Below the pieces are notes generated by a model, which saw only the letters and a program-made list of their open reading frames with translations, was not told the origin of the DNA and did not search any database. A DNA stretch of 64,000 nt, from the IMG/VR virus record IMGVR_UViG_3300005805_000055, positions 29,762 through 93,761 of that record; one strand, written 5' to 3'. The position numbers were made by a program, and so were the translations under genes. The stretch's first letter is position 1. Each line of letters begins with the position of its first letter. This DNA comes from a virus. Positions 1 to 64,000 of the stretch are shown here, one piece after another.

Positions 1-3000
1 TAGTTGTGCAACATCCATATTCCATAGTTTGCGGCAAAGTCTCCATGACGAGTAGCACCCATGCCCATCATTATGTGCCCGACCTCATGCTCCCAACCAC
101 CAGGTGTTGTGGCGGGATCTAGCCATCTGAATACCTCATCTACATGGGGGGAACCGAATGCTTCGACCAGACCCGGAACTATGTTCATAGCTATACCTTT
201 AATAACTGAGCCATTTTCCATATTATCGAATAAAGCATCAAATAATATTTGATCCCTTTCGACCTCTTCGGCAAAGTTGGTTATCTCAATATCCAAAACT
301 TCAACAGCATCACGTTTATCTATAAATTGATTATAAATTCGAACAAAGTCTTCAAGCATTTTGTATGATCTATCTATTGCGTCTTTGGAATTTTTGAGTG
401 TTTCTTTAACAAACTCAGATCCTTCTGCATTACCGAAAGTAAATATTTCGTCAATATCTTGCGATATCATTCTACGAATCGGAGTACTGCTGTCATCTAT
501 TGGCAGACCTTCAATTATTTCTTCTGGATAGTCTTGAAATCTTTCATAATTATATGCGTCAATAAACTTTTTCAGTAAAAGAGTAAATGAACCATCCCCA
601 TATGGATCCAAAAATACCCTGGTCAAATTATTCTCATTGAGGCCAATTCTCTGACCTTCGTATGGCAGGATGCCATCGTCATAGAATTCATCTGTGTCAC
701 CCCAATCAGGTTCTAGGTCCCATGATTGTAGACTTTCTGCATCATTGATAGAGAAGATGAGATCTCCATTTGAGTCAAAAAAAGATATTATAGCTTTTCC
801 GAAATCATTACGTTCAATTACGTATTCCCACCCATCGAGCAGTCTGTCCATTTTTGCCCGCTGTGTTTGGACATACTCATTGAGTTTTATCCGTTGCTCT
901 GGTGATATGTATTCTATTTGTTTTAAGAATTTTATGTCGTCACTACTTATTCCCAGTGGTTCAACCAATTCTTTAATGTAGCCGTAGCTAAGCACCGGGA
1001 TTCCGGGATGATTTATGCTGTCACGTATCTCCATGTCGCGCAAAATCCTTAGCGCAAGAGCTTTTTGCTCTGGCCAGAGTCCGGCAACTGGGTCTGGGGA
1101 GATATTAAGCTTCAGCATTCTTGGCATAGATTTTACATATAAGGCCATATCCCTAATTGGCAACGACTTTACGGGTGGATTGATTGTTGACGATTTTGAA
1201 CCGCCGGTAAAGTCACCTAGATGTACTGTATCAACAACTGATACTGACTCTGGATCAGCCAATACTTCGCTCTCACCACGACGTGTCAAGAATGCATGAA
1301 TTTCATCTTTCTTGACTTTTGCAGTCGTTACATAGGGTGTCGAACCTTCGATTTTGGCAAATCGGTCAGCAAACCATGATGCAATATTTGGATCCGTAGT
1401 CCATGACCATCCGTCATCACGTTCCTCAGTGTGTCCCTGATAGATTGTCACTATGTCTGGTAGCGAATCATATTCAATGCGCTCATCATCTCTCATCATT
1501 GAGAGCCGACCAGGGCGTGGGGATGCCAGGAGTTCATCCCAGTAATCGCGCATTTCAGGAATGTTTTCTGAATCTGTCCAGATGTCAGCCAGGAGTGACC
1601 AGAACTCATCATCTGTCAACTCATCCTGGATTTCCATAAATGCATCAAGTCGGTATGGCCTCTCGTGCAAGAATATAAAGGAATCCCAGTCTTTATTTGA
1701 CCGAGCAGAATTTGCTGCGGCTTGCTTGGCGCGTACTTGTTCGTTGTATCGGCCATTCATTGTCGGTATATAAATACCATGAACGAACTTATGTCTTATG
1801 AAAGAGAAGCCGGTTCCATCGCCACTCACTGCCGAACTTAATTCCGGAATCAGATCTTCGTCAGAGCCGGTAATAAAACTAGAAAAACGCTTTTTGAGAT
1901 CATCTGATAGATCATTCCAATCAAATGGTTCATTTGGTTTATTAGTGGAAGACTTGGATCCAGTCCTTCCTGGTGGTAATCCCCAAATTTCGTCAGGCAG
2001 TTCAGCCCAGAGTGGAACGCGAATGATCGGAAGTCGTTCGCGACGATTTCTATTAACTACATTTCCTGGAATTCTAGCTTCAACATCAACTGGTTCATCT
2101 AGTTGCCACTCTGGGATAATCATCGACTGGAATGAATTGCGGTCATTGAGGGCAAAGTGTGCAGGTCCATCGCCACCAAGAGCTAGGAATGTCGCATAGT
2201 TTGATGCGTAATCGCCATGTCGATCTATGCCGAGCCCAAGGACCATATGGCCCAATTCATGCATAAATCCATCTCCCGACATTTCCTCCATACCGTCACC
2301 GAGGACATATTGAAGTCTGTCAGTATAAAACTTTAGTAGTTCTTCTATCCTCTGAGGCGAGACATTTTGATTCATGGCCCAGATGGCATCTCTCAAATTA
2401 TCATTATTAAATTCAATATTGTCAAAAATACGTAGACCAACCGAACTTCGTAGAGAATCACGAAGCTTCATGGCAGCTGACTTTATTCTAAGACCTGAAG
2501 CAATGGACTCCGAAACTTTCAGGAATTGTTCCTTATACCAGCTGCCAGTTTTGTTATCAGAAAAATTGATAAAGTCATCAAGATCGGGCATAATGCCATC
2601 ATTAATCATGTCCTGAAGCGATTTACCAGAAATATCCTGTTCTAAATATTGATTTACAATTTCTGGATTGATAAAAATACGAAAACATATTGCTTTCCAG
2701 GAGTCCATCATAGAAGAAAGAACATCTACTTTGTCTGATTCATCCACAGATGTTCCGTAGAAATTTCTAGCGAATGACATCAATTGATATGAAGGTTCTG
2801 ATGGTAGGTCATCCACGAATTTGAGGATTGGTTTGCCTTTGCGGTCGACCAACTCAACCCCCGTGGAGAACAGTCGTCCCACTTGTGACGAACCATCGAA
2901 CCTTACATTTATATACGATACTACTGGATTGTCGTCAAAGTTAAGCTGCTTGCCAGTTGTCTGAACTAGTTTTGGCAATTTTACTTTTTTGCCATCACGC

Positions 3001-6000
3001 ATAAATGATGTACCAAATACCATTGAAGAGAAGTCTTGAAGCATCGACTCAACATATCGTGCAAGCTCAATTCGCTCATCTTTTGTTAAGTAAGCAACAC
3101 TTTCAATTCTTTCAATATCAGCATTTGTTAGATTTAGCGCCCCCATTATTGGGCCAATTCTTGGCAATCGCATTAGTGGAACTTGAGAATTTCCATCAAC
3201 CCATTCAACTAGTGTCTCTTTAATACTTCTCAAGATATATGAGTTGGTGTCTGCAAGTGAATCACGCAAATCATCAATATTGTGAGTAGTTTGGGGAACT
3301 CTCTTTGTTGACGACTTGGAGCCAATCAAGCCGGATGGAGCGGGAATAGCTTCATCAACTATTTCAACAGGTGAGAGTTCTTGCTGCTCGTCATCGAGTT
3401 CTAGATATCGTGAATTTACGAATAGGGCATCAATAAGTTTTTGTGTATTCGAAATTGCTCTAAGCCTATTGCCACGACGTGACAGGTCATTCTTTCGGAA
3501 CTCAAGATCATTCATGAAGGACTTAACCTCCATTGCTCGAGTCCACAGGAGAGTTGGATTAGACGACTCAAAGAGTGAACTATTTGTTTTTGCCCTATCC
3601 ACAATGAAGTCAACCAATCTGGCAGGGCTATTGAATTCAGTAAACTCCAACAAATTAACTGTTGATTTATCCGGAAGCACAAATGTCTTTAGCGCTTCTA
3701 TCTCTGAATTCAGAAGAGAATTAACTTTTGACCAATTTGCTACATCTTGATTATGGTCAATAAGGGCCCCATCTACCGCGTAGAGTCTATTAAGCCACTC
3801 CGAAGCGTTAAGTCCTCGATAATTTAAATTATATTTGCGTTCATTAATTACTTCTGCAAAAAAATCATATAGTGAGTCGAGTGATGTCCCATTAAACTCA
3901 TCGAATGTATTCCTACCGCTTTTATTATCGATCTTTACGGTTGGCTGTCCAGAAAAATACTTAGGAAAGTGCCGTTGTGAGGAAAAGATCGCACCATCAA
4001 GATTTGTTTCATCATCACTTATTGCCTCTGATAAATCAGTTCCAGAAAAATCTACTCTGCGTGCATCAGACCCGCTGATATTGATGAAATGAGCGCTCTG
4101 TAAGTTTCTGAAATTTGATCCTCTTAGTATTGAACCGCTCACATCTAATGGCCCAGTGATATCTACATTGTCAAAAACTGAATCACGTAAATCATTACCA
4201 CTAAGCATTACATTATTCATGCGGCTAAGGGTGAAATCAGAGCCACGCATAGATGAATTAGAAATAGATGTATCATCAATTTCTGACATCATGAAATATG
4301 AATTATCCATATTCATATTAGTGAAAGTGCTTTGCATTATCGCTGAACTTATAAAGTTTCGATTCCTAATATCCGCCCCATCAACGTCGCCATTGGTTAC
4401 CGCCAGGTGGCCATCAATGATTAGTCCATCAAATTGGACAGAATCCTTATTCATTGTATCTATTATGCTGGGAAGAATTGGAGCCCTAGTTTGGCCATAT
4501 CCCTTGCGTATCTGTGGTGTAATGGAAATTCCAGAAGGGAGTGTTGTTGACTCATCAATATTGGCATTTGCTAGCTGCGCTGCCGACACTATTGATCCCT
4601 GGAGATTGGCCCCACTCAGCTGGGCATTATCAAGATTAGCCATCATCAAATTTGCACCAGTAAAATTTGCACCCTTGAGATTTGCTGAAAATAAATTTGC
4701 TCCGCGCATTATGGAATTACTAAAGTCTGCTCCGGCGAAATTGCCATTTGACATATCTGCATATCTAAGGTCAGTTTGCTTTCCTCTAATTCCATTTGCC
4801 TTGAGTGCTGGCAAATATGCATTTCTTAATGATGATGCCAGAAGTTTTGATCCCGAGATATCAGCACCCATGCCACTGACCTGCTGAAAGTTTGCGTAAG
4901 AAAAATCAATATCCGACATATCAATATCGTCGGCAATATATTGACCCATCATGTCAATCCCAACAGTATTGAGTTCAGCAAATACATCGCTATTCAGTTT
5001 GTTGTCTTTAGAAAATCCTCTTATGCGAGTATTTGTTGTTCCGTTTATCGATGTAATCTTGGAGACACGCTTCTTTGGTGTTCCCTTCATATTCGCCAAT
5101 GCAGAAGTTTCGAGGGTTTTGCGTATTAGATCTGAGTCTTTGCCAAATATTGTATTAAATGCTCTACCGTCGCGAATTTTGAACATTCCGATTTCATCAT
5201 GTCCTGCTATTAGTTTTGCCCCACGACTAGATGAGTTATCCCAAATATTTAACTTGTCGAATAGCCCAGAAAGAATCTGTTGTTTTACATTATTTATGTA
5301 ATTTTTGTTCGTTAGTCGCGCAAATGCTGCTCCAAGTATTGGACCAGTCTGTTTCTCTCGTTCATTAATCCTTGCTTCTAGTTCTCTTTCTGGAACATAA
5401 AACATGTGTCCGATTCGTGAGTAGGAATTATCCGGTAGCAACTTCAATAAATTGCTTGTGTTACCATAGTCGTCTATCACAATATTCAGCGACTCATTGA
5501 TTCCCGCCAATAGTGCCTTCTCCTGAGCATAACGTGCGGCAGCATGGATGCGAGCTGAACCAATCCCGTCATCGTATCCATTTAACTTTTCTTTAATTGG
5601 GTCAATCCCAATGTGCATAGATTGTGTTTTATCTGGAACATCAATTATTCCAGAAGAAATAGACGAGGATTTTCCACTACCACTTGGACCCATAACAAAA
5701 TGCGCTGTTGGATTCTGAAGGTTTTTATACTCATCATCGATGTCATCAATTATTGACTCGATCATTTTTTGACCGCCAGAACCAATAACTTTATTGGAAT
5801 TTGAACCATTGATCCAGAAGGAACGTGCTGCATCATCTCTGAGCAATCTTGCTCGATTTAGCGTATCTGGGGATAGCTGCCCAATCATTTGTACAGGCAA
5901 TTCATGCACGAGGCCAGGATTAGCTGAAACAACGTCTAAGAGTTGCTGGTCTTTTTTACTTAAAGTTGTGGATTTTGATCCACCAATAATTGCGCGTGAA

Positions 6001-7784
6001 TCAATAAGATTTATGACGTTGGGTATATCACGCTCGCGACCAGCCATATCAAGTAGTTCCGCAATTGTAATATCAAGTGTTTCTGCTGCGTGCCGTATCG
6101 CCGTGCCATCAACCCTGCCCTTCCCAAGTGGCGTGGATGGATCAAATAGTGCATCTATTGTTTCGGCAAAATATTCATCTCGACTAAATGTAGCATAATC
6201 AGAAATTTTACGTGCTGAGTTAAATTCATCACGACTTCCCCATATCGACTTATTTAGGTCACCTATATAGCGTCGTCTGAAACTTCGTTCAGCCCTACCG
6301 GCACGGCGCAAGCGTCTTGATTCGCGAAGAATGTCATCGGCAAAAAAATTAATACGACGATCAAGGAGTTTTTTGTTTCCAACCATTGCCATATCTGAGA
6401 ATGCATGACCAAGCTCGTGTCTAATTATTGAAAGTTTTCGTGCATCAGTCATGTCCTTAAAGACATCGATCCCATTATTGGAAATCGCATCATCGTTAAT
6501 CCCGATGAATCCACGAGAGTCATACATCCCACTAATAAGGCCCCACTTTCCACTCTTAAATAGTGGTCTATGAGGTATGTCTAGTGTTGGAATAATGACC
6601 GGCATTCCGAATTTGGTAATCAAATTTCGTATGCCACTTGGTTTCGTTGGGTCAGCAATAGATGAGAGCAGTAGTCTACGTAATTTTTTTGCTGATTCCC
6701 AATTTGGTTTAGAGCGCATTATTGCTGAAAAAACTGTATCTGCATTCATTCGTGAATATGGGCTTGCCGCAATTGAATGCATCAATTCTTCTGGCGATAT
6801 TGGTGTTGCAAGTGTGACTATTCTACCAATTGTCTTAGAGGAAAAATAATCTCCAGATTCGCTCAGATTCAACCTTGCACCGATACGCAGCTTTGCAAGC
6901 GTCGTCGCCCTACGCTCCTCCATGCTTCCAAGTGGCTTACTGGTGCTATCTCTAGTCATGGAAACCGCAGATGCCTGTTGTTGTGGTGAAAGATTCGACA
7001 CCTCGCCATTTGTTCCAACAACAGCAACTGGAATAATTGGACGACGCTTCATTATGTTATTGTCAAAAACTATTCCATCTCCATCACCGTCAAGCGCACC
7101 ACTAATATCCTGAAATATTTGGTTTGGGCGACTTCTTGCCGATAGTGGTTCACCAATTTGCTTTATCTCAATTTCCGCATTTATTGTTTTGGAGTTAAGT
7201 TCTTGATTTGTTTTGGAGTTAAGTTCTTGATGTAGTGAAACCTTTCTGGTTCGTTTCTGGACCTGGCGAATTTCATCACGAATAATTTTGCGTATTGCTT
7301 CGCGCTGGTGCCTCCTACCCAATGGCGTGGAACCTGTCAGGCGATTGAAGTCTGACATATTCGTACACGGCATCCACACGGTTTTCCCAGTTTTAGAAAT
7401 TCTCCTACTTACGCCTATGCAGCCCAACTGTCTTGCACGTTGACGTGCTGACTCAATATCGGTAAATACATCGGGGTCATTATCTCGTGGCTGATATGTG
7501 ATGTCGGCCTTCACGCTCATTCCAGATACAAGACCACCGCCAGCGAGAGTATCAATTGATACGATTCCATTTTCGCCAAGATTTTCCCACTGGCGTCGCA
7601 ATTTATTTACACCACGTACTCGCCGTCCAGCCGAACGTGGCTTATCACCCATGAGCGAAGATAATTCCGTGGCTGACGAACATGGCTTCAATGCTCCAGA
7701 AGAATCAATATGCGCACCCGAGCAACCAAGTCGTTGTGCCTGACGCAATACTAATGCTCTGTCCTTGGCTGATGTTGTTCGCAT
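1..7784 (-). CDS. Giant polyvalent putative internal virion protein (>2594 aa, truncated by the left window edge; absent from the ORF track)
   Basis: My translation of the minus frame from ATG 7784 (MRTTSAKDRALVLRQAQRLGCSGAH...) stays open to position 1. In order it contains: two DUF3721-like repeats; a DGDGDG motif (7029-7109); zincin HELGH (6405-6419) with downstream EYFAE; zeta-toxin-like P-loop GPSGSGKS (5667-5690); pentapeptide repeats (~3990-4950); zincin HELGH (2247-2261); ART-like domain (~1250-1700); zincin HEVGH (75-89). It has four GSKS[TS]T linkers. Confidence 0.9.
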   Translation of the reverse strand, partial: MRTTSAKDRALVLRQAQRLGCSGAHIDSSGALKPCSSATELSSLMGDKPRSAGRRVRGVNKLRRQWENLGENGIVSIDTLAGGGLVSGMSVKADITYQPRDNDPDVFTDIESARQRARQLGCIGVSRRISKTGKTVWMPCTNMSDFNRLTGSTPLGRRHQREAIRKIIRDEIRQVQKRTRKVSLHQELNSKTNQELNSKTINAEIEIKQIGEPLSARSRPNQIFQDISGALDGDGDGIVFDNNIMKRRPIIPVAVVGTNGEVSNLSPQQQASAVSMTRDSTSKPLGSMEERRATTLAKLRIGARLNLSESGDYFSSKTIGRIVTLATPISPEELMHSIAASPYSRMNADTVFSAIMRSKPNWESAKKLRRLLLSSIADPTKPSGIRNLITKFGMPVIIPTLDIPHRPLFKSGKWGLISGMYDSRGFIGINDDAISNNGIDVFKDMTDARKLSIIRHELGHAFSDMAMVGNKKLLDRRINFFADDILRESRRLRRAGRAERSFRRRYIGDLNKSIWGSRDEFNSARKISDYATFSRDEYFAETIDALFDPSTPLGKGRVDGTAIRHAAETLDITIAELLDMAGRERDIPNVINLIDSRAIIGGSKSTTLSKKDQQLLDVVSANPGLVHELPVQMIGQLSPDTLNRARLLRDDAARSFWINGSNSNKVIGSGGQKMIESIIDDIDDEYKNLQNPTAHFVMGPSGSGKSSSISSGIIDVPDKTQSMHIGIDPIKEKLNGYDDGIGSARIHAAARYAQEKALLAGINESLNIVIDDYGNTSNLLKLLPDNSYSRIGHMFYVPERELEARINEREKQTGPILGAAFARLTNKNYINNVKQQILSGLFDKLNIWDNSSSRGAKLIAGHDEIGMFKIRDGRAFNTIFGKDSDLIRKTLETSALANMKGTPKKRVSKITSINGTTNTRIRGFSKDNKLNSDVFAELNTVGIDMMGQYIADDIDMSDIDFSYANFQQVSGMGADISGSKLLASSLRNAYLPALKANGIRGKQTDLRYADMSNGNFAGADFSNSIMRGANLFSANLKGANFTGANLMMANLDNAQLSGANLQGSIVSAAQLANANIDESTTLPSGISITPQIRKGYGQTRAPILPSIIDTMNKDSVQFDGLIIDGHLAVTNGDVDGADIRNRNFISSAIMQSTFTNMNMDNSYFMMSEIDDTSISNSSMRGSDFTLSRMNNVMLSGNDLRDSVFDNVDITGPLDVSGSILRGSNFRNLQSAHFINISGSDARRVDFSGTDLSEAISDDETNLDGAIFSSQRHFPKYFSGQPTVKIDNKSGRNTFDEFNGTSLDSLYDFFAEVINERKYNLNYRGLNASEWLNRLYAVDGALIDHNQDVANWSKVNSLLNSEIEALKTFVLPDKSTVNLLEFTEFNSPARLVDFIVDRAKTNSSLFESSNPTLLWTRAMEVKSFMNDLEFRKNDLSRRGNRLRAISNTQKLIDALFVNSRYLELDDEQQELSPVEIVDEAIPAPSGLIGSKSSTKRVPQTTHNIDDLRDSLADTNSYILRSIKETLVEWVDGNSQVPLMRLPRIGPIMGALNLTNADIERIESVAYLTKDERIELARYVESMLQDFSSMVFGTSFMRDGKKVKLPKLVQTTGKQLNFDDNPVVSYINVRFDGSSQVGRLFSTGVELVDRKGKPILKFVDDLPSEPSYQLMSFARNFYGTSVDESDKVDVLSSMMDSWKAICFRIFINPEIVNQYLEQDISGKSLQDMINDGIMPDLDDFINFSDNKTGSWYKEQFLKVSESIASGLRIKSAAMKLRDSLRSSVGLRIFDNIEFNNDNLRDAIWAMNQNVSPQRIEELLKFYTDRLQYVLGDGMEEMSGDGFMHELGHMVLGLGIDRHGDYASNYATFLALGGDGPAHFALNDRNSFQSMIIPEWQLDEPVDVEARIPGNVVNRNRRERLPIIRVPLWAELPDEIWGLPPGRTGSKSSTNKPNEPFDWNDLSDDLKKRFSSFITGSDEDLIPELSSAVSGDGTGFSFIRHKFVHGIYIPTMNGRYNEQVRAKQAAANSARSNKDWDSFIFLHERPYRLDAFMEIQDELTDDEFWSLLADIWTDSENIPEMRDYWDELLASPRPGRLSMMRDDERIEYDSLPDIVTIYQGHTEERDDGWSWTTDPNIASWFADRFAKIEGSTPYVTTAKVKKDEIHAFLTRRGESEVLADPESVSVVDTVHLGDFTGGSKSSTINPPVKSLPIRDMALYVKSMPRMLKLNISPDPVAGLWPEQKALALRILRDMEIRDSINHPGIPVLSYGYIKELVEPLGISSDDIKFLKQIEYISPEQRIKLNEYVQTQRAKMDRLLDGWEYVIERNDFGKAIISFFDSNGDLIFSINDAESLQSWDLEPDWGDTDEFYDDGILPYEGQRIGLNENNLTRVFLDPYGDGSFTLLLKKFIDAYNYERFQDYPEEIIEGLPIDDSSTPIRRMISQDIDEIFTFGNAEGSEFVKETLKNSKDAIDRSYKMLEDFVRIYNQFIDKRDAVEVLDIEITNFAEEVERDQILFDALFDNMENGSVIKGIAMNIVPGLVEAFGSPHVDEVFRWLDPATTPGGWEHEVGHIMMGMGATRHGDFAANYGIWMLHN
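7184..7231. repeat. Perfect 24-bp tandem duplication (encodes QELNSKTN/QELNSKTI on the minus strand)
   Basis: ttgttttggagttaagttcttgat at 7184-7207 and at 7208-7231. Confidence 0.95.
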
Positions 7785-7808
7785 ATTGACCGATATTCGG
7801 ATTGCTGT

Positions 7809-9455
7809 TTACTTTTTCTTTGGTCGTGGATTGAGGAGTCTATTAATGAGTTTTCTTGACCCAGTATCTATTGCTCTCGCAAGGCGATCATCTGTTGTGG
7901 ATGCGGCTTGGCCTTCTCCTGGTTTTCTCGTATTTGCAGAAATTGGTGAACCTTTTTCATATCCACCAACACGGAGAAATGCAGTTGACTCTGATGTTAT
8001 TGACTTTTGCTTTGGTGAAACTGAAGTTTTTGCTCCATCTGACCGCTTCTCATCGTCAAAAAGAAATTTCTTTCCTGATGGATGTAGGTGCTCGATAAAT
8101 TCATATGGATCGCTATCCTTCATTGTCCGCATATTATACAATGCGAGCAACTCATCATAGAATCTATGAACCTCAAGCCGTGCCTTTTCTGGTATTGACT
8201 GCTTGTTTGCATATTCCTCAACCCAAGACTGCATTTCTTCTAATAGATCCTTGGTGGGTCCATCCAGCTTCTCACCCTTGGCTTCAGCCGCCCTTTGTGT
8301 TGCTAGAAATCTTTTTCTAAAAGGCATATTTGCTCCACCTGGAGTTACGCCAGTCAATTGGTAAAACCGCTGATCCTCCAGTGCCCTTGCGCGGCGAGCA
8401 ACGGTTGCACGCTCTTCTGGTGTTAGCTTTGACCAAATTTTTCCATCTTCCGGTGATGCTCTATCTATGCCAGGATTACCGACATAATTTTTTCTTGTAG
8501 TTGACTTTGATCCACTTAGCTGTGCTGGCAGCGACCGCGCGCGACTTGTTCTATCAATATTTGCACTACGCGCACGTGATGGTGAAGTACCGAAGGATAT
8601 TGATCCCGATGAACGCTGCGTCGTCTTGCCAACTTCCTTGGGTTTTGAGTCCCCGGACATTCCACGTCTACCCATAATAAAGGAGCGAGCAGCGCCAACC
8701 CGACCCTGCTGATTTGGCATTTGTGGCCTAGCTGGGCGCTGGAAGGGTGTTCCTTCTTGAATGAGCATGTCACCATCTGCATCGATTGCATTTGGGTCAA
8801 ACCGTTGTGAAATCGACCTACTCATGCGTCTGAATGCACCTTTTTCGCTTACTGCTGGCTGCAGAGGGTATTGCTTGCCGTCATATTTAGAAGTTTTCTG
8901 ATTCAGTACAGAAATTGCATCATTTCTGACCAATCCTGGCTGGTAATTGCCGTACATGTGGTCGCTTTCCTCTTGCATACCCAATGATGGAGGGCCAACG
9001 ATTGTTCCAGTAAGTGGGTTATAACTCAAACCCTTCATACGGAACTGTGCAAGAATTGATGCACTTTCAGCATCTGAAGAAAACGCGCGTGCTTTGTAGT
9101 TAATCACAAGATCTCGCGAATCTGGAGATATTCCAACTAGTTGAGCTGACCTTATTTGTGGAAGAATGGATTTCGTACTTTCAATGTGCGATGCAAGCAA
9201 CCTAACTACAGGTATTGATTTAGTAAGCTCACGAATATCGTCACCATTCAGTACCTCATGGATTTCGACATATGGTGGAAGCGTTGATTCAATATCTAAT
9301 GATTTTGATGAATTTAGCCAGTTTGCCCACTCTATCCCCCTGGAAGAGAATCCATTTGCCACATAGGAGCCATCCCCTGCTTGATATACATTGGCAAATA
9401 TTTCATTGGATTCAGTTAAGAATATGTCGAATTTATGTTTCATTTCATCCACCAA
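7809..9455 (-). CDS. Putative internal head protein, 548 aa
   Basis: Long ORF within the head operon. Carries FDPNAIDADGDMLIQEGTPFQRP (8733-8801) and GSKSTT (8496-8513). Basic C-terminal half. Confidence 0.8.
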   Translation of the reverse strand: MVDEMKHKFDIFLTESNEIFANVYQAGDGSYVANGFSSRGIEWANWLNSSKSLDIESTLPPYVEIHEVLNGDDIRELTKSIPVVRLLASHIESTKSILPQIRSAQLVGISPDSRDLVINYKARAFSSDAESASILAQFRMKGLSYNPLTGTIVGPPSLGMQEESDHMYGNYQPGLVRNDAISVLNQKTSKYDGKQYPLQPAVSEKGAFRRMSRSISQRFDPNAIDADGDMLIQEGTPFQRPARPQMPNQQGRVGAARSFIMGRRGMSGDSKPKEVGKTTQRSSGSISFGTSPSRARSANIDRTSRARSLPAQLSGSKSTTRKNYVGNPGIDRASPEDGKIWSKLTPEERATVARRARALEDQRFYQLTGVTPGGANMPFRKRFLATQRAAEAKGEKLDGPTKDLLEEMQSWVEEYANKQSIPEKARLEVHRFYDELLALYNMRTMKDSDPYEFIEHLHPSGKKFLFDDEKRSDGAKTSVSPKQKSITSESTAFLRVGGYEKGSPISANTRKPGEGQAASTTDDRLARAIDTGSRKLINRLLNPRPKKK

Positions 9456-11457
9456 GCAAATCTCTCATCCGGTCCATTGATTGATCAAGGATTTCTACTC
9501 GTTGCTTAAAGATCGTATTAACGATATTTAGGTGCTGTTTTTCTGCGCTAGTTAATGAACCATCAGAGGCCAGTCTTTCTCTGAAATTGACAAAATTGAA
9601 AGCCCTAGCTTTTTGTATTAGCTTTTCAATTTGGGCAAGAAATTGTCGACGTTGTGCTGCCTTTAGCTGCTTATAATAGTCACCATACATATTGGCACCA
9701 GACATAAATGAATCAAGTGTCTGCTTTGCATTTTTGCGCACCTTAATTTCTGCAAGGGGCGTAAGCGATGACTCAAATGCATTGACAACAGGCTTATACT
9801 CATTGCCAACTGGAATTAGGTCAACTGTTCCTGGTGATCGATTTTCTACGCCGGTAACAAAGTCAGAAACAAATAGTGCTGCAGCATCCTTGGGCGATAC
9901 ATCATTGAATGACTTTTCTCGATTGGGATTAGTTCCTGGATATACAATATCTGGAGTTTGGTAAACGTACCTGCGCTTATCACCTTCACCAACGGGGAAA
10001 ACATCAGGTGATTCCAGACCGAGATTTTGTTGCATATCTGAAATAAATCGAGCATTAACAGCATCGAATTTGTTTATCGGCTCGCGTTCCCAGTAGGAAT
10101 GATTCTCTGGTCCCATGAGTCTTGAAACACCACGACGTGATTCAATACGCCTAAAGAGATTTACCTGACGCAACGCCTCCGCAAGTATATTTGCCGGAAT
10201 ACTAGAGAGCGAACCTCCGTTACTGATATGCTGTGCCGCCTCTGAAACTGAATTGATTTCTGATCCAATTCCAGCATTTGATGCCGATGCACGCTCTGGG
10301 GCCTTTGCTTTTGCCCTGCGCCCAAATATTTCCTTAACCCATTTTGGTGTTGACTTACCATTACGACCCATAACTATTTCGTTAGGGTTATCAATACCGA
10401 CAAACTTTTCTGTGTACTTCATTCCATCGCCAGTCTCGGTTGCTACATTCATGAGTCTGGCAACTGGATTTGTAGAATTATCAATTGATGCTGAGGCATT
10501 GACGGTACGTCCTAGTTTTCGTCTTTCGCCAACAGTCAGGGGACGAACTTTTTCAAGAGTAAGAGATGATCCACCTGGGAGTACGTATACAAGTTTTGAG
10601 ACTCCAGTATTTGAAAGAAGACCAAGCTCCTGGCCACCAAGAGATTCAACATCATTGGCGGTCATAATGAATGTTGCGTCTTCCATGTCTCTGTTGTCTG
10701 GGATAGTTCTAAGGACCCTGGGTGTAACGACTGGCTCCAAGACGAAACCATCTCGACGTACCATGCGCATGGCAGAAATATTTGGTCCACCCATATCTGT
10801 AACCAATTTGGCTACTTCCTTTGCCCTGGATACCCTATTTGTCTCCCCAACCCTCGGAATCTGTGGTCGACGTCCCTCTAGAATATCGTTATATTCACCA
10901 GCAGTGACTGGGCGCCCCTCAATGCCACCCGTCAGGGCCCTCATCTCTCGTTGCGCCAATCGACGAAGAGCACCTATTGCTGCACCCAAAGGTCCTGGCA
11001 GGTCAAACAATTTTGCACCACAGTTAGAGAATTCATTATCAGCAAAACGTCCTCCATACTGGTATCCCTCAGGGCACCTGGCGGTACGTTCGCGCCTATT
11101 TATTCCGCCACCACCAAAACCTGGAATGCCTGGTGTGAGTGCTCCAAAAACAGTAGACCGTACCGGACTTCTAAGTGGGGAAATGTTGCCAGGAAGTGCA
11201 TATGAGCCTATTGATTGAATAGCCTGACCGATTGGCGAGCTAGAGCCTAGTAGACCAACCCGTTTCACATTGTATTTCCCGCGAACATCATATTTATAGG
11301 CAAGCGCTTTGTACTCAGCTGCCTCCGGCGATGATGCCGTCGTGGAAAAAATAATACTAGAGCTACTGGGGCTGGGAATGTCTGCCGTCTTGCGACGAAC
11401 AATTACAGTCATGTCTGGACAGCACTTGCTCACCTTTTCAACAATTTGTATTTTCAC
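9445..11457 (-). CDS. Putative internal head protein, 670 aa, with degenerate JAB-like and degenerate HipA/PI4K-like kinase regions
   Basis: Overlaps both neighbours. RCPEGYQYGGRFADNEFSNC at 11020-11079. C-terminal SDFVTGVENRSPGT resembles the kinase D..GNxDRHxxN loop without the catalytic Asp. Confidence 0.75.
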   Translation of the reverse strand: MKIQIVEKVSKCCPDMTVIVRRKTADIPSPSSSSIIFSTTASSPEAAEYKALAYKYDVRGKYNVKRVGLLGSSSPIGQAIQSIGSYALPGNISPLRSPVRSTVFGALTPGIPGFGGGGINRRERTARCPEGYQYGGRFADNEFSNCGAKLFDLPGPLGAAIGALRRLAQREMRALTGGIEGRPVTAGEYNDILEGRRPQIPRVGETNRVSRAKEVAKLVTDMGGPNISAMRMVRRDGFVLEPVVTPRVLRTIPDNRDMEDATFIMTANDVESLGGQELGLLSNTGVSKLVYVLPGGSSLTLEKVRPLTVGERRKLGRTVNASASIDNSTNPVARLMNVATETGDGMKYTEKFVGIDNPNEIVMGRNGKSTPKWVKEIFGRRAKAKAPERASASNAGIGSEINSVSEAAQHISNGGSLSSIPANILAEALRQVNLFRRIESRRGVSRLMGPENHSYWEREPINKFDAVNARFISDMQQNLGLESPDVFPVGEGDKRRYVYQTPDIVYPGTNPNREKSFNDVSPKDAAALFVSDFVTGVENRSPGTVDLIPVGNEYKPVVNAFESSLTPLAEIKVRKNAKQTLDSFMSGANMYGDYYKQLKAAQRRQFLAQIEKLIQKARAFNFVNFRERLASDGSLTSAEKQHLNIVNTIFKQRVEILDQSMDRMRDLLGG

Positions 11458-12110
11458 TCGTCACACCCACAATCTTTATCGAGTGGTACAACTGACTTCA
11501 TTGAATTACCAAAATGATCATCACCAACCATTTCCCAGTTATTATTATCCCTCAAAAATGTGACAAATTTTGGTTCCATTTCGCAGAAGTCTCGAAGAAC
11601 AACAATTGCATGCTTTAGGTCATCAGTAGTTACTACGTAGTTCTCTGAATCGCTATACTGTTCCGCGCCTTTAGTATACCAAGTTTCATCAAAAAAGATA
11701 TCCTCATTAATAGACTTCTTTTTGCCAAATCGTTGACTCATCCTACGATTCCAGTCTTTATCTGACCATATTGAGCCATTGAAGATTTTCTTTATTTTTC
11801 TGCGGCAATTCTTCATCGTTGGATGATGGCATCCTTCATTTGGCCAAAGGCCAGTTGTTTCATGATGGAGCCATGCGCAAATATTGTTGAGTGGGTATAG
11901 CTCGGGGTGATCTGCCAGAATTACACGACAACGTCGAAAACCGCCTGGTTTACGCATGATTGGGCGCCAATAGCGTAGCAAGCGCTCAAGATTCCCGCGA
12001 CGCGGACCGTATCCCCGGAGAATATCTCCAGTAATTGCCTCCTGGGGTAGGTCTAGAATTGCATCCTGTGGCGCCTTTATGCTCATGTCATCCATTGGTA
12101 TTGTCTCCAT
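11454..12110 (-). CDS. Cys/His-rich head-associated protein, 218 aa
   Basis: GNLERLLRYW...PGGFRRC...CAWLHHETTGLWP, a motif I associate with head-morphogenesis proteins of actinobacterial phages. 4-bp overlap with the next gene. Confidence 0.7.
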   Translation of the reverse strand: METIPMDDMSIKAPQDAILDLPQEAITGDILRGYGPRRGNLERLLRYWRPIMRKPGGFRRCRVILADHPELYPLNNICAWLHHETTGLWPNEGCHHPTMKNCRRKIKKIFNGSIWSDKDWNRRMSQRFGKKKSINEDIFFDETWYTKGAEQYSDSENYVVTTDDLKHAIVVLRDFCEMEPKFVTFLRDNNNWEMVGDDHFGNSMKSVVPLDKDCGCDE

Positions 12111-12609
12111 TTTCTGCCCAGACGCTACGCCAGTCTACACTATTTTTATTATGTAAGTTGTTTCCAGAAGTACGCACTGGTTTATAGATTTTACGATTTG
12201 CCGAAATACCACTCATGTATTCCATTTGACTAGAAGCATTTAACGACTTAAATTCCATTGCCCGATTATCAAAATAATGTTTTGACTTAATCTTGGGACT
12301 AATCGTTGTTTCTATTTTAACATCCTTGAGGAGTTCTGAGTTAACTGGTTGGGTTTTGTAGATAAATGTGCGCATCCAGCGCTCCAAATCCTCGCCAGTT
12401 TTTCGTCCCCAGAGGAATTTATGAAAATCAGTATGCTTGTATTCACTCAGGAATGGTTCAGTCAGTATGTATGCGCCAAAATCTATTAGTTCAACATCTC
12501 CATCGGGAGAAATAATAGCGCCATCTTTATCGGAATTAGCAACATCGTCAAGTAAATAATATACCTTATTATCCCCATTTGTTGCTACAAGTATTCCACG
12601 TGGATTCAT
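12088..12609 (-). CDS. Hypothetical protein, 173 aa
   Basis: Overlaps both neighbours (ATGA overlap at 12606-12609). Confidence 0.75.
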   Translation of the reverse strand: MNPRGILVATNGDNKVYYLLDDVANSDKDGAIISPDGDVELIDFGAYILTEPFLSEYKHTDFHKFLWGRKTGEDLERWMRTFIYKTQPVNSELLKDVKIETTISPKIKSKHYFDNRAMEFKSLNASSQMEYMSGISANRKIYKPVRTSGNNLHNKNSVDWRSVWAENGDNTNG

Positions 12610-15600
12610 TTTGTTTCCTTACCAGTGTCAATGCCAACATTTGGAATTCCGATCATATTTTCAAAAAGGGCAGTGAATAGCCTCTCAACCTCGGCAGTGT
12701 CAATACTATCACTAGCAGCCTTCTTGCCAAATTTGAATATTGCCAATAACTTACCCATGATTTTGTCAATATTTGCACTAGAATTATCTATGCCGAGCAG
12801 TTTGCCAATCTTGATTAGGTCCGACTTCTTCATTCCACCAAGTAATGGGATTTCGCCAGCCTTATTGGATGATTTTCCACTCAATGCTTCTATAATTTCG
12901 AAAGCACTGGCGATGTTCTCTGGATCAAACATTTTCTTAACAACATCACCATAATTATCGAGTTGACGACTGCCGGGTAGATTTGTTTTTGAATAAATTC
13001 CAGTCAGTAGCGTTGCTAGTGTCGCTCCATATTTAGCCCTTTCGGCTGGCGACATATTTCTCAATACACTCTTCATTTGCTCCATTCTGGATACATATTC
13101 CTCTGGAACTATGGTTTGTAGTTTTCTCATTTCTTCAACTGGATCACCTATCGATTCAGCAAAAACCGACAATGGACTAGTTCTCGACAAGCTGCCTCGG
13201 ACAAATTCTGCGTCTGGTGACGAATCAAAATCATCCTCAGCGTTTGTGATGGGGGGTGTGGGGTCGTCGTCGGTCCCTGTTTCATATTGTCCTTGACGGA
13301 AAAATCTTTGTCTCGCGCCATCACTCATGGCCCAATATCGTGCATATTCGGTCTCAGTAATTCTCGTAATTGCCCTACCGGGAACATCCATAAAGATAGT
13401 AGTCATTTCACCATTATTTGAACCTGTCATGTGGTGAAGTCCACTATCAACACCGCCCTCATATTCTGGATATTCTGCCGGAATATCTTCTATGGCTAGG
13501 GCATCCATGCGGATGTCGTGGTCCCTAGAGAAGGCTCCATATTCACCACCTGGAGTCATCTTCACTTCATATTCCTCTGAATTATTATGGCTTCTACCCA
13601 CTTCGGCAAGGGCTTGACCTGAAATACGCCGAACCTCGGCGTCGTGTGCTCTTGATGCGTCGGCACGACGCTGTTTATATTCTGTAGTATCATCATTAAA
13701 TATTGCTTGGCCATCCCTGAATAGTGTTCCGGCTTCTATGGTATAGCCTCTGTCTATGAATTCCTGATCCAGTTCATCGATATACTCAGCAAACCCCGGT
13801 ATTTCGACAACTTGACCAGATTTGAGAGGAATTTTCAACCCCTCTCCTATTGGGGGAGAAAACCACGTATCTACAACTAGTAGATTCTCAAGAGCTCCAG
13901 GATTTGCGTCAAGCACATCGCGCAGAGGAACAATTATTGCATAGGTTTTTCCTGATGGCGTAGGCCTCGCGCCATGTCCGGAAACAACGGCATTCGTTGC
14001 AAAGTGAATAGTTGAGCGATCATAATGAGGATTAATCCCACTCTGATCTTCGGATGGTTTGTCTTGTTCTAGGTGATTTTGCTCAAAGTCCCCAGTTGGT
14101 CGCAGTACAGTATTTCCATCTTCGTCAATTTCTGGTTCATAACTCGTTTGATGGACAATGAAGATGTCATCAATACCCATGGGACGTCTTATCGGTAAAC
14201 CGTTTTCGTCTTTGCCAACCCGTACCATAACATCAGGCTTTTGAGTCCAATCAATTGAACTAGGCTCACCGCCAATATTGCGAACAGTTTCTTGCCTGAA
14301 TTTGGCCTGAGTTTCTGCCATAAGTTCGTCACCACGCTGTGCGAGTCTCTCAAGTTCACGCCTTGCCTCATCGTCACCACGAGACGCAGCATACAGAAGC
14401 GCTGGAACTAGTCCAGAATTACCTTCTGATGCACGCCCTTCTTTATCTGACAACCATTCATTATGTCCAATGACTGCTGAGAAAAAAAGTAATGCCATTT
14501 CTTTGCCTTCTGGAGACAGAGGGTCAAGACCTGTTATTGCATATGGATCAACTGGGATTACCTCAACATCATCATCAAAATTTAACTCGGTTCTTCCCCA
14601 TGTTCGTGGGCCAAACATAATTTTTTTACCATTTATTTCATAAACTGGCCTATGGAGTTGCCTTGTGCCGAAACTCTCATCTGGGTATCCGAAGCCGGGA
14701 AGGGTTGGGTTGTCGTTTGGTCGGCCGAATACTGGTGTTTTTGTATATGCGACTGGCTTACTACTTACCGAACCAATACGTGTCGTTGATTTTGAACCAA
14801 CTACCGCTGAATCTGTAGCAAATGGATCAAATGGCATTTCAAACGGGTCATTTGCCGCCCCAGTGAACGGATCACTGACAGGCATAGTGAATGGGTCGTC
14901 CGGCATAGTTGCGAATGGGTCGTCTGATGACGCTGATTCAACTAAATCGGTGTCCCTAGTAGTTGAATCCCTGCCAGCACGACGACGTTGCAGCCTCTCG
15001 CGCACTGAGCCACCAACCTCACGCGCGCGTTGTGCTACGCCCTGTATGCGCTCATTGTCTTCAATGAACTCGCGTGCTGCAGTGGCAACTTCACGTGCCC
15101 TTTCTCTTGTCTCGTCGCTGGTAGCAAGTTTTGCGCCTTTTTCGATGGCTTCAGTAAGTCTTTCAGGCAATCCTTCTGGCGCAACTCTGTCAAGTAGCTG
15201 TTGCTCAACTCGCCTAGCTTGATCCGGAGATAGCCAGCCACGATCAAGAGCTTCACGCAAGCCAAGATCAGCAATATCCCGTCCAGCTCTACGTGCAAAT
15301 ACTGTAGCAAGTCCAGCTGGGCCTCCCGCCGCAAAAGCTGCAGCTAGCTCACCAACAAACTGTGTAGCTTCGGCATTTTCCTCAGAAAGACCTGCTCGCT
15401 CGAGAAGTTTCTGAACCCTATTGGATCCTATGACTCTGGAAACTGTTCCAGCTCTTCTTCTTGCTTTGCTTGCTGAATCACCACCAGGGCCACGTGTTGT
15501 TGACTTGCTGCCCATTATGAGTGACTCATTCACCGAAGCTCTTGGTGTGGCGCGCTTCTTCCGCGATCCTGGCGATGCTAATGCTTCTTTGATTTTGGAA

Positions 15601-18600
15601 ACATTTTGTGCAATTTCTACTGCTGCACGATACGCAAGTGCATCGTCAGCAGAAGACGCTGATGGTGCTCCAGGAAAATTACTGAAGCCATTTTCATCCA
15701 TAATGTTTATGCCATCTTCACGAGTGAAGACGAGAGATGTGGATTTCCCATGTTTATTTTCGAAATCACGACGTAGCTGTGCGGCACCCCTGCGCTGCCT
15801 AATTATTTCGGCACTAGGAACGATGTCGGACAAACGACCATCATCGACCATCTCGACTATCGCGCTTTGTTCATCGACTGAAAAACCATTTTCATTAAGT
15901 GCCGATTTCACATTTTGATTTGAGTCAAGAACTGATTTAAATGAGTAGCTTTCATCAGCGTTTACTAGCTTGGCAGGTACACGTATTTGCTCAATTTCAG
16001 TGAAGTCAATACCACCAGGGATAAGTGTTTCAAAATTATCACGTGACTCAGATTTACTTGATGGCTTGAGTAGGTCTGATACAACATTTCTCTGAGTTGA
16101 AGCAATTGCCCTGGTTATGAATTCATTACGTTGTTCACGCGTTGATGTAGTAAAGTCAAACATGGCAAGCGTTATGTCATCCCTATCTTGTGACAAAATA
16201 GGGGACATCGAATCTCTGTTTTTAATTGCTGCACCCCGTGAATACGATGAGCGTTGAGAAACTTCTGGTAGAGCAACTATTTCAATTTTTTCACGACCCC
16301 CAACTACGCGCGATGCATATTGATTGGTGCCAATAAATCCATTTCGGGTACGCTCTGCTATTTCTGCATCAAGAATTGCTTGTTCTGACCTATGGACCAG
16401 TCGCCCACTAATTGTTCTTTCGCTTGGATCAATGTCTGGAGAGAAACCGACAGATGTCTCAAAAGCTTCTCGCACCTGAGAAGCACTAGAATTTGGTTTA
16501 ATTTCTGATGGCGTACGAATACGACCGTTTTCCATTAGGTCGCGTAGGCCACTGTCGTCCATATCCACACGAATGCGTTCATCGAAGCTATTGTGAAGAT
16601 TCAATAGTGCATTAGACACCATGTCAGTTATCTCTTCCGGAGTCGACGATGCAATGAGATCTTGTATTTGCTGAGTCATATAATCCGGGAGTGGCTCGCG
16701 CATATCTGTGTCGCGAGCATCAATTAGTTGCTTTATCTCCATGACAGACTCAAGCATTGAATCCGTATTGAGTCTCTTTACCTGAGAGCGTGATGCTGGC
16801 GGGAAAAGCGTGCTAACTGACTCTGGGTCCTCAATTGATGCCTGGTTTATGTTTTCGACAAAATCATTATCTACATCAAATGGACGACTTGATGATTCAG
16901 AATATGACTTAGATAGCTCAACATTGCGAGAACGTCCACGTTTGGCTGCTCCGATCTCACCGCTTACACCTCTTGTTGTTGACTTTGATCCAATGGGACC
17001 ATTAAATTCCGAAATTTCCTGATTTGATTTTGCTATTTCAGCATTTAGAGTTTCGCGGATACGCCTTGCTTCATCGGCATCCCCGCCGGTTAGTGTCTGA
17101 GTTGCTTCATCTAGATCGTCAACCATTCTTGAAAGCGTGTCGACCGATGTTTCTTGACGATGTGGAATTATTGTTATCGTTCCATCTTCATCAATATCTG
17201 TGATAACAAACTCTCCAGGTGGAAGTATTAGGTCTGAAGTTTCGCCATCTGTGTAATTTTTTTCAGTTAAACCACGGCTTCCAGACGGAGCAATAACCCT
17301 GATGCGTCGTGTTGCCGTCAACTCACTGGATCCCATCACCTCTGAGTCGGCATGGGAAATCATTCGCCCGCGTATCATTTCGGTTGAATCTATTATTTCG
17401 CCTTGTCCAAGACCATCGAAGACTTCGCTCTCTGGTACACCAAATGTCGCCTCAACGTCTTGGTCAAGCATTGACTTGTCTAATGCGCGGAGTGTTGGTG
17501 CGATAGATCTAGTAATTTCACTATCAAGTAATGGTGATTCAACATCTGGACTCGCTTCAGCTAGTGTTTCACCGCTAATTTCAGCATCACGACGTGCCTT
17601 TGCTGACGCTTTAACTGCATCAGACATAGCTTCTGGACCATCCATTGCTCTTGCTGACTGACGCTCATTTATTGCTACTGCACCAGAAATTGCCTTACTC
17701 TCATCCTCTTTTAGTTTTGCATCAGTAGCCTCTCTCGTTCTCTTCCCGTATGAAGATGGATCGGTAGCTGCATTAGGGCGTACTTTTCTTGCCTTTCCAT
17801 CAACTGTCTTGTCAGCAGGGGTGTCGGTTACAACGTGTGACTCAGCCTCTATTGCTCTTCCCGGCTGATATTCATTCCCAGATACTGACCATCCATCCTT
17901 GCCAGTGGTCGAACGTCCAGCATGCTTGGCAATGGTGCGCTGATAATGGATTAGTTCATCCTCATCAACTTCAACAACGTCACCTTCTCTTTGTGTGCGT
18001 GCTTTTTCTAAAGAACGCCTGCGCATTGATGTTGCAGTTTTTGATGACAAAACACTACTTGTACCTTCCTGCTTGGATAGATACTTTCCTGGCCGCTGAT
18101 CCGGCTGTCTCTTTGAAGCGGCAACAGCTGCTCGCCGTTCATCGGTATACTGAGCGCGTTCCTGATTCTCACGAATGACTTGTCGCATGGCCTTCATACC
18201 TAGCCATATTTTTGCCTGCTCATCTTTTGTAAGCTGCCTACTTCTAGACTGCTCAATAAGATCATCAACTTGTGTTTTTATCTTTTCAAATCTGGCATCA
18301 AGTTGATCAGGCGTCATTGACTTATATGCCTGTGTTGAACCAAATGGATCAGCAACTGAATCACCGGCTCCACCAACGGACGTATCATCAGCAGTAAGCC
18401 CAAATACCTCATCTATGAATGTTTTTTGCTGGCTTCGGTCATTTCCTGGTCGGAGCCCCTTGGCCGTTGGTGCAACCTTCCACTCGGTTGCTCCGTCCTC
18501 AGCAATGTAGCCATTTATTCTGCGCCACAAATCCCTGGATGCCTTGTCTTGCCTTGTTTCTGGTGTCTTCGGAGTTTCTGGAGTTTCTGGTGCTTCTCCG

Positions 18601-21600
18601 TCTGGAGTTGGTTTAGTCTTTTTTGTTGGAGTCTTTTTTGTTGACTTTTTCTTCTTCGGCTTTGATGCTTTTGGCGTTTCAAGATAAATATTGACCGTTA
18701 CATTTATTGGCGTATCTCCATCTATTTCTTCTCCATTGATAATTATTGGTCCAACAATAATATCTCCAGTATTGACGATTATATTTCCATCACCGTTGAC
18801 GTTAATATTTGTTGTGCCACTATTATTTACAACAGTATCACCGACAGTAACGGTGACCTTCTTTCCACTACCCCCACCGTCACCGGGCGTTTTGCCATCG
18901 GGCGTTTTGCCATCAGGAGTTCCGCCATCGGGTGTTCCGGGTGTTCCTGGCGGCAAGGCGGGCGGCTCGTCTGGCGTAACGTCGGGAGTTTCTTCTGGAG
19001 TTGGTCTCGGTCCAAAATACCTAGATGTGCCAGCACCTGATGGAATGACCTTGTCCATATATTCAAGTTGGCGGTCAATTTCCGGACCACTTATTACACC
19101 AGTTTTACGCAAAGCATTCAGCTCTACATGAGCTTCGGTGAGGGCAACTTGAAGCTCTGGACTCAGATTGCTACCCATTTGCCACGCACCAACTTTGTCC
19201 TGGTAGTAATTTCCGCTTATTAGGTGCAACATATTGTCTTCTAGTTCACCAACACCCGTAGGTGGGAAACCTGAAAGGAATTGGGGGTTAGAAATAACAC
19301 CCTTTGAAAGAGCATCCATCCATTCTTTTGATGTCCATTTCGATGTATCACCTGGCAGCACTCTTGTAACACGCCCATTTTCGAAAATTGGATAACCACC
19401 ATTTTCGGCAGCAAAACGTTTTATAAAATTTTCAGCTGCTTTGTATTGAAGCACATGCCCGAATTCATGATATGCGTCATGGCGTGCACGAGCCTTAAAA
19501 ATTGCAGCAAATAAATCCCCATTCAGTGCATAGTGGCGCGCGGCACTCATATCAGCGCCATACATTGCACCACGACTAAATTTAGTCCATGCCGCATCTA
19601 TTACTTCTGTGCCAACACCAAGACGTTTAGCAATATTTTCTTTAAGAATGGTCAGATCTGCGCCAGAAGGCATCTTGAAACCTCGTAAACCATATTGACT
19701 GAGAATTTCGCTTATTCTCCTAGGATCCGCTTCTCGTAATTCAGTCATGAGTCGTTGCACTTCAGCTTCTATCGCATTTTCAGGAGATGCTTTTATTGAT
19801 CTGGCATACGTATCCGCATCCATACTTTCAGTAAGAAGTTCTTCCATTGCAGTTAGTTTCTGCATCTCATTCATAAACATTGATTCCACGGCTTCGAAAT
19901 CTAGACTTACAGAAATTCCATAAGGATGTTTTTGTGTAAGTTCTTGGGCAATTGTTGTTATTGCCTCAGACTCCAATAATGGCTTAAGGACGCGGCTCCA
20001 AGAGTTTGAGAACCAGTCGATCTTTGCGGTTCCAGTAGGATCATCTGGAAGTGGAGCAACCATTCCTTGCGTATGCATAAAGTCGTAAGCTATGTTTTTT
20101 TTCTCACGCGGATCTGGTGTATATGCTCGCAATTCCGTAATTCCAGCAAACGCATCAGGATTATCGTTGCGTGAATCAATTAGTGCTTCGAGGTTCCCTT
20201 GTCGAACATCCGTATTTGCGCGAATCATAAAATTACGCAAACCCTCGTATCGCTGAAATAAATCAGGGCGCTTTGCTAAAATTTCATCACGTATACGTTT
20301 ATCCTTTATGTCAGAAACATAAACGTTCGTCTGTCTTCCGTTGCCAAAATCATGCGTTCCGAGTAATTGATCTGCCATGAGCGCATCAGTGGAGTCGCCA
20401 ATAGCTTGATGGTAGGCGGCAATATTATCCTTAAAGGACATATTTCCATCCCACGTGAATGGCTTATATGACCAGTTTCCTGTTTGTTTATCAACCTCAA
20501 CTATCATCATGTCTTCGACTAGTCCGCGCCACTCTGGACCTTCACCCTTTTCGCGCAGTATTTCTAAACCCATCAAATGACGAAGATTCGTCCTTTTTAT
20601 TATTTCCTGATCATCGGGATTATTGAGATCGAAACCCTCTGCAGCTATGCGCTCATCTATCGAGAGCCCATTAGCATCACGCAAATCACGAAGAAATTCT
20701 TCGTTAAGCATGTCGACTTCATCTTGACGTTTTTTTGATTTTTCATGTGTATTAATGTTTTTGCGTGCTTCATCAAAGCGCGACTGAGCTGATCCAGTAA
20801 TTTCACGTATACGTTCTTCGCTTCTAATCTGGTCTGCGCGTGCATTTATATTATTCATCCAGCTTCTAACACGACCAACTGCCTGTGCTGGATCTATGGC
20901 CATGCAATTGCTCATATCGATATCCGTGAACTGGTTGGCATTGGGCGTGCCTGGTGGACACCGCATTTTTCCGTTGGCATCGATTACTAGCCCACGAGCG
21001 ACAGCACGCTGCAGGCTGAGCCTTTGACTAGGTAGCAATTCGCTAATTGTTTTCCCTAGTTTCTTTTCATTTACCGGAAAGAGCTGTGTTGTAGCGATAA
21101 TTCCATTTAGGACATTCCTCGTGATGATGGAAAAGTCATCACTTTTGGATTCCAAATTCCCTTTTTCTACAAGATCGGGCCTATCTGTCATTCCGTATGG
21201 AGTGACCTCCATCGCCTTGACAATCTGCTTTGTCGGTTGTCCATCGGGTCCATTTGCGTAGAAGTAGACAATGGGCTTGGGGCGCTTCTTGTATTCGTCT
21301 ATGAAGGCTGTCCAGCCAGCAGCTTTTTCTTCGTCAGTAAGTTTCCGAACCGGATCAACCCAGCCCCATTTCGCACCTTCATCGGAAGTCATTTCGCGGA
21401 AGTTGGTGTGTAGTTTTAATACCTGACCAGGTTTTCTGCGAGCACGAGGATTCCAGTCAAGCTTCAACTCTGGAACATAATTATCAGAGTTCTCTCCAGC
21501 TTCGCGAGTTCCCTTTTTGGATCCACTCGACTTCAGTCCCTCGTCAAGCGCCTTGACGATCATGTCCGTATCTAGATATGCGAACCTCGTCAATACATCT

Positions 21601-21701
21601 TGTCGTGCCCGAAACTTAACAGCGGCTAAATCTGTTTTAGACAGAGATGAACTAATTAAGTCGTGATTTGAGTATCTACGAGGGATACCTTTACCCGCCA
21701 T
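12606..21701 (-). CDS. Giant polyvalent putative internal virion protein (~3031 aa)
   Basis: Track start is TTG 21713; ATG 21701 has GGAG 6 nt upstream. Contains RCPPGTPNANQFTDIDMSNC (20904-20963), zincin HEFGH, Pro/Thr/Lys linkers, degenerate VIP2-like ART (~17165-17500), degenerate DUF3626-like region (~15975-16590), DPF repeats, and GSKSTT three times (16974, 15495, 14781). Confidence 0.9.
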   Translation of the reverse strand: MAGKGIPRRYSNHDLISSSLSKTDLAAVKFRARQDVLTRFAYLDTDMIVKALDEGLKSSGSKKGTREAGENSDNYVPELKLDWNPRARRKPGQVLKLHTNFREMTSDEGAKWGWVDPVRKLTDEEKAAGWTAFIDEYKKRPKPIVYFYANGPDGQPTKQIVKAMEVTPYGMTDRPDLVEKGNLESKSDDFSIITRNVLNGIIATTQLFPVNEKKLGKTISELLPSQRLSLQRAVARGLVIDANGKMRCPPGTPNANQFTDIDMSNCMAIDPAQAVGRVRSWMNNINARADQIRSEERIREITGSAQSRFDEARKNINTHEKSKKRQDEVDMLNEEFLRDLRDANGLSIDERIAAEGFDLNNPDDQEIIKRTNLRHLMGLEILREKGEGPEWRGLVEDMMIVEVDKQTGNWSYKPFTWDGNMSFKDNIAAYHQAIGDSTDALMADQLLGTHDFGNGRQTNVYVSDIKDKRIRDEILAKRPDLFQRYEGLRNFMIRANTDVRQGNLEALIDSRNDNPDAFAGITELRAYTPDPREKKNIAYDFMHTQGMVAPLPDDPTGTAKIDWFSNSWSRVLKPLLESEAITTIAQELTQKHPYGISVSLDFEAVESMFMNEMQKLTAMEELLTESMDADTYARSIKASPENAIEAEVQRLMTELREADPRRISEILSQYGLRGFKMPSGADLTILKENIAKRLGVGTEVIDAAWTKFSRGAMYGADMSAARHYALNGDLFAAIFKARARHDAYHEFGHVLQYKAAENFIKRFAAENGGYPIFENGRVTRVLPGDTSKWTSKEWMDALSKGVISNPQFLSGFPPTGVGELEDNMLHLISGNYYQDKVGAWQMGSNLSPELQVALTEAHVELNALRKTGVISGPEIDRQLEYMDKVIPSGAGTSRYFGPRPTPEETPDVTPDEPPALPPGTPGTPDGGTPDGKTPDGKTPGDGGGSGKKVTVTVGDTVVNNSGTTNINVNGDGNIIVNTGDIIVGPIIINGEEIDGDTPINVTVNIYLETPKASKPKKKKSTKKTPTKKTKPTPDGEAPETPETPKTPETRQDKASRDLWRRINGYIAEDGATEWKVAPTAKGLRPGNDRSQQKTFIDEVFGLTADDTSVGGAGDSVADPFGSTQAYKSMTPDQLDARFEKIKTQVDDLIEQSRSRQLTKDEQAKIWLGMKAMRQVIRENQERAQYTDERRAAVAASKRQPDQRPGKYLSKQEGTSSVLSSKTATSMRRRSLEKARTQREGDVVEVDEDELIHYQRTIAKHAGRSTTGKDGWSVSGNEYQPGRAIEAESHVVTDTPADKTVDGKARKVRPNAATDPSSYGKRTREATDAKLKEDESKAISGAVAINERQSARAMDGPEAMSDAVKASAKARRDAEISGETLAEASPDVESPLLDSEITRSIAPTLRALDKSMLDQDVEATFGVPESEVFDGLGQGEIIDSTEMIRGRMISHADSEVMGSSELTATRRIRVIAPSGSRGLTEKNYTDGETSDLILPPGEFVITDIDEDGTITIIPHRQETSVDTLSRMVDDLDEATQTLTGGDADEARRIRETLNAEIAKSNQEISEFNGPIGSKSTTRGVSGEIGAAKRGRSRNVELSKSYSESSSRPFDVDNDFVENINQASIEDPESVSTLFPPASRSQVKRLNTDSMLESVMEIKQLIDARDTDMREPLPDYMTQQIQDLIASSTPEEITDMVSNALLNLHNSFDERIRVDMDDSGLRDLMENGRIRTPSEIKPNSSASQVREAFETSVGFSPDIDPSERTISGRLVHRSEQAILDAEIAERTRNGFIGTNQYASRVVGGREKIEIVALPEVSQRSSYSRGAAIKNRDSMSPILSQDRDDITLAMFDFTTSTREQRNEFITRAIASTQRNVVSDLLKPSSKSESRDNFETLIPGGIDFTEIEQIRVPAKLVNADESYSFKSVLDSNQNVKSALNENGFSVDEQSAIVEMVDDGRLSDIVPSAEIIRQRRGAAQLRRDFENKHGKSTSLVFTREDGINIMDENGFSNFPGAPSASSADDALAYRAAVEIAQNVSKIKEALASPGSRKKRATPRASVNESLIMGSKSTTRGPGGDSASKARRRAGTVSRVIGSNRVQKLLERAGLSEENAEATQFVGELAAAFAAGGPAGLATVFARRAGRDIADLGLREALDRGWLSPDQARRVEQQLLDRVAPEGLPERLTEAIEKGAKLATSDETRERAREVATAAREFIEDNERIQGVAQRAREVGGSVRERLQRRRAGRDSTTRDTDLVESASSDDPFATMPDDPFTMPVSDPFTGAANDPFEMPFDPFATDSAVVGSKSTTRIGSVSSKPVAYTKTPVFGRPNDNPTLPGFGYPDESFGTRQLHRPVYEINGKKIMFGPRTWGRTELNFDDDVEVIPVDPYAITGLDPLSPEGKEMALLFFSAVIGHNEWLSDKEGRASEGNSGLVPALLYAASRGDDEARRELERLAQRGDELMAETQAKFRQETVRNIGGEPSSIDWTQKPDVMVRVGKDENGLPIRRPMGIDDIFIVHQTSYEPEIDEDGNTVLRPTGDFEQNHLEQDKPSEDQSGINPHYDRSTIHFATNAVVSGHGARPTPSGKTYAIIVPLRDVLDANPGALENLLVVDTWFSPPIGEGLKIPLKSGQVVEIPGFAEYIDELDQEFIDRGYTIEAGTLFRDGQAIFNDDTTEYKQRRADASRAHDAEVRRISGQALAEVGRSHNNSEEYEVKMTPGGEYGAFSRDHDIRMDALAIEDIPAEYPEYEGGVDSGLHHMTGSNNGEMTTIFMDVPGRAITRITETEYARYWAMSDGARQRFFRQGQYETGTDDDPTPPITNAEDDFDSSPDAEFVRGSLSRTSPLSVFAESIGDPVEEMRKLQTIVPEEYVSRMEQMKSVLRNMSPAERAKYGATLATLLTGIYSKTNLPGSRQLDNYGDVVKKMFDPENIASAFEIIEALSGKSSNKAGEIPLLGGMKKSDLIKIGKLLGIDNSSANIDKIMGKLLAIFKFGKKAASDSIDTAEVERLFTALFENMIGIPNVGIDTGKETK

Positions 21702-21733
21702 CGCAGGCTCCAATCCCTGTTGCTTTTCTTTTT

Positions 21734-23563
21734 TCAGCTATCCAGATCAACTTCTGAAGACATGAGTTCGAATTCGACTAGCGTCTTGAGGAAATCATCA
21801 GTTCCAGACTCATCACCCTCGGTAACAAGATTCTTTTTTCCGGCAAGCCATTCTGCTGGGATCATTGATTCCATACCCATATCTTTTGCGCGCTTCATGA
21901 TGTGGCGCTTAGCAGCATCAACATCCTTAGCGCGCCCATGAGCCATTATTGCATTCTTTAGATCTTCTTCAGAAGCAATTGGAAATGAGCCATCCGACAT
22001 TGCTGTTCCCTCTTCGGCCATTCTCGTTCTTGTTTCATCGGAGAATGCGCGCTTCAGTGCAATTTCGGCAGCCTCTGCCTCAATGTCATCAGTCTCATCA
22101 TTGGTTAGGTATTCGTCATAGCCAAGAACATGACCATCTAGAGAGACGAATGCATCGTAGGCCTTGCCATCAAATCCATCAATCTCTACCTGGTAGGCAT
22201 CATGACCCTCGAAGATTGAAGGCTCAACGGCAACGACTGTTCCTGGAAGTGACTTTACGGCAATTTCTGCAGCCTCATTGAAGTCAATGAGTTCAATTTC
22301 ATCCAGAATTGACTTTTGCTCGAATGCGCTGTCATCGAGTCTATGGAAACCAAGAACTTCAGCAGTTGTTCCATCGATATAGACCTCATTGACATGACCA
22401 GACTTTACCTGAACATCAACAACGAACATGTCTGCAACGGCAGAATACCCAGAGTCAATGACGTCGGCGCCCTTGAACATCGATTCCGCAAGTCCTTCAA
22501 CATGCAGCAGGCCAGGCATTCCTTTTTCCGAAACGCACCCACCTGGACAATCGTCACAAATCTGCTGTCCACCTGGGTAAACCTTGCGGTCAATTGCGCA
22601 CATGTAGCCATTTACTCCAATATCGGCAGACTTTGTGCCCAGCTTTCTAAGGCGAGCCATGCGCATTGCTTCCAGGTCTGGACTCATCATGTCCTCGTCC
22701 TCGCCAGCACCCATATACATGCCACCCTTGGTGGGTTGCATTGGTGTTCCGATATCGAGAACTTCTTCGTCCTCGTCCTCTTCATCCATGGGGTCCATGC
22801 CATCATCCATCATGGACCCATCTTCTTCGTCCATCATTTCTGGCTTGCGCATTCCCATTCCCTTGACAGGGCGCTTTTTCATCATTCCATACATCTTTTC
22901 GGATGCCATGTCTTCTGACTCTTCGTCATCTTCCATCTCGGTCATCTCGTCATCTTCGGATTCAGATGGGTCTTGTTCCATGGAAGCATCGTCTTCCATT
23001 GACATCTCATCATCCTCCTCGTCCTCTTCGTATTCTTCTTCCATGCCGGGCATCATTGGCTTCATGTTTTTGCGCTTACGCCAACCCATGCCATAACCCT
23101 TTTCTGAGTCCATGCCATCTTCGCTGTCGTCAAGTTCGGGGATGCCTTCCATTTCGGCTGCAGCATCGTCCCTATTGAAGCCATTGGCCATGTCCATTGC
23201 CTTACGACGACGCATCATCATTTTGAGCTCGTCTTCGGTCGGAAGTTCTTCTTCTGCCATGTCGTCCATTGCGGCAACATCAACGGGCACCATCTTTACT
23301 TCAACAGCCATGGCACCACACTTTCCGCAGACAGTAGCTCCGGACTTGTAGCCGCATTCTCCGCCGCCAAGGCCCTTGGCGCACTTGACGACTCCACCGT
23401 CGCCATCGATTTTTACTACGGCCTTTTCGTCATAGTTCATGTCCATTGACTCCTTATAGTGCATTGACTTGAGTAGGCATCCGTTGTGATATGTACACCC
23501 ACTGCAAGGCATCATAGCCTTTCGCTGTTCAACCTGGCAGAAGTATTTTTCCTCGATTTTCAT
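21734..23563 (-). CDS. Scaffold-like head protein, 609 aa: Cys clusters, Met/Asp/Glu-rich tract, two PepSY-like repeats, C-terminal DGSFPI...GRA module
   Basis: IDFNEAAEIAVKSLPGTVVAVE...YQVEI...DGHVL fits the PepSY pattern. Very acidic, Met-rich middle region. C-terminal MSDGSFPIASEEDLKNAIMAHGRA...IPAEW. Confidence 0.75.
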   Translation of the reverse strand: MKIEEKYFCQVEQRKAMMPCSGCTYHNGCLLKSMHYKESMDMNYDEKAVVKIDGDGGVVKCAKGLGGGECGYKSGATVCGKCGAMAVEVKMVPVDVAAMDDMAEEELPTEDELKMMMRRRKAMDMANGFNRDDAAAEMEGIPELDDSEDGMDSEKGYGMGWRKRKNMKPMMPGMEEEYEEDEEDDEMSMEDDASMEQDPSESEDDEMTEMEDDEESEDMASEKMYGMMKKRPVKGMGMRKPEMMDEEDGSMMDDGMDPMDEEDEDEEVLDIGTPMQPTKGGMYMGAGEDEDMMSPDLEAMRMARLRKLGTKSADIGVNGYMCAIDRKVYPGGQQICDDCPGGCVSEKGMPGLLHVEGLAESMFKGADVIDSGYSAVADMFVVDVQVKSGHVNEVYIDGTTAEVLGFHRLDDSAFEQKSILDEIELIDFNEAAEIAVKSLPGTVVAVEPSIFEGHDAYQVEIDGFDGKAYDAFVSLDGHVLGYDEYLTNDETDDIEAEAAEIALKRAFSDETRTRMAEEGTAMSDGSFPIASEEDLKNAIMAHGRAKDVDAAKRHIMKRAKDMGMESMIPAEWLAGKKNLVTEGDESGTDDFLKTLVEFELMSSEVDLDS

Positions 23564-23650
23564 CTATCGCACCTTATAGTATACCCAGAATACTACAACT
23601 ACATGGAATGATTAAATCAATTCGTAACAAATTATGATAATCCATACTGA

Positions 23651-26600
23651 TTATTCTTCTTCTTCTTCCGTATTATCTTGTCCCGTAACTATGTCAACAA
23701 TTTTCTGTATTATCTCAAGGTCTTCTTCAAATAATGCAGCTATATCGCTAGCGGAGTACCCACTTTCGATTAATGACTTAAATATGCGCCCACTCGAACT
23801 ATCTGTCCATATGGGAATTTTTCCCAATAGGAATATTGACTTTCCATAGGTGCTACGTTCTTTTATCAATCTCGCAACACCAGACTCGGATAAGCCAGTT
23901 ATTCGTGCAATTTCTTCAATTGTCATGTCAGAATGAAGAAACGTTGCAAGTAAATTACGCGCATTGTTCTCCATTAGTGTCATGAGTTGTGTTTGTGCTT
24001 GCATATCAGGACTGCTGACATATTCACGATTACCTGGTGGCATGAATCCATCTCGTAGGGTGTCAATTAGTTGAGATCTATCTAGGCCAAGTAGGCTTTC
24101 CATAAAGTCGAGTGGCGATTCATTGGATGATCCACCACCCATCTCTACAAAGTCCCTAAAAAATGCAAGTATTGATTCAGCTCTAGAAAAATCCTTTTGT
24201 CCCTCCGCTGGGACCAATTCATCATCAGCAAATAGTCCAGCAACAACATTTCTGGCATCTACTAGTTCTTCCTCATTTAGACGAGAAAGTGTTACGAGTG
24301 TTTTGCGCACGGCAGTCATGTAAGCATTTCGCAGTTCTGGAGTTGGTACAAAATCCGAAGATTCATCATCTATTGGAGTCGTTAAAGATGGATGCCCAGA
24401 CCAAATTAACTTTGTATAAGCTTGTGTTAATCCATGAAGATATCGTTCTATGAACATCCGCTCGTATCTTGGATTATTGGATACATTTTTACCAGCAATA
24501 TACTCATCATATGAAACAAAATTAATATTTTCTGGGTCTAATGACCTTGTTCTGGATTCAGGATCATCTCCTGAATTTTCTTCATTAGCAGCTTCTTCAA
24601 TCAATTTATCAAAATACTCCCAATCACCTCTCTTCACTGCTTGACTATCCATATAGTCTAAATCTTCATCTGTAAGACGTTTCGGCCATAGGTATTCATG
24701 TGTTGACCCAAGAAGATCTGGAATAATGGCGCCATCGGTAATCAACCTAAGAATTTGATCAATCGCAGAATCATCAATTACGCCATCGGTGCTCAATCTA
24801 AAATTATCAAAGATATCCTCAAGTCTGGCTCCTGACCTAAACATGGCTTGAGCATCTTGTCGAACTTGATCCAAGATATCGTTTACTAGCCCGTTACGAA
24901 TACCCAACTCTTCGAGAAAGTCAAATAATGAGCCACCGCGCGATGGATCGTATCCACCGACCAAGGCAAATTGTCGAATTAGTTTTGCAATATCACTTGC
25001 TGCATTATCTTCATCATTCATTGATTGAAGATATTGGTCGATAAATTGGAGCCCAGCTCTTCTTTTAAAGCTTTGTGTCAATTCAGCAACATCAGCATCA
25101 AGTACAAATTGTATTCTCGCTATTTCTTTTCTTAATTCCTTATCAAAATAATCATTTACCTCACTAATATAATTGTCTAAATCGGATTTTGCTTCATCAA
25201 TAATTTCTTTGCGATTAATGGAGTCTTCGGACCGCAATTCATTTTCAAGATCTTTAAAATCCTGCTTGGCCTTATCTATTCTGCGTTTTCTTTCTGCATA
25301 ATTGTCGAACATCCTACTTCGTATTAAATCCTCTGAATCTTGACGGATTTTTGCAATCCTCTCAGAAAGTATTTCTAGTATTTGATCGTATTCTTCGATA
25401 AAACGCACATCAATATCGTCATGTCCATTAATACGGGCGAGATCACCTACCGGAAGAGCAGATGACCAGTTGGATCTAATTATATCGATGTCTTCATTTG
25501 TCAATCCATATTTTTTCTTAAGAGATTCCTCTGAGCCAATTCCATTCACTATTTCCTCAAAATCACTACCAGTTAGGCCAAATTCGAGCTTGTAGAACTC
25601 CATTTTGCGCCGTCCATCAGATGTGGTGCTCTTGGAACCAGTAATTTGTGGTGACTGACCACGCAACGCACGTCGTTCTGCTTCTATTTGACGCAATTCC
25701 CTAATCCCACTTGTGGAAATGACAACACGACCAGTGCGACGAGACTGTGGAGCATTGGAGCCGGACGGGACCGTCCCACCAGTATTGATGACGGTATTAT
25801 TATCCCCAGTAACATTAATATTTGTTGTTCCAGTATTATTTACAACAACACTTCCCGGCTTTGTTTGTTGTCTTGGTTTTCTTTCTGCTTTTGCACGTTG
25901 AGCGTCCTTGTTTCCATGCTTTCTCTTAAGTAGGAGTGCCTTACGCCTATTCAGCTCGCGGCGTCGTTCGTTGTATTCCTCACGTGAAATTGTCTTTGCA
26001 TTTGCTCGACGTCTAAGATCTTCAAGTTCATCCCTTATGTTTAATAGTTCAGCGTTTACCTCATCATCTGACATTTCGTCAATATCAGAATTGTCTATAA
26101 GATCAGATAACTTATCTTCATTTACTTCAACATCATCTGATTCAATAATTTCTTGTACAACGTCTACTGGTGTAATATTCCTCTCACCATCTGGATCAAC
26201 GCGGTCTTCTGGTTTGGCCGTCTGATCAACAGTAGAGGTCCAACGACCACTTCTGCGGCGACCGAGTTGCTCGTTTGTAGCTTCACCATTAGCCACGACA
26301 TACCATCTTGGAGCATTTGACGTAGGGTCCTCGTTGCCATAGACAAAGTAGCCACGTGACTCAAGCTCGTTTATGATGTCGTCAATTTTATACTTCTGCT
26401 CATTAACGCCCATTCGAGAAGAACCGATTTGACCAGAACCCATACGTGGTCTCCGCTGATCACGCTCTTCCTGTATTTTTTCCAGCGCCATAATTAGAGC
26501 ATTACGTTCTGAATCGGTACGTAGTGCTGCAAGAATCTGCTTTAGTTCACTATCGGTAAGCGAAGAAAGATCCGGGCGCTGCCTACTGGTGTTCATCCAA

Positions 26601-29600
26601 TTTGGGCGCGTACGGGTATATCTGATTTTTTTATTTCCTCTTCCACCCATTGGAATATCAATGAATTTTTCACCCCTTGATCCAGGTATAAACATGTCAA
26701 TATCAAGTCGTGGCTCATCTCTTGGTGGCATTATGTGGATTCCGTCAACGACGGTAGTCTTCATATCGTCCGGCAATCCCTTGAAGTCGTCATATACGGG
26801 TATATTTACACCGAAAAGAACAGCTTGTGGGCCATCAGACTCACGACGCCTAATCTTACCAATTATTGAAGGTGGCGGTGATTTCGGGAAAGACAAAATG
26901 TCTGGCCAGGGTCCGACATAATGATAAACGGGCTGACCCCAGTCGTCGGTAAAGCGCCAATTTCTCGGATCTTTTACCACCTTATCGGCATAAGCATCAG
27001 TGCCATACTCGTATTCTGGACGCGTCCATTCGAACATTGGCGAAGCGGTTGTTGACTTTGAACCAGCGATTCCATCACCTTCGTCGTCAATTATTTCGTC
27101 ATCATCCTCTTCTGATTCTACTGCGTCAAGAGAATTCCTAATAACATCTTCCCATTGTTTTGCCATAGCTATACTGCGGCGCGCCTCGCTGCTTGGTCCA
27201 CCAGACCCACGGTCTGGATCCATTGCATCAAAAATTGAAGATTGGTATTCATTAAGCAGATTAGCAATATCATCTAGTACGACTTCTGGGATAAGGATAC
27301 CCTCTTCACTAATAAGTGCATCAAGTAGCGAAAGTGCGGATTCCCACACGGAAGTATGTTTTTGCTCATCTCCTTCATTTGATCCATCCAGTGCGCCAAG
27401 TCGCGTCTGTGCAGCTCGACGCAATTTCTTAATTAGTTCTGGTACTGAGTATGAGGTCTTTGTTTTGCGCTTATCTTCCTTTTCCTTGAGACTATCGGAT
27501 ATAACCCTAAGTCTTTCGGCCTCCTCTTTGCGGGCGATCCACTCATCTTTAGTAAAGCCAAGGAATCTTTCAGCACGTTCCCGTTCCTCGTCATTGTCAC
27601 CTAGAAGCATTTCCATATATTTGTCGATTACGGCCTTGCGTCGTTGTTCACGCATTTTGGCAAATCCCTCATACCAAGCTTCCTCATCAAACTCTTCACC
27701 ACGCCTTACAGCATCGGCCATTGCGTCGCGTAAAGCCTGCTCCTCCTGCATCGCTTCAAGTGCTTGATGTTGAATATCGAGTTCTCTTATGCGAGACTCG
27801 AACTCAGCTTGGTTAATTCCATTTTTATTCTTTGGTGTTGCTATTCCAACTTCAAAGAGTGCATCAATTTGTTCCTCTGGAGAGAGTCCATCAAGTCTGT
27901 CTCCGAAAATTTCCCTTATCGATTTGCCCTCTGGCATCTTTGTCTTTTTCTTTTGACCAGATACCGCTTGGTCGCCATCTATTTTTGCAAGGTCATCTGG
28001 AGTTGGTTCATCTGATGAACTAGGCACCGGCAATGTTGTTGACTTGGATGAGTTTATTGGTCCGGAGTTGTAACGACCATTTCTACGTCTTTGTGAATTA
28101 TCGTGATATTCAGCCAGACGCCGCCACTCTGATACAGTCAGGAACCCGCCATTATTATCAAAACGCTGTACCAAATTTTGTACAACACGGAATGAGCGTT
28201 GATTCCTCGCCCATCCAATTATGTTCTCTGGGCTAAATCCAGATGGAGCACCCATATTGTATGGTCGGCCACGGAATCCGCCACCAGAATCAATTCTTGG
28301 TGAATCATATTTCCCGCTAAAGGCGGCAAGATTAAGTATCGACTCACCAATACTATGCCTAAATTTCGAATTTGTTTCTTTATTTAACGCTTTTGCAAAT
28401 AGACGATCATAGGCAATAATGTACTTCTCGTGATCGGCACGATTTAGCGTTACTGGAGAACCAGCATCTTGTGCCTCTTTTATTTTTGCTGCGAAATCAG
28501 CAAGTAGGGAAATCTTGCTATCATCGGCATTTTCTCTAAGTATTTCTTTTATTTCTTGTCTAATCTCGCCTAGCTCATCTGGATTAAGCCGGAGGATTGT
28601 TTTATCTTTCAGTGGCATCCTATTTCTCGTAGATGCACGACCAGCGAGCCCACTAGATCTAAAGTCATCAATTGCATTAATTAATTGAAGTAGGTGGTCT
28701 GCGGCGGAATGCTCTCCACTAATTTGACTCAAATTTGCTGCAGTTGCCCACATGCGCAGAGAAACATTGTCAAGGTAGCCAGCGTCCATATTGGCGAGTT
28801 GTGTCCCACCATTTTCAAGATCACGCGCAATTGATCTAATCTCATCAATCATATGACCAGTGAATTCGGAGTATGAACTGAGGCGTTCTATATCAGAATT
28901 AAGGAGTTGCCTCAACGAAGGTGGCTCCCCTTCGGTTTCACCATTCGGCTTAATAATATACGAATATTCACCATTTCTAATTAGTGAGTTTATATCCCTA
29001 CCAATACCGAATGATCTCTCAAGTTTGTCGGCCACACCCATTGGTATTCCGCCGTATATATATTCACCATCACTTCCCGAAAACCTAACGACTAATTCTT
29101 GTCTGCCGCCATCGTAGTAGACGGAATCAACAGCTTGGCTTTCATTTTGCCCACCAGGTGTTGGGTGAAGTAGACGTGAGTCACCAAGGCCTCGCCCATT
29201 AACATACGAGGCATTGTTTGTCCGCGACTTGCTTCCACCAAGCGGATTCCCAAGTAATAATGGCCTATATCCAGATACGGATTCACCGGTATCTACATCT
29301 TCAAGGATGCTTTTTCTTGTCTTTGAGCGTTGTGCACGAATTGCATATTTTTGTGCATCGAGTGCTGTTCTTGCAGCACGCATGATTTCTTCAGTTGGAG
29401 AATCAATAAGACGAAGTACATCTTCTTCTGTTAATTGATCTTCTCTATCTAGTTTGCTATCAAACAAATCTGGCCAATTCAACTCACGCAAAATAGAAAG
29501 TGCTTGAGCAAGGCGACCAGTAATATGGGCTGAAGTTATTTCACCGTATAGATTTTCTGCATTATCTGAAAGCGCATCTATCATTCTTGCTACTTCGTCC

Positions 29601-32600
29601 TGGCTAAATGTCGAAGAACCGTCACGAACCTCATCTGCCAATAACTTTCTCGCTACTGCAACGGCAGCTTTCCTGGTGCGCCACTGACGGTGCCTAGATG
29701 CAAGATCAAATATCGCATCGGCTACAGATGCAGTCACTAGGTCATGTATTTTCATAGCCCGCTCAAGATCCGACACAACACCATCGTCGGGATTATCTTT
29801 CGCAAGTTCGTCTTCTAGCTGCTTCAATAATGAGCGACTTCTTTCATTTACTATTGAAAGTTGTTCAATAAAATTATCAAATCGTGCAGCAGAAGTTTCA
29901 GAATCATCAGCAAGAACAATATTTTCAGCAATTGCATATGAATCATAATAAATACGCTGACCAGTATGTGACTTTGAGCCACTTGCTCCAAGCAATTTAC
30001 TGAATACTCTGTCACCAACCAAAAGATCTTTTGTTGTCTTGTCTACGAGATAAGACTCATCAAGACCTTCCGGAAGCCTAGTTCTTCTTGCTATTGAATT
30101 CATTACCCATGCATGGTATGGGTATGGAGAAACCTCTGAAAGTGCATAGGATACGGCAGCTTCCCGTGTAGGGAAGTCGACCTTGATTTCTGACAAATCG
30201 GCAGAACGTCCATCAATTGCTTCTCCCATAAGGCGGTATGAAGTAGTTCCATCTGGATTTGGAACCTCATATATATCAATTTGTACAAGCGTCATAGCTG
30301 AATCTGACCCAAATGCAGGCATTCTATTTTCATCGAGGTCAATAGAAATTTGCCAAGTTAGACGATCTTTTAATCGCGGATCTAGTGGTGGAACTCTAAT
30401 CCATCCATCAACTGGGCCAGATGCGTTTGTTGGTGGCATTGCTGTGTAAGGAATAAGATCATAAAGATAATCTGGCCGTGCACTCAGGATTCCTCTAGTT
30501 TTTTCAAATCTTTCCTGAACAATTTTTGAACCAATATATGTAGGAATATAATTACTATCATCCCTGCCTGGGGATAATGACACGCCAACAGCTTTCAAAC
30601 TCACAATATGCCCAGCTTCATCAACGAGCCAGAGGGCATGGTGACCACTAGTACTATCCATTCTAAATCCAAGAACATGTGGCCCATATTGTTTCTGTAC
30701 TTTGCGAATTCCTGAGTCATACCTGCTTGGAAGGCCCTGGAGATTAGGAGAGATTCCCCTGGTGCCTATAGTATTACTTGACAATGACCTGAGAACAGTT
30801 TCTTCGAATGTCTTCCTTGTTGCAAATTCCGGATACCTGCCATCAGGTCCAGACTCAACCAAGTATGACTGACCGGTATTTGGTGCAAAAAATAGAATTC
30901 CCATTTTCCCAAGATTGTAGGCCTCTATTGTTTTTCTATTATTGGAAAGAAGCGCAGCTAGCATAAATCTCCACTTGTCTCGCGACATCGGAATTCCCTT
31001 ATGGAGATTATTATCTTCTGAAACAATGTCAGTAATACCGTCGATTGTTAATGGCATGATTCTGGATGTCAGAATTATCCTCTGAGCAATGCGTGGATCA
31101 TATGCTTCAGATTCTTGCGTATCCTCCATGAGTGGCTGCGTAAAGTCACTCCTCCAGAATCCACCGTCACTAGAACTACCATCCACCAAGACCCCGCTTG
31201 GTGGAATTGGGCGTAAATCATTACGCGTGGTTGACTTTGATCCAACTACTGCTGCAGGGTAAGAAACTGGATATGGGTTGCGGCCAGTTATTTTTCCGCG
31301 ACGACGCAATATGTCATTGAGTCGCCTATATCCGTCGCCAGTGTATGTTCCTTCAATCAGATCGTTAATAACATTTATGTCAAGATTTTCGACAATTCCA
31401 GTGTGGGCGATGTCTCGACGTAGTTCACGAATCAGCTTCACCGCATCACTAGCTTGAAACTTGAGATCCCGTTGTGCCTTATTGGCAATAAATTGCATTG
31501 AATCCTCAACAGAATCAATTGTATGCCTATTTGTTGCGCGACTCAACTTCTGCGTTTCTTCGCTCCTGAAATCTCCACGATTAAATAAGTTTGGATTGAA
31601 CGGGGATACCCTACGCGGTAAACCATCATCGAATAGGGAGAATTCAGTTGCCTCCAATGATGCATTTCTGCGATAAGTGACATCAGGGCTGTTCCAGTTT
31701 TTTAATTTACCATTTTGCGTAAATTTTGCAACTGAATCAACCTGAGTGCCAGGACGTTTATCACGCGTTGCACGTAGTGGCAATCCACGCGTTACATTTG
31801 GAATAAGTGAACCTTTGTCAAATATAATGTCGATGTCTTCCTGCTCACCGCGCATATCTCCAAGAACAACAGAAACTGTTCCATCTATATTTGGAATTAC
31901 GGAGCGAACGCTCCATCGCGGTTCGCCGAGTGGGAAATTAGGAGCATCCCAATTATCTGGGAAAACATCACCGACAGAGACTCTAGATATATCTACATGT
32001 GTAGCTTCTTTTCTTTGTTGTGAATTTACCGAGCGCCTTGATGCGCTTGATCCCCACCTACGAGTAGTAGAACGTGATCCTGGTGTATAGAATTCCAGGG
32101 CAACACCATCATCTGGAGCACTTCTGGTAGTTGATTTTGAAGCTCCAGACTGAGATGCCATCCACTCATCTTTGTTTTTATTAAATTCTTCAATGTCTCT
32201 TTCAAACTTGATTCGCTTAGCTTCTTCTTTTTGGCGTCTCTTTTCTGGGTCAAGCGCATCTGTCGGCCATCCCTTTTCAATAGCACCCTCGACTATTCGT
32301 GTTAATACTTCACCAGTTGCAGCGGCATCATAGTCCGCAGTATGGTGCTTATCGCCAAGAGATACTCCAAGATATTTTGTTATGTCAGCAAGACTATTAG
32401 ATGGGCGCTTTTCCCCTGTTGCCTTATCTATCTTAAATGGGGCATCTTCATTTTCTGGTGACCACTTAGGCAGCGTGGCATCTGCAATTTCCTTAGTATC
32501 GATGATTCCATCTGGTTCCCAATCTATTCCAGATTCTCGTAGTGCATCAGTAAGTACTTCATTATCGAATACGGCATTCTGCATTCCAAGAATGACACCC

Positions 32601-34732
32601 TCGCCAGCCCATTCAATAAACCTCCGGTGAGCTTCTGCTACCGATGGTTGACCATCCAGAAATTCTTGCGTTATTAGATTTCCATCCTCGTCCTTCAGGT
32701 TGTCACGCGACCATTGCTCCCACTCTGAATGTGGAATTCCTGGGTTAATGTATACGTTGAATCGTTCAATAACTCTTCCATTACGCATCCTGACTGCGCC
32801 GATTTGTGTTGGGAGACCATTGCTTGATGGCTCATTAAATTCATCGAATACAAGACCAGTGGTTTCGTAGTCAATAAAGACAATTTCTTCATCGCCCATT
32901 CTTTCCCAGAACTCATCCCAGGTTTTTACGCCTTTGATTAACTCTGCGGCACGACCAGAAAATGCTGGTGCTGGTGGCTTTCGTGGATATTGTGGCTTTG
33001 TTGTACTCTTTGATCCAGCGATGCCAAAATTATCGTAATCCCAGCTATTCGATGAATCCTGTGGCGTAGGCGTTTCTGAGACTTTTTCGGAGCCATCAGC
33101 GAGTCGCCCTTCTCGTATGCGCCATCTCCTATCAGGGGATGTGTCTGGAGTTTCGGGAATATCAGGTATACCGATATCACCATCGCCCTCGTCGTCTGTG
33201 CCATCCCCAATCGGGGGATAGTAGTCATCAAAAAGTGCTTTCAGTGTGGGTGAGTTTGCAATCAACCAGTCAATTGCTTTTTGGGCTGCCGCAGCTGCTT
33301 GCGAGACCTGGGATGGGTCATCCTTTAAGGCTTTCAGCCAGCTTGCTATATAGGCAACGTGTTGATCGTCTGGACGTTCTTCTAGACCAAGAACAGCCAT
33401 CAACATTGATGAGCCGATTTCGGCAATTAGTTCTTCATACGCGTATTCCGGCGACCCGAATCTATTCATTTTGGGGCGATCAAGGCGACCAGGATTTCCC
33501 GTCCAGTGAACTATCTCATGCATTAGGGTTGCATAAAATGCTTCTGGCGAATCAAATGATGCGAATGGTGGCATTTGAATGCGATCATCCGTTGGGCTGT
33601 TGTATGCACGATCTCCGCCCTCAGCCCAGGAAACACCAAGTTCTTCAACTATTTTCTGTATTGTCTCAATGCGTAATTCTTCCGAGAGAACCTTTGGCTC
33701 CGGGAACCTTGATGGATCGATACCGTCTATTTGGTCAATATTGAATACAGTAAAGAACGAAGACATCCACCTTTGCCGCTCTTCTGTTTCTCCATCAGGA
33801 CCAGCAACTTCAAAGGTGCTTCGCTTCCAGAAGGCCAACATGGTGCCCTTTTCGCCTTTGCGAACTTGTCCACCAAGCTCCTGTGCCTGCTTGTAGGTCA
33901 GCCACTCTGGCCTGCTGTAGCCCTTCAATTCGGCAATGATTGCAAGAATTGCCTGATTGCTCCCCTTGTATGGTTTTCCAGTTTTGCCATTTCTGTATAA
34001 ACCAAAATCTTTCCAAGGTCTCTTCCACTTTCCGCCTTCTGAATTTTCCAGTGCAGCGATCAGTGCCTCTGATAAGAGTTTTGTCAGTTCATCGAGTTTT
34101 TCATCTTTTGATTTTTTGGGGTATGTTTTTCCACCACGACCACGTGTTGATGATTTCGATCCCACTGGTGGGTATATGTCAAGGTAGTCATCTACAATCT
34201 TTGCTAATTTTGGATTATCAATTGCAGCCTGAGAAATGGTTGTTGATTTTGACCCAGAGTCCCATTCGCGAGCATCAGGGCCAGGCTTTCTTTTCTTGGG
34301 AACCGTTTGTGCGCGAAGTTTTTGCTCCTGCTGAATTCTTAATTCTTCATCTGTGAGTTTGCGCTGCTTTGGCTTTTTCTTGTCACCACCGCCAGTACGT
34401 GATGCACTTCCAACAGATGGAACGGTTTCACCGTTACGCCTACGTTCTTCATTTGCTATTGCAGCATCAATGGCACCCTGCTGACGCTCTCGCCCACGAG
34501 TAGCAGGAATAACGGCACGTGGGATTATTGGGCGGGCAAATGGCGTTGCTTCAAACACTATTCCATCGGCATCACCATCAATGGCTCCGGTAATATCAAC
34601 AAAGACCATTCCGGGTGGTGGTTTTCGCAATCCTCCACCTATCTGGGGACCCAGTTTTCCACCTATTGCCTTTTCATCGAATACAAGCTGTGGCTCTACA
34701 CCAAACTCAATATCCATGCTTTCATGATCCAT
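23651..34732 (-). CDS. Giant polyvalent protein, 3693 aa: ArdC (ssDNA-binding + zincin MPTase), DEDDh 3'-5' exonuclease, KTSC, C-terminal HTH
   Basis: ArdC: WKRPW...YKGSN...WLTYKQAQELGGQVRKGEKG and LMHEIVHWTG...YAYEELIAEIGS (~33260-34030). Exonuclease: IDYETTGL/QNAVFD/HHTADYDA (~32290-32890). KTSC: VDSVYYDGGRQELVVRF...YIYGGIP (~28960-29140). HTH: MTIEEIARITGLSESGVARLI. Eleven GSKSTT-type linkers. Confidence 0.92.
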   Translation of the reverse strand: MDHESMDIEFGVEPQLVFDEKAIGGKLGPQIGGGLRKPPPGMVFVDITGAIDGDADGIVFEATPFARPIIPRAVIPATRGRERQQGAIDAAIANEERRRNGETVPSVGSASRTGGGDKKKPKQRKLTDEELRIQQEQKLRAQTVPKKRKPGPDAREWDSGSKSTTISQAAIDNPKLAKIVDDYLDIYPPVGSKSSTRGRGGKTYPKKSKDEKLDELTKLLSEALIAALENSEGGKWKRPWKDFGLYRNGKTGKPYKGSNQAILAIIAELKGYSRPEWLTYKQAQELGGQVRKGEKGTMLAFWKRSTFEVAGPDGETEERQRWMSSFFTVFNIDQIDGIDPSRFPEPKVLSEELRIETIQKIVEELGVSWAEGGDRAYNSPTDDRIQMPPFASFDSPEAFYATLMHEIVHWTGNPGRLDRPKMNRFGSPEYAYEELIAEIGSSMLMAVLGLEERPDDQHVAYIASWLKALKDDPSQVSQAAAAAQKAIDWLIANSPTLKALFDDYYPPIGDGTDDEGDGDIGIPDIPETPDTSPDRRWRIREGRLADGSEKVSETPTPQDSSNSWDYDNFGIAGSKSTTKPQYPRKPPAPAFSGRAAELIKGVKTWDEFWERMGDEEIVFIDYETTGLVFDEFNEPSSNGLPTQIGAVRMRNGRVIERFNVYINPGIPHSEWEQWSRDNLKDEDGNLITQEFLDGQPSVAEAHRRFIEWAGEGVILGMQNAVFDNEVLTDALRESGIDWEPDGIIDTKEIADATLPKWSPENEDAPFKIDKATGEKRPSNSLADITKYLGVSLGDKHHTADYDAAATGEVLTRIVEGAIEKGWPTDALDPEKRRQKEEAKRIKFERDIEEFNKNKDEWMASQSGASKSTTRSAPDDGVALEFYTPGSRSTTRRWGSSASRRSVNSQQRKEATHVDISRVSVGDVFPDNWDAPNFPLGEPRWSVRSVIPNIDGTVSVVLGDMRGEQEDIDIIFDKGSLIPNVTRGLPLRATRDKRPGTQVDSVAKFTQNGKLKNWNSPDVTYRRNASLEATEFSLFDDGLPRRVSPFNPNLFNRGDFRSEETQKLSRATNRHTIDSVEDSMQFIANKAQRDLKFQASDAVKLIRELRRDIAHTGIVENLDINVINDLIEGTYTGDGYRRLNDILRRRGKITGRNPYPVSYPAAVVGSKSTTRNDLRPIPPSGVLVDGSSSDGGFWRSDFTQPLMEDTQESEAYDPRIAQRIILTSRIMPLTIDGITDIVSEDNNLHKGIPMSRDKWRFMLAALLSNNRKTIEAYNLGKMGILFFAPNTGQSYLVESGPDGRYPEFATRKTFEETVLRSLSSNTIGTRGISPNLQGLPSRYDSGIRKVQKQYGPHVLGFRMDSTSGHHALWLVDEAGHIVSLKAVGVSLSPGRDDSNYIPTYIGSKIVQERFEKTRGILSARPDYLYDLIPYTAMPPTNASGPVDGWIRVPPLDPRLKDRLTWQISIDLDENRMPAFGSDSAMTLVQIDIYEVPNPDGTTSYRLMGEAIDGRSADLSEIKVDFPTREAAVSYALSEVSPYPYHAWVMNSIARRTRLPEGLDESYLVDKTTKDLLVGDRVFSKLLGASGSKSHTGQRIYYDSYAIAENIVLADDSETSAARFDNFIEQLSIVNERSRSLLKQLEDELAKDNPDDGVVSDLERAMKIHDLVTASVADAIFDLASRHRQWRTRKAAVAVARKLLADEVRDGSSTFSQDEVARMIDALSDNAENLYGEITSAHITGRLAQALSILRELNWPDLFDSKLDREDQLTEEDVLRLIDSPTEEIMRAARTALDAQKYAIRAQRSKTRKSILEDVDTGESVSGYRPLLLGNPLGGSKSRTNNASYVNGRGLGDSRLLHPTPGGQNESQAVDSVYYDGGRQELVVRFSGSDGEYIYGGIPMGVADKLERSFGIGRDINSLIRNGEYSYIIKPNGETEGEPPSLRQLLNSDIERLSSYSEFTGHMIDEIRSIARDLENGGTQLANMDAGYLDNVSLRMWATAANLSQISGEHSAADHLLQLINAIDDFRSSGLAGRASTRNRMPLKDKTILRLNPDELGEIRQEIKEILRENADDSKISLLADFAAKIKEAQDAGSPVTLNRADHEKYIIAYDRLFAKALNKETNSKFRHSIGESILNLAAFSGKYDSPRIDSGGGFRGRPYNMGAPSGFSPENIIGWARNQRSFRVVQNLVQRFDNNGGFLTVSEWRRLAEYHDNSQRRRNGRYNSGPINSSKSTTLPVPSSSDEPTPDDLAKIDGDQAVSGQKKKTKMPEGKSIREIFGDRLDGLSPEEQIDALFEVGIATPKNKNGINQAEFESRIRELDIQHQALEAMQEEQALRDAMADAVRRGEEFDEEAWYEGFAKMREQRRKAVIDKYMEMLLGDNDEERERAERFLGFTKDEWIARKEEAERLRVISDSLKEKEDKRKTKTSYSVPELIKKLRRAAQTRLGALDGSNEGDEQKHTSVWESALSLLDALISEEGILIPEVVLDDIANLLNEYQSSIFDAMDPDRGSGGPSSEARRSIAMAKQWEDVIRNSLDAVESEEDDDEIIDDEGDGIAGSKSTTASPMFEWTRPEYEYGTDAYADKVVKDPRNWRFTDDWGQPVYHYVGPWPDILSFPKSPPPSIIGKIRRRESDGPQAVLFGVNIPVYDDFKGLPDDMKTTVVDGIHIMPPRDEPRLDIDMFIPGSRGEKFIDIPMGGRGNKKIRYTRTRPNWMNTSRQRPDLSSLTDSELKQILAALRTDSERNALIMALEKIQEERDQRRPRMGSGQIGSSRMGVNEQKYKIDDIINELESRGYFVYGNEDPTSNAPRWYVVANGEATNEQLGRRRSGRWTSTVDQTAKPEDRVDPDGERNITPVDVVQEIIESDDVEVNEDKLSDLIDNSDIDEMSDDEVNAELLNIRDELEDLRRRANAKTISREEYNERRRELNRRKALLLKRKHGNKDAQRAKAERKPRQQTKPGSVVVNNTGTTNINVTGDNNTVINTGGTVPSGSNAPQSRRTGRVVISTSGIRELRQIEAERRALRGQSPQITGSKSTTSDGRRKMEFYKLEFGLTGSDFEEIVNGIGSEESLKKKYGLTNEDIDIIRSNWSSALPVGDLARINGHDDIDVRFIEEYDQILEILSERIAKIRQDSEDLIRSRMFDNYAERKRRIDKAKQDFKDLENELRSEDSINRKEIIDEAKSDLDNYISEVNDYFDKELRKEIARIQFVLDADVAELTQSFKRRAGLQFIDQYLQSMNDEDNAASDIAKLIRQFALVGGYDPSRGGSLFDFLEELGIRNGLVNDILDQVRQDAQAMFRSGARLEDIFDNFRLSTDGVIDDSAIDQILRLITDGAIIPDLLGSTHEYLWPKRLTDEDLDYMDSQAVKRGDWEYFDKLIEEAANEENSGDDPESRTRSLDPENINFVSYDEYIAGKNVSNNPRYERMFIERYLHGLTQAYTKLIWSGHPSLTTPIDDESSDFVPTPELRNAYMTAVRKTLVTLSRLNEEELVDARNVVAGLFADDELVPAEGQKDFSRAESILAFFRDFVEMGGGSSNESPLDFMESLLGLDRSQLIDTLRDGFMPPGNREYVSSPDMQAQTQLMTLMENNARNLLATFLHSDMTIEEIARITGLSESGVARLIKERSTYGKSIFLLGKIPIWTDSSSGRIFKSLIESGYSASDIAALFEEDLEIIQKIVDIVTGQDNTEEEEE

Positions 34733-34755
34733 CTGAAGCCCTTGCTTTACGGTTC

Positions 34756-36162
34756 TTACTTGAGTGACTTCGACTTAACGGCCACCTTGATGCTTTTTTC
34801 ACATCTACGAAGTGCATCAACAACATCATCATTAAAGTTGCCGAATATATGGATACCATCATCATGCACTTCTGATGTTAGACCATGATATTCGATTACC
34901 GGGTCAAGTAGTTCCTTAACATAAAATGCTTGATGTGGAAGACATTTCATTGTTGCATGCTGTGGTGTTACATCGGCAACATAATCTTGCAAAATTGAAA
35001 TTAGTGTTGATACCTTCTGTCTATCAGACATTGATTCATCATCGAATATATTTGACTCAATTGACTTACACGCCTGTGCCACAATTTCAAATGCACTCTT
35101 CCCAGCTTGAGCGGAAAGAACATATGGACTAGCAGTTGCCATTGGCTTTACTGCCATTGGCATGTGCGGCATTTGCGATGGCACAATCATTTGCGGAGTA
35201 ACTGCTGGTTTTGCCACATTCAGCTTCTCTGGCTTGCCGAACATATATTCATCTGTATCTTTTTCATGATGGTAGGGCAGACGATATGTAATCTTCTTGC
35301 CACCTTCCATGAAACGATTTAGGATAATCATGTTTTCTGTTGCTGAAATCATTTCAACCCTGGACGAGGAGCGCCTAGAGACTTCTTGCTCAAGTCTGGA
35401 TCTCTCTTCGTCACCAAGTTGGCGAGCCTCGCCTTCGGCAAAAATATCTTCACGTTGTTCATCAAGTGAACTAACGGCCTGCATCAGTGCCTCAATTGGC
35501 GAAAGTCCACGAGGATCATCCTCGTCTGGTGATTCTGGATTAAACGAACGCATGACACTGAGTCGCGGAGGAACTACTGGCCCCATTGACATGGGACGAC
35601 CCATATGCATTGGCCCAGAACCTGGATGACATTTCTCTGCCTCATCGCTCTTGACGGAGATTGTTGCAGTTAGTTGATTTGCCCCATGGAGAACTGGACT
35701 CACCTCATAGAGTTCGACTTCTCGTAGGATGTTTGCCTGAAGACTCTGGTCATAGGTGGCATTAATGGTCTTGTAGCCAATCGACCATTCTTGGTCGCCA
35801 CCGAAGAATGCAACGCTAGCGAATGCCTCGCGTCCCTTTTCGGTAGCTAGATTGAACTGAACACGTGCATATAGGCCACCAACTCCAGCTTGTTTCATCT
35901 TTGCGGGGAGTCTTGGGTCATTGGCTGGCACCTCATAAATCTCCAGCACTTTTCCAATCGGGTCGTTCCAGTTGTGCCCCCATACAACACGAGGCTTGCG
36001 GCGCTTGAGACTTTCAGTAAACGCACCAGTGGCGACGATGTCTCCAACTGAGTCCTTGTTGCCTACTGCGGCAACGAAGCATTCGACGATACCCTGCGCT
36101 TCATCGACATTTACCTGACCATTCATGGCCTTGAAACTAAAACTACCTGCTAGTTGGCTCAT
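34756..36162 (-). CDS. HK97-family prohead protease (S78) with a long C-terminal extension
   Basis: GNKDSVGDIVATGAF...WGHNWNDPIG...WSIGY...LREVELYEVSPVLHGANQ. Immediately downstream of the portal; GGAG Shine-Dalgarno. Confidence 0.93.
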   Translation of the reverse strand: MSQLAGSFSFKAMNGQVNVDEAQGIVECFVAAVGNKDSVGDIVATGAFTESLKRRKPRVVWGHNWNDPIGKVLEIYEVPANDPRLPAKMKQAGVGGLYARVQFNLATEKGREAFASVAFFGGDQEWSIGYKTINATYDQSLQANILREVELYEVSPVLHGANQLTATISVKSDEAEKCHPGSGPMHMGRPMSMGPVVPPRLSVMRSFNPESPDEDDPRGLSPIEALMQAVSSLDEQREDIFAEGEARQLGDEERSRLEQEVSRRSSSRVEMISATENMIILNRFMEGGKKITYRLPYHHEKDTDEYMFGKPEKLNVAKPAVTPQMIVPSQMPHMPMAVKPMATASPYVLSAQAGKSAFEIVAQACKSIESNIFDDESMSDRQKVSTLISILQDYVADVTPQHATMKCLPHQAFYVKELLDPVIEYHGLTSEVHDDGIHIFGNFNDDVVDALRRCEKSIKVAVKSKSLK

Positions 36163-36234
36163 AGCACTCCAATCGACACAATTATCATAGACCCAGAATA
36201 TGGCATACGATACTAAGTATCCGTTGTTTTTCTA

Positions 36235-36267
36235 TTTCAGTAAACTATTTATTTTTGATTACTGAAA
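36235..36267. promoter_or_regulatory. 9-bp inverted repeat between portal and protease (operator or weak terminator)
   Basis: TTTCAGTAA (36235-36243) and TTACTGAAA (36259-36267), with a 15-nt AT-rich spacer. Confidence 0.35.
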
Positions 36268-36268
36268 C

Positions 36269-38347
36269 TTAGGGTCGTGAGAAGTCCCATGCAACTTTGG
36301 TTTCACTGATTGCACGTTCTGGTCGATACTTGGCCAGTATTTCAGTAAATATGCCGTTGACGGAACTCCTTAGAAAACTGGCACGCTCTTCTTCATCACG
36401 CACGGCGAGTGAATTGAAAATTGCCGTATTAATGAGGTCACGGGTGACTGTATTTCTTGCCTTAATACGTATCATTTGTGCGTCTATCGAGACAAGAATC
36501 TCCTCATTTGAGGGTGGGGCATAATCCATACTCTTTACTGAGTATATTTCCTGCGAGTCTTTGATGATTGCGGACAAAACTGGACGAATATCTTCATCCA
36601 TCTGTTTGTCCCAGGTTGCAATACTGAATACATCATCAGCTGTAAGGGCACCCTGAGATAGGGATTTTCTGGACTTTTGTCCATTTACCTTCTCAACAAC
36701 AACACGCTGCTGTCTCTCGAAGACCCTCTCCAGAGATCGATCAAGGATTTGTGACCACCTAGCAACATCTTCATCGCGCTCGTGGCGGTCATCCTTGTAG
36801 TCGATTTCAATACCAGCAGACATTGCCGCCATTCCAGCAGGACCCATTTCCGGGGGAACATTAGTTGGCCCCTGGCCCGGTGCTGGACTTGGCGGAACCA
36901 TTCCTGTTTCTGCTGCAAGCGCACCAGCCATTGTATTTGGATCGAGTCCTGGACCGCCAAGCTCCGCCCCTGGAACTGCACCACCACCCATTGCTGCTGC
37001 CATTTCTGGTGGTAATGGATTGATTGGCATTCCAGGTGCTCCAGGCATGCCCGTACCTGGGGACATTCCAGGAATTCCCGGCATTCCACCAGGCTGTGGT
37101 GTTTCCATTGGCTTCTTGGTATTGGCAATTGGGGTGAGGTTTGGATTCATTAAGAGGCTGTCAGCAAGATCGGCTTCAACCTCTTTGCGTCCAGTTCCAT
37201 TGCGGTATTCATTAACACTTATGAGTCCACTCTGCATCTCTTGAAGCAGGTAACGCTCACGCTCCTGTTTAGTAATAATTAGATACGGAACAGAGGAAGT
37301 GTCGAAATCAATGTAGTGCTCTTCATCTAGCTCATCAAGGGCTCGAGCAATAATCTCCAGGTGGGGAGACATTGTCTCGTTCCAGAAAACGCTTACTTCT
37401 TCTGCCGCATTGCTGAATGTGCGACCAGAAGCATTGCCGAGAACTGATTCTGGAACGCCAAATGATGCGAGAATTTCCTCTTTTGTAATTTGTCGCATCT
37501 GAATATATGCAGCATCACGTGGGTTCGACGATGTATCAACATAATCAACACCATCATCGGAGCTAATTACACCAACTGCCCCAACTCTTCCAATATTGCC
37601 ACGAAAACGAGACCGTAATTCTTCCTTGTCGTCGTCATCTATTTCTCCTCGCAAAACCAAAAGTCCACCCGGGCGCCCGTCATTTAGCAGGAAATTGCGG
37701 TTGTACATTTTGGCGAGATTTTCTATCTCTATGGCAATTCCAGCCGACTCCATCGGGGTCATTGACAGATATGGGTCAATTGGATGCGGACGTCGAATCC
37801 AGATGACATCATCTGCTTTCATCTTAATTTTGTCGCCGTTTGGCATTGTTACTTCATATCCGGCAACGAATGTTTTTGGATCAGGAATTGGCGCTGTATG
37901 CTGGGGTGGAAGAAGATTTAGAGCAATTATTCCACCATCGCGCCCGCGAACTTTTTCAATAAACGCTCCGCGAGTTCCAAGAAGCAGCTGTGACGACATG
38001 CGATAACGGAAAATAAATGAGTTTTCGCCTTGGTTAGATTTGGTATTTAGAAGGTCGAGAACGGTGGATGTTCCACGCTTCTTCTTGACAATTTCACCAT
38101 CTGGAGAATTGTCTTTTCGCAGAATGACAGGAAGGCGGGATTGATTTCCGGCAATTGCATCTATGCACCTAGATACCCAGGTAACTTTCTGCATACCCTC
38201 TCGGTATGCGCGCTCAATATCCCAGGGGTCCTTGTATCCCTTGCCAGCAAATCCTGGGGTAACGGAAATTGGGGCACCAGAAGGTATAACGGCAGCTTTC
38301 GCGCCATTATTAAAAAGTGCTTTGTTGTCAGTTTTGTTCCAAGCCAT
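36269..38347 (-). CDS. HK97-family portal protein with a Pro/Gly/Met-rich insert and C-terminal extension
   Basis: WVSRCIDAIA...GTRGAFIEK...IWIRRPHPIDPYLSMTPM...FLLNDGRPGGLL...EEILASFGVPESVLG...TFSNA...GLISVNEYR. Confidence 0.93.
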   Translation of the reverse strand: MAWNKTDNKALFNNGAKAAVIPSGAPISVTPGFAGKGYKDPWDIERAYREGMQKVTWVSRCIDAIAGNQSRLPVILRKDNSPDGEIVKKKRGTSTVLDLLNTKSNQGENSFIFRYRMSSQLLLGTRGAFIEKVRGRDGGIIALNLLPPQHTAPIPDPKTFVAGYEVTMPNGDKIKMKADDVIWIRRPHPIDPYLSMTPMESAGIAIEIENLAKMYNRNFLLNDGRPGGLLVLRGEIDDDDKEELRSRFRGNIGRVGAVGVISSDDGVDYVDTSSNPRDAAYIQMRQITKEEILASFGVPESVLGNASGRTFSNAAEEVSVFWNETMSPHLEIIARALDELDEEHYIDFDTSSVPYLIITKQERERYLLQEMQSGLISVNEYRNGTGRKEVEADLADSLLMNPNLTPIANTKKPMETPQPGGMPGIPGMSPGTGMPGAPGMPINPLPPEMAAAMGGGAVPGAELGGPGLDPNTMAGALAAETGMVPPSPAPGQGPTNVPPEMGPAGMAAMSAGIEIDYKDDRHERDEDVARWSQILDRSLERVFERQQRVVVEKVNGQKSRKSLSQGALTADDVFSIATWDKQMDEDIRPVLSAIIKDSQEIYSVKSMDYAPPSNEEILVSIDAQMIRIKARNTVTRDLINTAIFNSLAVRDEEERASFLRSSVNGIFTEILAKYRPERAISETKVAWDFSRP

Positions 38348-38349
38348 GT

Positions 38350-38601
38350 TTATTCAAGACCTAGGATAAATCCATAAATTCCACATGCAACTCCTGCCGC
38401 AATAAAGCCCACCGGAGGCCAGATCATAAATGTTCCAATGCCTATGAGTACAATAAATAGTACCATTAGCAAATTGGCAGTAAAGGCACGCCTAAAAATT
38501 TGTGGCAAAAACCTTGATTTAATAAAATATGTTACCGTGCGATAGTACCGGCGAAAGATTGATGGTTTATTGTCCATTTTGTCGTTTCTTATTGCAGCCA
38601 T
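38350..38601 (-). CDS. Small two-TM membrane protein preceding the portal
   Basis: Hydrophobic LLMVLFIVLIGIGTFMIWPPVGFIAAGVACGIYGFILG. ATG 38601 or 38577 preferred, because the track start (38688) overlaps the terminase. Confidence 0.7.
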   Translation of the reverse strand: MAAIRNDKMDNKPSIFRRYYRTVTYFIKSRFLPQIFRRAFTANLLMVLFIVLIGIGTFMIWPPVGFIAAGVACGIYGFILGLE

Positions 38602-38652
38602 GATGTGTGGTAGACCATAATCTAATACACCACAGTCCGTTTGGAGACAACT

Positions 38653-39957
38653 ATGCCCGATTGGCAGCAAGTTTATGATTACCTTCAACCAAAAATGCCG
38701 GTTTTTTGCCCAGAAGAGCCATCTTTAACGCAAAAAGTTTTTCTCAGAACATATGCCTTAGAGGCACTTTTTGGTGGAAGTGCTGGTGGTGGCAAATCAT
38801 CAGCATTGCTGATGTCTGCCCTGCAATATGTGGACATTCCAAATTATTCAGCAATTATTTTCCGTCGTACATATGCTGACTTGGCCCTCCCTGGAGCCAT
38901 CATGGATAGATTTATCAACTGGATGGCCCCACATGACGATGTGAGATGGAACGCCAATAATTACACTGCCGTCTTTCCTTCTGGAGCAAGAATATCCTTC
39001 GGATATCTGAATAACTCACAAGACTACCTACGATACAAGGGAGCTGAATTCCAATTTGTTGGAATGGACGAAGTTACGGAAATCAGGGAGACTGACTACA
39101 GGTATATGTTCTCCCGTCTGCGTCGTCCCGGATCTGGTCCATTGTCGCAGGTTCCCCTACGAATGCGTGCCGCCTGCAACCCCGCCCCCAACTGGGTTAG
39201 GCAGAGATTTATTGTCGAGGGAATGGAGAAGGGTAGGATATTCGTTCCATCCAGGCTGACCGATAACCCTGGTATTGACGCTGATTCCTATCGAATGGCA
39301 CTCCAGTCCCTTGATCCAGTTGAAAGACGCAGGCTAGAAGAAGGTGACTGGTGGGCGACAACCCTCGGAACAATGTTTAATCGTGAGTCAATAGTATTTA
39401 TTGACAGTAACGAACTTCCACCAATCACATCTGCAGCAAGGGCTGTAAGATTCTGGGACTTGGCAGCAACCGAGCCGAATCAAAGCAACCCAGACCCAGA
39501 CTGGACCGTCGGTACATTAATGTTATTTGATGGTGGAATAGCATATATTCTTGACGTTAAGCGTGCGCGTCTTCGCGGAGAGAAGGTTGAACAATTGATC
39601 TCGCAGACCGCATACGAGGATGGGCCAAGCGTTGCGATTCGAATGGAGCAAGAGCCTGGATCATCAGGAAAAGCACTCGTAGATCAATATGCTAGATATG
39701 TCTTGCCGGGGTTCGACTTCTCAGGCATTCGCTCCACTGGTGACAAAATTACGAGGGCGCGCCCATTTGCGGCAGCAGCTGCTAACGGCAATGTTCGATG
39801 CCTCAGGGGGGCATGGCTCACTGATTGGCTCGATGAACTATCGTCTTTTCCAGAAGCATGCACTCACGATGACCAGATTGACTCGGCAGTTGGAGCTTTT
39901 ACGTATTTAACTGGCCTCGGGTTGCCACAGCGCAAACGTGTTGGTATTGTGATCTAG
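38653..39957 (+). CDS. terL: Terminase large subunit
   Basis: Walker A GGSAGGGKS; Walker B FVGMDE; nuclease RFWDLAAT...DWTVG and HDDQIDS. GGAG precedes ATG 38653. Confidence 0.95.
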   Translation: MPDWQQVYDYLQPKMPVFCPEEPSLTQKVFLRTYALEALFGGSAGGGKSSALLMSALQYVDIPNYSAIIFRRTYADLALPGAIMDRFINWMAPHDDVRWNANNYTAVFPSGARISFGYLNNSQDYLRYKGAEFQFVGMDEVTEIRETDYRYMFSRLRRPGSGPLSQVPLRMRAACNPAPNWVRQRFIVEGMEKGRIFVPSRLTDNPGIDADSYRMALQSLDPVERRRLEEGDWWATTLGTMFNRESIVFIDSNELPPITSAARAVRFWDLAATEPNQSNPDPDWTVGTLMLFDGGIAYILDVKRARLRGEKVEQLISQTAYEDGPSVAIRMEQEPGSSGKALVDQYARYVLPGFDFSGIRSTGDKITRARPFAAAAANGNVRCLRGAWLTDWLDELSSFPEACTHDDQIDSAVGAFTYLTGLGLPQRKRVGIVI

Positions 39958-39981
39958 TAATCACACAACAGGAGGGCTAGC

Positions 39982-40485
39982 GTGGCAGAGATTCATGACG
40001 AGATGATTAAATTCCGCAAGCAATTTACTGATCTATCAGGGCTTGTCGAGGAATACGCAAGATCAAGCAATGACGGCATGGAGCAACTTGCCGAACTATT
40101 TATTGCTGTTGATAATTTCCGCAAGGACGTCAATATGGTCCATGAATCAGTAATGTCGATGATTGCTGATCGCATGGAGGGCGAGGTTATTTTCCTCGAA
40201 AACGGCCTGCAGGTAGAGAAAAAGCAGGGAGAGGACCGCAAAAAGTGGGATCACTCTGGTCTTGCGGTTGAAGTGGCCAGAAAAATTCAACAACTTTCAA
40301 TTGATCCCGATACTGGCGAAATAACTATGACGCCAGATGAAATGATGATCAAGATGCTGGATTTTGCAGCACCATCATATTGGCGATTGACGCAGTTGCG
40401 GTCCATCGGCGTAGATGCCGATCAATACTGTGAAAAAAGTGATGGCAAGGTTCGACTTGTTCCAAGCCAGACAAAACTTGTCTAG
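39982..40485 (+). CDS. Hypothetical protein, 167 aa
   Basis: AGGAGG Shine-Dalgarno before GTG; fills the gap between terL and the annealing protein. Confidence 0.8.
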   Translation: MAEIHDEMIKFRKQFTDLSGLVEEYARSSNDGMEQLAELFIAVDNFRKDVNMVHESVMSMIADRMEGEVIFLENGLQVEKKQGEDRKKWDHSGLAVEVARKIQQLSIDPDTGEITMTPDEMMIKMLDFAAPSYWRLTQLRSIGVDADQYCEKSDGKVRLVPSQTKLV

Positions 40486-40558
40486 TACGACTTGATCGCA
40501 GTGGACTGAGTGTGCAAGTATCACAATTCGTAAACAAACTATGGAAAGGTAATTAAGC

Positions 40559-41320
40559 GTGAGTGTAGAAGAAGCATTGCCGATGAGTACAGATGATGAA
40601 TACTGGGCTCGGCACGATAAGCGCACAGAGGAATTCGAGAAGAAAGACAAGGCTGCCAAAGCCAAACTGCTCAATGACCTCAGCGAGCCATTCCCTCCGG
40701 AAATGGAAAGGGAGCTTCGCAAGGGTGGCACGACGCTCACCTATATTCCCGTCAGCGAGGTAATTGCTCGCCTTAATCGTTGCTTCGGTGTCACCAATTG
40801 GTCATCGGAAATCATCAGGTGTGAACGAGATACGCTAGATCCAGACTTCATTGTTGCCCACGTCCGTCTCACCATTGGTGAGGGTGGGTTTGGGGTCAGT
40901 AAAGATGGATTCGGTGGTCAGAAAATTAAGCGCACCAAGCAGGGCGAGATTGTTGATCTTGGTGATGAATTCAAGGGTGCCGTATCTGACGCGCTCAAAA
41001 AGGCTGCTCAGCAATTCGGCGTCGGTCTCTATCTTGCGCGATCCGATGAAGCATTGAGCATAGAGATTGAGCATGATCGTCAGGCAAATACCCCACCAGT
41101 TGATCCCGCCATTTCTGCACTATGGAAGCAGTTCCGTGATATTACTGGGTCATTCAATGCTCAGCAGCGCGAGAGGTTGAATGCCTTCTGGACTGAATAC
41201 TCCAATGGGGCACCAAAACCAACCATTGAAACAGCCAACACGCAGGTTCTTATGGCGCTCATTGAGGAGAGCATCAAAATCTCCTTCCCTGGTTCGGAAA
41301 TAACCGCAGATAATGAGTGA
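40559..41320 (+). CDS. Rad52/Rad22-family (Sak-like) single-strand annealing protein
   Basis: LTYIPVSEVIARLNRCFG...KGAVSDALKKAAQQFGVGLYL. The start may be ATG 40583. Confidence 0.88.
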   Translation: MSVEEALPMSTDDEYWARHDKRTEEFEKKDKAAKAKLLNDLSEPFPPEMERELRKGGTTLTYIPVSEVIARLNRCFGVTNWSSEIIRCERDTLDPDFIVAHVRLTIGEGGFGVSKDGFGGQKIKRTKQGEIVDLGDEFKGAVSDALKKAAQQFGVGLYLARSDEALSIEIEHDRQANTPPVDPAISALWKQFRDITGSFNAQQRERLNAFWTEYSNGAPKPTIETANTQVLMALIEESIKISFPGSEITADNE

Positions 41321-42107
41321 TTTTTCTCAGGAATTCAAATATAAGCCACCGCCATATCTATCAGCATCCTCAATGGGGACATTTAATCAATGTCCGCTGA
41401 AGTTTAAGTACAGCAAGATCGATGGTCTAGTCGATCCACCAACAGAGGCAACGCTACTCGGAAATTTTGTTCACGAGATACTTGAAGAACTCTATGCACT
41501 CCCACAAGATGAGAGAAACATGGAGAGTGTCAAGTTTCTTGCTGGGAAGGTATGGCATTCATCAAACTGGGAAGAAAGAATTACTGGATTTGTTCATGAG
41601 TCCAAATTCCGCAATTTCCGATGGAGTGCTTGGTTCTGTATTGAAAATCTTTTCAAAATCGAAAACCCCAAAAGCATTTCCCCACTTGGAATTGAGTTTG
41701 AGGTTAATGGAAAACTTGGCCCAGCGCAGATTAAGGGTTTTATTGACAGGTTCGAGGGCAATGACAATAGCCTAGTCATTGTATCGGACTACAAAACTGG
41801 TAAAACCCCCAAAAAAGCATGGGTTCATGACAAGTTTGTACAATTAAAGCTTTATGCCGCTCTTCTACATGAACTAGATGTGGCAAAGGTCTCGTCGCTC
41901 CAGTTGCTTTACCTAAAAGATGGCGTTAAATTCAAGCATGAAGTAACTGAAGATGATATTGCCGAAACAGTTGATTACGTTACAAAAACATATGACGGAA
42001 TCATGAAGGCATGTGAGACTGGAAACTTCGCATACAATAAAAGTAAATTATGCGACTGGTGTGCATTTAAGAAAATGTGCCCAGCGTGGAAAAGGGAAAC
42101 ACAATGA
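41313..42107 (+). CDS. PD-(D/E)XK RecB/Cas4-like exonuclease
   Basis: LSASS...QCPLKF...GNFVHEILE...E...GFIDR...DYKTGK...QLKLYA...CDWCAFKKMC (four-Cys cluster). Confidence 0.9.
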   Translation: MSDFSQEFKYKPPPYLSASSMGTFNQCPLKFKYSKIDGLVDPPTEATLLGNFVHEILEELYALPQDERNMESVKFLAGKVWHSSNWEERITGFVHESKFRNFRWSAWFCIENLFKIENPKSISPLGIEFEVNGKLGPAQIKGFIDRFEGNDNSLVIVSDYKTGKTPKKAWVHDKFVQLKLYAALLHELDVAKVSSLQLLYLKDGVKFKHEVTEDDIAETVDYVTKTYDGIMKACETGNFAYNKSKLCDWCAFKKMCPAWKRETQ

Positions 42108-42613
42108 CAATTACAATGACCGATGAGAGTTTTGCATACCTGGTTGCAGAGGAAGTTAAAAACAAGCTTTCCCCAAGCCAGCGAGAGATTCTACTTCAGC
42201 CAGAGAACTGGGTTAAGTGGCAGCGCTGCCTCATTGCCTTGCAGGCAAATCTGGACCAGCAGCTAGAGATTGCTGCCGAAGATGAAGAGAATGATGTTCG
42301 GCGTTTTCAGTCACTCGGAATGCGCCGCCAGCAGAATGATGTACGAAGCCACTACAACACACGTCGCAAGCGAATTGAGCGCTTCAAGTTTTTTGTAGAG
42401 CAGCGACTCATTGAAGTTACTAAAATGATCGAGACTGGCAGCACCCCCCAGTCTAATGGCTGGGAGCAAGTCGAGTTTTTGAAGCGAGCAATTGCCAAGC
42501 ACCGGTCAATGATTCAGGAGTTCGACATGGAGCCAACACCCATTGACGAGGCGCTATGGGCAGCACTCGTTGATGAGTGGAAGTTTGATACCATAGATAT
42601 TGAGAGCCTGTAA
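42104..42613 (+). CDS. Hypothetical coiled-coil protein
   Basis: ATGA overlap with the exonuclease stop puts the start at 42104. Confidence 0.75.
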   Translation: MTITMTDESFAYLVAEEVKNKLSPSQREILLQPENWVKWQRCLIALQANLDQQLEIAAEDEENDVRRFQSLGMRRQQNDVRSHYNTRRKRIERFKFFVEQRLIEVTKMIETGSTPQSNGWEQVEFLKRAIAKHRSMIQEFDMEPTPIDEALWAALVDEWKFDTIDIESL

Positions 42614-42638
42614 TTCGTTCGGCTCAAAATGAGGAGCC

Positions 42639-42938
42639 ATGCGATACAGGAGTAAGAAAAAATCACAGGAATATGTCGAACGACGTAAAGTCGTTGCGGA
42701 AATGTTGGGAGAATTTCCGTACTGTCAAGCATGTCCAGTTTTTGCTGCACATGATGAAAAGGTGACATATAAAAGAAATCCAAGTGTTGATGTCCATGAA
42801 TTGAAACGCCGTTCACAGGGTGGATCAATATTGGATAAGGATAATCTTCTATGCGTGTGCAGGGGTTGTCATGACCGCATAGGTCGATTCCCACAGCTTG
42901 CTTTTGATCTTGGCCTATCAGTGCATGGCTGGGAGTGA
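42639..42938 (+). CDS. HNH endonuclease
   Basis: CQAC...DVHELKRRSQGGS...NLLCVCRGCHDRI; GAGGAG Shine-Dalgarno. Confidence 0.85.
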   Translation: MRYRSKKKSQEYVERRKVVAEMLGEFPYCQACPVFAAHDEKVTYKRNPSVDVHELKRRSQGGSILDKDNLLCVCRGCHDRIGRFPQLAFDLGLSVHGWE

Positions 42939-43024
42939 AAAAATTGCTCATGTTTCGCCGTAGGGCGCTATCTGTGTAGTAAAGTCTATTTGTCGTATTC
43001 CCACTAGACACGGAGAACAAAAAC

Positions 43025-43417
43025 ATGAGCTCAGCCCCCGTAGTAATTACACTCGGAATCCCCGGCACCCTTTCGACTTCCAGTGAAGTCAAGATGGCTG
43101 CCCCCTTCAGTGGCAAGATCACTGGCGCTTATGTCGCAGTGACCACTGCCCCCGCTGGTAGCGTCCTCACCGCCAACCTTCTCGTTGGTGCTGACACCGC
43201 TGGTGCATTCTCAATCGCCGCAAGCGGCACCAGCGATGAGGCTACCCTCACCGCCGCCAACGTTGACTTCAACAAGGGCGACATCATCACCCTGGACATC
43301 ACCGCTGTTGGTTCCGGCACCGCTGGCGCAAACATCGTTGCCTCCATTGTTGTTGATGCCGAGGCCGACAGCACTGCTGTCACCATCGAGCCCGACAACC
43401 GCTTCGGTCAAGCCTGA
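43025..43417 (+). CDS. Small Ala/Thr/Gly-rich protein, possible capsid decoration protein
   Basis: GGAG Shine-Dalgarno; strongly C-ending codons (ACC, GCC, ATC); followed by its own terminator. Confidence 0.65.
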   Translation: MSSAPVVITLGIPGTLSTSSEVKMAAPFSGKITGAYVAVTTAPAGSVLTANLLVGADTAGAFSIAASGTSDEATLTAANVDFNKGDIITLDITAVGSGTAGANIVASIVVDAEADSTAVTIEPDNRFGQA

Positions 43418-43489
43418 TAGCGGCACCAACTAGTGGTGCGACAATCGAATACCTTTAGGTAAACAGTTCCGTTACCTTAGGAGTCATTT

Positions 43490-43513
43490 GCGGGAGGGAA
43501 ACCTCCCGCTTTT
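43490..43513 (+). terminator. Rho-independent terminator
   Basis: GCGGGAGG-GAAA-CCTCCCGC followed by TTTT. Confidence 0.9.
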
Positions 43514-43525
43514 GGCGTTATGGCA

Positions 43526-43534
43526 TGGTAGTGT
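43526..43534 (+). promoter_or_regulatory. Extended -10 promoter, probable leaderless transcript
   Basis: TGgTAGTGT ends 6 nt before ATG 43541; no Shine-Dalgarno; lies just after the terminator. Confidence 0.5.
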
Positions 43535-43540
43535 TCTGGC

Positions 43541-44065
43541 ATGATCACCATGGGACTGGACCTGTCATTAACTTCAACCGGATACTCAATACTTGGTAAA
43601 ACTGGATCAATTTCAGTAAAATCAAAAGGCCCCGAACGCTTGATGGATATTCGTGAGGATATTCACAACCTTCTTTACACTAATGAAGTTGAAGCGGTCT
43701 TCATAGAGGGGTACGCTTTTTCAGCACGCAATTCTCAGTCGCATAAAATTGGCGAACTTGGTGGAGTGGTTAGGCTCCTCATGTATGAAATGAATATTCC
43801 ATATGTGGAAATACCCCCAACGAGTAGGGCAAAGTTTGCCACCGGCAAAGGTAATGCTGGAAAAACTGAGGTTATTTCTTCTATTTCTGCCAGGACTGGT
43901 ATTACTTGGCTTGGAACGGGTGCCGACGATGAGTGTGATGCGTGGATCCTTGAAGAAATGGGATGTGTATTTTTGGGAACTCCAAAATATGAATGGCCAA
44001 AATCTCACCTTGATTCACTTAAGTCTGTAGACTGGTCAGCAATACAGAAAGGGAACAACGAGTGA
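43541..44065 (+). CDS. ruvC: RuvC-like Holliday junction resolvase
   Basis: GLDLSLTSTG, FIEGY, GELGGV, KFATGKGNAGK, DDECDA. Confidence 0.9.
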   Translation: MITMGLDLSLTSTGYSILGKTGSISVKSKGPERLMDIREDIHNLLYTNEVEAVFIEGYAFSARNSQSHKIGELGGVVRLLMYEMNIPYVEIPPTSRAKFATGKGNAGKTEVISSISARTGITWLGTGADDECDAWILEEMGCVFLGTPKYEWPKSHLDSLKSVDWSAIQKGNNE

Positions 44066-44415
44066 ATCTTAATGGGCGCAATACCCCCATCAGTCAAGTT
44101 GAAATTGAGGAGATGCTCATAAATCTAATTTCCGAATTAGAGGATGAGACAGAAGCTTTTGAGCGACTAGCCGAAGATGCTGCAAAGAAAGAGGCCCACT
44201 ATAAATCAAACTGGGCAAAAGAGTATCTTGCAGCAAAGGGATCGATCAAGGAGCGTGAAGCTTGGGCGGAGTATCTCTTAGCTGATGCCCAATTCGACTT
44301 CAAGATTGCGGAAGCCTTGGTGAAGTCAAAGAGGGAAAAACTCTTATCTCTAAGGACATCAATTGATGCCATGAGAACACTAAATGCCAACGTCAGGGCA
44401 CAAGTTTTGCCATGA
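44062..44415 (+). CDS. Hypothetical helical protein, 117 aa
   Basis: 4-bp overlaps at both ends. Confidence 0.75.
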   Translation: MNLNGRNTPISQVEIEEMLINLISELEDETEAFERLAEDAAKKEAHYKSNWAKEYLAAKGSIKEREAWAEYLLADAQFDFKIAEALVKSKREKLLSLRTSIDAMRTLNANVRAQVLP

Positions 44416-44867
44416 TAGCCTCGCGCCGCGAAATGAACTGGCTGAAGTCATGTAGTCAGCTAGCTACAACATTTTCTACGTGCTCAAAGCGTCAATATTT
44501 TGCTGTCATACTTATGCCCAATGGCCGTGTTGCTGGCGTTGGCTATAATGGCTCCCCGCCCGGAATCAAACACTGCAATGAAGGCGGTTGCCCACGACTA
44601 TCCGCTAATTCGCCCAACGGTTCAACCTACGACAACTGCATTGCCCAACACGCAGAAGCAAATGCAATTATTTGGTCAGACCCTGCCCTGCGCATGGGTT
44701 CCACTTTAATAGTTAATGGTCCGCCATGCTTTGGCTGCGCAAAGCAAATTGCATCATCTGGAATTACTCGAGTGGTATATAGTTACGACCCCGAGTACAA
44801 AGATTGGCCAAATGTAAAAAAGTTTCTGACTGAGTGTTATGTGGAATTAGTGGAGGTAAGGAAATGA
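44412..44867 (+). CDS. dCMP deaminase
   Basis: STCSKRQ...GYNGSPPG...HAEANAI...PPCFGC. Confidence 0.92.
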   Translation: MIASRREMNWLKSCSQLATTFSTCSKRQYFAVILMPNGRVAGVGYNGSPPGIKHCNEGGCPRLSANSPNGSTYDNCIAQHAEANAIIWSDPALRMGSTLIVNGPPCFGCAKQIASSGITRVVYSYDPEYKDWPNVKKFLTECYVELVEVRK

Positions 44868-45682
44868 AATACAATATTGAACAGTCACTTCATGGACTAT
44901 TGATTGAAGTTGAGAAACTAGAGCATCTCGATGGCAACCCAAGAAGAGGAAACCTTGACGCGATAATTGCGTCATATTCTGAATTTGGTCAAGTACGCCC
45001 AATCGTAGTTAAACCCAATGGCGATGATACATATGTCGTTATTGCCGGAAATCACCAATTAGCTGCAGCCAGAAAACTTGGTTGGACACATATTGCTGCG
45101 GTTCAATTTGACGTCGAGGATAGTAAGGCTATTGCTTTTGCTTTAGCAGACAATAGAACATCTGAACTTGGGCATACCGATCAAGCATTGGTTGCAGAGC
45201 TCATAGACACTGTTGTCGACGAATACCCAGACCTACTTGATTCACTCGGTTGGGATGACTGGGAAATTGCTGCAATGGAGGAGGCATCTCTCCGCTCCGT
45301 ATCGACAAGCAATGATGATCTGAGTGATGAGGATAAAGGGATTGGAACTTCCTTTGTTGCTCCCGTAGTTAAGCAAATACCCCAATCGGAACTTGGTGCC
45401 ACGGTACTGTCATCGCTTGTGAGGGAAGACGAGGATGGTGAAAAACGAATCACCGCCCCAAGTAATGTCGACCATAACGAGGTTGCGATTAAGGGAAGCA
45501 CTATTGCTTCTCCGGAATCAACGCCACGTGCCGTTGTTCAGTACACCATTGTTTTCGATGCGCCAGAACAACAAAAGCGGTGGTATGACTTCATCAAATG
45601 GCTGCGCGCTGACCCATCCTATGATGGCGAAACAACAGCATCTAAACTGATGTCGTTCATTGATGCGCACTCGGAAGTATAG
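44864..45682 (+). CDS. ParB-like N-terminal domain protein
   Basis: GNPRRG...EFGQVRPIVV...VIAGNHQLAAARKLGW...ALADNRTSE. ATGA overlap sets the start at 44864. Confidence 0.85.
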   Translation: MKYNIEQSLHGLLIEVEKLEHLDGNPRRGNLDAIIASYSEFGQVRPIVVKPNGDDTYVVIAGNHQLAAARKLGWTHIAAVQFDVEDSKAIAFALADNRTSELGHTDQALVAELIDTVVDEYPDLLDSLGWDDWEIAAMEEASLRSVSTSNDDLSDEDKGIGTSFVAPVVKQIPQSELGATVLSSLVREDEDGEKRITAPSNVDHNEVAIKGSTIASPESTPRAVVQYTIVFDAPEQQKRWYDFIKWLRADPSYDGETTASKLMSFIDAHSEV

Positions 45683-45693
45683 GGATTCAGTTT

Positions 45694-46041
45694 ATGGGCG
45701 ACAATACAATACGCCTAAATAATAATGAAACTTTTATGGAGTGGAGATGCGGAACAGATGGATCGTGGCGTGATTCTGATGGAAATTTAGCATCAGAACG
45801 TGAGTCATCACTGCTGGACAGCATCTTACTACTAAATGACGAAAAGGATCATCTCAAAGGATTGCTCTCACTACTTCTGGAAAATATTAAACATCTTGAA
45901 AAAACTGTTAATGGAACACATGATGCAAATATGCACTATGTTGGTACTGGTAATTCTTTTCGTGTTCTGTTTCCTGGAATATACGAAAATGTGTCTGCAA
46001 TTGTAAAAATTTCAAATTCGATAGGAGGTAAAAATGAGTGA
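45694..46041 (+). CDS. Hypothetical protein
   Basis: Part of a tightly packed run of small genes. Confidence 0.6.
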   Translation: MGDNTIRLNNNETFMEWRCGTDGSWRDSDGNLASERESSLLDSILLLNDEKDHLKGLLSLLLENIKHLEKTVNGTHDANMHYVGTGNSFRVLFPGIYENVSAIVKISNSIGGKNE

Positions 46042-46285
46042 TGATGCTGTGTATATTGCGCAATATTTACAGGTAGAAAATTCGACAATGTCGACGGAGA
46101 TAGAGCACCTACGCAAAGAGGCAGCCAGATTGTTGATAGAGCTTGATGAAGAACGAGAAATAAGCAGACGACTTGCGAATACCCTTGACATGTTGTTTCA
46201 TAAAGGAGTGAGCGAGGATGTTGTTCGCGAACTCCTCAGTGAATATTTTTCTTCAAAAAATAAAGATTGGATGGTTGATCAATGA
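46034..46285 (+). CDS. Hypothetical protein
   Basis: AGGAGG Shine-Dalgarno; overlaps neighbours. Confidence 0.7.
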   Translation: MSDDAVYIAQYLQVENSTMSTEIEHLRKEAARLLIELDEEREISRRLANTLDMLFHKGVSEDVVRELLSEYFSSKNKDWMVDQ

Positions 46286-46476
46286 GTACATGGGAAGAAT
46301 TATCTCGTCTACGAGCGCAGCGGGAAAATGAACGACTAGAAGCGCAGAAACTCGCCCATTATCAGGCTGAAAGGATTTCCGATCCACTGAGAGAAATGGG
46401 GGAAACAATGCGTGACATAAAGTCCCTACTCCATGAACTTCTAGAAGAAATTAAGAGAATGCAAAATGATCAGTAA
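46282..46476 (+). CDS. Hypothetical protein
   Basis: ATGA overlap with the previous gene. Confidence 0.65.
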   Translation: MSTWEELSRLRAQRENERLEAQKLAHYQAERISDPLREMGETMRDIKSLLHELLEEIKRMQNDQ

Positions 46477-46765
46477 TCTATCTGTTTGCCGATATAGGCG
46501 CCTAAATCTTGATGTGGATGCCATTTGTTTCATGCAGGAAAATCAAGTAGATGTTGCTGATTGGTGTGGTGGGCTGCTGACTGTCATTCCGCGAGAAAAT
46601 GACGACTCACATGCCGAATTGGTAATTTACATAAAAGCACCAAATGGAGAATCTATCGCACGTCTCGGTGATTACATAATTGAGATTTCGGATGGCGAGT
46701 TCTACGCATGTGATCCCAAGACGTTCCACGAGACATTTAAGCTGGCGGGCGATGGCACACACTGA
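46466..46765 (+). CDS. Conserved small phage protein (GDYII...GEFY.C.P..F family)
   Basis: ARLGDYIIEISDGEFYACDPKTFHETF. Confidence 0.75.
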   Translation: MISNLSVCRYRRLNLDVDAICFMQENQVDVADWCGGLLTVIPRENDDSHAELVIYIKAPNGESIARLGDYIIEISDGEFYACDPKTFHETFKLAGDGTH

Positions 46766-46967
46766 TGATATCGATAAGATTCGCTATGAGTCTACGATTG
46801 AGAGAATTGTAAGGTTCAAGCAGGTGGAGTGTGACGGCAGGATCAGATATACCAAAGAAACGCCAATGGAATTTATTTGGGCAGATGGCGATCCGGTCCC
46901 GCGCGATAGGGAAACTCTCGTTCAATTTATAACAAAAGAAGAATACGAAAATGGAATTCAAAGTTGA
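46752..46967 (+). CDS. Hypothetical protein (MAHTDD...)
   Basis: ATG 46752 preferred over the track start, which overlaps the previous gene heavily. Confidence 0.55.
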   Translation: MAHTDDIDKIRYESTIERIVRFKQVECDGRIRYTKETPMEFIWADGDPVPRDRETLVQFITKEEYENGIQS

Positions 46968-47166
46968 GGACATGCTTGCTCGCTTTAAGGAGCGTGCCGA
47001 GGCAGTTAAAAAGAGGCCACTTCCACCTGTTGCTGGTCCTGAACGTACGCACTTCATCAATCAGGCACAAATTGATTATCAGGACTTCGCGATGATTGGT
47101 GACTGCGAAGCAAACCTTGAGGACGGAGTGCTGGTTCTCAAACTAAATCTTCGCAAAAAGGATTAA
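46951..47166 (+). CDS. Small conserved protein, probably host-derived
   Basis: RFKERAEAVKKRPLPPVAGPER...QAQIDYQDFAMIGD; resembles, from memory, a hypothetical protein of Acidimicrobiia. Confidence 0.7.
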   Translation: MEFKVEDMLARFKERAEAVKKRPLPPVAGPERTHFINQAQIDYQDFAMIGDCEANLEDGVLVLKLNLRKKD

Positions 47167-47167
47167 T

Positions 47168-47533
47168 ATGGAATATCCAGATTTTTTGCAACCTGTACTT
47201 TCGCGCATTAATCCAGACTATGGCGTAGTTATCTCATGCGAATCTGGTTGGTGGAACATTATTTCTAAATGCGACAAAGAACTATCATCCATCGACCCAG
47301 ATTATACAATTTTCCAAATCAAGGAAAAATTTGGTGGACTACGGTACTACTTCTCACCATCAAACCCAGAGTATGCTGCAAAAATGGAAGAAATTGTTCA
47401 GAAATATGAAAAGATTTGCTCAATGACCTGCGAAGTTACCGGAAGACATGGGTACCTCATGAAGAAGTCTTTCCGATACAGAACATTGCACGACTCGTAT
47501 ATTCAACAAGGGTGGACTAAGGTGGGTGAATGA
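47168..47533 (+). CDS. Conserved phage protein (QIKEKFGGLRYY...CExxG family)
   Basis: GWWNII...QIKEKFGGLRYY...TCEVTG. Confidence 0.8.
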   Translation: MEYPDFLQPVLSRINPDYGVVISCESGWWNIISKCDKELSSIDPDYTIFQIKEKFGGLRYYFSPSNPEYAAKMEEIVQKYEKICSMTCEVTGRHGYLMKKSFRYRTLHDSYIQQGWTKVGE

Positions 47534-48684
47534 CCCGCCAACGAATGTTCTTAGATATCTCTTGCGTAGAGGCTGCGAGACAAAGAATTCGCCACGTATA
47601 CGACACATTTGATACTGTATGCGTCCAATTTTCTGGTGGAAAAGACTCAAGCGCAGTGTTGTACCTCGCTAAAGAGGTTCATGAAGAAAGAGGCTTGGGG
47701 CCAGTAAAAGTAATTTTCCGTGATGAGGAAATGGTTAGCCCACTTGTTATTGATTATGTGAACAGGGTGCGTAACTATGACTGGGTCGATATGGAGTGGT
47801 ACTGCATTCCGTATGGTGCTGAGGTGTGGGTGCTTGGGCAGCGCCAGTCAATAATTTTATGGGGCGAAAAGCGAATGAAGGAAGGTCGATTGGCCAGGGA
47901 GATGCCGCCCTGGGCCATCACCGGATACCACTTTGGTCACAAACATGACAAACCAGTTCCGGAGGGAATTGATTATTACACCATGCAGGGCAAAAAGGGC
48001 AGAGTGGCATTCTTGACTGGTGTTCGTGCAGCTGAGTCAATGATTCGCTACAGGTCAATAGTGCAAAAACTCCATGAAAACTATATTGTTACTCCGTATA
48101 AGGGGAAAAAGGGTATGCCCCTAAAGTTTGCAAAAGTAATTTATGACTGGCAGATCAATGATGTATTCAAATTCCTGCATGAAGAGCATGGCGCTGATTA
48201 TTGTGAGTATTACGACCTTGCTGCCTTAACTGGCTCTAATACACGAATTGGAATTCCGCTACATTCGATTGCTATTCGCCGTATCGGTGACCTTGTAGCC
48301 ACTGAGCCAGAGTTCTATGATGACCTCTATGACTGCTTCCCTCATATTGATGCACAGAGACGGTGGTGGCCGGAGTATGACGTTGAGAAGGTAATAGCTA
48401 AGTACGCGGAGCGTGGGTGGGAAGGAGTGCGTGATGCTATTGATTACTTCATGGTTGGGCCAACAAAGAAAAGGCGTGCTAAAAGTTTTGCGTCAGAATT
48501 CCGCAAAAAGCATGCACTTGACCCATTTGCCTATCCGGTCGAATGGTTGATTCGCAACATTATTCTCAATGAACTTGCAAATCGTGCGGTTACCCCTGTC
48601 GGACCAAAGACCAAGGCTCATTCAATAAGAATGGCGGCACTAGAACAAGAATTGGAGGATTTTGATGGAAATCCAAATGATTGA
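47530..48684 (+). CDS. PAPS-reductase-fold protein (IbrA/YbdN-like)
   Basis: PP-loop FSGGKDS; DEE; GVRAAESMIRY; IYDWQINDVFKF. Confidence 0.88.
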   Translation: MTRQRMFLDISCVEAARQRIRHVYDTFDTVCVQFSGGKDSSAVLYLAKEVHEERGLGPVKVIFRDEEMVSPLVIDYVNRVRNYDWVDMEWYCIPYGAEVWVLGQRQSIILWGEKRMKEGRLAREMPPWAITGYHFGHKHDKPVPEGIDYYTMQGKKGRVAFLTGVRAAESMIRYRSIVQKLHENYIVTPYKGKKGMPLKFAKVIYDWQINDVFKFLHEEHGADYCEYYDLAALTGSNTRIGIPLHSIAIRRIGDLVATEPEFYDDLYDCFPHIDAQRRWWPEYDVEKVIAKYAERGWEGVRDAIDYFMVGPTKKRRAKSFASEFRKKHALDPFAYPVEWLIRNIILNELANRAVTPVGPKTKAHSIRMAALEQELEDFDGNPND

Positions 48685-49216
48685 TGTCAATAATTTAATT
48701 ACACCAGACTGGCATGCAACCTACATACTCCGTCCAGATATGGTTACGCTTGCAAGCTCACTTATGGAATATGGCGTGCTTTCGCCAATACTGGTTCGTA
48801 AATCAGATAATTCTATAATTGATGGAACTCAGCGCATTAAGATAATTACTGGAAATCGCCATATTGCTAAGAAAATTGGACAAGTGGTTCCAGTTTCCTT
48901 TATTGATTGCGACAAGATCGATGCAATGTTGATCCATGCTCAGATTAATCGTGGAAGGGGGTCGTTGGTTGCCAAGAACTTATCGAGACTAATAAGAGAA
49001 ATCATGAGATCACGAAAATACTCCCAGGAAGATCTTGAAAGAATGTTGGCCATGAAGTCTGTCGAGTTTGACCTGATGATGGATACCACAATTATCAAGC
49101 AAAGAGATATCCAGAATTATAATTACTCACGTGCATGGGTTCCGATTGAAGCGCCCGCCGGAACAATAGAAAGGATGCCCATTTCTATCGAAACTCCGCC
49201 TGGGGACGACAGATAA
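48665..49216 (+). CDS. ParB-like protein (IbrB/YbdM-like)
   Basis: SLMEYGVLSPILV...IIDGTQR...INRGRG; GGAGG 6 nt before ATG 48665; directly follows the IbrA-like gene. Confidence 0.82.
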   Translation: MEIQMIDVNNLITPDWHATYILRPDMVTLASSLMEYGVLSPILVRKSDNSIIDGTQRIKIITGNRHIAKKIGQVVPVSFIDCDKIDAMLIHAQINRGRGSLVAKNLSRLIREIMRSRKYSQEDLERMLAMKSVEFDLMMDTTIIKQRDIQNYNYSRAWVPIEAPAGTIERMPISIETPPGDDR

Positions 49217-49262
49217 TGTTGCGTGATACAATCGTAATGCCGAGCAAGCGAATGGAGTAAAA

Positions 49263-49421
49263 ATGCCCCAGCCTGAATTAGATGCTGACGAGGAAGAGGA
49301 AATTGGAGAGCGCCGTCGTCCCGGACGCATTCGTAGGGCTGCAGCCAGGGGTGCCAACGCTATAAGAAATCTATTTGGACGCGGGCCTGCACGAGCTGCA
49401 GGAAGAGGAAGAAGAAGGTGA
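49263..49421 (+). CDS. Small acidic-then-Arg-rich protein, 52 aa (not in the ORF track)
   Basis: My translation: MPQPELDADEEEEIGERRRPGRIRRAAARGANAIRNLFGRGPARAAGRGRRR*. GGAG Shine-Dalgarno and an upstream TGaTACAAT -10-like box. Confidence 0.7.
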   Translation: MPQPELDADEEEEIGERRRPGRIRRAAARGANAIRNLFGRGPARAAGRGRRR

Positions 49422-49468
49422 CCATCTGGTCGCCAACTAATAAGCTACGCAACTTAGGTTGGTGCTAA

Positions 49469-50563
49469 ATGACCCTACTTGTATCAATTTCAGATCTGTC
49501 CACATATATGGACGTTACGTTTAGTATTAGGCAGCGCGATGCTGCCGAATTTGTACTCGAGGGTCTTCAGAGTGAGCTTGAGGCATACCTCAGACGACCA
49601 ATTACTATTCAAACATTTGTCGAGGAATACACTTTGCCAACCGATCATACCGGCATGCCCACCGCATCATTTTTTTACAATAGTTCTCTCGATACGAGCA
49701 ATACTTCTCTCACGTATATTAATCCACCTACAACAATTGCCCTACGTAATTCACCTATAAGTAAAGTTAATAGCGTTATGGTGAGGAACTATGGCGACTC
49801 TGGCACCTATATGGCCGAGGCAATGGAGCGTACGGCTACGATTATTAATGTCACGACAAGTGGCACTAATGCTACGTTTACAACCTCATCTGCCCACAAG
49901 TTTACCAAGGGTCAATTTGTTGCAATTACCGGAATGGTCCCAGATGAATACAACTGCACTGGCGTTCAGATTGACCAAATAAATTCAGCAACATCATTTA
50001 CAATTGATTTGAACAAAACTCTACCAACATACGGATCACTAATATCTGCGGTTGATTTCTCTACACCGCAGGCTGGATATGTCAGGTATACAACTTCATC
50101 AGCACACGGATTCTCTGCTGGTTCATTGATTAATATCTCAGGACTTCTACCTTCTGGCTATAATGGCGATTTCGAAGTTGTAGATGTTCCATCAACAACA
50201 ACATTTACTGTATCTAACTCAGTAACAACTGCCCTCACAGATTCGTCTGGGGTAGTGAAATCGCGGGGAACTGCTGTTGCTACCGGAAATGATTATGTTG
50301 TTCGCCGATTTGGTATCGATTTCTTTAGAGGATACGCAAACGATACCGTTGTTATTGATTACGAAGCAGGGCTAGATGGCACCGAAATTGGTATTTTCAA
50401 ACTCCTTATTTTGCGCGCAGCAACTAGAGAAATGCAAAATATGCATGATGATGTTGTTGGAGTCAAGGACCTTGAGCCACGAAATGTAGCTCCACTTGAA
50501 ACTGGTTTCAGTGAACGTGAGCTACTTTCAGTCAAGAAATATCGCAGACACAGGATTGCATAA
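49469..50563 (+). CDS. Head-tail adaptor-like protein with two inserted TTSxAHxF beta repeats
   Basis: N-terminal SISDLSTYM...SELEAYLRR and C-terminal IDYEAG...ERELLSVKKYRR. First gene of the neck cluster. Confidence 0.75.
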   Translation: MTLLVSISDLSTYMDVTFSIRQRDAAEFVLEGLQSELEAYLRRPITIQTFVEEYTLPTDHTGMPTASFFYNSSLDTSNTSLTYINPPTTIALRNSPISKVNSVMVRNYGDSGTYMAEAMERTATIINVTTSGTNATFTTSSAHKFTKGQFVAITGMVPDEYNCTGVQIDQINSATSFTIDLNKTLPTYGSLISAVDFSTPQAGYVRYTTSSAHGFSAGSLINISGLLPSGYNGDFEVVDVPSTTTFTVSNSVTTALTDSSGVVKSRGTAVATGNDYVVRRFGIDFFRGYANDTVVIDYEAGLDGTEIGIFKLLILRAATREMQNMHDDVVGVKDLEPRNVAPLETGFSERELLSVKKYRRHRIA

Positions 50564-51054
50564 TGGCTCGCACAAGACCTAGAGATGCAATCATTATTCG
50601 TTTTGATACGGATTTTGATGAGGAAGAATTAACCGACAGGCTCGACGACATGATGAGGCGAGCTCGTGATTTCCGTCCAGTGTTTGAAAAGATTAGGGAT
50701 GACCTCGAAGAGCTATGGTCGAATAATTTCCTTACAAACGGACTTCCTAGCGGCGGGTGGGCGCCACTGGATCCTGGATATGCATCATGGAAATCGACTC
50801 ACTTTCCTGGAATGCCACCAATGATCAGGACGGGTCGCCTATTTAGTAGTTTGGGAAATCTGCGCGGAACACCAAACGAGATAGATAGAACAAAGGCCAC
50901 ATTTGGGACAAATGTTAAGTATGCAAAATTCCATCAATACGGAACAACCAGAATGCCAAAGCGCGAAATTATATTTACACCAGATGTAATGCGCAAAAAG
51001 TGGGCCGATTATGCGAGAGATTATGTTAGGGATGGAATTGGAGGTCTCGCATAA
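50563..51054 (+). CDS. Virion morphogenesis/neck protein (Mu gpG-like)
   Basis: WAPL...RTGRL...GTNVKYAKFHQYGT..MPKR. Confidence 0.85.
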   Translation: MARTRPRDAIIIRFDTDFDEEELTDRLDDMMRRARDFRPVFEKIRDDLEELWSNNFLTNGLPSGGWAPLDPGYASWKSTHFPGMPPMIRTGRLFSSLGNLRGTPNEIDRTKATFGTNVKYAKFHQYGTTRMPKREIIFTPDVMRKKWADYARDYVRDGIGGLA

Positions 51055-51662
51055 TGGCAAATATCGACCTCATGCACGGCCCCCATTATGCAAAGAACTA
51101 TGTAACGTCATATCTTCAACTGGATATGCCAGATAGGCTCATTGAGTATCGAAATGGATGGTCCGTTGATGATATTACGCTCCCAAATCCAGTCAAATAT
51201 CTGAGTCATGAGCCAATAGCCCTGGATGAATGGCCGACAATCATTACGGTTGCTATCTCTACTACTGGGTTTGAAAGAATTGGGTGGGATAGACAACAGC
51301 CGATTTATAGAGTTGGCTATTCAATGAGAACATATGTGTGGGTTCGGACAGAGGGAAATGCTGATGTCACCTTGATGCGTGATCGTTTGACAACCGTTGT
51401 CCGTTCCTCACTCATGGACCATCCAACGATGCGTGCCACTGATCCAAGGGGAAGTTTTCGAGTAGTTATTGAAGAATCCTCCATTCGTGAAGAATTCTCT
51501 GACTTAACCTTGCTCAAGGGTGACCGAGTCCTGGCTGGCGCATATGTTGGCTATGATATGAATATTGATGAAATCATTATGCGCCGAGATATTGCTGATA
51601 TTTCTGAAATTAACACAACCATTGCGGGCTACGGTATGTCGGAGGAATTACCAGACGCGTGA
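51054..51662 (+). CDS. Putative tail completion/terminator protein
   Basis: Position between neck and sheath genes; TAATG overlap. Confidence 0.6.
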   Translation: MANIDLMHGPHYAKNYVTSYLQLDMPDRLIEYRNGWSVDDITLPNPVKYLSHEPIALDEWPTIITVAISTTGFERIGWDRQQPIYRVGYSMRTYVWVRTEGNADVTLMRDRLTTVVRSSLMDHPTMRATDPRGSFRVVIEESSIREEFSDLTLLKGDRVLAGAYVGYDMNIDEIIMRRDIADISEINTTIAGYGMSEELPDA

Positions 51663-51695
51663 TTGTGGTAACCTTGAGAAAAACTAGGAGACAAA

Positions 51696-52217
51696 ATGTC
51701 TGATGATAATTTTACAGCATTCCAGATTAGGTCCGGGAGTGAATTGCTTCAAGCTCATGAGGCAAAAATGTACCTACTAAAAAATAATACTCGTGAAAGA
51801 ATGACCGTCACTCCGTCTGGGATTGCTCTTGACCCAAAGGGCATGACTGCAGTATCAAAAATTACCGCAGAGATGAATTTGCTACAGAATAGTGGCATTA
51901 TTTCAATTGAGAGCCTGAATAATGAACCAGTTTGGGTCAATGAAAATTCAGAAAATGGATCTGCTGATGTTTCCGCCGAGCCCGCGAGCGAAGAGCAACC
52001 AAAGACAACTGCTCGCAAAACATCCAAAAAGGTCAAGGAGAGCACCGTTTCAGTAGAGGCCGAAGAAATTACTGCGGATAGATCTGAATCCAGTAATCAG
52101 GCTGAAGTAGGTGCCGAATCAACGGAAGAAACTAATATTTTAGAAAATGCAGAAGAAACTAGCATTAAACCAGATGAATCTGGTGATAATGTTAATATTA
52201 CGTCTGATCCATTTTAG
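51696..52217 (+). CDS. Hypothetical protein with an acidic low-complexity tail
   Basis: AGGAG Shine-Dalgarno; TGgTAACCT at 51666-51674; ends in SDPF. Confidence 0.75.
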   Translation: MSDDNFTAFQIRSGSELLQAHEAKMYLLKNNTRERMTVTPSGIALDPKGMTAVSKITAEMNLLQNSGIISIESLNNEPVWVNENSENGSADVSAEPASEEQPKTTARKTSKKVKESTVSVEAEEITADRSESSNQAEVGAESTEETNILENAEETSIKPDESGDNVNITSDPF

Positions 52218-52314
52218 TTCATGGCGGTAATTAGTTTCTGCTTTGGTTCATAAAACAGGATACAATTACAACGCGGGAGAGTATAGGTCCCATCTAGTTA
52301 CTTAGGAAGGTCAC

Positions 52315-54039
52315 ATGCCCGGCATAAACATTACAACCTCAGTTCGCACAGGCCCCTCCAACACGACTGTTCGCGAATCGTCTCAAGCATTTTTCGCTGG
52401 CTTTGCTGAGCGTGGGCCAATCGACGAGGCCGTCAAGGTCACTTCGATGGAAGAATTCGAGCGCGTATTCGGTGGCTATGTTTCCACCTACTACCTCCAC
52501 CCTACGGTTGAGGCATTCTTTGAGGAGGGTGGCAGCCAGTGCTACATCGCACGAATCGGCTATACATCTTCTGGAACTGTTAGCACGAAAACCCTCGATA
52601 GGACTGCTACGATTTCTGCTATTGATGCAGGAACTCCTGCCGCAGGCACGGTTCAATACACCACTTCTGCTGCGCATGGATTTGCAGTTGGCGATAGTGT
52701 AACAATAACTGGCCTTGCACCATCTGGCTATAATGGAACATTTACCATCACCGCAGTTGATACATTGACTTTTGATGTAACCAATGCGACGACAACATCA
52801 CCCACAGATGAGGATGGAAGCGCGGCTGCTGGATCAATCACTCTCACTGCGAATGGCTACGGCACTTGGGGTAATGACCTCTCCGTAATAGTCGCCGCTG
52901 GGACAATTGCTAATTCAGTAAATATCTCACTATACTATGACGACGTGTTGCTCATGAGCACAGGCAATGCAACAACTGTTGACCAGGCTATTGGAAAAAT
53001 CAATGCTCATCCAATTGCTAGGCACTATGTTCTTGCATCGGCTGATGGCGATACAGACACCCTTCCAAGTACTTCAGCTGAAGCTAGCTTTACTGGTGGC
53101 GCGAACGGCACCGATGGTGGCGCCACTCAAGTTGGGACAGCTCTAGACCTTTTCGTCAGCTCATATGGAACCGGAGCTGTTTCATGTCCAGAGTCAGCAT
53201 CCGGTGGAGTATTTGCCGGAACTACCTCGGCTGTTGGAACAGTGCCACAGTTGCTTATCGATCATGCGGTAGAGACTAACCGCGTAGCGATACTTCATAC
53301 CCATAGTGGTGTATCGATTGCCAATGCTCAAGATATTGCCGAATATACAACCGCAAACGCAACAGATGCCCTTGGTCTTGAGCGTACCGCAATGTACTAC
53401 CCATGGGTATACACCCCAACCACTACGGCTGGCGTGAATCGCCTTATTCCTCCCGATGGGTATGTATGTGGCGTTCGTGCACGCGCCCACAATACGACTG
53501 GACAGCATCAGCCTGGTGCTGGAATTTACTCTACTGCTAGATTTGTTGTTGGTCTCGAGCGTGAAGTTGGTAAAACTAGTGCCGATGCCCTTGATGCGGC
53601 TTCGCTCAATGTGCTTCGAATCATTAACAATTCCATCAGGGTCTATGGCGCACGTTGTATGTCTTCTGATGTTGACAACTGGCGCTACTTGAATGCCATT
53701 GAAGTAGTCAACTATGTCGTTATTGAGGCCGAGCGTGCACTTGAAGACCTGCTCTTTAGCACTATCGATGGACGCAATAAGGTCTTTGCCGATGTTCAAG
53801 CAAGATTGACCGGACTTCTGGAGCCACTACGTCTACAGGGTGCGCTTTACGAGGCATTCGATGCAAATGGCAAGCGAATTGACCATGGGTACACCATCAA
53901 GTGTGACACCTCGCTCAACCCAGTCACCAACCTCAAGGATGGAGTCGTCACTGCTCGAGTTGGACTCCGTCCAGCGGGCGTGACTGATACAATTGAGGTA
54001 GATATTGTCAAGTCTAACCTTACCGCTTCGGTGGTCTGA
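52315..54039 (+). CDS. Contractile tail sheath protein
   Basis: MPGINI...FFAGFAERGP...EFERVFG...FFEEGG...YYPWV...PPDGYVCG...RVYGAR...WRYLN...GALY. Confidence 0.93.
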   Translation: MPGINITTSVRTGPSNTTVRESSQAFFAGFAERGPIDEAVKVTSMEEFERVFGGYVSTYYLHPTVEAFFEEGGSQCYIARIGYTSSGTVSTKTLDRTATISAIDAGTPAAGTVQYTTSAAHGFAVGDSVTITGLAPSGYNGTFTITAVDTLTFDVTNATTTSPTDEDGSAAAGSITLTANGYGTWGNDLSVIVAAGTIANSVNISLYYDDVLLMSTGNATTVDQAIGKINAHPIARHYVLASADGDTDTLPSTSAEASFTGGANGTDGGATQVGTALDLFVSSYGTGAVSCPESASGGVFAGTTSAVGTVPQLLIDHAVETNRVAILHTHSGVSIANAQDIAEYTTANATDALGLERTAMYYPWVYTPTTTAGVNRLIPPDGYVCGVRARAHNTTGQHQPGAGIYSTARFVVGLEREVGKTSADALDAASLNVLRIINNSIRVYGARCMSSDVDNWRYLNAIEVVNYVVIEAERALEDLLFSTIDGRNKVFADVQARLTGLLEPLRLQGALYEAFDANGKRIDHGYTIKCDTSLNPVTNLKDGVVTARVGLRPAGVTDTIEVDIVKSNLTASVV

Positions 54040-54051
54040 TAGGAGAGTAAT

Positions 54052-54522
54052 ATGCCAGCAACTAAGGTTTCTCAGAGGCAAATTCAGGCAACGATTGTTC
54101 CTGTTAGCCAGGCAGACCCCTCGATGCCCCCTGGGTTTGTATTTCCCCAGGTTTCTGGTGGCGAAATCACCGCTTCGGTCGAAAAGATTTATGAAGGCGG
54201 CAGGCGTTCACCCACCGTTCTCTGTGCACCATTTGAAATTGGCGACATCACGCTAACCGCCCACTATGACGACGGCCTCCGTGATGCAGATTCAATTGGC
54301 CTGGTGCTCAGTCAGCTCCGCCAGCTCGTAGGTAAGGCATACTACGATATCCATGTTCAGGTATACGATTGCGACATCGCAGTAAAGGGTACTGACCGTA
54401 CCTACTCAACCTCGCTTCTCGTTGGTTTGACCGAACCAGAGGGTGACTCGTCATCTGGCGCTCCCGCAACCTTCTCAATGACATTTGCTGTTCAGTCGGT
54501 GAACCCACCCGCTGGTTCCTGA
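54052..54522 (+). CDS. Tail tube protein
   Basis: Follows the sheath; FPQVSGGEITA...YEGG...GDITLT...DSSSG. Confidence 0.82.
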   Translation: MPATKVSQRQIQATIVPVSQADPSMPPGFVFPQVSGGEITASVEKIYEGGRRSPTVLCAPFEIGDITLTAHYDDGLRDADSIGLVLSQLRQLVGKAYYDIHVQVYDCDIAVKGTDRTYSTSLLVGLTEPEGDSSSGAPATFSMTFAVQSVNPPAGS

Positions 54523-54563
54523 TTAAAAACCTTTTAAAGTTGCATTCGGCACTATCTTGCCTG

Positions 54564-54572
54564 TGCTAGGTT
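54564..54572 (+). promoter_or_regulatory. Extended -10 promoter, probable leaderless transcript
   Basis: TGcTAGGTT ends 7 nt before ATG 54580; no Shine-Dalgarno. Confidence 0.5.
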
Positions 54573-54579
54573 TTGCCGC

Positions 54580-55098
54580 ATGACAGATAAACTTTACGAA
54601 GATCCAACACCAACAACCAAGCGCTCGCCCATGGGTAAGGACGCTAGTCAGGAACCCACCGTTCTTGATAAGTTGCGTGAGAGAATCAATAAGAAGGTCG
54701 AACGCCCCATCAAGCTCATGGATGTTCCCGAGCGACCTGGCGTATCACTAAGGATCAGCCCCAATATCTCCCAGCACAAACTACGCTCATGGCGCAAGAA
54801 TTCTGGCGAAGATTCCAAGAATGGCATGGATGCAACCAAGTTTGCCTGTTATGTAGTCGGCAACACTACCGTTGGCATCATTGTCGATGGGGTTGAGGCG
54901 GTTGACGAAAATGGTTACGAGCTGAACTTCGCTTCATCTGCAATTCTTGAGATGACCAATACGACTCGCCCAATCCCCGATGCTGTAATTGCATTCTTTG
55001 GTCTTGAACCACACGTCGAGGCTGCTGCTCTGGCAATCCTGGACGCTGCCGGATATGGAGATACTGTTGATACGTCGGACCCTACGACGGAGTCGTAG
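54580..55098 (+). CDS. Tail assembly chaperone (short form)
   Basis: Lies between tube and tape measure; ends DPTTES. Confidence 0.8.
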   Translation: MTDKLYEDPTPTTKRSPMGKDASQEPTVLDKLRERINKKVERPIKLMDVPERPGVSLRISPNISQHKLRSWRKNSGEDSKNGMDATKFACYVVGNTTVGIIVDGVEAVDENGYELNFASSAILEMTNTTRPIPDAVIAFFGLEPHVEAAALAILDAAGYGDTVDTSDPTTES

Positions 55099-55280
55099 AC
55101 GAATTAGCCGACGACTCCTTCGTTATCTCAGCAGCCAGACTCGGTGAGGTTTGGCACGTAAATCCACTTGAATTACTAGACGAGGACGAGGATACTTGGC
55201 TCGTTTTGATGGCTTGTGCTAAAGTAGTACAGCGGGATAGAGAGCAACAGGAGCGTTCTGCGCGACAGCAAAGACGCTAA
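55071..55280 (+). CDS. -1 frame extension of the tail assembly chaperone (probable programmed frameshift product)
   Basis: The -1 frame is open from 55071 to TAA 55278-55280 (...VDELADDSFVISAARLGEVWHVNPLELLDEDEDTWLVLMACAKVVQRDREQQERSARQQRR) and has no early start codon. Confidence 0.75.
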   Translation, partial: YVGPYDGVVDELADDSFVISAARLGEVWHVNPLELLDEDEDTWLVLMACAKVVQRDREQQERSARQQRR

Positions 55281-55307
55281 CTGGCGTATCCAATACTGGA
55301 CGGTAAC

Positions 55308-58300
55308 ATGGCTGAGGATGCTAAGCTTAAACTTGATATTGGCGTCGATGGTGCGTGGAAGCTTGCCAAGGTCAAACAGCAGCTCAAAGCCATTGGTCGC
55401 GAGGCTAAGCAGCTTAGTTCGAGCACTGCAGTAATTGCTTCAAATTATTTTAAGAAGCAAAAAGATCTGATGAATAGTTCCACTGGCGTGTGGAGACGAC
55501 ACTTCGATCAAGTCGACCAAATGGCCAAGATGTTCGGCAAAATGTTGATGAAGTTTGTCGGATTCTCTGCCAAATTTGCATCGATACAGGTTGGTGCACT
55601 TGGCCTTGCACTGATGGCCGTCCATGCGGCATTCGTTGTTGGTCAAGCGGCATCTAAGGCGTATGCCGTTGCGATGAAATTGGTTGCAGGTGGCCTCGCG
55701 TCAATAACCATTGCAGCAACAATCGCTGCGGCGGCAATTAGGGAACAGCAAGCCGCAATGTATGCCTACAAGGGTACCAATATGAGTGAATTTGGTAAGG
55801 GCATCAATCAAGTTAATACACAAATGCGAATGATGCAAAGTGATGCCCAGCTTGCTGCAGTTGGTGCTGAAGGTCTCAATGCGGCACTTGCTGAAATATA
55901 CAAAACTGGCACATATGGTGGTGGTCAGCAGAGAATGCTCAAAGCGCTTATGGACTTTGGTGCCGCTGGGCAGGACATTAAAACTGGTGCCGCAGCAGCA
56001 GGCAAGCTTATAGCTGCCCTCAATGACCCAAAGGCAACATTTAGCTCAATTAAAGAGGCCGCCAAGGCAATGGGTCCACAAATGGAACAGGCCCTCACGA
56101 AGCTTAATATCACAACTAAAGAAGGTCTCCAAAAAGCTATTCTTGATGGATCACTAGCTGCAGCAGGTGGGGTTGAGGGACAATTTGCTGCCGTCTCCGG
56201 AACTCTTATAGGTCAATTTAAGGGTGCATTTACGCAACTGAAATCACAAGCAGCCGACTTTGGTCAAATGTTTCTAAAGCCAACAAAAGAAACGTTCCAG
56301 GAAATTGTCCACATATTTAAGCGCGGGTTTGTGAGGGTTGTCCCAGAACTCACAGCTTTTGGTAATGGTTCACTATTTAGTGGACTTGTTTCTGGGATGG
56401 AGCGACTGGAAGACCTATTTGTCAAAATAATGCGTGAATATTTACCCGCCACCAAGGGTATGTTTGATCGTCTTGGGGAGTGGTGGACAGAATTCAAGTT
56501 GGGCTGGAATGAGATTGTTGAAAAACTGCGCCCAATGATTGATGGATCTCGTGTTCTAGTGGATATGTTCAAGGCACTTGGTCAGCAACTAAGTGGCCAA
56601 ATGGATATCTTTTCTCATACCAATCAGCTCATTGTTGAAAACCGTGATGAGGTGGTTGAATTCGGTGCAAAAGTCGGAAGATTACTCAATGTTCTTGCCG
56701 AATATGGCCGAACATTGAGGGAGATGTTCTTTGATGTTCTTCCATTCATAAATAAAATTCTTGATGGAATAACACTAATGGCTGATGCCATTTTGAGCCT
56801 GCTTGGCGGATTTAGGAGTCTTTTTGGTGGTGGTGGTTTTGGCTCACTAACACTCATTGCAGGACTTCTTAGCGGTGGAAAATCATTATCAAGAGGTGTG
56901 GGCGGATTCATTAAGCAGCGCGAACTAACGCCAATGCAAACACAACAAATGACTGTGAGCGCTGGAAGTGTTCATGTAACTGGATTTACGCCACAGGGAC
57001 AAACTAATCCAAATGCTGGAGCTGGAATGGGTGGCAGGTCTCCCGGTGGAACTCCACCAACAGGTGCCGCCGGAAGCGGAGGTGGCGGACCATACGGTGG
57101 GGGCGGTGGAACTGGAGTAATCATGCCAGGAACTGGAGCAGGTGCTGTTGCTGGATCAAAGAGCACTACCGCTGGGGGCGGCGCTGCAGCATCTGCTGGA
57201 TCAACCCCACGGGAGTTTAGGACTGCCAGAAATAATCTCGCCCGTGAACTAATTAAACAGGATCCATCTTTGAGTAAACGTGAGGCCCTCCATCTTGCCG
57301 GACAAACGCTTCAGGGTGCTGGTTCCAAAAGTGCCACAGACCCAATGCACCCAGCAGCAACCCGTAGGAGCAAACTATTTAATCTTGGTAGAGGAAAATT
57401 GCGCTATGAGGGAGATTCTGCTCAATTTCTGAGGGTATTTAATCAATCAAAGGATGACAACTTCAAGCCACAAACATTGCGTGAATCCCAGATGAAATAC
57501 CAAAATCTCGTATACGACGACAAGGGAAACCTTCAGTTTGATCCGAAGACTGGTTTGCCAATGACAGAGTGGCAGAAAGGTGGGAAGCGCAAATGGGGAT
57601 GGAATACAAACCCAGCTGGATTGACACAGGACATAAATCCTGGACGATTTAAAACAATCACAGGTGAATTGTTCCGAAAGCCGCGTGAATCTATTCGCTA
57701 TAAGAAACTTTTTGGTGATTACGAAACTGGCCAAAAAGGCAAATTTACTGGTGGCAGTATGGGCATGAATATGGGCGCCTCAATGGCTCTGGGAATGCTC
57801 TCCAATGTCGCACCAAAGGAAATGCAGGGTGCCCTCGCCCTCGGGTCTTCGCTTGCAACCATTAACCCCATGCTCGGTGCAGGAGTAGGACTACTTGGCG
57901 GAGGAATAGCCTCAGGAAATGCTTTGGCTGGAGCGGGAATGGGTATGGCTGGTGGTGCAGCACTGGGTATGCAATTGGGAGGACCATGGGGTGCTGCGAT
58001 AGGTGCAGTTGGTGGTGCGCTAATTGGTGGAATTGGAGCATGGTGGAATAAGAACAAGCGTCGAAAGCAGGAAGCGAAAAAAGCCGCTGAACGTATTGTT
58101 GCCGATACGACTGATGCATTTTATGATGGCCTTAGGACACAGTTAGCTACACAAGGGGTATCCGCATTTACGTCAGCGAACATCGGCAATACGATTTCCA
58201 CTGCAGCTAAACCGCTAGTTGATTTCAACAAAGAACTAGATGCCCTAAGTGGAATCTATAGTACTGATGGTAAAGATGCTGCAAAGGAATATCTGCAAAT

Positions 58301-59918
58301 ATTATTTGATGATAAGACAAGCGAAATGTCAAAATATATTAAGTCCCAAGAGGAACTTGATAGATTACTCGGAGACATTGGTACGAGTATTAACACCCTA
58401 TCAACACAGGGTAACATAAATACAAAAGTACAAGGAATGTCTACCACGCGCTACACCAATGTTGTCAAGGCGCTTTCTCAGGCAATGGGTAAATCCGAAG
58501 AAGAAATACTTAGGTTAGCGAATGAAACTGATACAAACCTATTTGACATAAGGCTTGGCTTCGATGAAATGTTTAAGAGTATTTCTGGTGGATTGGCGAG
58601 AACGCGAGCCGAGATCATGCAAAGTGGCGCTGATGCACAAGCCGGAATAATGGATGTCATACGGACACGCCAGGAACAACTTGCCGCACCGGAAGCACTT
58701 AATCAGGAAGCAGTAAAACTATATGAAGCTGGTAAAGCTGGCGACCTGACAGAATCAATGGGTCTTGATTTCCTTTCTAATGTAATGCCACTATTGACGC
58801 AGTATTATGGCGGCGACTCACTCCAGGCACTACTGCAACTAGGACAACAGATTGGACCAGGAGGCGTTGGTTTCACGCAGGGGAGCTATTTCTCCGAAAT
58901 TCTCTCACCAGAAGTGGCAGCATTATTTCAGACTGACCAAATGACACAAGCCATGCAATTGGTGCAGTCAGAAGGTCTGCGTGTTGCTGGCCAAGGTGTT
59001 CTTGACCAAACCCAGGGAGCTCTCGGAAAATATGGACTAGGAGTTAATAATAGGGAAGATTTCTTAGCTCAAGTTCAGAATCTTGCAGTTACTGATTATG
59101 CGAAATACCAACAACTTGTCTCATACCTTGACCCCACCCAAAATATGGATCTCGAAAACCTGGGATCAGGACAAGCATTGGCACAAAATCTATATAGTCG
59201 ATTTGGCATAGACCTTGGCGACACTTTTGGAAAGGCGGTAGACTCTGGCGGCGTTGCCTCAAAGACGGCAGAACAAATTTTAGCCCAATTAGGACTAGAT
59301 GAATCAAGCCTAAAGGCAGTCAATACCGCACTTGATCAATTTTCTGAAAATCTCAAGAATGCATTGAGTGTTACTGACATGACCGTTACGGCTACTTCAG
59401 TTAACGTCAGTGGTGGTGGAGATACCTCAACGCCCAGATATGGTCGAGTGGGCGATACTGCATCTAGCCGCTTTAGGTCAACATACGTCAACCACTCTTA
59501 TTTTGACTCCCTCATCAGTGGTAAACGCACAATGACATCCGGTGTCAGGAATTTTAATCTCGGTTCGATTAATTCAGACCACGTAACAGGTCGAGCGCTG
59601 GATCTTACTGGCCAAAACCTTGGCATGTATAAAACTTCAATAGAGGCAGCTGGTGGGTTTGCAGAATTTCATGGAACAAATGCATCTAGACATTTACATG
59701 TCGTGCCACCTAATGGACCCACCGGCGATGCATCAACGCCAGTTGCAGATTCTGCCAATAATAAAGTCAGCATTATGTCTGGCGGAGGTAATGGCTCCGG
59801 CAGTCAGTACGTAGTAAATATTAATGGATACAATAAGACCCCACAGCAGCTTGCTAATGAGGTAATTGCCGTAATGCGGTCCAATGAACGCTCCATGAAT
59901 GAGAGAAGAGGCAAGTAA
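55308..59918 (+). CDS. Tape measure protein with a C-terminal M15-like peptidase motif
   Basis: 1536 aa, Ala/Gly-rich helical protein with hydrophobic GGA tracts; SDHVTGRALDL...HLHV (~59574-59702); GSKSTT at 57153 and GSKSAT at 57321. Confidence 0.92.
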   Translation: MAEDAKLKLDIGVDGAWKLAKVKQQLKAIGREAKQLSSSTAVIASNYFKKQKDLMNSSTGVWRRHFDQVDQMAKMFGKMLMKFVGFSAKFASIQVGALGLALMAVHAAFVVGQAASKAYAVAMKLVAGGLASITIAATIAAAAIREQQAAMYAYKGTNMSEFGKGINQVNTQMRMMQSDAQLAAVGAEGLNAALAEIYKTGTYGGGQQRMLKALMDFGAAGQDIKTGAAAAGKLIAALNDPKATFSSIKEAAKAMGPQMEQALTKLNITTKEGLQKAILDGSLAAAGGVEGQFAAVSGTLIGQFKGAFTQLKSQAADFGQMFLKPTKETFQEIVHIFKRGFVRVVPELTAFGNGSLFSGLVSGMERLEDLFVKIMREYLPATKGMFDRLGEWWTEFKLGWNEIVEKLRPMIDGSRVLVDMFKALGQQLSGQMDIFSHTNQLIVENRDEVVEFGAKVGRLLNVLAEYGRTLREMFFDVLPFINKILDGITLMADAILSLLGGFRSLFGGGGFGSLTLIAGLLSGGKSLSRGVGGFIKQRELTPMQTQQMTVSAGSVHVTGFTPQGQTNPNAGAGMGGRSPGGTPPTGAAGSGGGGPYGGGGGTGVIMPGTGAGAVAGSKSTTAGGGAAASAGSTPREFRTARNNLARELIKQDPSLSKREALHLAGQTLQGAGSKSATDPMHPAATRRSKLFNLGRGKLRYEGDSAQFLRVFNQSKDDNFKPQTLRESQMKYQNLVYDDKGNLQFDPKTGLPMTEWQKGGKRKWGWNTNPAGLTQDINPGRFKTITGELFRKPRESIRYKKLFGDYETGQKGKFTGGSMGMNMGASMALGMLSNVAPKEMQGALALGSSLATINPMLGAGVGLLGGGIASGNALAGAGMGMAGGAALGMQLGGPWGAAIGAVGGALIGGIGAWWNKNKRRKQEAKKAAERIVADTTDAFYDGLRTQLATQGVSAFTSANIGNTISTAAKPLVDFNKELDALSGIYSTDGKDAAKEYLQILFDDKTSEMSKYIKSQEELDRLLGDIGTSINTLSTQGNINTKVQGMSTTRYTNVVKALSQAMGKSEEEILRLANETDTNLFDIRLGFDEMFKSISGGLARTRAEIMQSGADAQAGIMDVIRTRQEQLAAPEALNQEAVKLYEAGKAGDLTESMGLDFLSNVMPLLTQYYGGDSLQALLQLGQQIGPGGVGFTQGSYFSEILSPEVAALFQTDQMTQAMQLVQSEGLRVAGQGVLDQTQGALGKYGLGVNNREDFLAQVQNLAVTDYAKYQQLVSYLDPTQNMDLENLGSGQALAQNLYSRFGIDLGDTFGKAVDSGGVASKTAEQILAQLGLDESSLKAVNTALDQFSENLKNALSVTDMTVTATSVNVSGGGDTSTPRYGRVGDTASSRFRSTYVNHSYFDSLISGKRTMTSGVRNFNLGSINSDHVTGRALDLTGQNLGMYKTSIEAAGGFAEFHGTNASRHLHVVPPNGPTGDASTPVADSANNKVSIMSGGGNGSGSQYVVNINGYNKTPQQLANEVIAVMRSNERSMNERRGK

Positions 59919-61831
59919 TGCCTTCCTCATCTGGGTATACATATAATTTTGGGGCAGGTGGAGTTAACGTCCTGGGAAAATTTGAAGCTCCAGGTGGGGT
60001 TACGTATATACGAATGCCAGGCATGGTTCGTTTTGAAAATTTAGATCCAGAAATTGACCTAAAAGCCTTACAGAACCCACCCTCAGCAACACTTGCTAAA
60101 TACTGGACAGCATCGATTTTTTTGGATAATGATAATTATGAATACTATAAAAACAAAATAAAGCAGTGGTATGAATTGCCGCCAGAACAACAGGGAGTAT
60201 TCCCAAAATTTCCAGATCCATCGACAGCAAAGGATCAGTATTTCTTATACCTAAATACACAAACATATGGGCCGGACATATATGCACTAACAGATAGCCT
60301 TTGGTCATATGCTGGTGGTGCGTGGTATGAGCTACCATTCTCAAGTAAATTCTCATCAGCATCACTAAATATAAGCAAGCTAAATACTTTGACTGGTATC
60401 AATTTCAATCAATCAACAACAACTGCAAATAGCGGCATTACAACAGTATCAACTGGCATCAATAGGGGTGCATCAAGCAATAGTGGCGCCAGTGGTTCAA
60501 TAACTCAAAATCGGTATGGTTCAGCCGACTCAATGGAAGGGCGCATGCTAAGTAGTGGCGCCAGTGGTTCAATAACTCAAAATCGGTATGGTTCAGCCGA
60601 CTCAATGGAAAGGCGCATGCTAAATGCTGGCATGCTCAATACGAGTGGATCCACATCAACCGCACCACTTCCCTCCACTGTCCTGGTTGCCGTTAGGTCG
60701 AGTTTAAGTGGGGATTTTCAAACGGCAACTGCTGAATATCTTCCAGTTAATCTTCCACCAAATACCAAGGCAACAAACTATGCAGCCATACGGGAGGCGG
60801 TGTCGAAGGCAATGGTTGCCAAGGGGTTCAGTACTGCCGAGGTACTAAAGTGGTTGACAGATAACAAAAAACCAAAAGTGGTGATTTTGCCAGATAATTT
60901 CGGCAAAAGTGGCGGGTCTCGTGGGGGAGGAAACAAAAATAGTGAAAAGGTTGTTAGTTTTGGTATTACCCCTACACCAGAGGTAAATAAAAAAGTTATA
61001 GTACGTTTTGGGCGTTCATATAGATTGCCGGAACAAATTGACAAGACGCAAGATGCGCGTCCAATGATGATTCAATGGATTACGAATTCCCCGATAAGAA
61101 CAGCAACTGACTTCAAAAATGGTAAGTCGATACGCGAAGAGGATAGAATTGTTTGGGATGAAGCAACTGGACGTCTTGTTAAGTGGGCGACACAGGAAGC
61201 AACATTAAAATACGTGTTTCCATATATCCCAACAGATATTCAATACACCTCACTTGGGGCTCAATGGACAGAAGTTCCGCGAACAAAAAATGTTCCCTAT
61301 GTAGACTTTCAGGGTTTTCAGAGAATGAAGGTGTCGTTTTCTTTTATCATCTCTTCAACTAGAGTAGAACCAGGTAATGCGGTTGTTCCAGATGGTTTAT
61401 ATACTTCAGTAGATGAGCAGATAATACTTCTTAGAAAAATGTATCAATCCAAGCAGCCGGTTACGATCTATAACATGGATTCGATGCTTTCAAATTCAGT
61501 AGATCGATTAAATAATAATCCAGTTCAATTTGTAATTGTAGATTTAGGCATTGAAGCAGTTCGTCGCCAAGAGGGGAGCCCATCACATATAACTACAGCA
61601 CAGTGCTCAATAACACTTAACGAAATAATTGTAGAGAATGCCGTACTCATACGATTGAGTCCACCAACATTTGATGAATTCATTCCACGTGGTGGCGGTG
61701 GTGGCGGCGGGACAGCCAATAGGCCAGATTTGTGGACAAAATACCTCCCTGCACCAACCACCTCATCACTCAGCCAAAACGCACAGATGATCATTGATGG
61801 TGGAAGCGGCCAGAATGCGAATGGGACATAA
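59918..61831 (+). CDS. Baseplate/tube-initiator-like protein 1
   Basis: Follows the tape measure; C-terminal FPYIPTDIQY...WTEVPR...VSFSF...VPDGL...RPDLWT. Confidence 0.65.
   Translation: MPSSSGYTYNFGAGGVNVLGKFEAPGGVTYIRMPGMVRFENLDPEIDLKALQNPPSATLAKYWTASIFLDNDNYEYYKNKIKQWYELPPEQQGVFPKFPDPSTAKDQYFLYLNTQTYGPDIYALTDSLWSYAGGAWYELPFSSKFSSASLNISKLNTLTGINFNQSTTTANSGITTVSTGINRGASSNSGASGSITQNRYGSADSMEGRMLSSGASGSITQNRYGSADSMERRMLNAGMLNTSGSTSTAPLPSTVLVAVRSSLSGDFQTATAEYLPVNLPPNTKATNYAAIREAVSKAMVAKGFSTAEVLKWLTDNKKPKVVILPDNFGKSGGSRGGGNKNSEKVVSFGITPTPEVNKKVIVRFGRSYRLPEQIDKTQDARPMMIQWITNSPIRTATDFKNGKSIREEDRIVWDEATGRLVKWATQEATLKYVFPYIPTDIQYTSLGAQWTEVPRTKNVPYVDFQGFQRMKVSFSFIISSTRVEPGNAVVPDGLYTSVDEQIILLRKMYQSKQPVTIYNMDSMLSNSVDRLNNNPVQFVIVDLGIEAVRRQEGSPSHITTAQCSITLNEIIVENAVLIRLSPPTFDEFIPRGGGGGGGTANRPDLWTKYLPAPTTSSLSQNAQMIIDGGSGQNANGT
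60481..60623 (+). repeat. 72-bp-period tandem duplication (24 aa)
   Basis: 60481-60551 and 60553-60623 are identical except for one base; encodes SGASGSITQNRYGSADSME(G/R)RML. Confidence 0.95.
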
Positions 61832-61833
61832 TC

Positions 61834-63462
61834 ATGCCACCCTCTAATCAACGCAAAGAATGGCCGGATATAGATGTAAATTCCGACGAATGGCAAATGA
61901 CAAGTGAGCCACCGATTGCTTTTCAGTCAGAGAATGGCAAATCATTCATAGATTACCGTACGAAAATAAAAACTGGAACTACATATAAAATTGAATATTA
62001 CGTTGGAACAACAGTGTCTGGACTTGATGACGTTCTTGATATCGGCGTTTCTAGTCTTTCCCTAGCTAAACTCTGGTCAACTGGTTTATGGGGTTTGGTA
62101 TACAATGATGCTACAAAAGTGTATAGTGCTGTTAAATTATTCCGCGCCGATCTTGCCACATCGCAGGATTCACTCGAATCAAGTGTTCCTTATATGTTTT
62201 GTAATAAATGGGATGGCAAATATACGCCTCCATACAATATAACCACTGGCTTTAGATTCCTATTTATTACAAACAAGAGGTCGCCATATAAGTACAAGAC
62301 AAGCGCACAAATGCAGGATTGGATTAAGGAAAGGCGCAAAGACACAACTCCAGGATTCGATCTTACTCAAACAGGAATAGATCGTTTTGGTAGTGGACCA
62401 AGCATAACTACGAGTACGAGCACAAATCACTTCTATGATCTAAAAGTCAATGACTATCTCACGTTACGGATGCCATTTTCTAGCCATCCATTTTTTAATG
62501 CAAATTGGCCACAGCGTTTCGCGTCTGCCGTAATAGATGCTCTCAAGGAAAAGGGTATATCATCGGATGACATTCGTCAGTTCGGACAGGAGTACATACA
62601 GGCAGCAATACGTGCCATAAATGGCTCACCTGGTAGTGGTAGTACCAATATAGCTGGCGGCTCTAGTGGTTCTTCTAGGGGAATTATTCCACCCTCAAAT
62701 ATACCCGAGACACCAGTAAATTTACCCCCAATAGAATTTAGTACACGCCTTCCGTCTGGTGGACGTCTCGTTAACATAGAGGCAATGTCAAAGCGTGATC
62801 CGAGCACAATAAAGCCCCAGATACGCCAGGCATTTATTAATAATGTTGGGGAAACGGAGGAAGAATCTTTTTACTTTGATTATATCCCAGCGACAGTTTC
62901 TTATACACTTGGTGGATCAACGTGGAATGAAATACCAAGGACACTTGATTCACCATTGATGGAATGGACATCACAAACATTAACTAGAGTTCAAATGAGT
63001 TTTCTTATTGCTGGCGATAGGCTGGAGCAAGCATTTGGTGGAACTAGAAGTGTCCCGGATGGTCTTGAGATAGATGTGGAGGAAAGAATTAGGCAAATAC
63101 GCAGAATTGCCTCCAGGCCATCTCCAGTATTTATTTATGGACTTGATGACATATTCAATATCCACTTACATTTTGCTCAATCCAGCGGAGAACCATGTGC
63201 GTGGGCAGTAGCCGATCTAGCAATTACAGCAAAACGACGTACTGGCGGATGTCCGTCCCTGATATCTGTTGCTCAGGTAAACATCTCTTTTATACAAATG
63301 CCAATTGAAAATGCATATACTATGCGTTTGCCAAAACTAGAGCTACAGCCAACTACACCAACAGCAGGATCCTCAACAGGATCTCGAACCCCAATACGTC
63401 CAGATCTATGGACTGAATACTTGGCAAAACCACTTCCGAACAGCCTACTCATACAGACGTAA
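61834..63462 (+). CDS. Baseplate/tube-initiator-like protein 2 (paralog of the previous gene)
   Basis: FDYIPATVSY...WNEIPR...MSFLI...VPDGL...RPDLWT matches the upstream gene. Confidence 0.65.
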   Translation: MPPSNQRKEWPDIDVNSDEWQMTSEPPIAFQSENGKSFIDYRTKIKTGTTYKIEYYVGTTVSGLDDVLDIGVSSLSLAKLWSTGLWGLVYNDATKVYSAVKLFRADLATSQDSLESSVPYMFCNKWDGKYTPPYNITTGFRFLFITNKRSPYKYKTSAQMQDWIKERRKDTTPGFDLTQTGIDRFGSGPSITTSTSTNHFYDLKVNDYLTLRMPFSSHPFFNANWPQRFASAVIDALKEKGISSDDIRQFGQEYIQAAIRAINGSPGSGSTNIAGGSSGSSRGIIPPSNIPETPVNLPPIEFSTRLPSGGRLVNIEAMSKRDPSTIKPQIRQAFINNVGETEEESFYFDYIPATVSYTLGGSTWNEIPRTLDSPLMEWTSQTLTRVQMSFLIAGDRLEQAFGGTRSVPDGLEIDVEERIRQIRRIASRPSPVFIYGLDDIFNIHLHFAQSSGEPCAWAVADLAITAKRRTGGCPSLISVAQVNISFIQMPIENAYTMRLPKLELQPTTPTAGSSTGSRTPIRPDLWTEYLAKPLPNSLLIQT

Positions 63463-63472
63463 TGGAGCAATC

Positions 63473-64000
63473 GTGACTGACTTTCAAGACGTCCAAATGG
63501 GACAATATGGAGAAGATGACTTTATCTTAAAGATAAGCAATCTCTCGGATGAAGTAATGATGGATATTCGTCAATCACTGCTTTCACTCAATGTTAGTTA
63601 TTCTATGAATATGGTGACTCAAGTAACTGCAACCGTACTTGATCCAAATTTTACAATGACGCGCAATAACTATTTCATAGTTGGGCGCGATGCTACATAC
63701 AGCACCACGTCATGGCTTGGTCCAAGCAATATGGAGGGTGAATTTTATGGAGGGGCATCACTTGACTATAGAAATGACGAGAGATGGATAACTTTATTTC
63801 TTGAAATAGCCTCAGTGCAGGTTGGACCGGGACCGGGATCATCACCAGTAGTGACAATAGAGATGCGAACCAAAGCTGTTCAGCAAATGAGACGCGACAA
63901 GAATCCGGGAGCAATCAAGGCAAACGGCAGCGATTGGGTTATTGCTGCTGCAAAACAATATAAATTAAGATATGCGGTACAAAAAACGTCAAAGAATAAA
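63473..64000 (+). CDS. Putative baseplate hub protein, truncated at the right edge (not in the ORF track)
   Basis: GGAG then GTG 63473; frame open to the end (…LSLNVSYSMNMVTQVTATVLDPNF…EIASVQV…VTIEMRTKAVQQMRRDK…). Confidence 0.65.
   Translation, partial: MTDFQDVQMGQYGEDDFILKISNLSDEVMMDIRQSLLSLNVSYSMNMVTQVTATVLDPNFTMTRNNYFIVGRDATYSTTSWLGPSNMEGEFYGGASLDYRNDERWITLFLEIASVQVGPGPGSSPVVTIEMRTKAVQQMRRDKNPGAIKANGSDWVIAAAKQYKLRYAVQKTSKNK

Follow-up and report, generated by a model that had tools for sequence, protein, structure and literature searches.

A short peptide, GSKS[TS]T, recurs in the giant proteins encoded in the head region of this uncultured freshwater phage, and its copies are likely to be proteolytic sites of proteins that would be ejected into the host. 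The fuller reading, in which the motif is the processing signal of cargo polyproteins and the S78 prohead protease is the leading candidate for the cutter, comes close to being probable without quite reaching it. The contig has 93,761 bases; the window, that is, the whole 64-kb stretch of DNA that was analysed, corresponds to its bases 29762-93761, and 68 ORFs were scanned contig-wide.

A hexapeptide shared by seven proteins

The genes follow the order portal, S78 protease, cargo and capsid. About 45 kb encode the giant multi-module proteins, most of it in the interval that separates the prohead protease gene from that of the capsid protein. The head module starts with the gene of the portal protein (692 aa, 36269..38347, minus strand), which matches PHROG portal families at E 8e-64 and is 60-70% identical to the portal proteins of five relatives. 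It is followed on the same strand by an S78 (HK97-type) prohead serine protease of 468 aa (34756..36162), composed of an S78 domain at residues 10-172 and a variable C-terminal scaffold-like part. Neither protein carries the motif. The capsid protein is of the HK97-fold type, its residues 157-433 matching 1OHG by phmmer at E 1.5e-54. No tRNA genes were found in the 64-kb window.

The cargo genes in the window are also on the minus strand. Giant H (3693 aa, 23651..34732) shows the features of a polyvalent protein: it contains ArdC-N (E 9e-26), MPTase-PolyVal (E 8e-41), RNase_T (E 6e-13) and KTSC domains by Pfam, and its gene is placed among late virion genes, with those for portal and protease on one side and that for the capsid protein on the other. 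G609 (21734..23563), a conserved head-module protein, is free of the motif; its C-terminal 300 aa are 59-71% identical to those of relatives, and it has no family in Pfam or PHROGs, a PepSY match being weak and under the cut-off. Giant F (3035 aa, 12606..21713), C670 (9445..11457), a motif-free core protein of the cargo region, and B548 (548 aa, 7809..9455) come after it. Giant A (3..7784, extending beyond the window start) has a full length of 2853 aa, with pentapeptide repeats and three HExxH modules. Pfam and PHROGs gave no match for B548, C670, G609 or E173, nor for those segments of F and A that were tested, while D218 matched only an unannotated PHROG.

The 19 sites that the original prediction had listed in four head-operon proteins are all present, in frame, on the minus strand and in the four ORFs that it had named. 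With low coordinates, those of H are at 34238, 34145, 32999, 32126 (ASKSTT), 32063 (GSRSTT), 31226, 29963 (GSKSHT), 29219 (GSKSRT), 28034 (SSKSTT), 27047 and 25622, eleven in all. F has a motif-free N-terminal part of 1575 aa and then three sites (16974, 15495 and 14781). B548 has a single site (8496-8513), and A has four in the window (5964, 3306, 1944 and 1185) and a fifth outside it, at residue 2670. The two looser variants, GSASRT in H (34394) and GSLSRT in F (13179), are real as well. However, the motif is not limited to these four proteins. Seven carry it, and only seven: H, F, A, B548, the 1163-aa protein g1163, g3077 (a giant of 3077 aa on the plus strand, upstream of the window) and the tape measure protein, where a motif is present in 7/7 genomes compared. 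The tape measure protein (1536 aa, 55308..59918, plus strand) is encoded downstream of the sheath and tube genes and has two sites in its Gly-rich centre, GSKSTT at 57153-57170 and GSKSAT at 57321-57338.

Across the 68 ORFs there are 22 exact copies of GSKS[TS]T, or 34 sites counting one-residue variants. In 300 within-protein shuffles the exact motif turned up 0.01 times on average and once at most, which makes an enrichment of about 2000-fold over composition, and the relaxed form [GSA]S[KR]SxT was observed 32 times against 0.33 expected. When the 34 sites were turned into a position matrix, they scored 16.9-28.3 bits and the next best peptide in the proteome 7.8, a gap which means that there are no intermediate sites. 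The same scan of the proteome found no motif or near-motif in terminase, portal, protease-scaffold protein, capsid protein (N-terminus included), sheath or tube, as had been noted for all of these but the capsid protein. Codon variation between copies had also been noted, and it is complete: 22/22 exact copies have distinct 18-nt sequences, with a mean of 12.6/18 identical bases, and Ser is encoded from both of its codon families, Gly by any of its four codons and Lys by either of its two. Selection therefore acts on the peptide.

Disordered junctions and private motifs in related phages

The sites of H delimit segments of 21-659 aa. By Pfam, ArdC-N and MPTase occupy residues 218-481 of the segment 191-573, RNase_T occupies residues 618-809 of the segment 573-864, and no Pfam domain spans a site. 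Thus, the ArdC label of the original prediction stands, as an ArdC-N/MPTase pair, and so does that of the DEDDh exonuclease (RNase_T), while the segments called ART-like and DUF3626-like have no Pfam match up to E=1. The sites had been expected in disordered linkers between domains, and this is where they lie in an AF2 model of F residues 1560-2320: 3/3 sites fall in coil of pLDDT below 50 that separates folded helical modules, and a module next to them reaches a pLDDT of 83-94. The same model has further disordered stretches without the motif, and Foldseek searches with it gave no match at E <=0.001. The residues that flank the sites are more hydrophilic than those at random positions (p 0.0003-0.008). 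Linkers carry one copy of the motif each, or sometimes two, 21-56 residues apart. H, F and the other giants are best explained as strings of modules that fold independently, with disordered linkers in between. Self-cleavage by an N-O acyl shift at the Ser was considered and rejected, as it needs a strained folded domain and the sites are in disordered linkers.

In the comparison with relatives, blocks of homology begin or end at the sites, and modules have been shuffled between lineages. Moreover, at the positions of two sites, F2068 and A2195, module homologues in seven relatives stop at gene ends, that is, at stop codons; for A2195 this is the case in loci L178 and L186. The coincidence of gene ends in relatives with these sites fits the idea that a site marks the end of a protein.

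Related phages had been expected to have equivalent, genome-specific motifs, and they do. Six related contigs (G001-G006) have motifs of their own, GMRSR, SSRSxR, STRS, GFAS, GLAST and GMASR, of which GMRSR belongs to G001 and GLAST to G004. Over the seven genomes, the own motif is found in 7-37 copies against 0.01-0.67 expected, and the matrix of cross-use between genomes is nearly diagonal. At aligned junctions in H, F, A, B548, g1163 and g3077 the relative has its own motif; the position of the B548 site, for instance, is occupied by GMRSR, GLRSR or SSRSVK. The same is true of the central region of the tape measure protein, where each of G001-G006 has its own motif (a near match in G005). 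Codes differ sharply even between GSKSTT and STRS phages, whose capsid proteins are 87% identical. An attempt to read the lineage motif from one conserved junction, A602, failed, since in many lineages the tag described below replaces the site before the module. By portal protein the nearest cultured relatives are Brevibacterium phage Cantare and Gordonia phages, at about 41% identity; they have no giant cargo genes.

The only motif position that is invariant across lineages is one Ser, at position 4, and the general form in the family is [G/S]-[S/T/hydrophobic]-[K/R/A/S]-Ser. Because of this family-wide form, the scissile bond would probably be [K/R/A/S]|Ser, which in this phage gives GSK|STT.

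Candidate enzymes and other readings of the motif

The S78 prohead protease is the leading candidate for the cutter, although the evidence is divided and we would stop somewhat short of calling it probable. Its family assignment is clear (49 bits to Pfam PF04586, where the cut-off is 21, and E 3e-30 to the PHROG head maturation protease), and His63 and Ser127 are invariant in 23/23 relatives; no relative of solved structure is detectable by sequence. A cut at [K/R/A]|S would fit this class of protease. In G001-G005 the protease and the first cargo giant form a single in-frame fusion, as in many of 80 IMG/VR loci, with the first motif 490-650 residues in; here and in G006 the protease is a separate gene. 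We infer from this covalent protease-scaffold fusion, which most relatives have, that their giant chains enter the prohead. In this phage, adjacency of the genes suggests the same, and entry may be helped by an N-terminal DGDxDG...RP tag, which in H covers about residues 27-107 (34412..34654, minus strand). The tag is common to H, A, g1163, g3077, p820 and a 117-aa ORF; in the first four of these it precedes the first site, it is retained in protease-fused forms, and no other stretch of H is conserved so widely among relatives. A phage-encoded endopeptidase would then cut at the motif, giving dozens of proteins of 200-900 aa that would leave with the DNA.

Three observations argue against S78 as the cutter, or as the only one. 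The motifs of the different lineages have little but one Ser in common, yet the catalytic domain of S78 is 78-96% identical across them; the variable columns of the protease are at residues 79-91 and 133-142. Loops of the protease do correlate with the motif, DPR..KMK being found in lineages with Lys or Arg at position 3 and DRR..KML in those with Ala, but this correlation amounts to a single phylogenetic split. Capsid protein, protease-scaffold protein and portal have neither motif nor near-motif, in contrast to T4 and the phiKZ-like phages. In addition, the tape measure protein has the lineage motif (a near match in G005) in 7/7 genomes and is assembled with the tail, away from a prohead-confined protease, which means that cutting by S78 in the capsid is not the whole story. 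Accordingly, of the processing code put forward in the original prediction, the signal itself gained from the three computational checks (enrichment, disordered location and related phages) and from the gene ends, while S78, one of the cutters that it had suggested, faces substantial counter-evidence. The capsid protein was also searched for the cargo motif. In its variable linker ahead of SIGDEF there is FK|S in Lys/Arg lineages, SA|S in GMAS lineages and LSS in LSSG lineages, a likeness matched post hoc and given little weight, because motif calls are noisy for many loci and HK97 numbering puts the cut about 40 residues further on. Our best guess for the capsid protein's own maturation site is K98|S99, ahead of the conserved SIGDEF.

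Some of these difficulties would be removed if the cutter were a zinc metallopeptidase borne by the cargo and acting after ejection or in the filled capsid, a reading that we consider rather unlikely. The best candidate would be the HExxH module of F (HEFGH at residue 749; residues 712-956, 18846..19580, minus strand), others being the MPTase of H and the repeated zincin-like modules. It is in the host that a single enzyme could first reach both head cargo and tape measure, so that action after ejection would explain the sites in the tape measure protein. No giant has a longer motif-free stretch than the 1575 aa in which the F module lies, and an HExxH is present in the giant-F homologue of 6/6 genomes: BLAST alignments start at HExxH in G001 and G003-G005, with 24-41% identity, and the G002 homologue has HEIGH at residue 727. 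Unlike S78, a module with this degree of divergence could have co-evolved with a changing code. Position 2 of the motif is hydrophobic in most lineages, suiting the P1' preference of zincins, but it is Ser in this phage and G002 and Thr in G006, and the invariant Ser at position 4 is left without explanation. The G003-G005 alignments have marginal E-values (2.5e-4 to 5e-3), the module has no Pfam match up to E=1, and feature-based leads to ATLF and M90 zincins are weak (score 0.79-0.80). As for the MPTase, the PF18818 MPTase-PolyVal zincin is absent in 3/5 relatives. The many HExxH modules of the giants fit effectors better than a dedicated processing enzyme. Processing of polyvalent proteins by zincins has been proposed by Iyer et al. 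(PMC5512222).

The motif may also not be cut at all. It could be recognized by a modifying or binding protein, for Ser phosphorylation by C670, for glycosylation, or for docking in packaging or ejection; Ser/Thr modification had been named as the alternative in the original prediction, and a possible enzyme has now appeared. C670 is 36-61% identical in 25 relatives. In an AF2 model with a mean pLDDT of 72, its residues 420-670 match CtkA by Foldseek (E 2.5e-5), and VIA-align returned CotH (Z 14.7), CtkA (14.1) and HipA (13) as nearest, with a bilobal protein-kinase-like fold. CotH phosphorylates Ser in Ser/Lys/Arg-rich repeats of spore-coat proteins, one Ser is the sole motif position shared by all lineages, and disordered linkers are typical kinase targets. 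However, the canonical catalytic residues of C670 are not consistently conserved: the N-lobe strands, beta-3 included, have no invariant Lys, the catalytic-loop region has just two invariant residues, D532 and R540, the former being the one invariant Asp, and a DFG-like Asp found in most relatives is missing in this phage. Furthermore, modification does not call for placement once per junction or for a match with gene ends in relatives, and the GFAS and GLAST lineages, with Ala at position 3, offer no basic context. For these reasons we regard an uncut motif as quite unlikely. Cleavage of the ejected proteins by a host protease, with a code that tracks the host lineage, would account for the joint presence of the motif in head cargo and tape measure, both of which enter the host, as is established for myophages, and for its variation among phages that may infect different freshwater Actinobacteria, a habitat from which isolates of Nanopelagicales are now available (PMC10202952). 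Cutting by a host protease is nonetheless very unlikely given the sharp difference between GSKSTT and STRS in such close phages; to our knowledge, housekeeping proteases of related hosts do not differ as sharply as these codes. Least credible of all is a motif that no protein reads and that serves as a passive linker or as a joint at which shuffled modules recombine. Modules are indeed shuffled between lineages and homology blocks end at sites, but the DNA of the 22 copies is not conserved, and a passive joint would not keep one exact hexapeptide in a genome and another in the next.

It is tempting to go further and suppose that these phages have orthogonal protease/site pairs, although we doubt it. 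The 4-6-residue specificity of a dedicated phage endopeptidase would have been rewritten repeatedly, the approximately 30 sites per genome, tape measure included, having followed, and cutting would be triggered by delivery and not take place in the prohead. The codes would then be GSKSTT, STRS, SSRSxR, GMRSR, GFAS, GLAST, LSSG and others. If this were the case, head cargo and tape measure would be cut together in the host, and the system would parallel, in phages, the way RNA viruses process their polyproteins, besides offering a natural library of mutually orthogonal protease-site pairs.

Relation to known systems and implications

Phage T4 gp21 (MEROPS S77) cleaves the internal proteins (IPI-III) and Alt at L/I-x-E, removing an N-terminal targeting peptide. 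The core of the prohead contains both gp21 and these proteins, which are ejected along with the DNA at a later stage (PMC9958956). The phage studied here resembles T4 in having non-structural proteins that would reside in the head and be ejected with the DNA. The two differ in that T4 uses a loose L/I-x-E shared with its capsid protein, small proteins, one N-terminal cut and an S77 protease, while this phage has chains of 3000 aa with up to 12 internal sites, an exact 6-mer absent from the capsid protein, and an S78 protease. In SPN3US, ejected head proteins are processed by the prohead protease at one motif, according to mass spectrometry (PMC10052503). The phiKZ-like phages (SPN3US gp245, phiKZ gp175) would share with this phage the possession of many head-internal ejection proteins, theirs being cut several times in each propeptide at one motif, AXE. 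However, AXE serves capsid, portal and cargo and removes N-terminal propeptides instead of separating modules, and neither tape measure sites nor lineage-private codes have been reported there. The sharing of the cargo motif with capsid, scaffold or portal protein, typical of T4 and phiKZ, was not found here.

HK97 gp4 cuts the K103|S104 bond of gp5 and thereby removes its delta domain. The present protease belongs to the same S78 family, the capsid protein is a close homologue of gp5 (E 1e-54), and the K|S bond matches the putative GSK|STT. In contrast, HK97 has no cargo, and here the capsid protein has no cargo motif. Herpesvirus assemblin (S21) has the same protease fold, is placed N-terminal to the scaffold and releases itself at Ala|Ser from a protease-scaffold polyprotein. 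Relatives of this phage have comparable protease-scaffold-cargo fusions and G-x-A|S-type motifs, whereas the herpesvirus polyprotein has only two sites and no effector cargo. In RNA viruses of eukaryotes one virus-encoded protease (potyvirus NIa or picornavirus 3C) reads a virus-specific code of 6-7 residues at every module boundary of a polyprotein, and codes diverge between related viruses; the likeness is purely functional, as the proteases are unrelated and processing there takes place in the cytoplasm, from RNA genomes. Polyvalent proteins were predicted by Iyer et al. in 2017 to be delivered and processed, with autoprocessing by MPTase proposed and no cleavage signal defined (PMC5512222). 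The giants described here are likewise multi-effector proteins with ArdC-N, MPTase and nuclease modules encoded beside virion genes. They differ in having an explicit, genome-wide and lineage-specific signal, and the MPTase is dispensable in 3/5 relatives. We found no published description of a GSKSTT-type motif system in the full-text literature, whose coverage was partial, so that novelty is unproven.

Roughly half of the known coding capacity of this phage is probably injected cargo, comprising ArdC-type anti-restriction, nuclease, zincin and pentapeptide-repeat modules. A true processing code would put to the test the old and still unproven idea that functional units are released from polyvalent proteins by cutting, and the mature products would be predictable from sequence across the related contigs in IMG/VR, of which there are at least 300-400. 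If the specificity of the enzyme co-evolves with the code, these phages would provide natural, mutually orthogonal protease-site pairs as tools, and a clear case of many sites and their reader being rewritten in coordination. Finally, the tape measure sites suggest that head cargo is connected with tail ejection proteins, something that current models of assembly do not predict.

Proteins carrying the GSKSTT motif

The source contig is linear, with 93,761 bases (the window being bases 29762-93761), and is about 63% complete by CheckV. The head-region genes follow one another on the minus strand: portal (36269-38347), S78 prohead protease (34756-36162, 468 aa), giant H (3693 aa), G609, giant F (3035 aa), two small conserved genes, C670, B548 and giant A (2853 aa), which extends beyond the window. 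Upstream of the window, on the same strand, come a 1163-aa protein (g1163), some small genes and the HK97-type major capsid protein. Therefore, about 43 kb of genes separate the protease gene from the capsid gene. A further giant of 3077 aa, g3077 (L001 6001-15234, plus strand), lies upstream of the window near the contig start, outside the head operon and on the opposite strand. It bears eight sites and an N-terminal tag described below; it also contains three diverged repeats, each starting GS[KR]SRTDRY and each with an HDxxxH motif. The tail genes at 52315-59918 (plus strand) encode sheath, tube and a tape measure protein of 1536 aa.

All 19 sites of the original prediction were recovered at their exact positions. 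GSKS[TS]T occurs 22 times in the whole contig against 0.01 copies expected from shuffles, bearing out the proposed enrichment, and inclusion of one-residue variants raises the total to 34 sites. A matrix derived from the sites scores them at 16.9 bits or more and everything else at 7.8 bits or less, so that the motif is all-or-none. Since no two of the 22 exact copies share a DNA sequence and both Ser codon families are used among them, selection acts on the peptide. Sites had been ascribed to four head-operon proteins. H, F, A and B548 do carry them, but so do g1163, g3077 and the tape measure, and no other protein of the contig. The motif and matrix scan found none in terminase, portal, protease, sheath and tube, as proposed, nor in the capsid protein. 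The idea that sites bracket whole domains holds for the ArdC-N and MPTase pair and for RNase_T, which Pfam places within single segments, but the segments labelled ART-like and DUF3626-like gave no match in a Pfam search.

The giants also have in common an approximately 40-aa tag, hydrophobic-D-[IV]-[TS]-G-A-[IL]-DGDxDG-[IT]-[VI]-x-[ED]-x-T-x-[FWY]-x-RP, present in H (34412-34654), A (6975-7166), g1163 (L002 12880-12996), g3077 (L001 6150-6330) and two ORFs of 820 and 117 aa in L002. It is N-terminal to the first GSKSTT site in every case, is the best-conserved stretch of the giants among relatives and, in forms fused to the protease, follows the protease part. Capsid targeting or anchoring is a possible role for it.

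A WhiB-family gene upstream of the window (G000:C1:1912-2112, minus strand, E 1.6e-14) probably marks the contig as an actinophage. Together with the occurrence of portal relatives in phages of Actinobacteria and of the same DNA in lake and freshwater metagenomes, it suggests a freshwater actinophage. An Erf-like single-strand annealing protein (40559-41320, plus strand), conserved in all five relatives compared, adjoins the terminase. Two PAPS-reductase-like genes (PHROGs 2302 and 424) lie at 47530-48684 (plus strand) and L002 8146-9042 (minus strand); one falls within the head/cargo region and is not common to the five relatives compared.

Module junctions and the codes of related phages

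F1560-2320 was modelled with AlphaFold2 on the basis of 24 homologous fragments. The model places all three of its sites in coil of pLDDT under 50, in line with the expected inter-domain linkers. One F site lies six residues ahead of a helical module with pLDDT 83-94. The sequence flanking the sites is more hydrophilic than that at random positions, and homology blocks shared with relatives start or stop at sites. In seven relatives the homologous module closes with a stop codon where this phage has site F2068 or A2195. Six times, paired sites lie 21-56 residues apart, which would suit the removal of short spacer peptides.

IMG/VR, a public viral-contig database, yielded 308 relatives of the protease and 395 of the capsid protein, and six related contigs were compared at whole-contig level. 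Each has a recurrent motif of its own, as had been anticipated: GMRS[RKQ] in G001 (32 copies), SSRSx[RK] in G002 (18), GFAS[RST] in G003 (7), GLAS[TSRA] in G004 (22), GMAS[RSQ] in G005 (12) and STRS in G006 (37), with shuffle means of 0.06-0.67. The matrix of genomes by motifs is nearly diagonal, and other related loci have GARS, SLRSSG, LSSG, GVRS and SISGRM. Where giants can be aligned, the sites of this phage stand opposite the relative's own motif: GSKSTTRGVS at F1575 against SSRSQRGVS, the H864 site against GMRSRT, and the g3077-149 site against STRSRT or GLASRT. The form shared across lineages is [G/S]-[S/T/hydrophobic]-[K/R/A/S]-Ser, with the position-4 Ser almost invariant. Codes can differ (GSKSTT versus STRS) even when capsid proteins are 87% identical.

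Large proteins of G001, G002 and G004 (L091-L115) include very long stretches of collagen-like Gly-x-y units (such as TGATGPTG, one 5-mer reaching 94 copies); the proteins are presumably tail fibres, and such repeats are absent from this phage's contig. The large terminase ORF of G002 (G002:C1:37651-40122, L111/L112) has 823 aa against 438 aa here, with homology in two blocks, and may hold an insertion such as an intein.

Candidate enzymes

Linker position, coincidence with gene ends and the relatives' codes at the same junctions lend partial support to the original reading of GSKSTT as a processing code of giant packaged precursors, and we consider the motif probably a proteolytic processing site. 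The S78 protease, proposed as cutter, has evidence both ways and is the leading, though tentative, candidate. In G001-G005 and at many further loci its reading frame continues into the first giant, the first motif coming after 490-650 residues, and this fusion ties the cargo to the protease-scaffold protein. A [K/R/A]-Ser bond agrees with the cuts of HK97 gp4 (between K103 and S104) and of herpesvirus assemblin, a protease of the same fold (between Ala and Ser), and T4 internal proteins are cleaved at one motif. The sequences of two S78 loops separate lineages whose motif position 3 is Lys/Arg from those that have Ala there, which is weak evidence because it reflects a single phylogenetic split. 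Prohead proteases of SPN3US process ejection proteins at one motif (PMC10052503), and T4 packs its internal proteins together with the prohead protease (PMC9958956). However, the catalytic domain is 78-96% identical among lineages with very different codes (26-76% for the remainder of the protein), and the expected substrates, capsid protein and scaffold part, lack the motif in the matrix scan. Also against S78, the tape measure, a tail protein, has the lineage motif in its Gly-rich centre in 7/7 genomes (a near match in G005). Cutting after ejection would bring tape measure and head cargo to one enzyme, such as a cargo zincin. Giant F has an HExxH module (HEFGH at residue 749) that can be aligned from HExxH in G001 and G003-G005; in G002 the homologue carries HEIGH at residue 727. 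This module is strongly divergent among relatives and is the main rival to S78 as candidate cutter. Nevertheless, a search of known families gave no match for it and Pfam MPTase is missing in three of five relatives, and we regard a zincin cutter as unlikely.

It is more doubtful still that the motif stays uncut as a recognition site for a modifying or binding protein, for example phosphorylated by C670 (9445-11457, minus strand). This core gene of the cargo region is conserved in all relatives, and residues 420-670 of its product are modelled with a fold like atypical protein kinases (Z 14.7 to CotH, 14.1 to CtkA, 13 to HipA). However, conservation does not extend to the usual catalytic Lys or the Mg-binding Asp, and a phosphorylation site would not account for the coincidence with gene ends. 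The middle domain of C670 (residues 200-390) is highly conserved, with pLDDT of about 90.

The C-terminus of the separately encoded protease reads ...VKSKSLK (34756-34800, minus strand), holding the SKS core of the motif, and in the closest relatives, L003 and L004, the protease ends in ...RTKSFR. The VKSKSLK end may be the remnant of a site where fused and split gene forms diverge.

Relation to known internal-protein systems

No published description of this motif system was found in the full-text literature searched. In its working it can be likened to the internal-protein systems of T4 and phiKZ, with cleavage here predicted from sequence. Its cargo consists of polyvalent proteins in the sense of Iyer et al., whose work predicted their processing and did not describe a signal (PMC5512222). 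Unlike these, the present system has an exact code of 4-6 residues, rewritten among close relatives, absent from the capsid protein and present in the tape measure, and it operates on a larger scale, with as many as 12 sites in one protein and some 45 kb of cargo.
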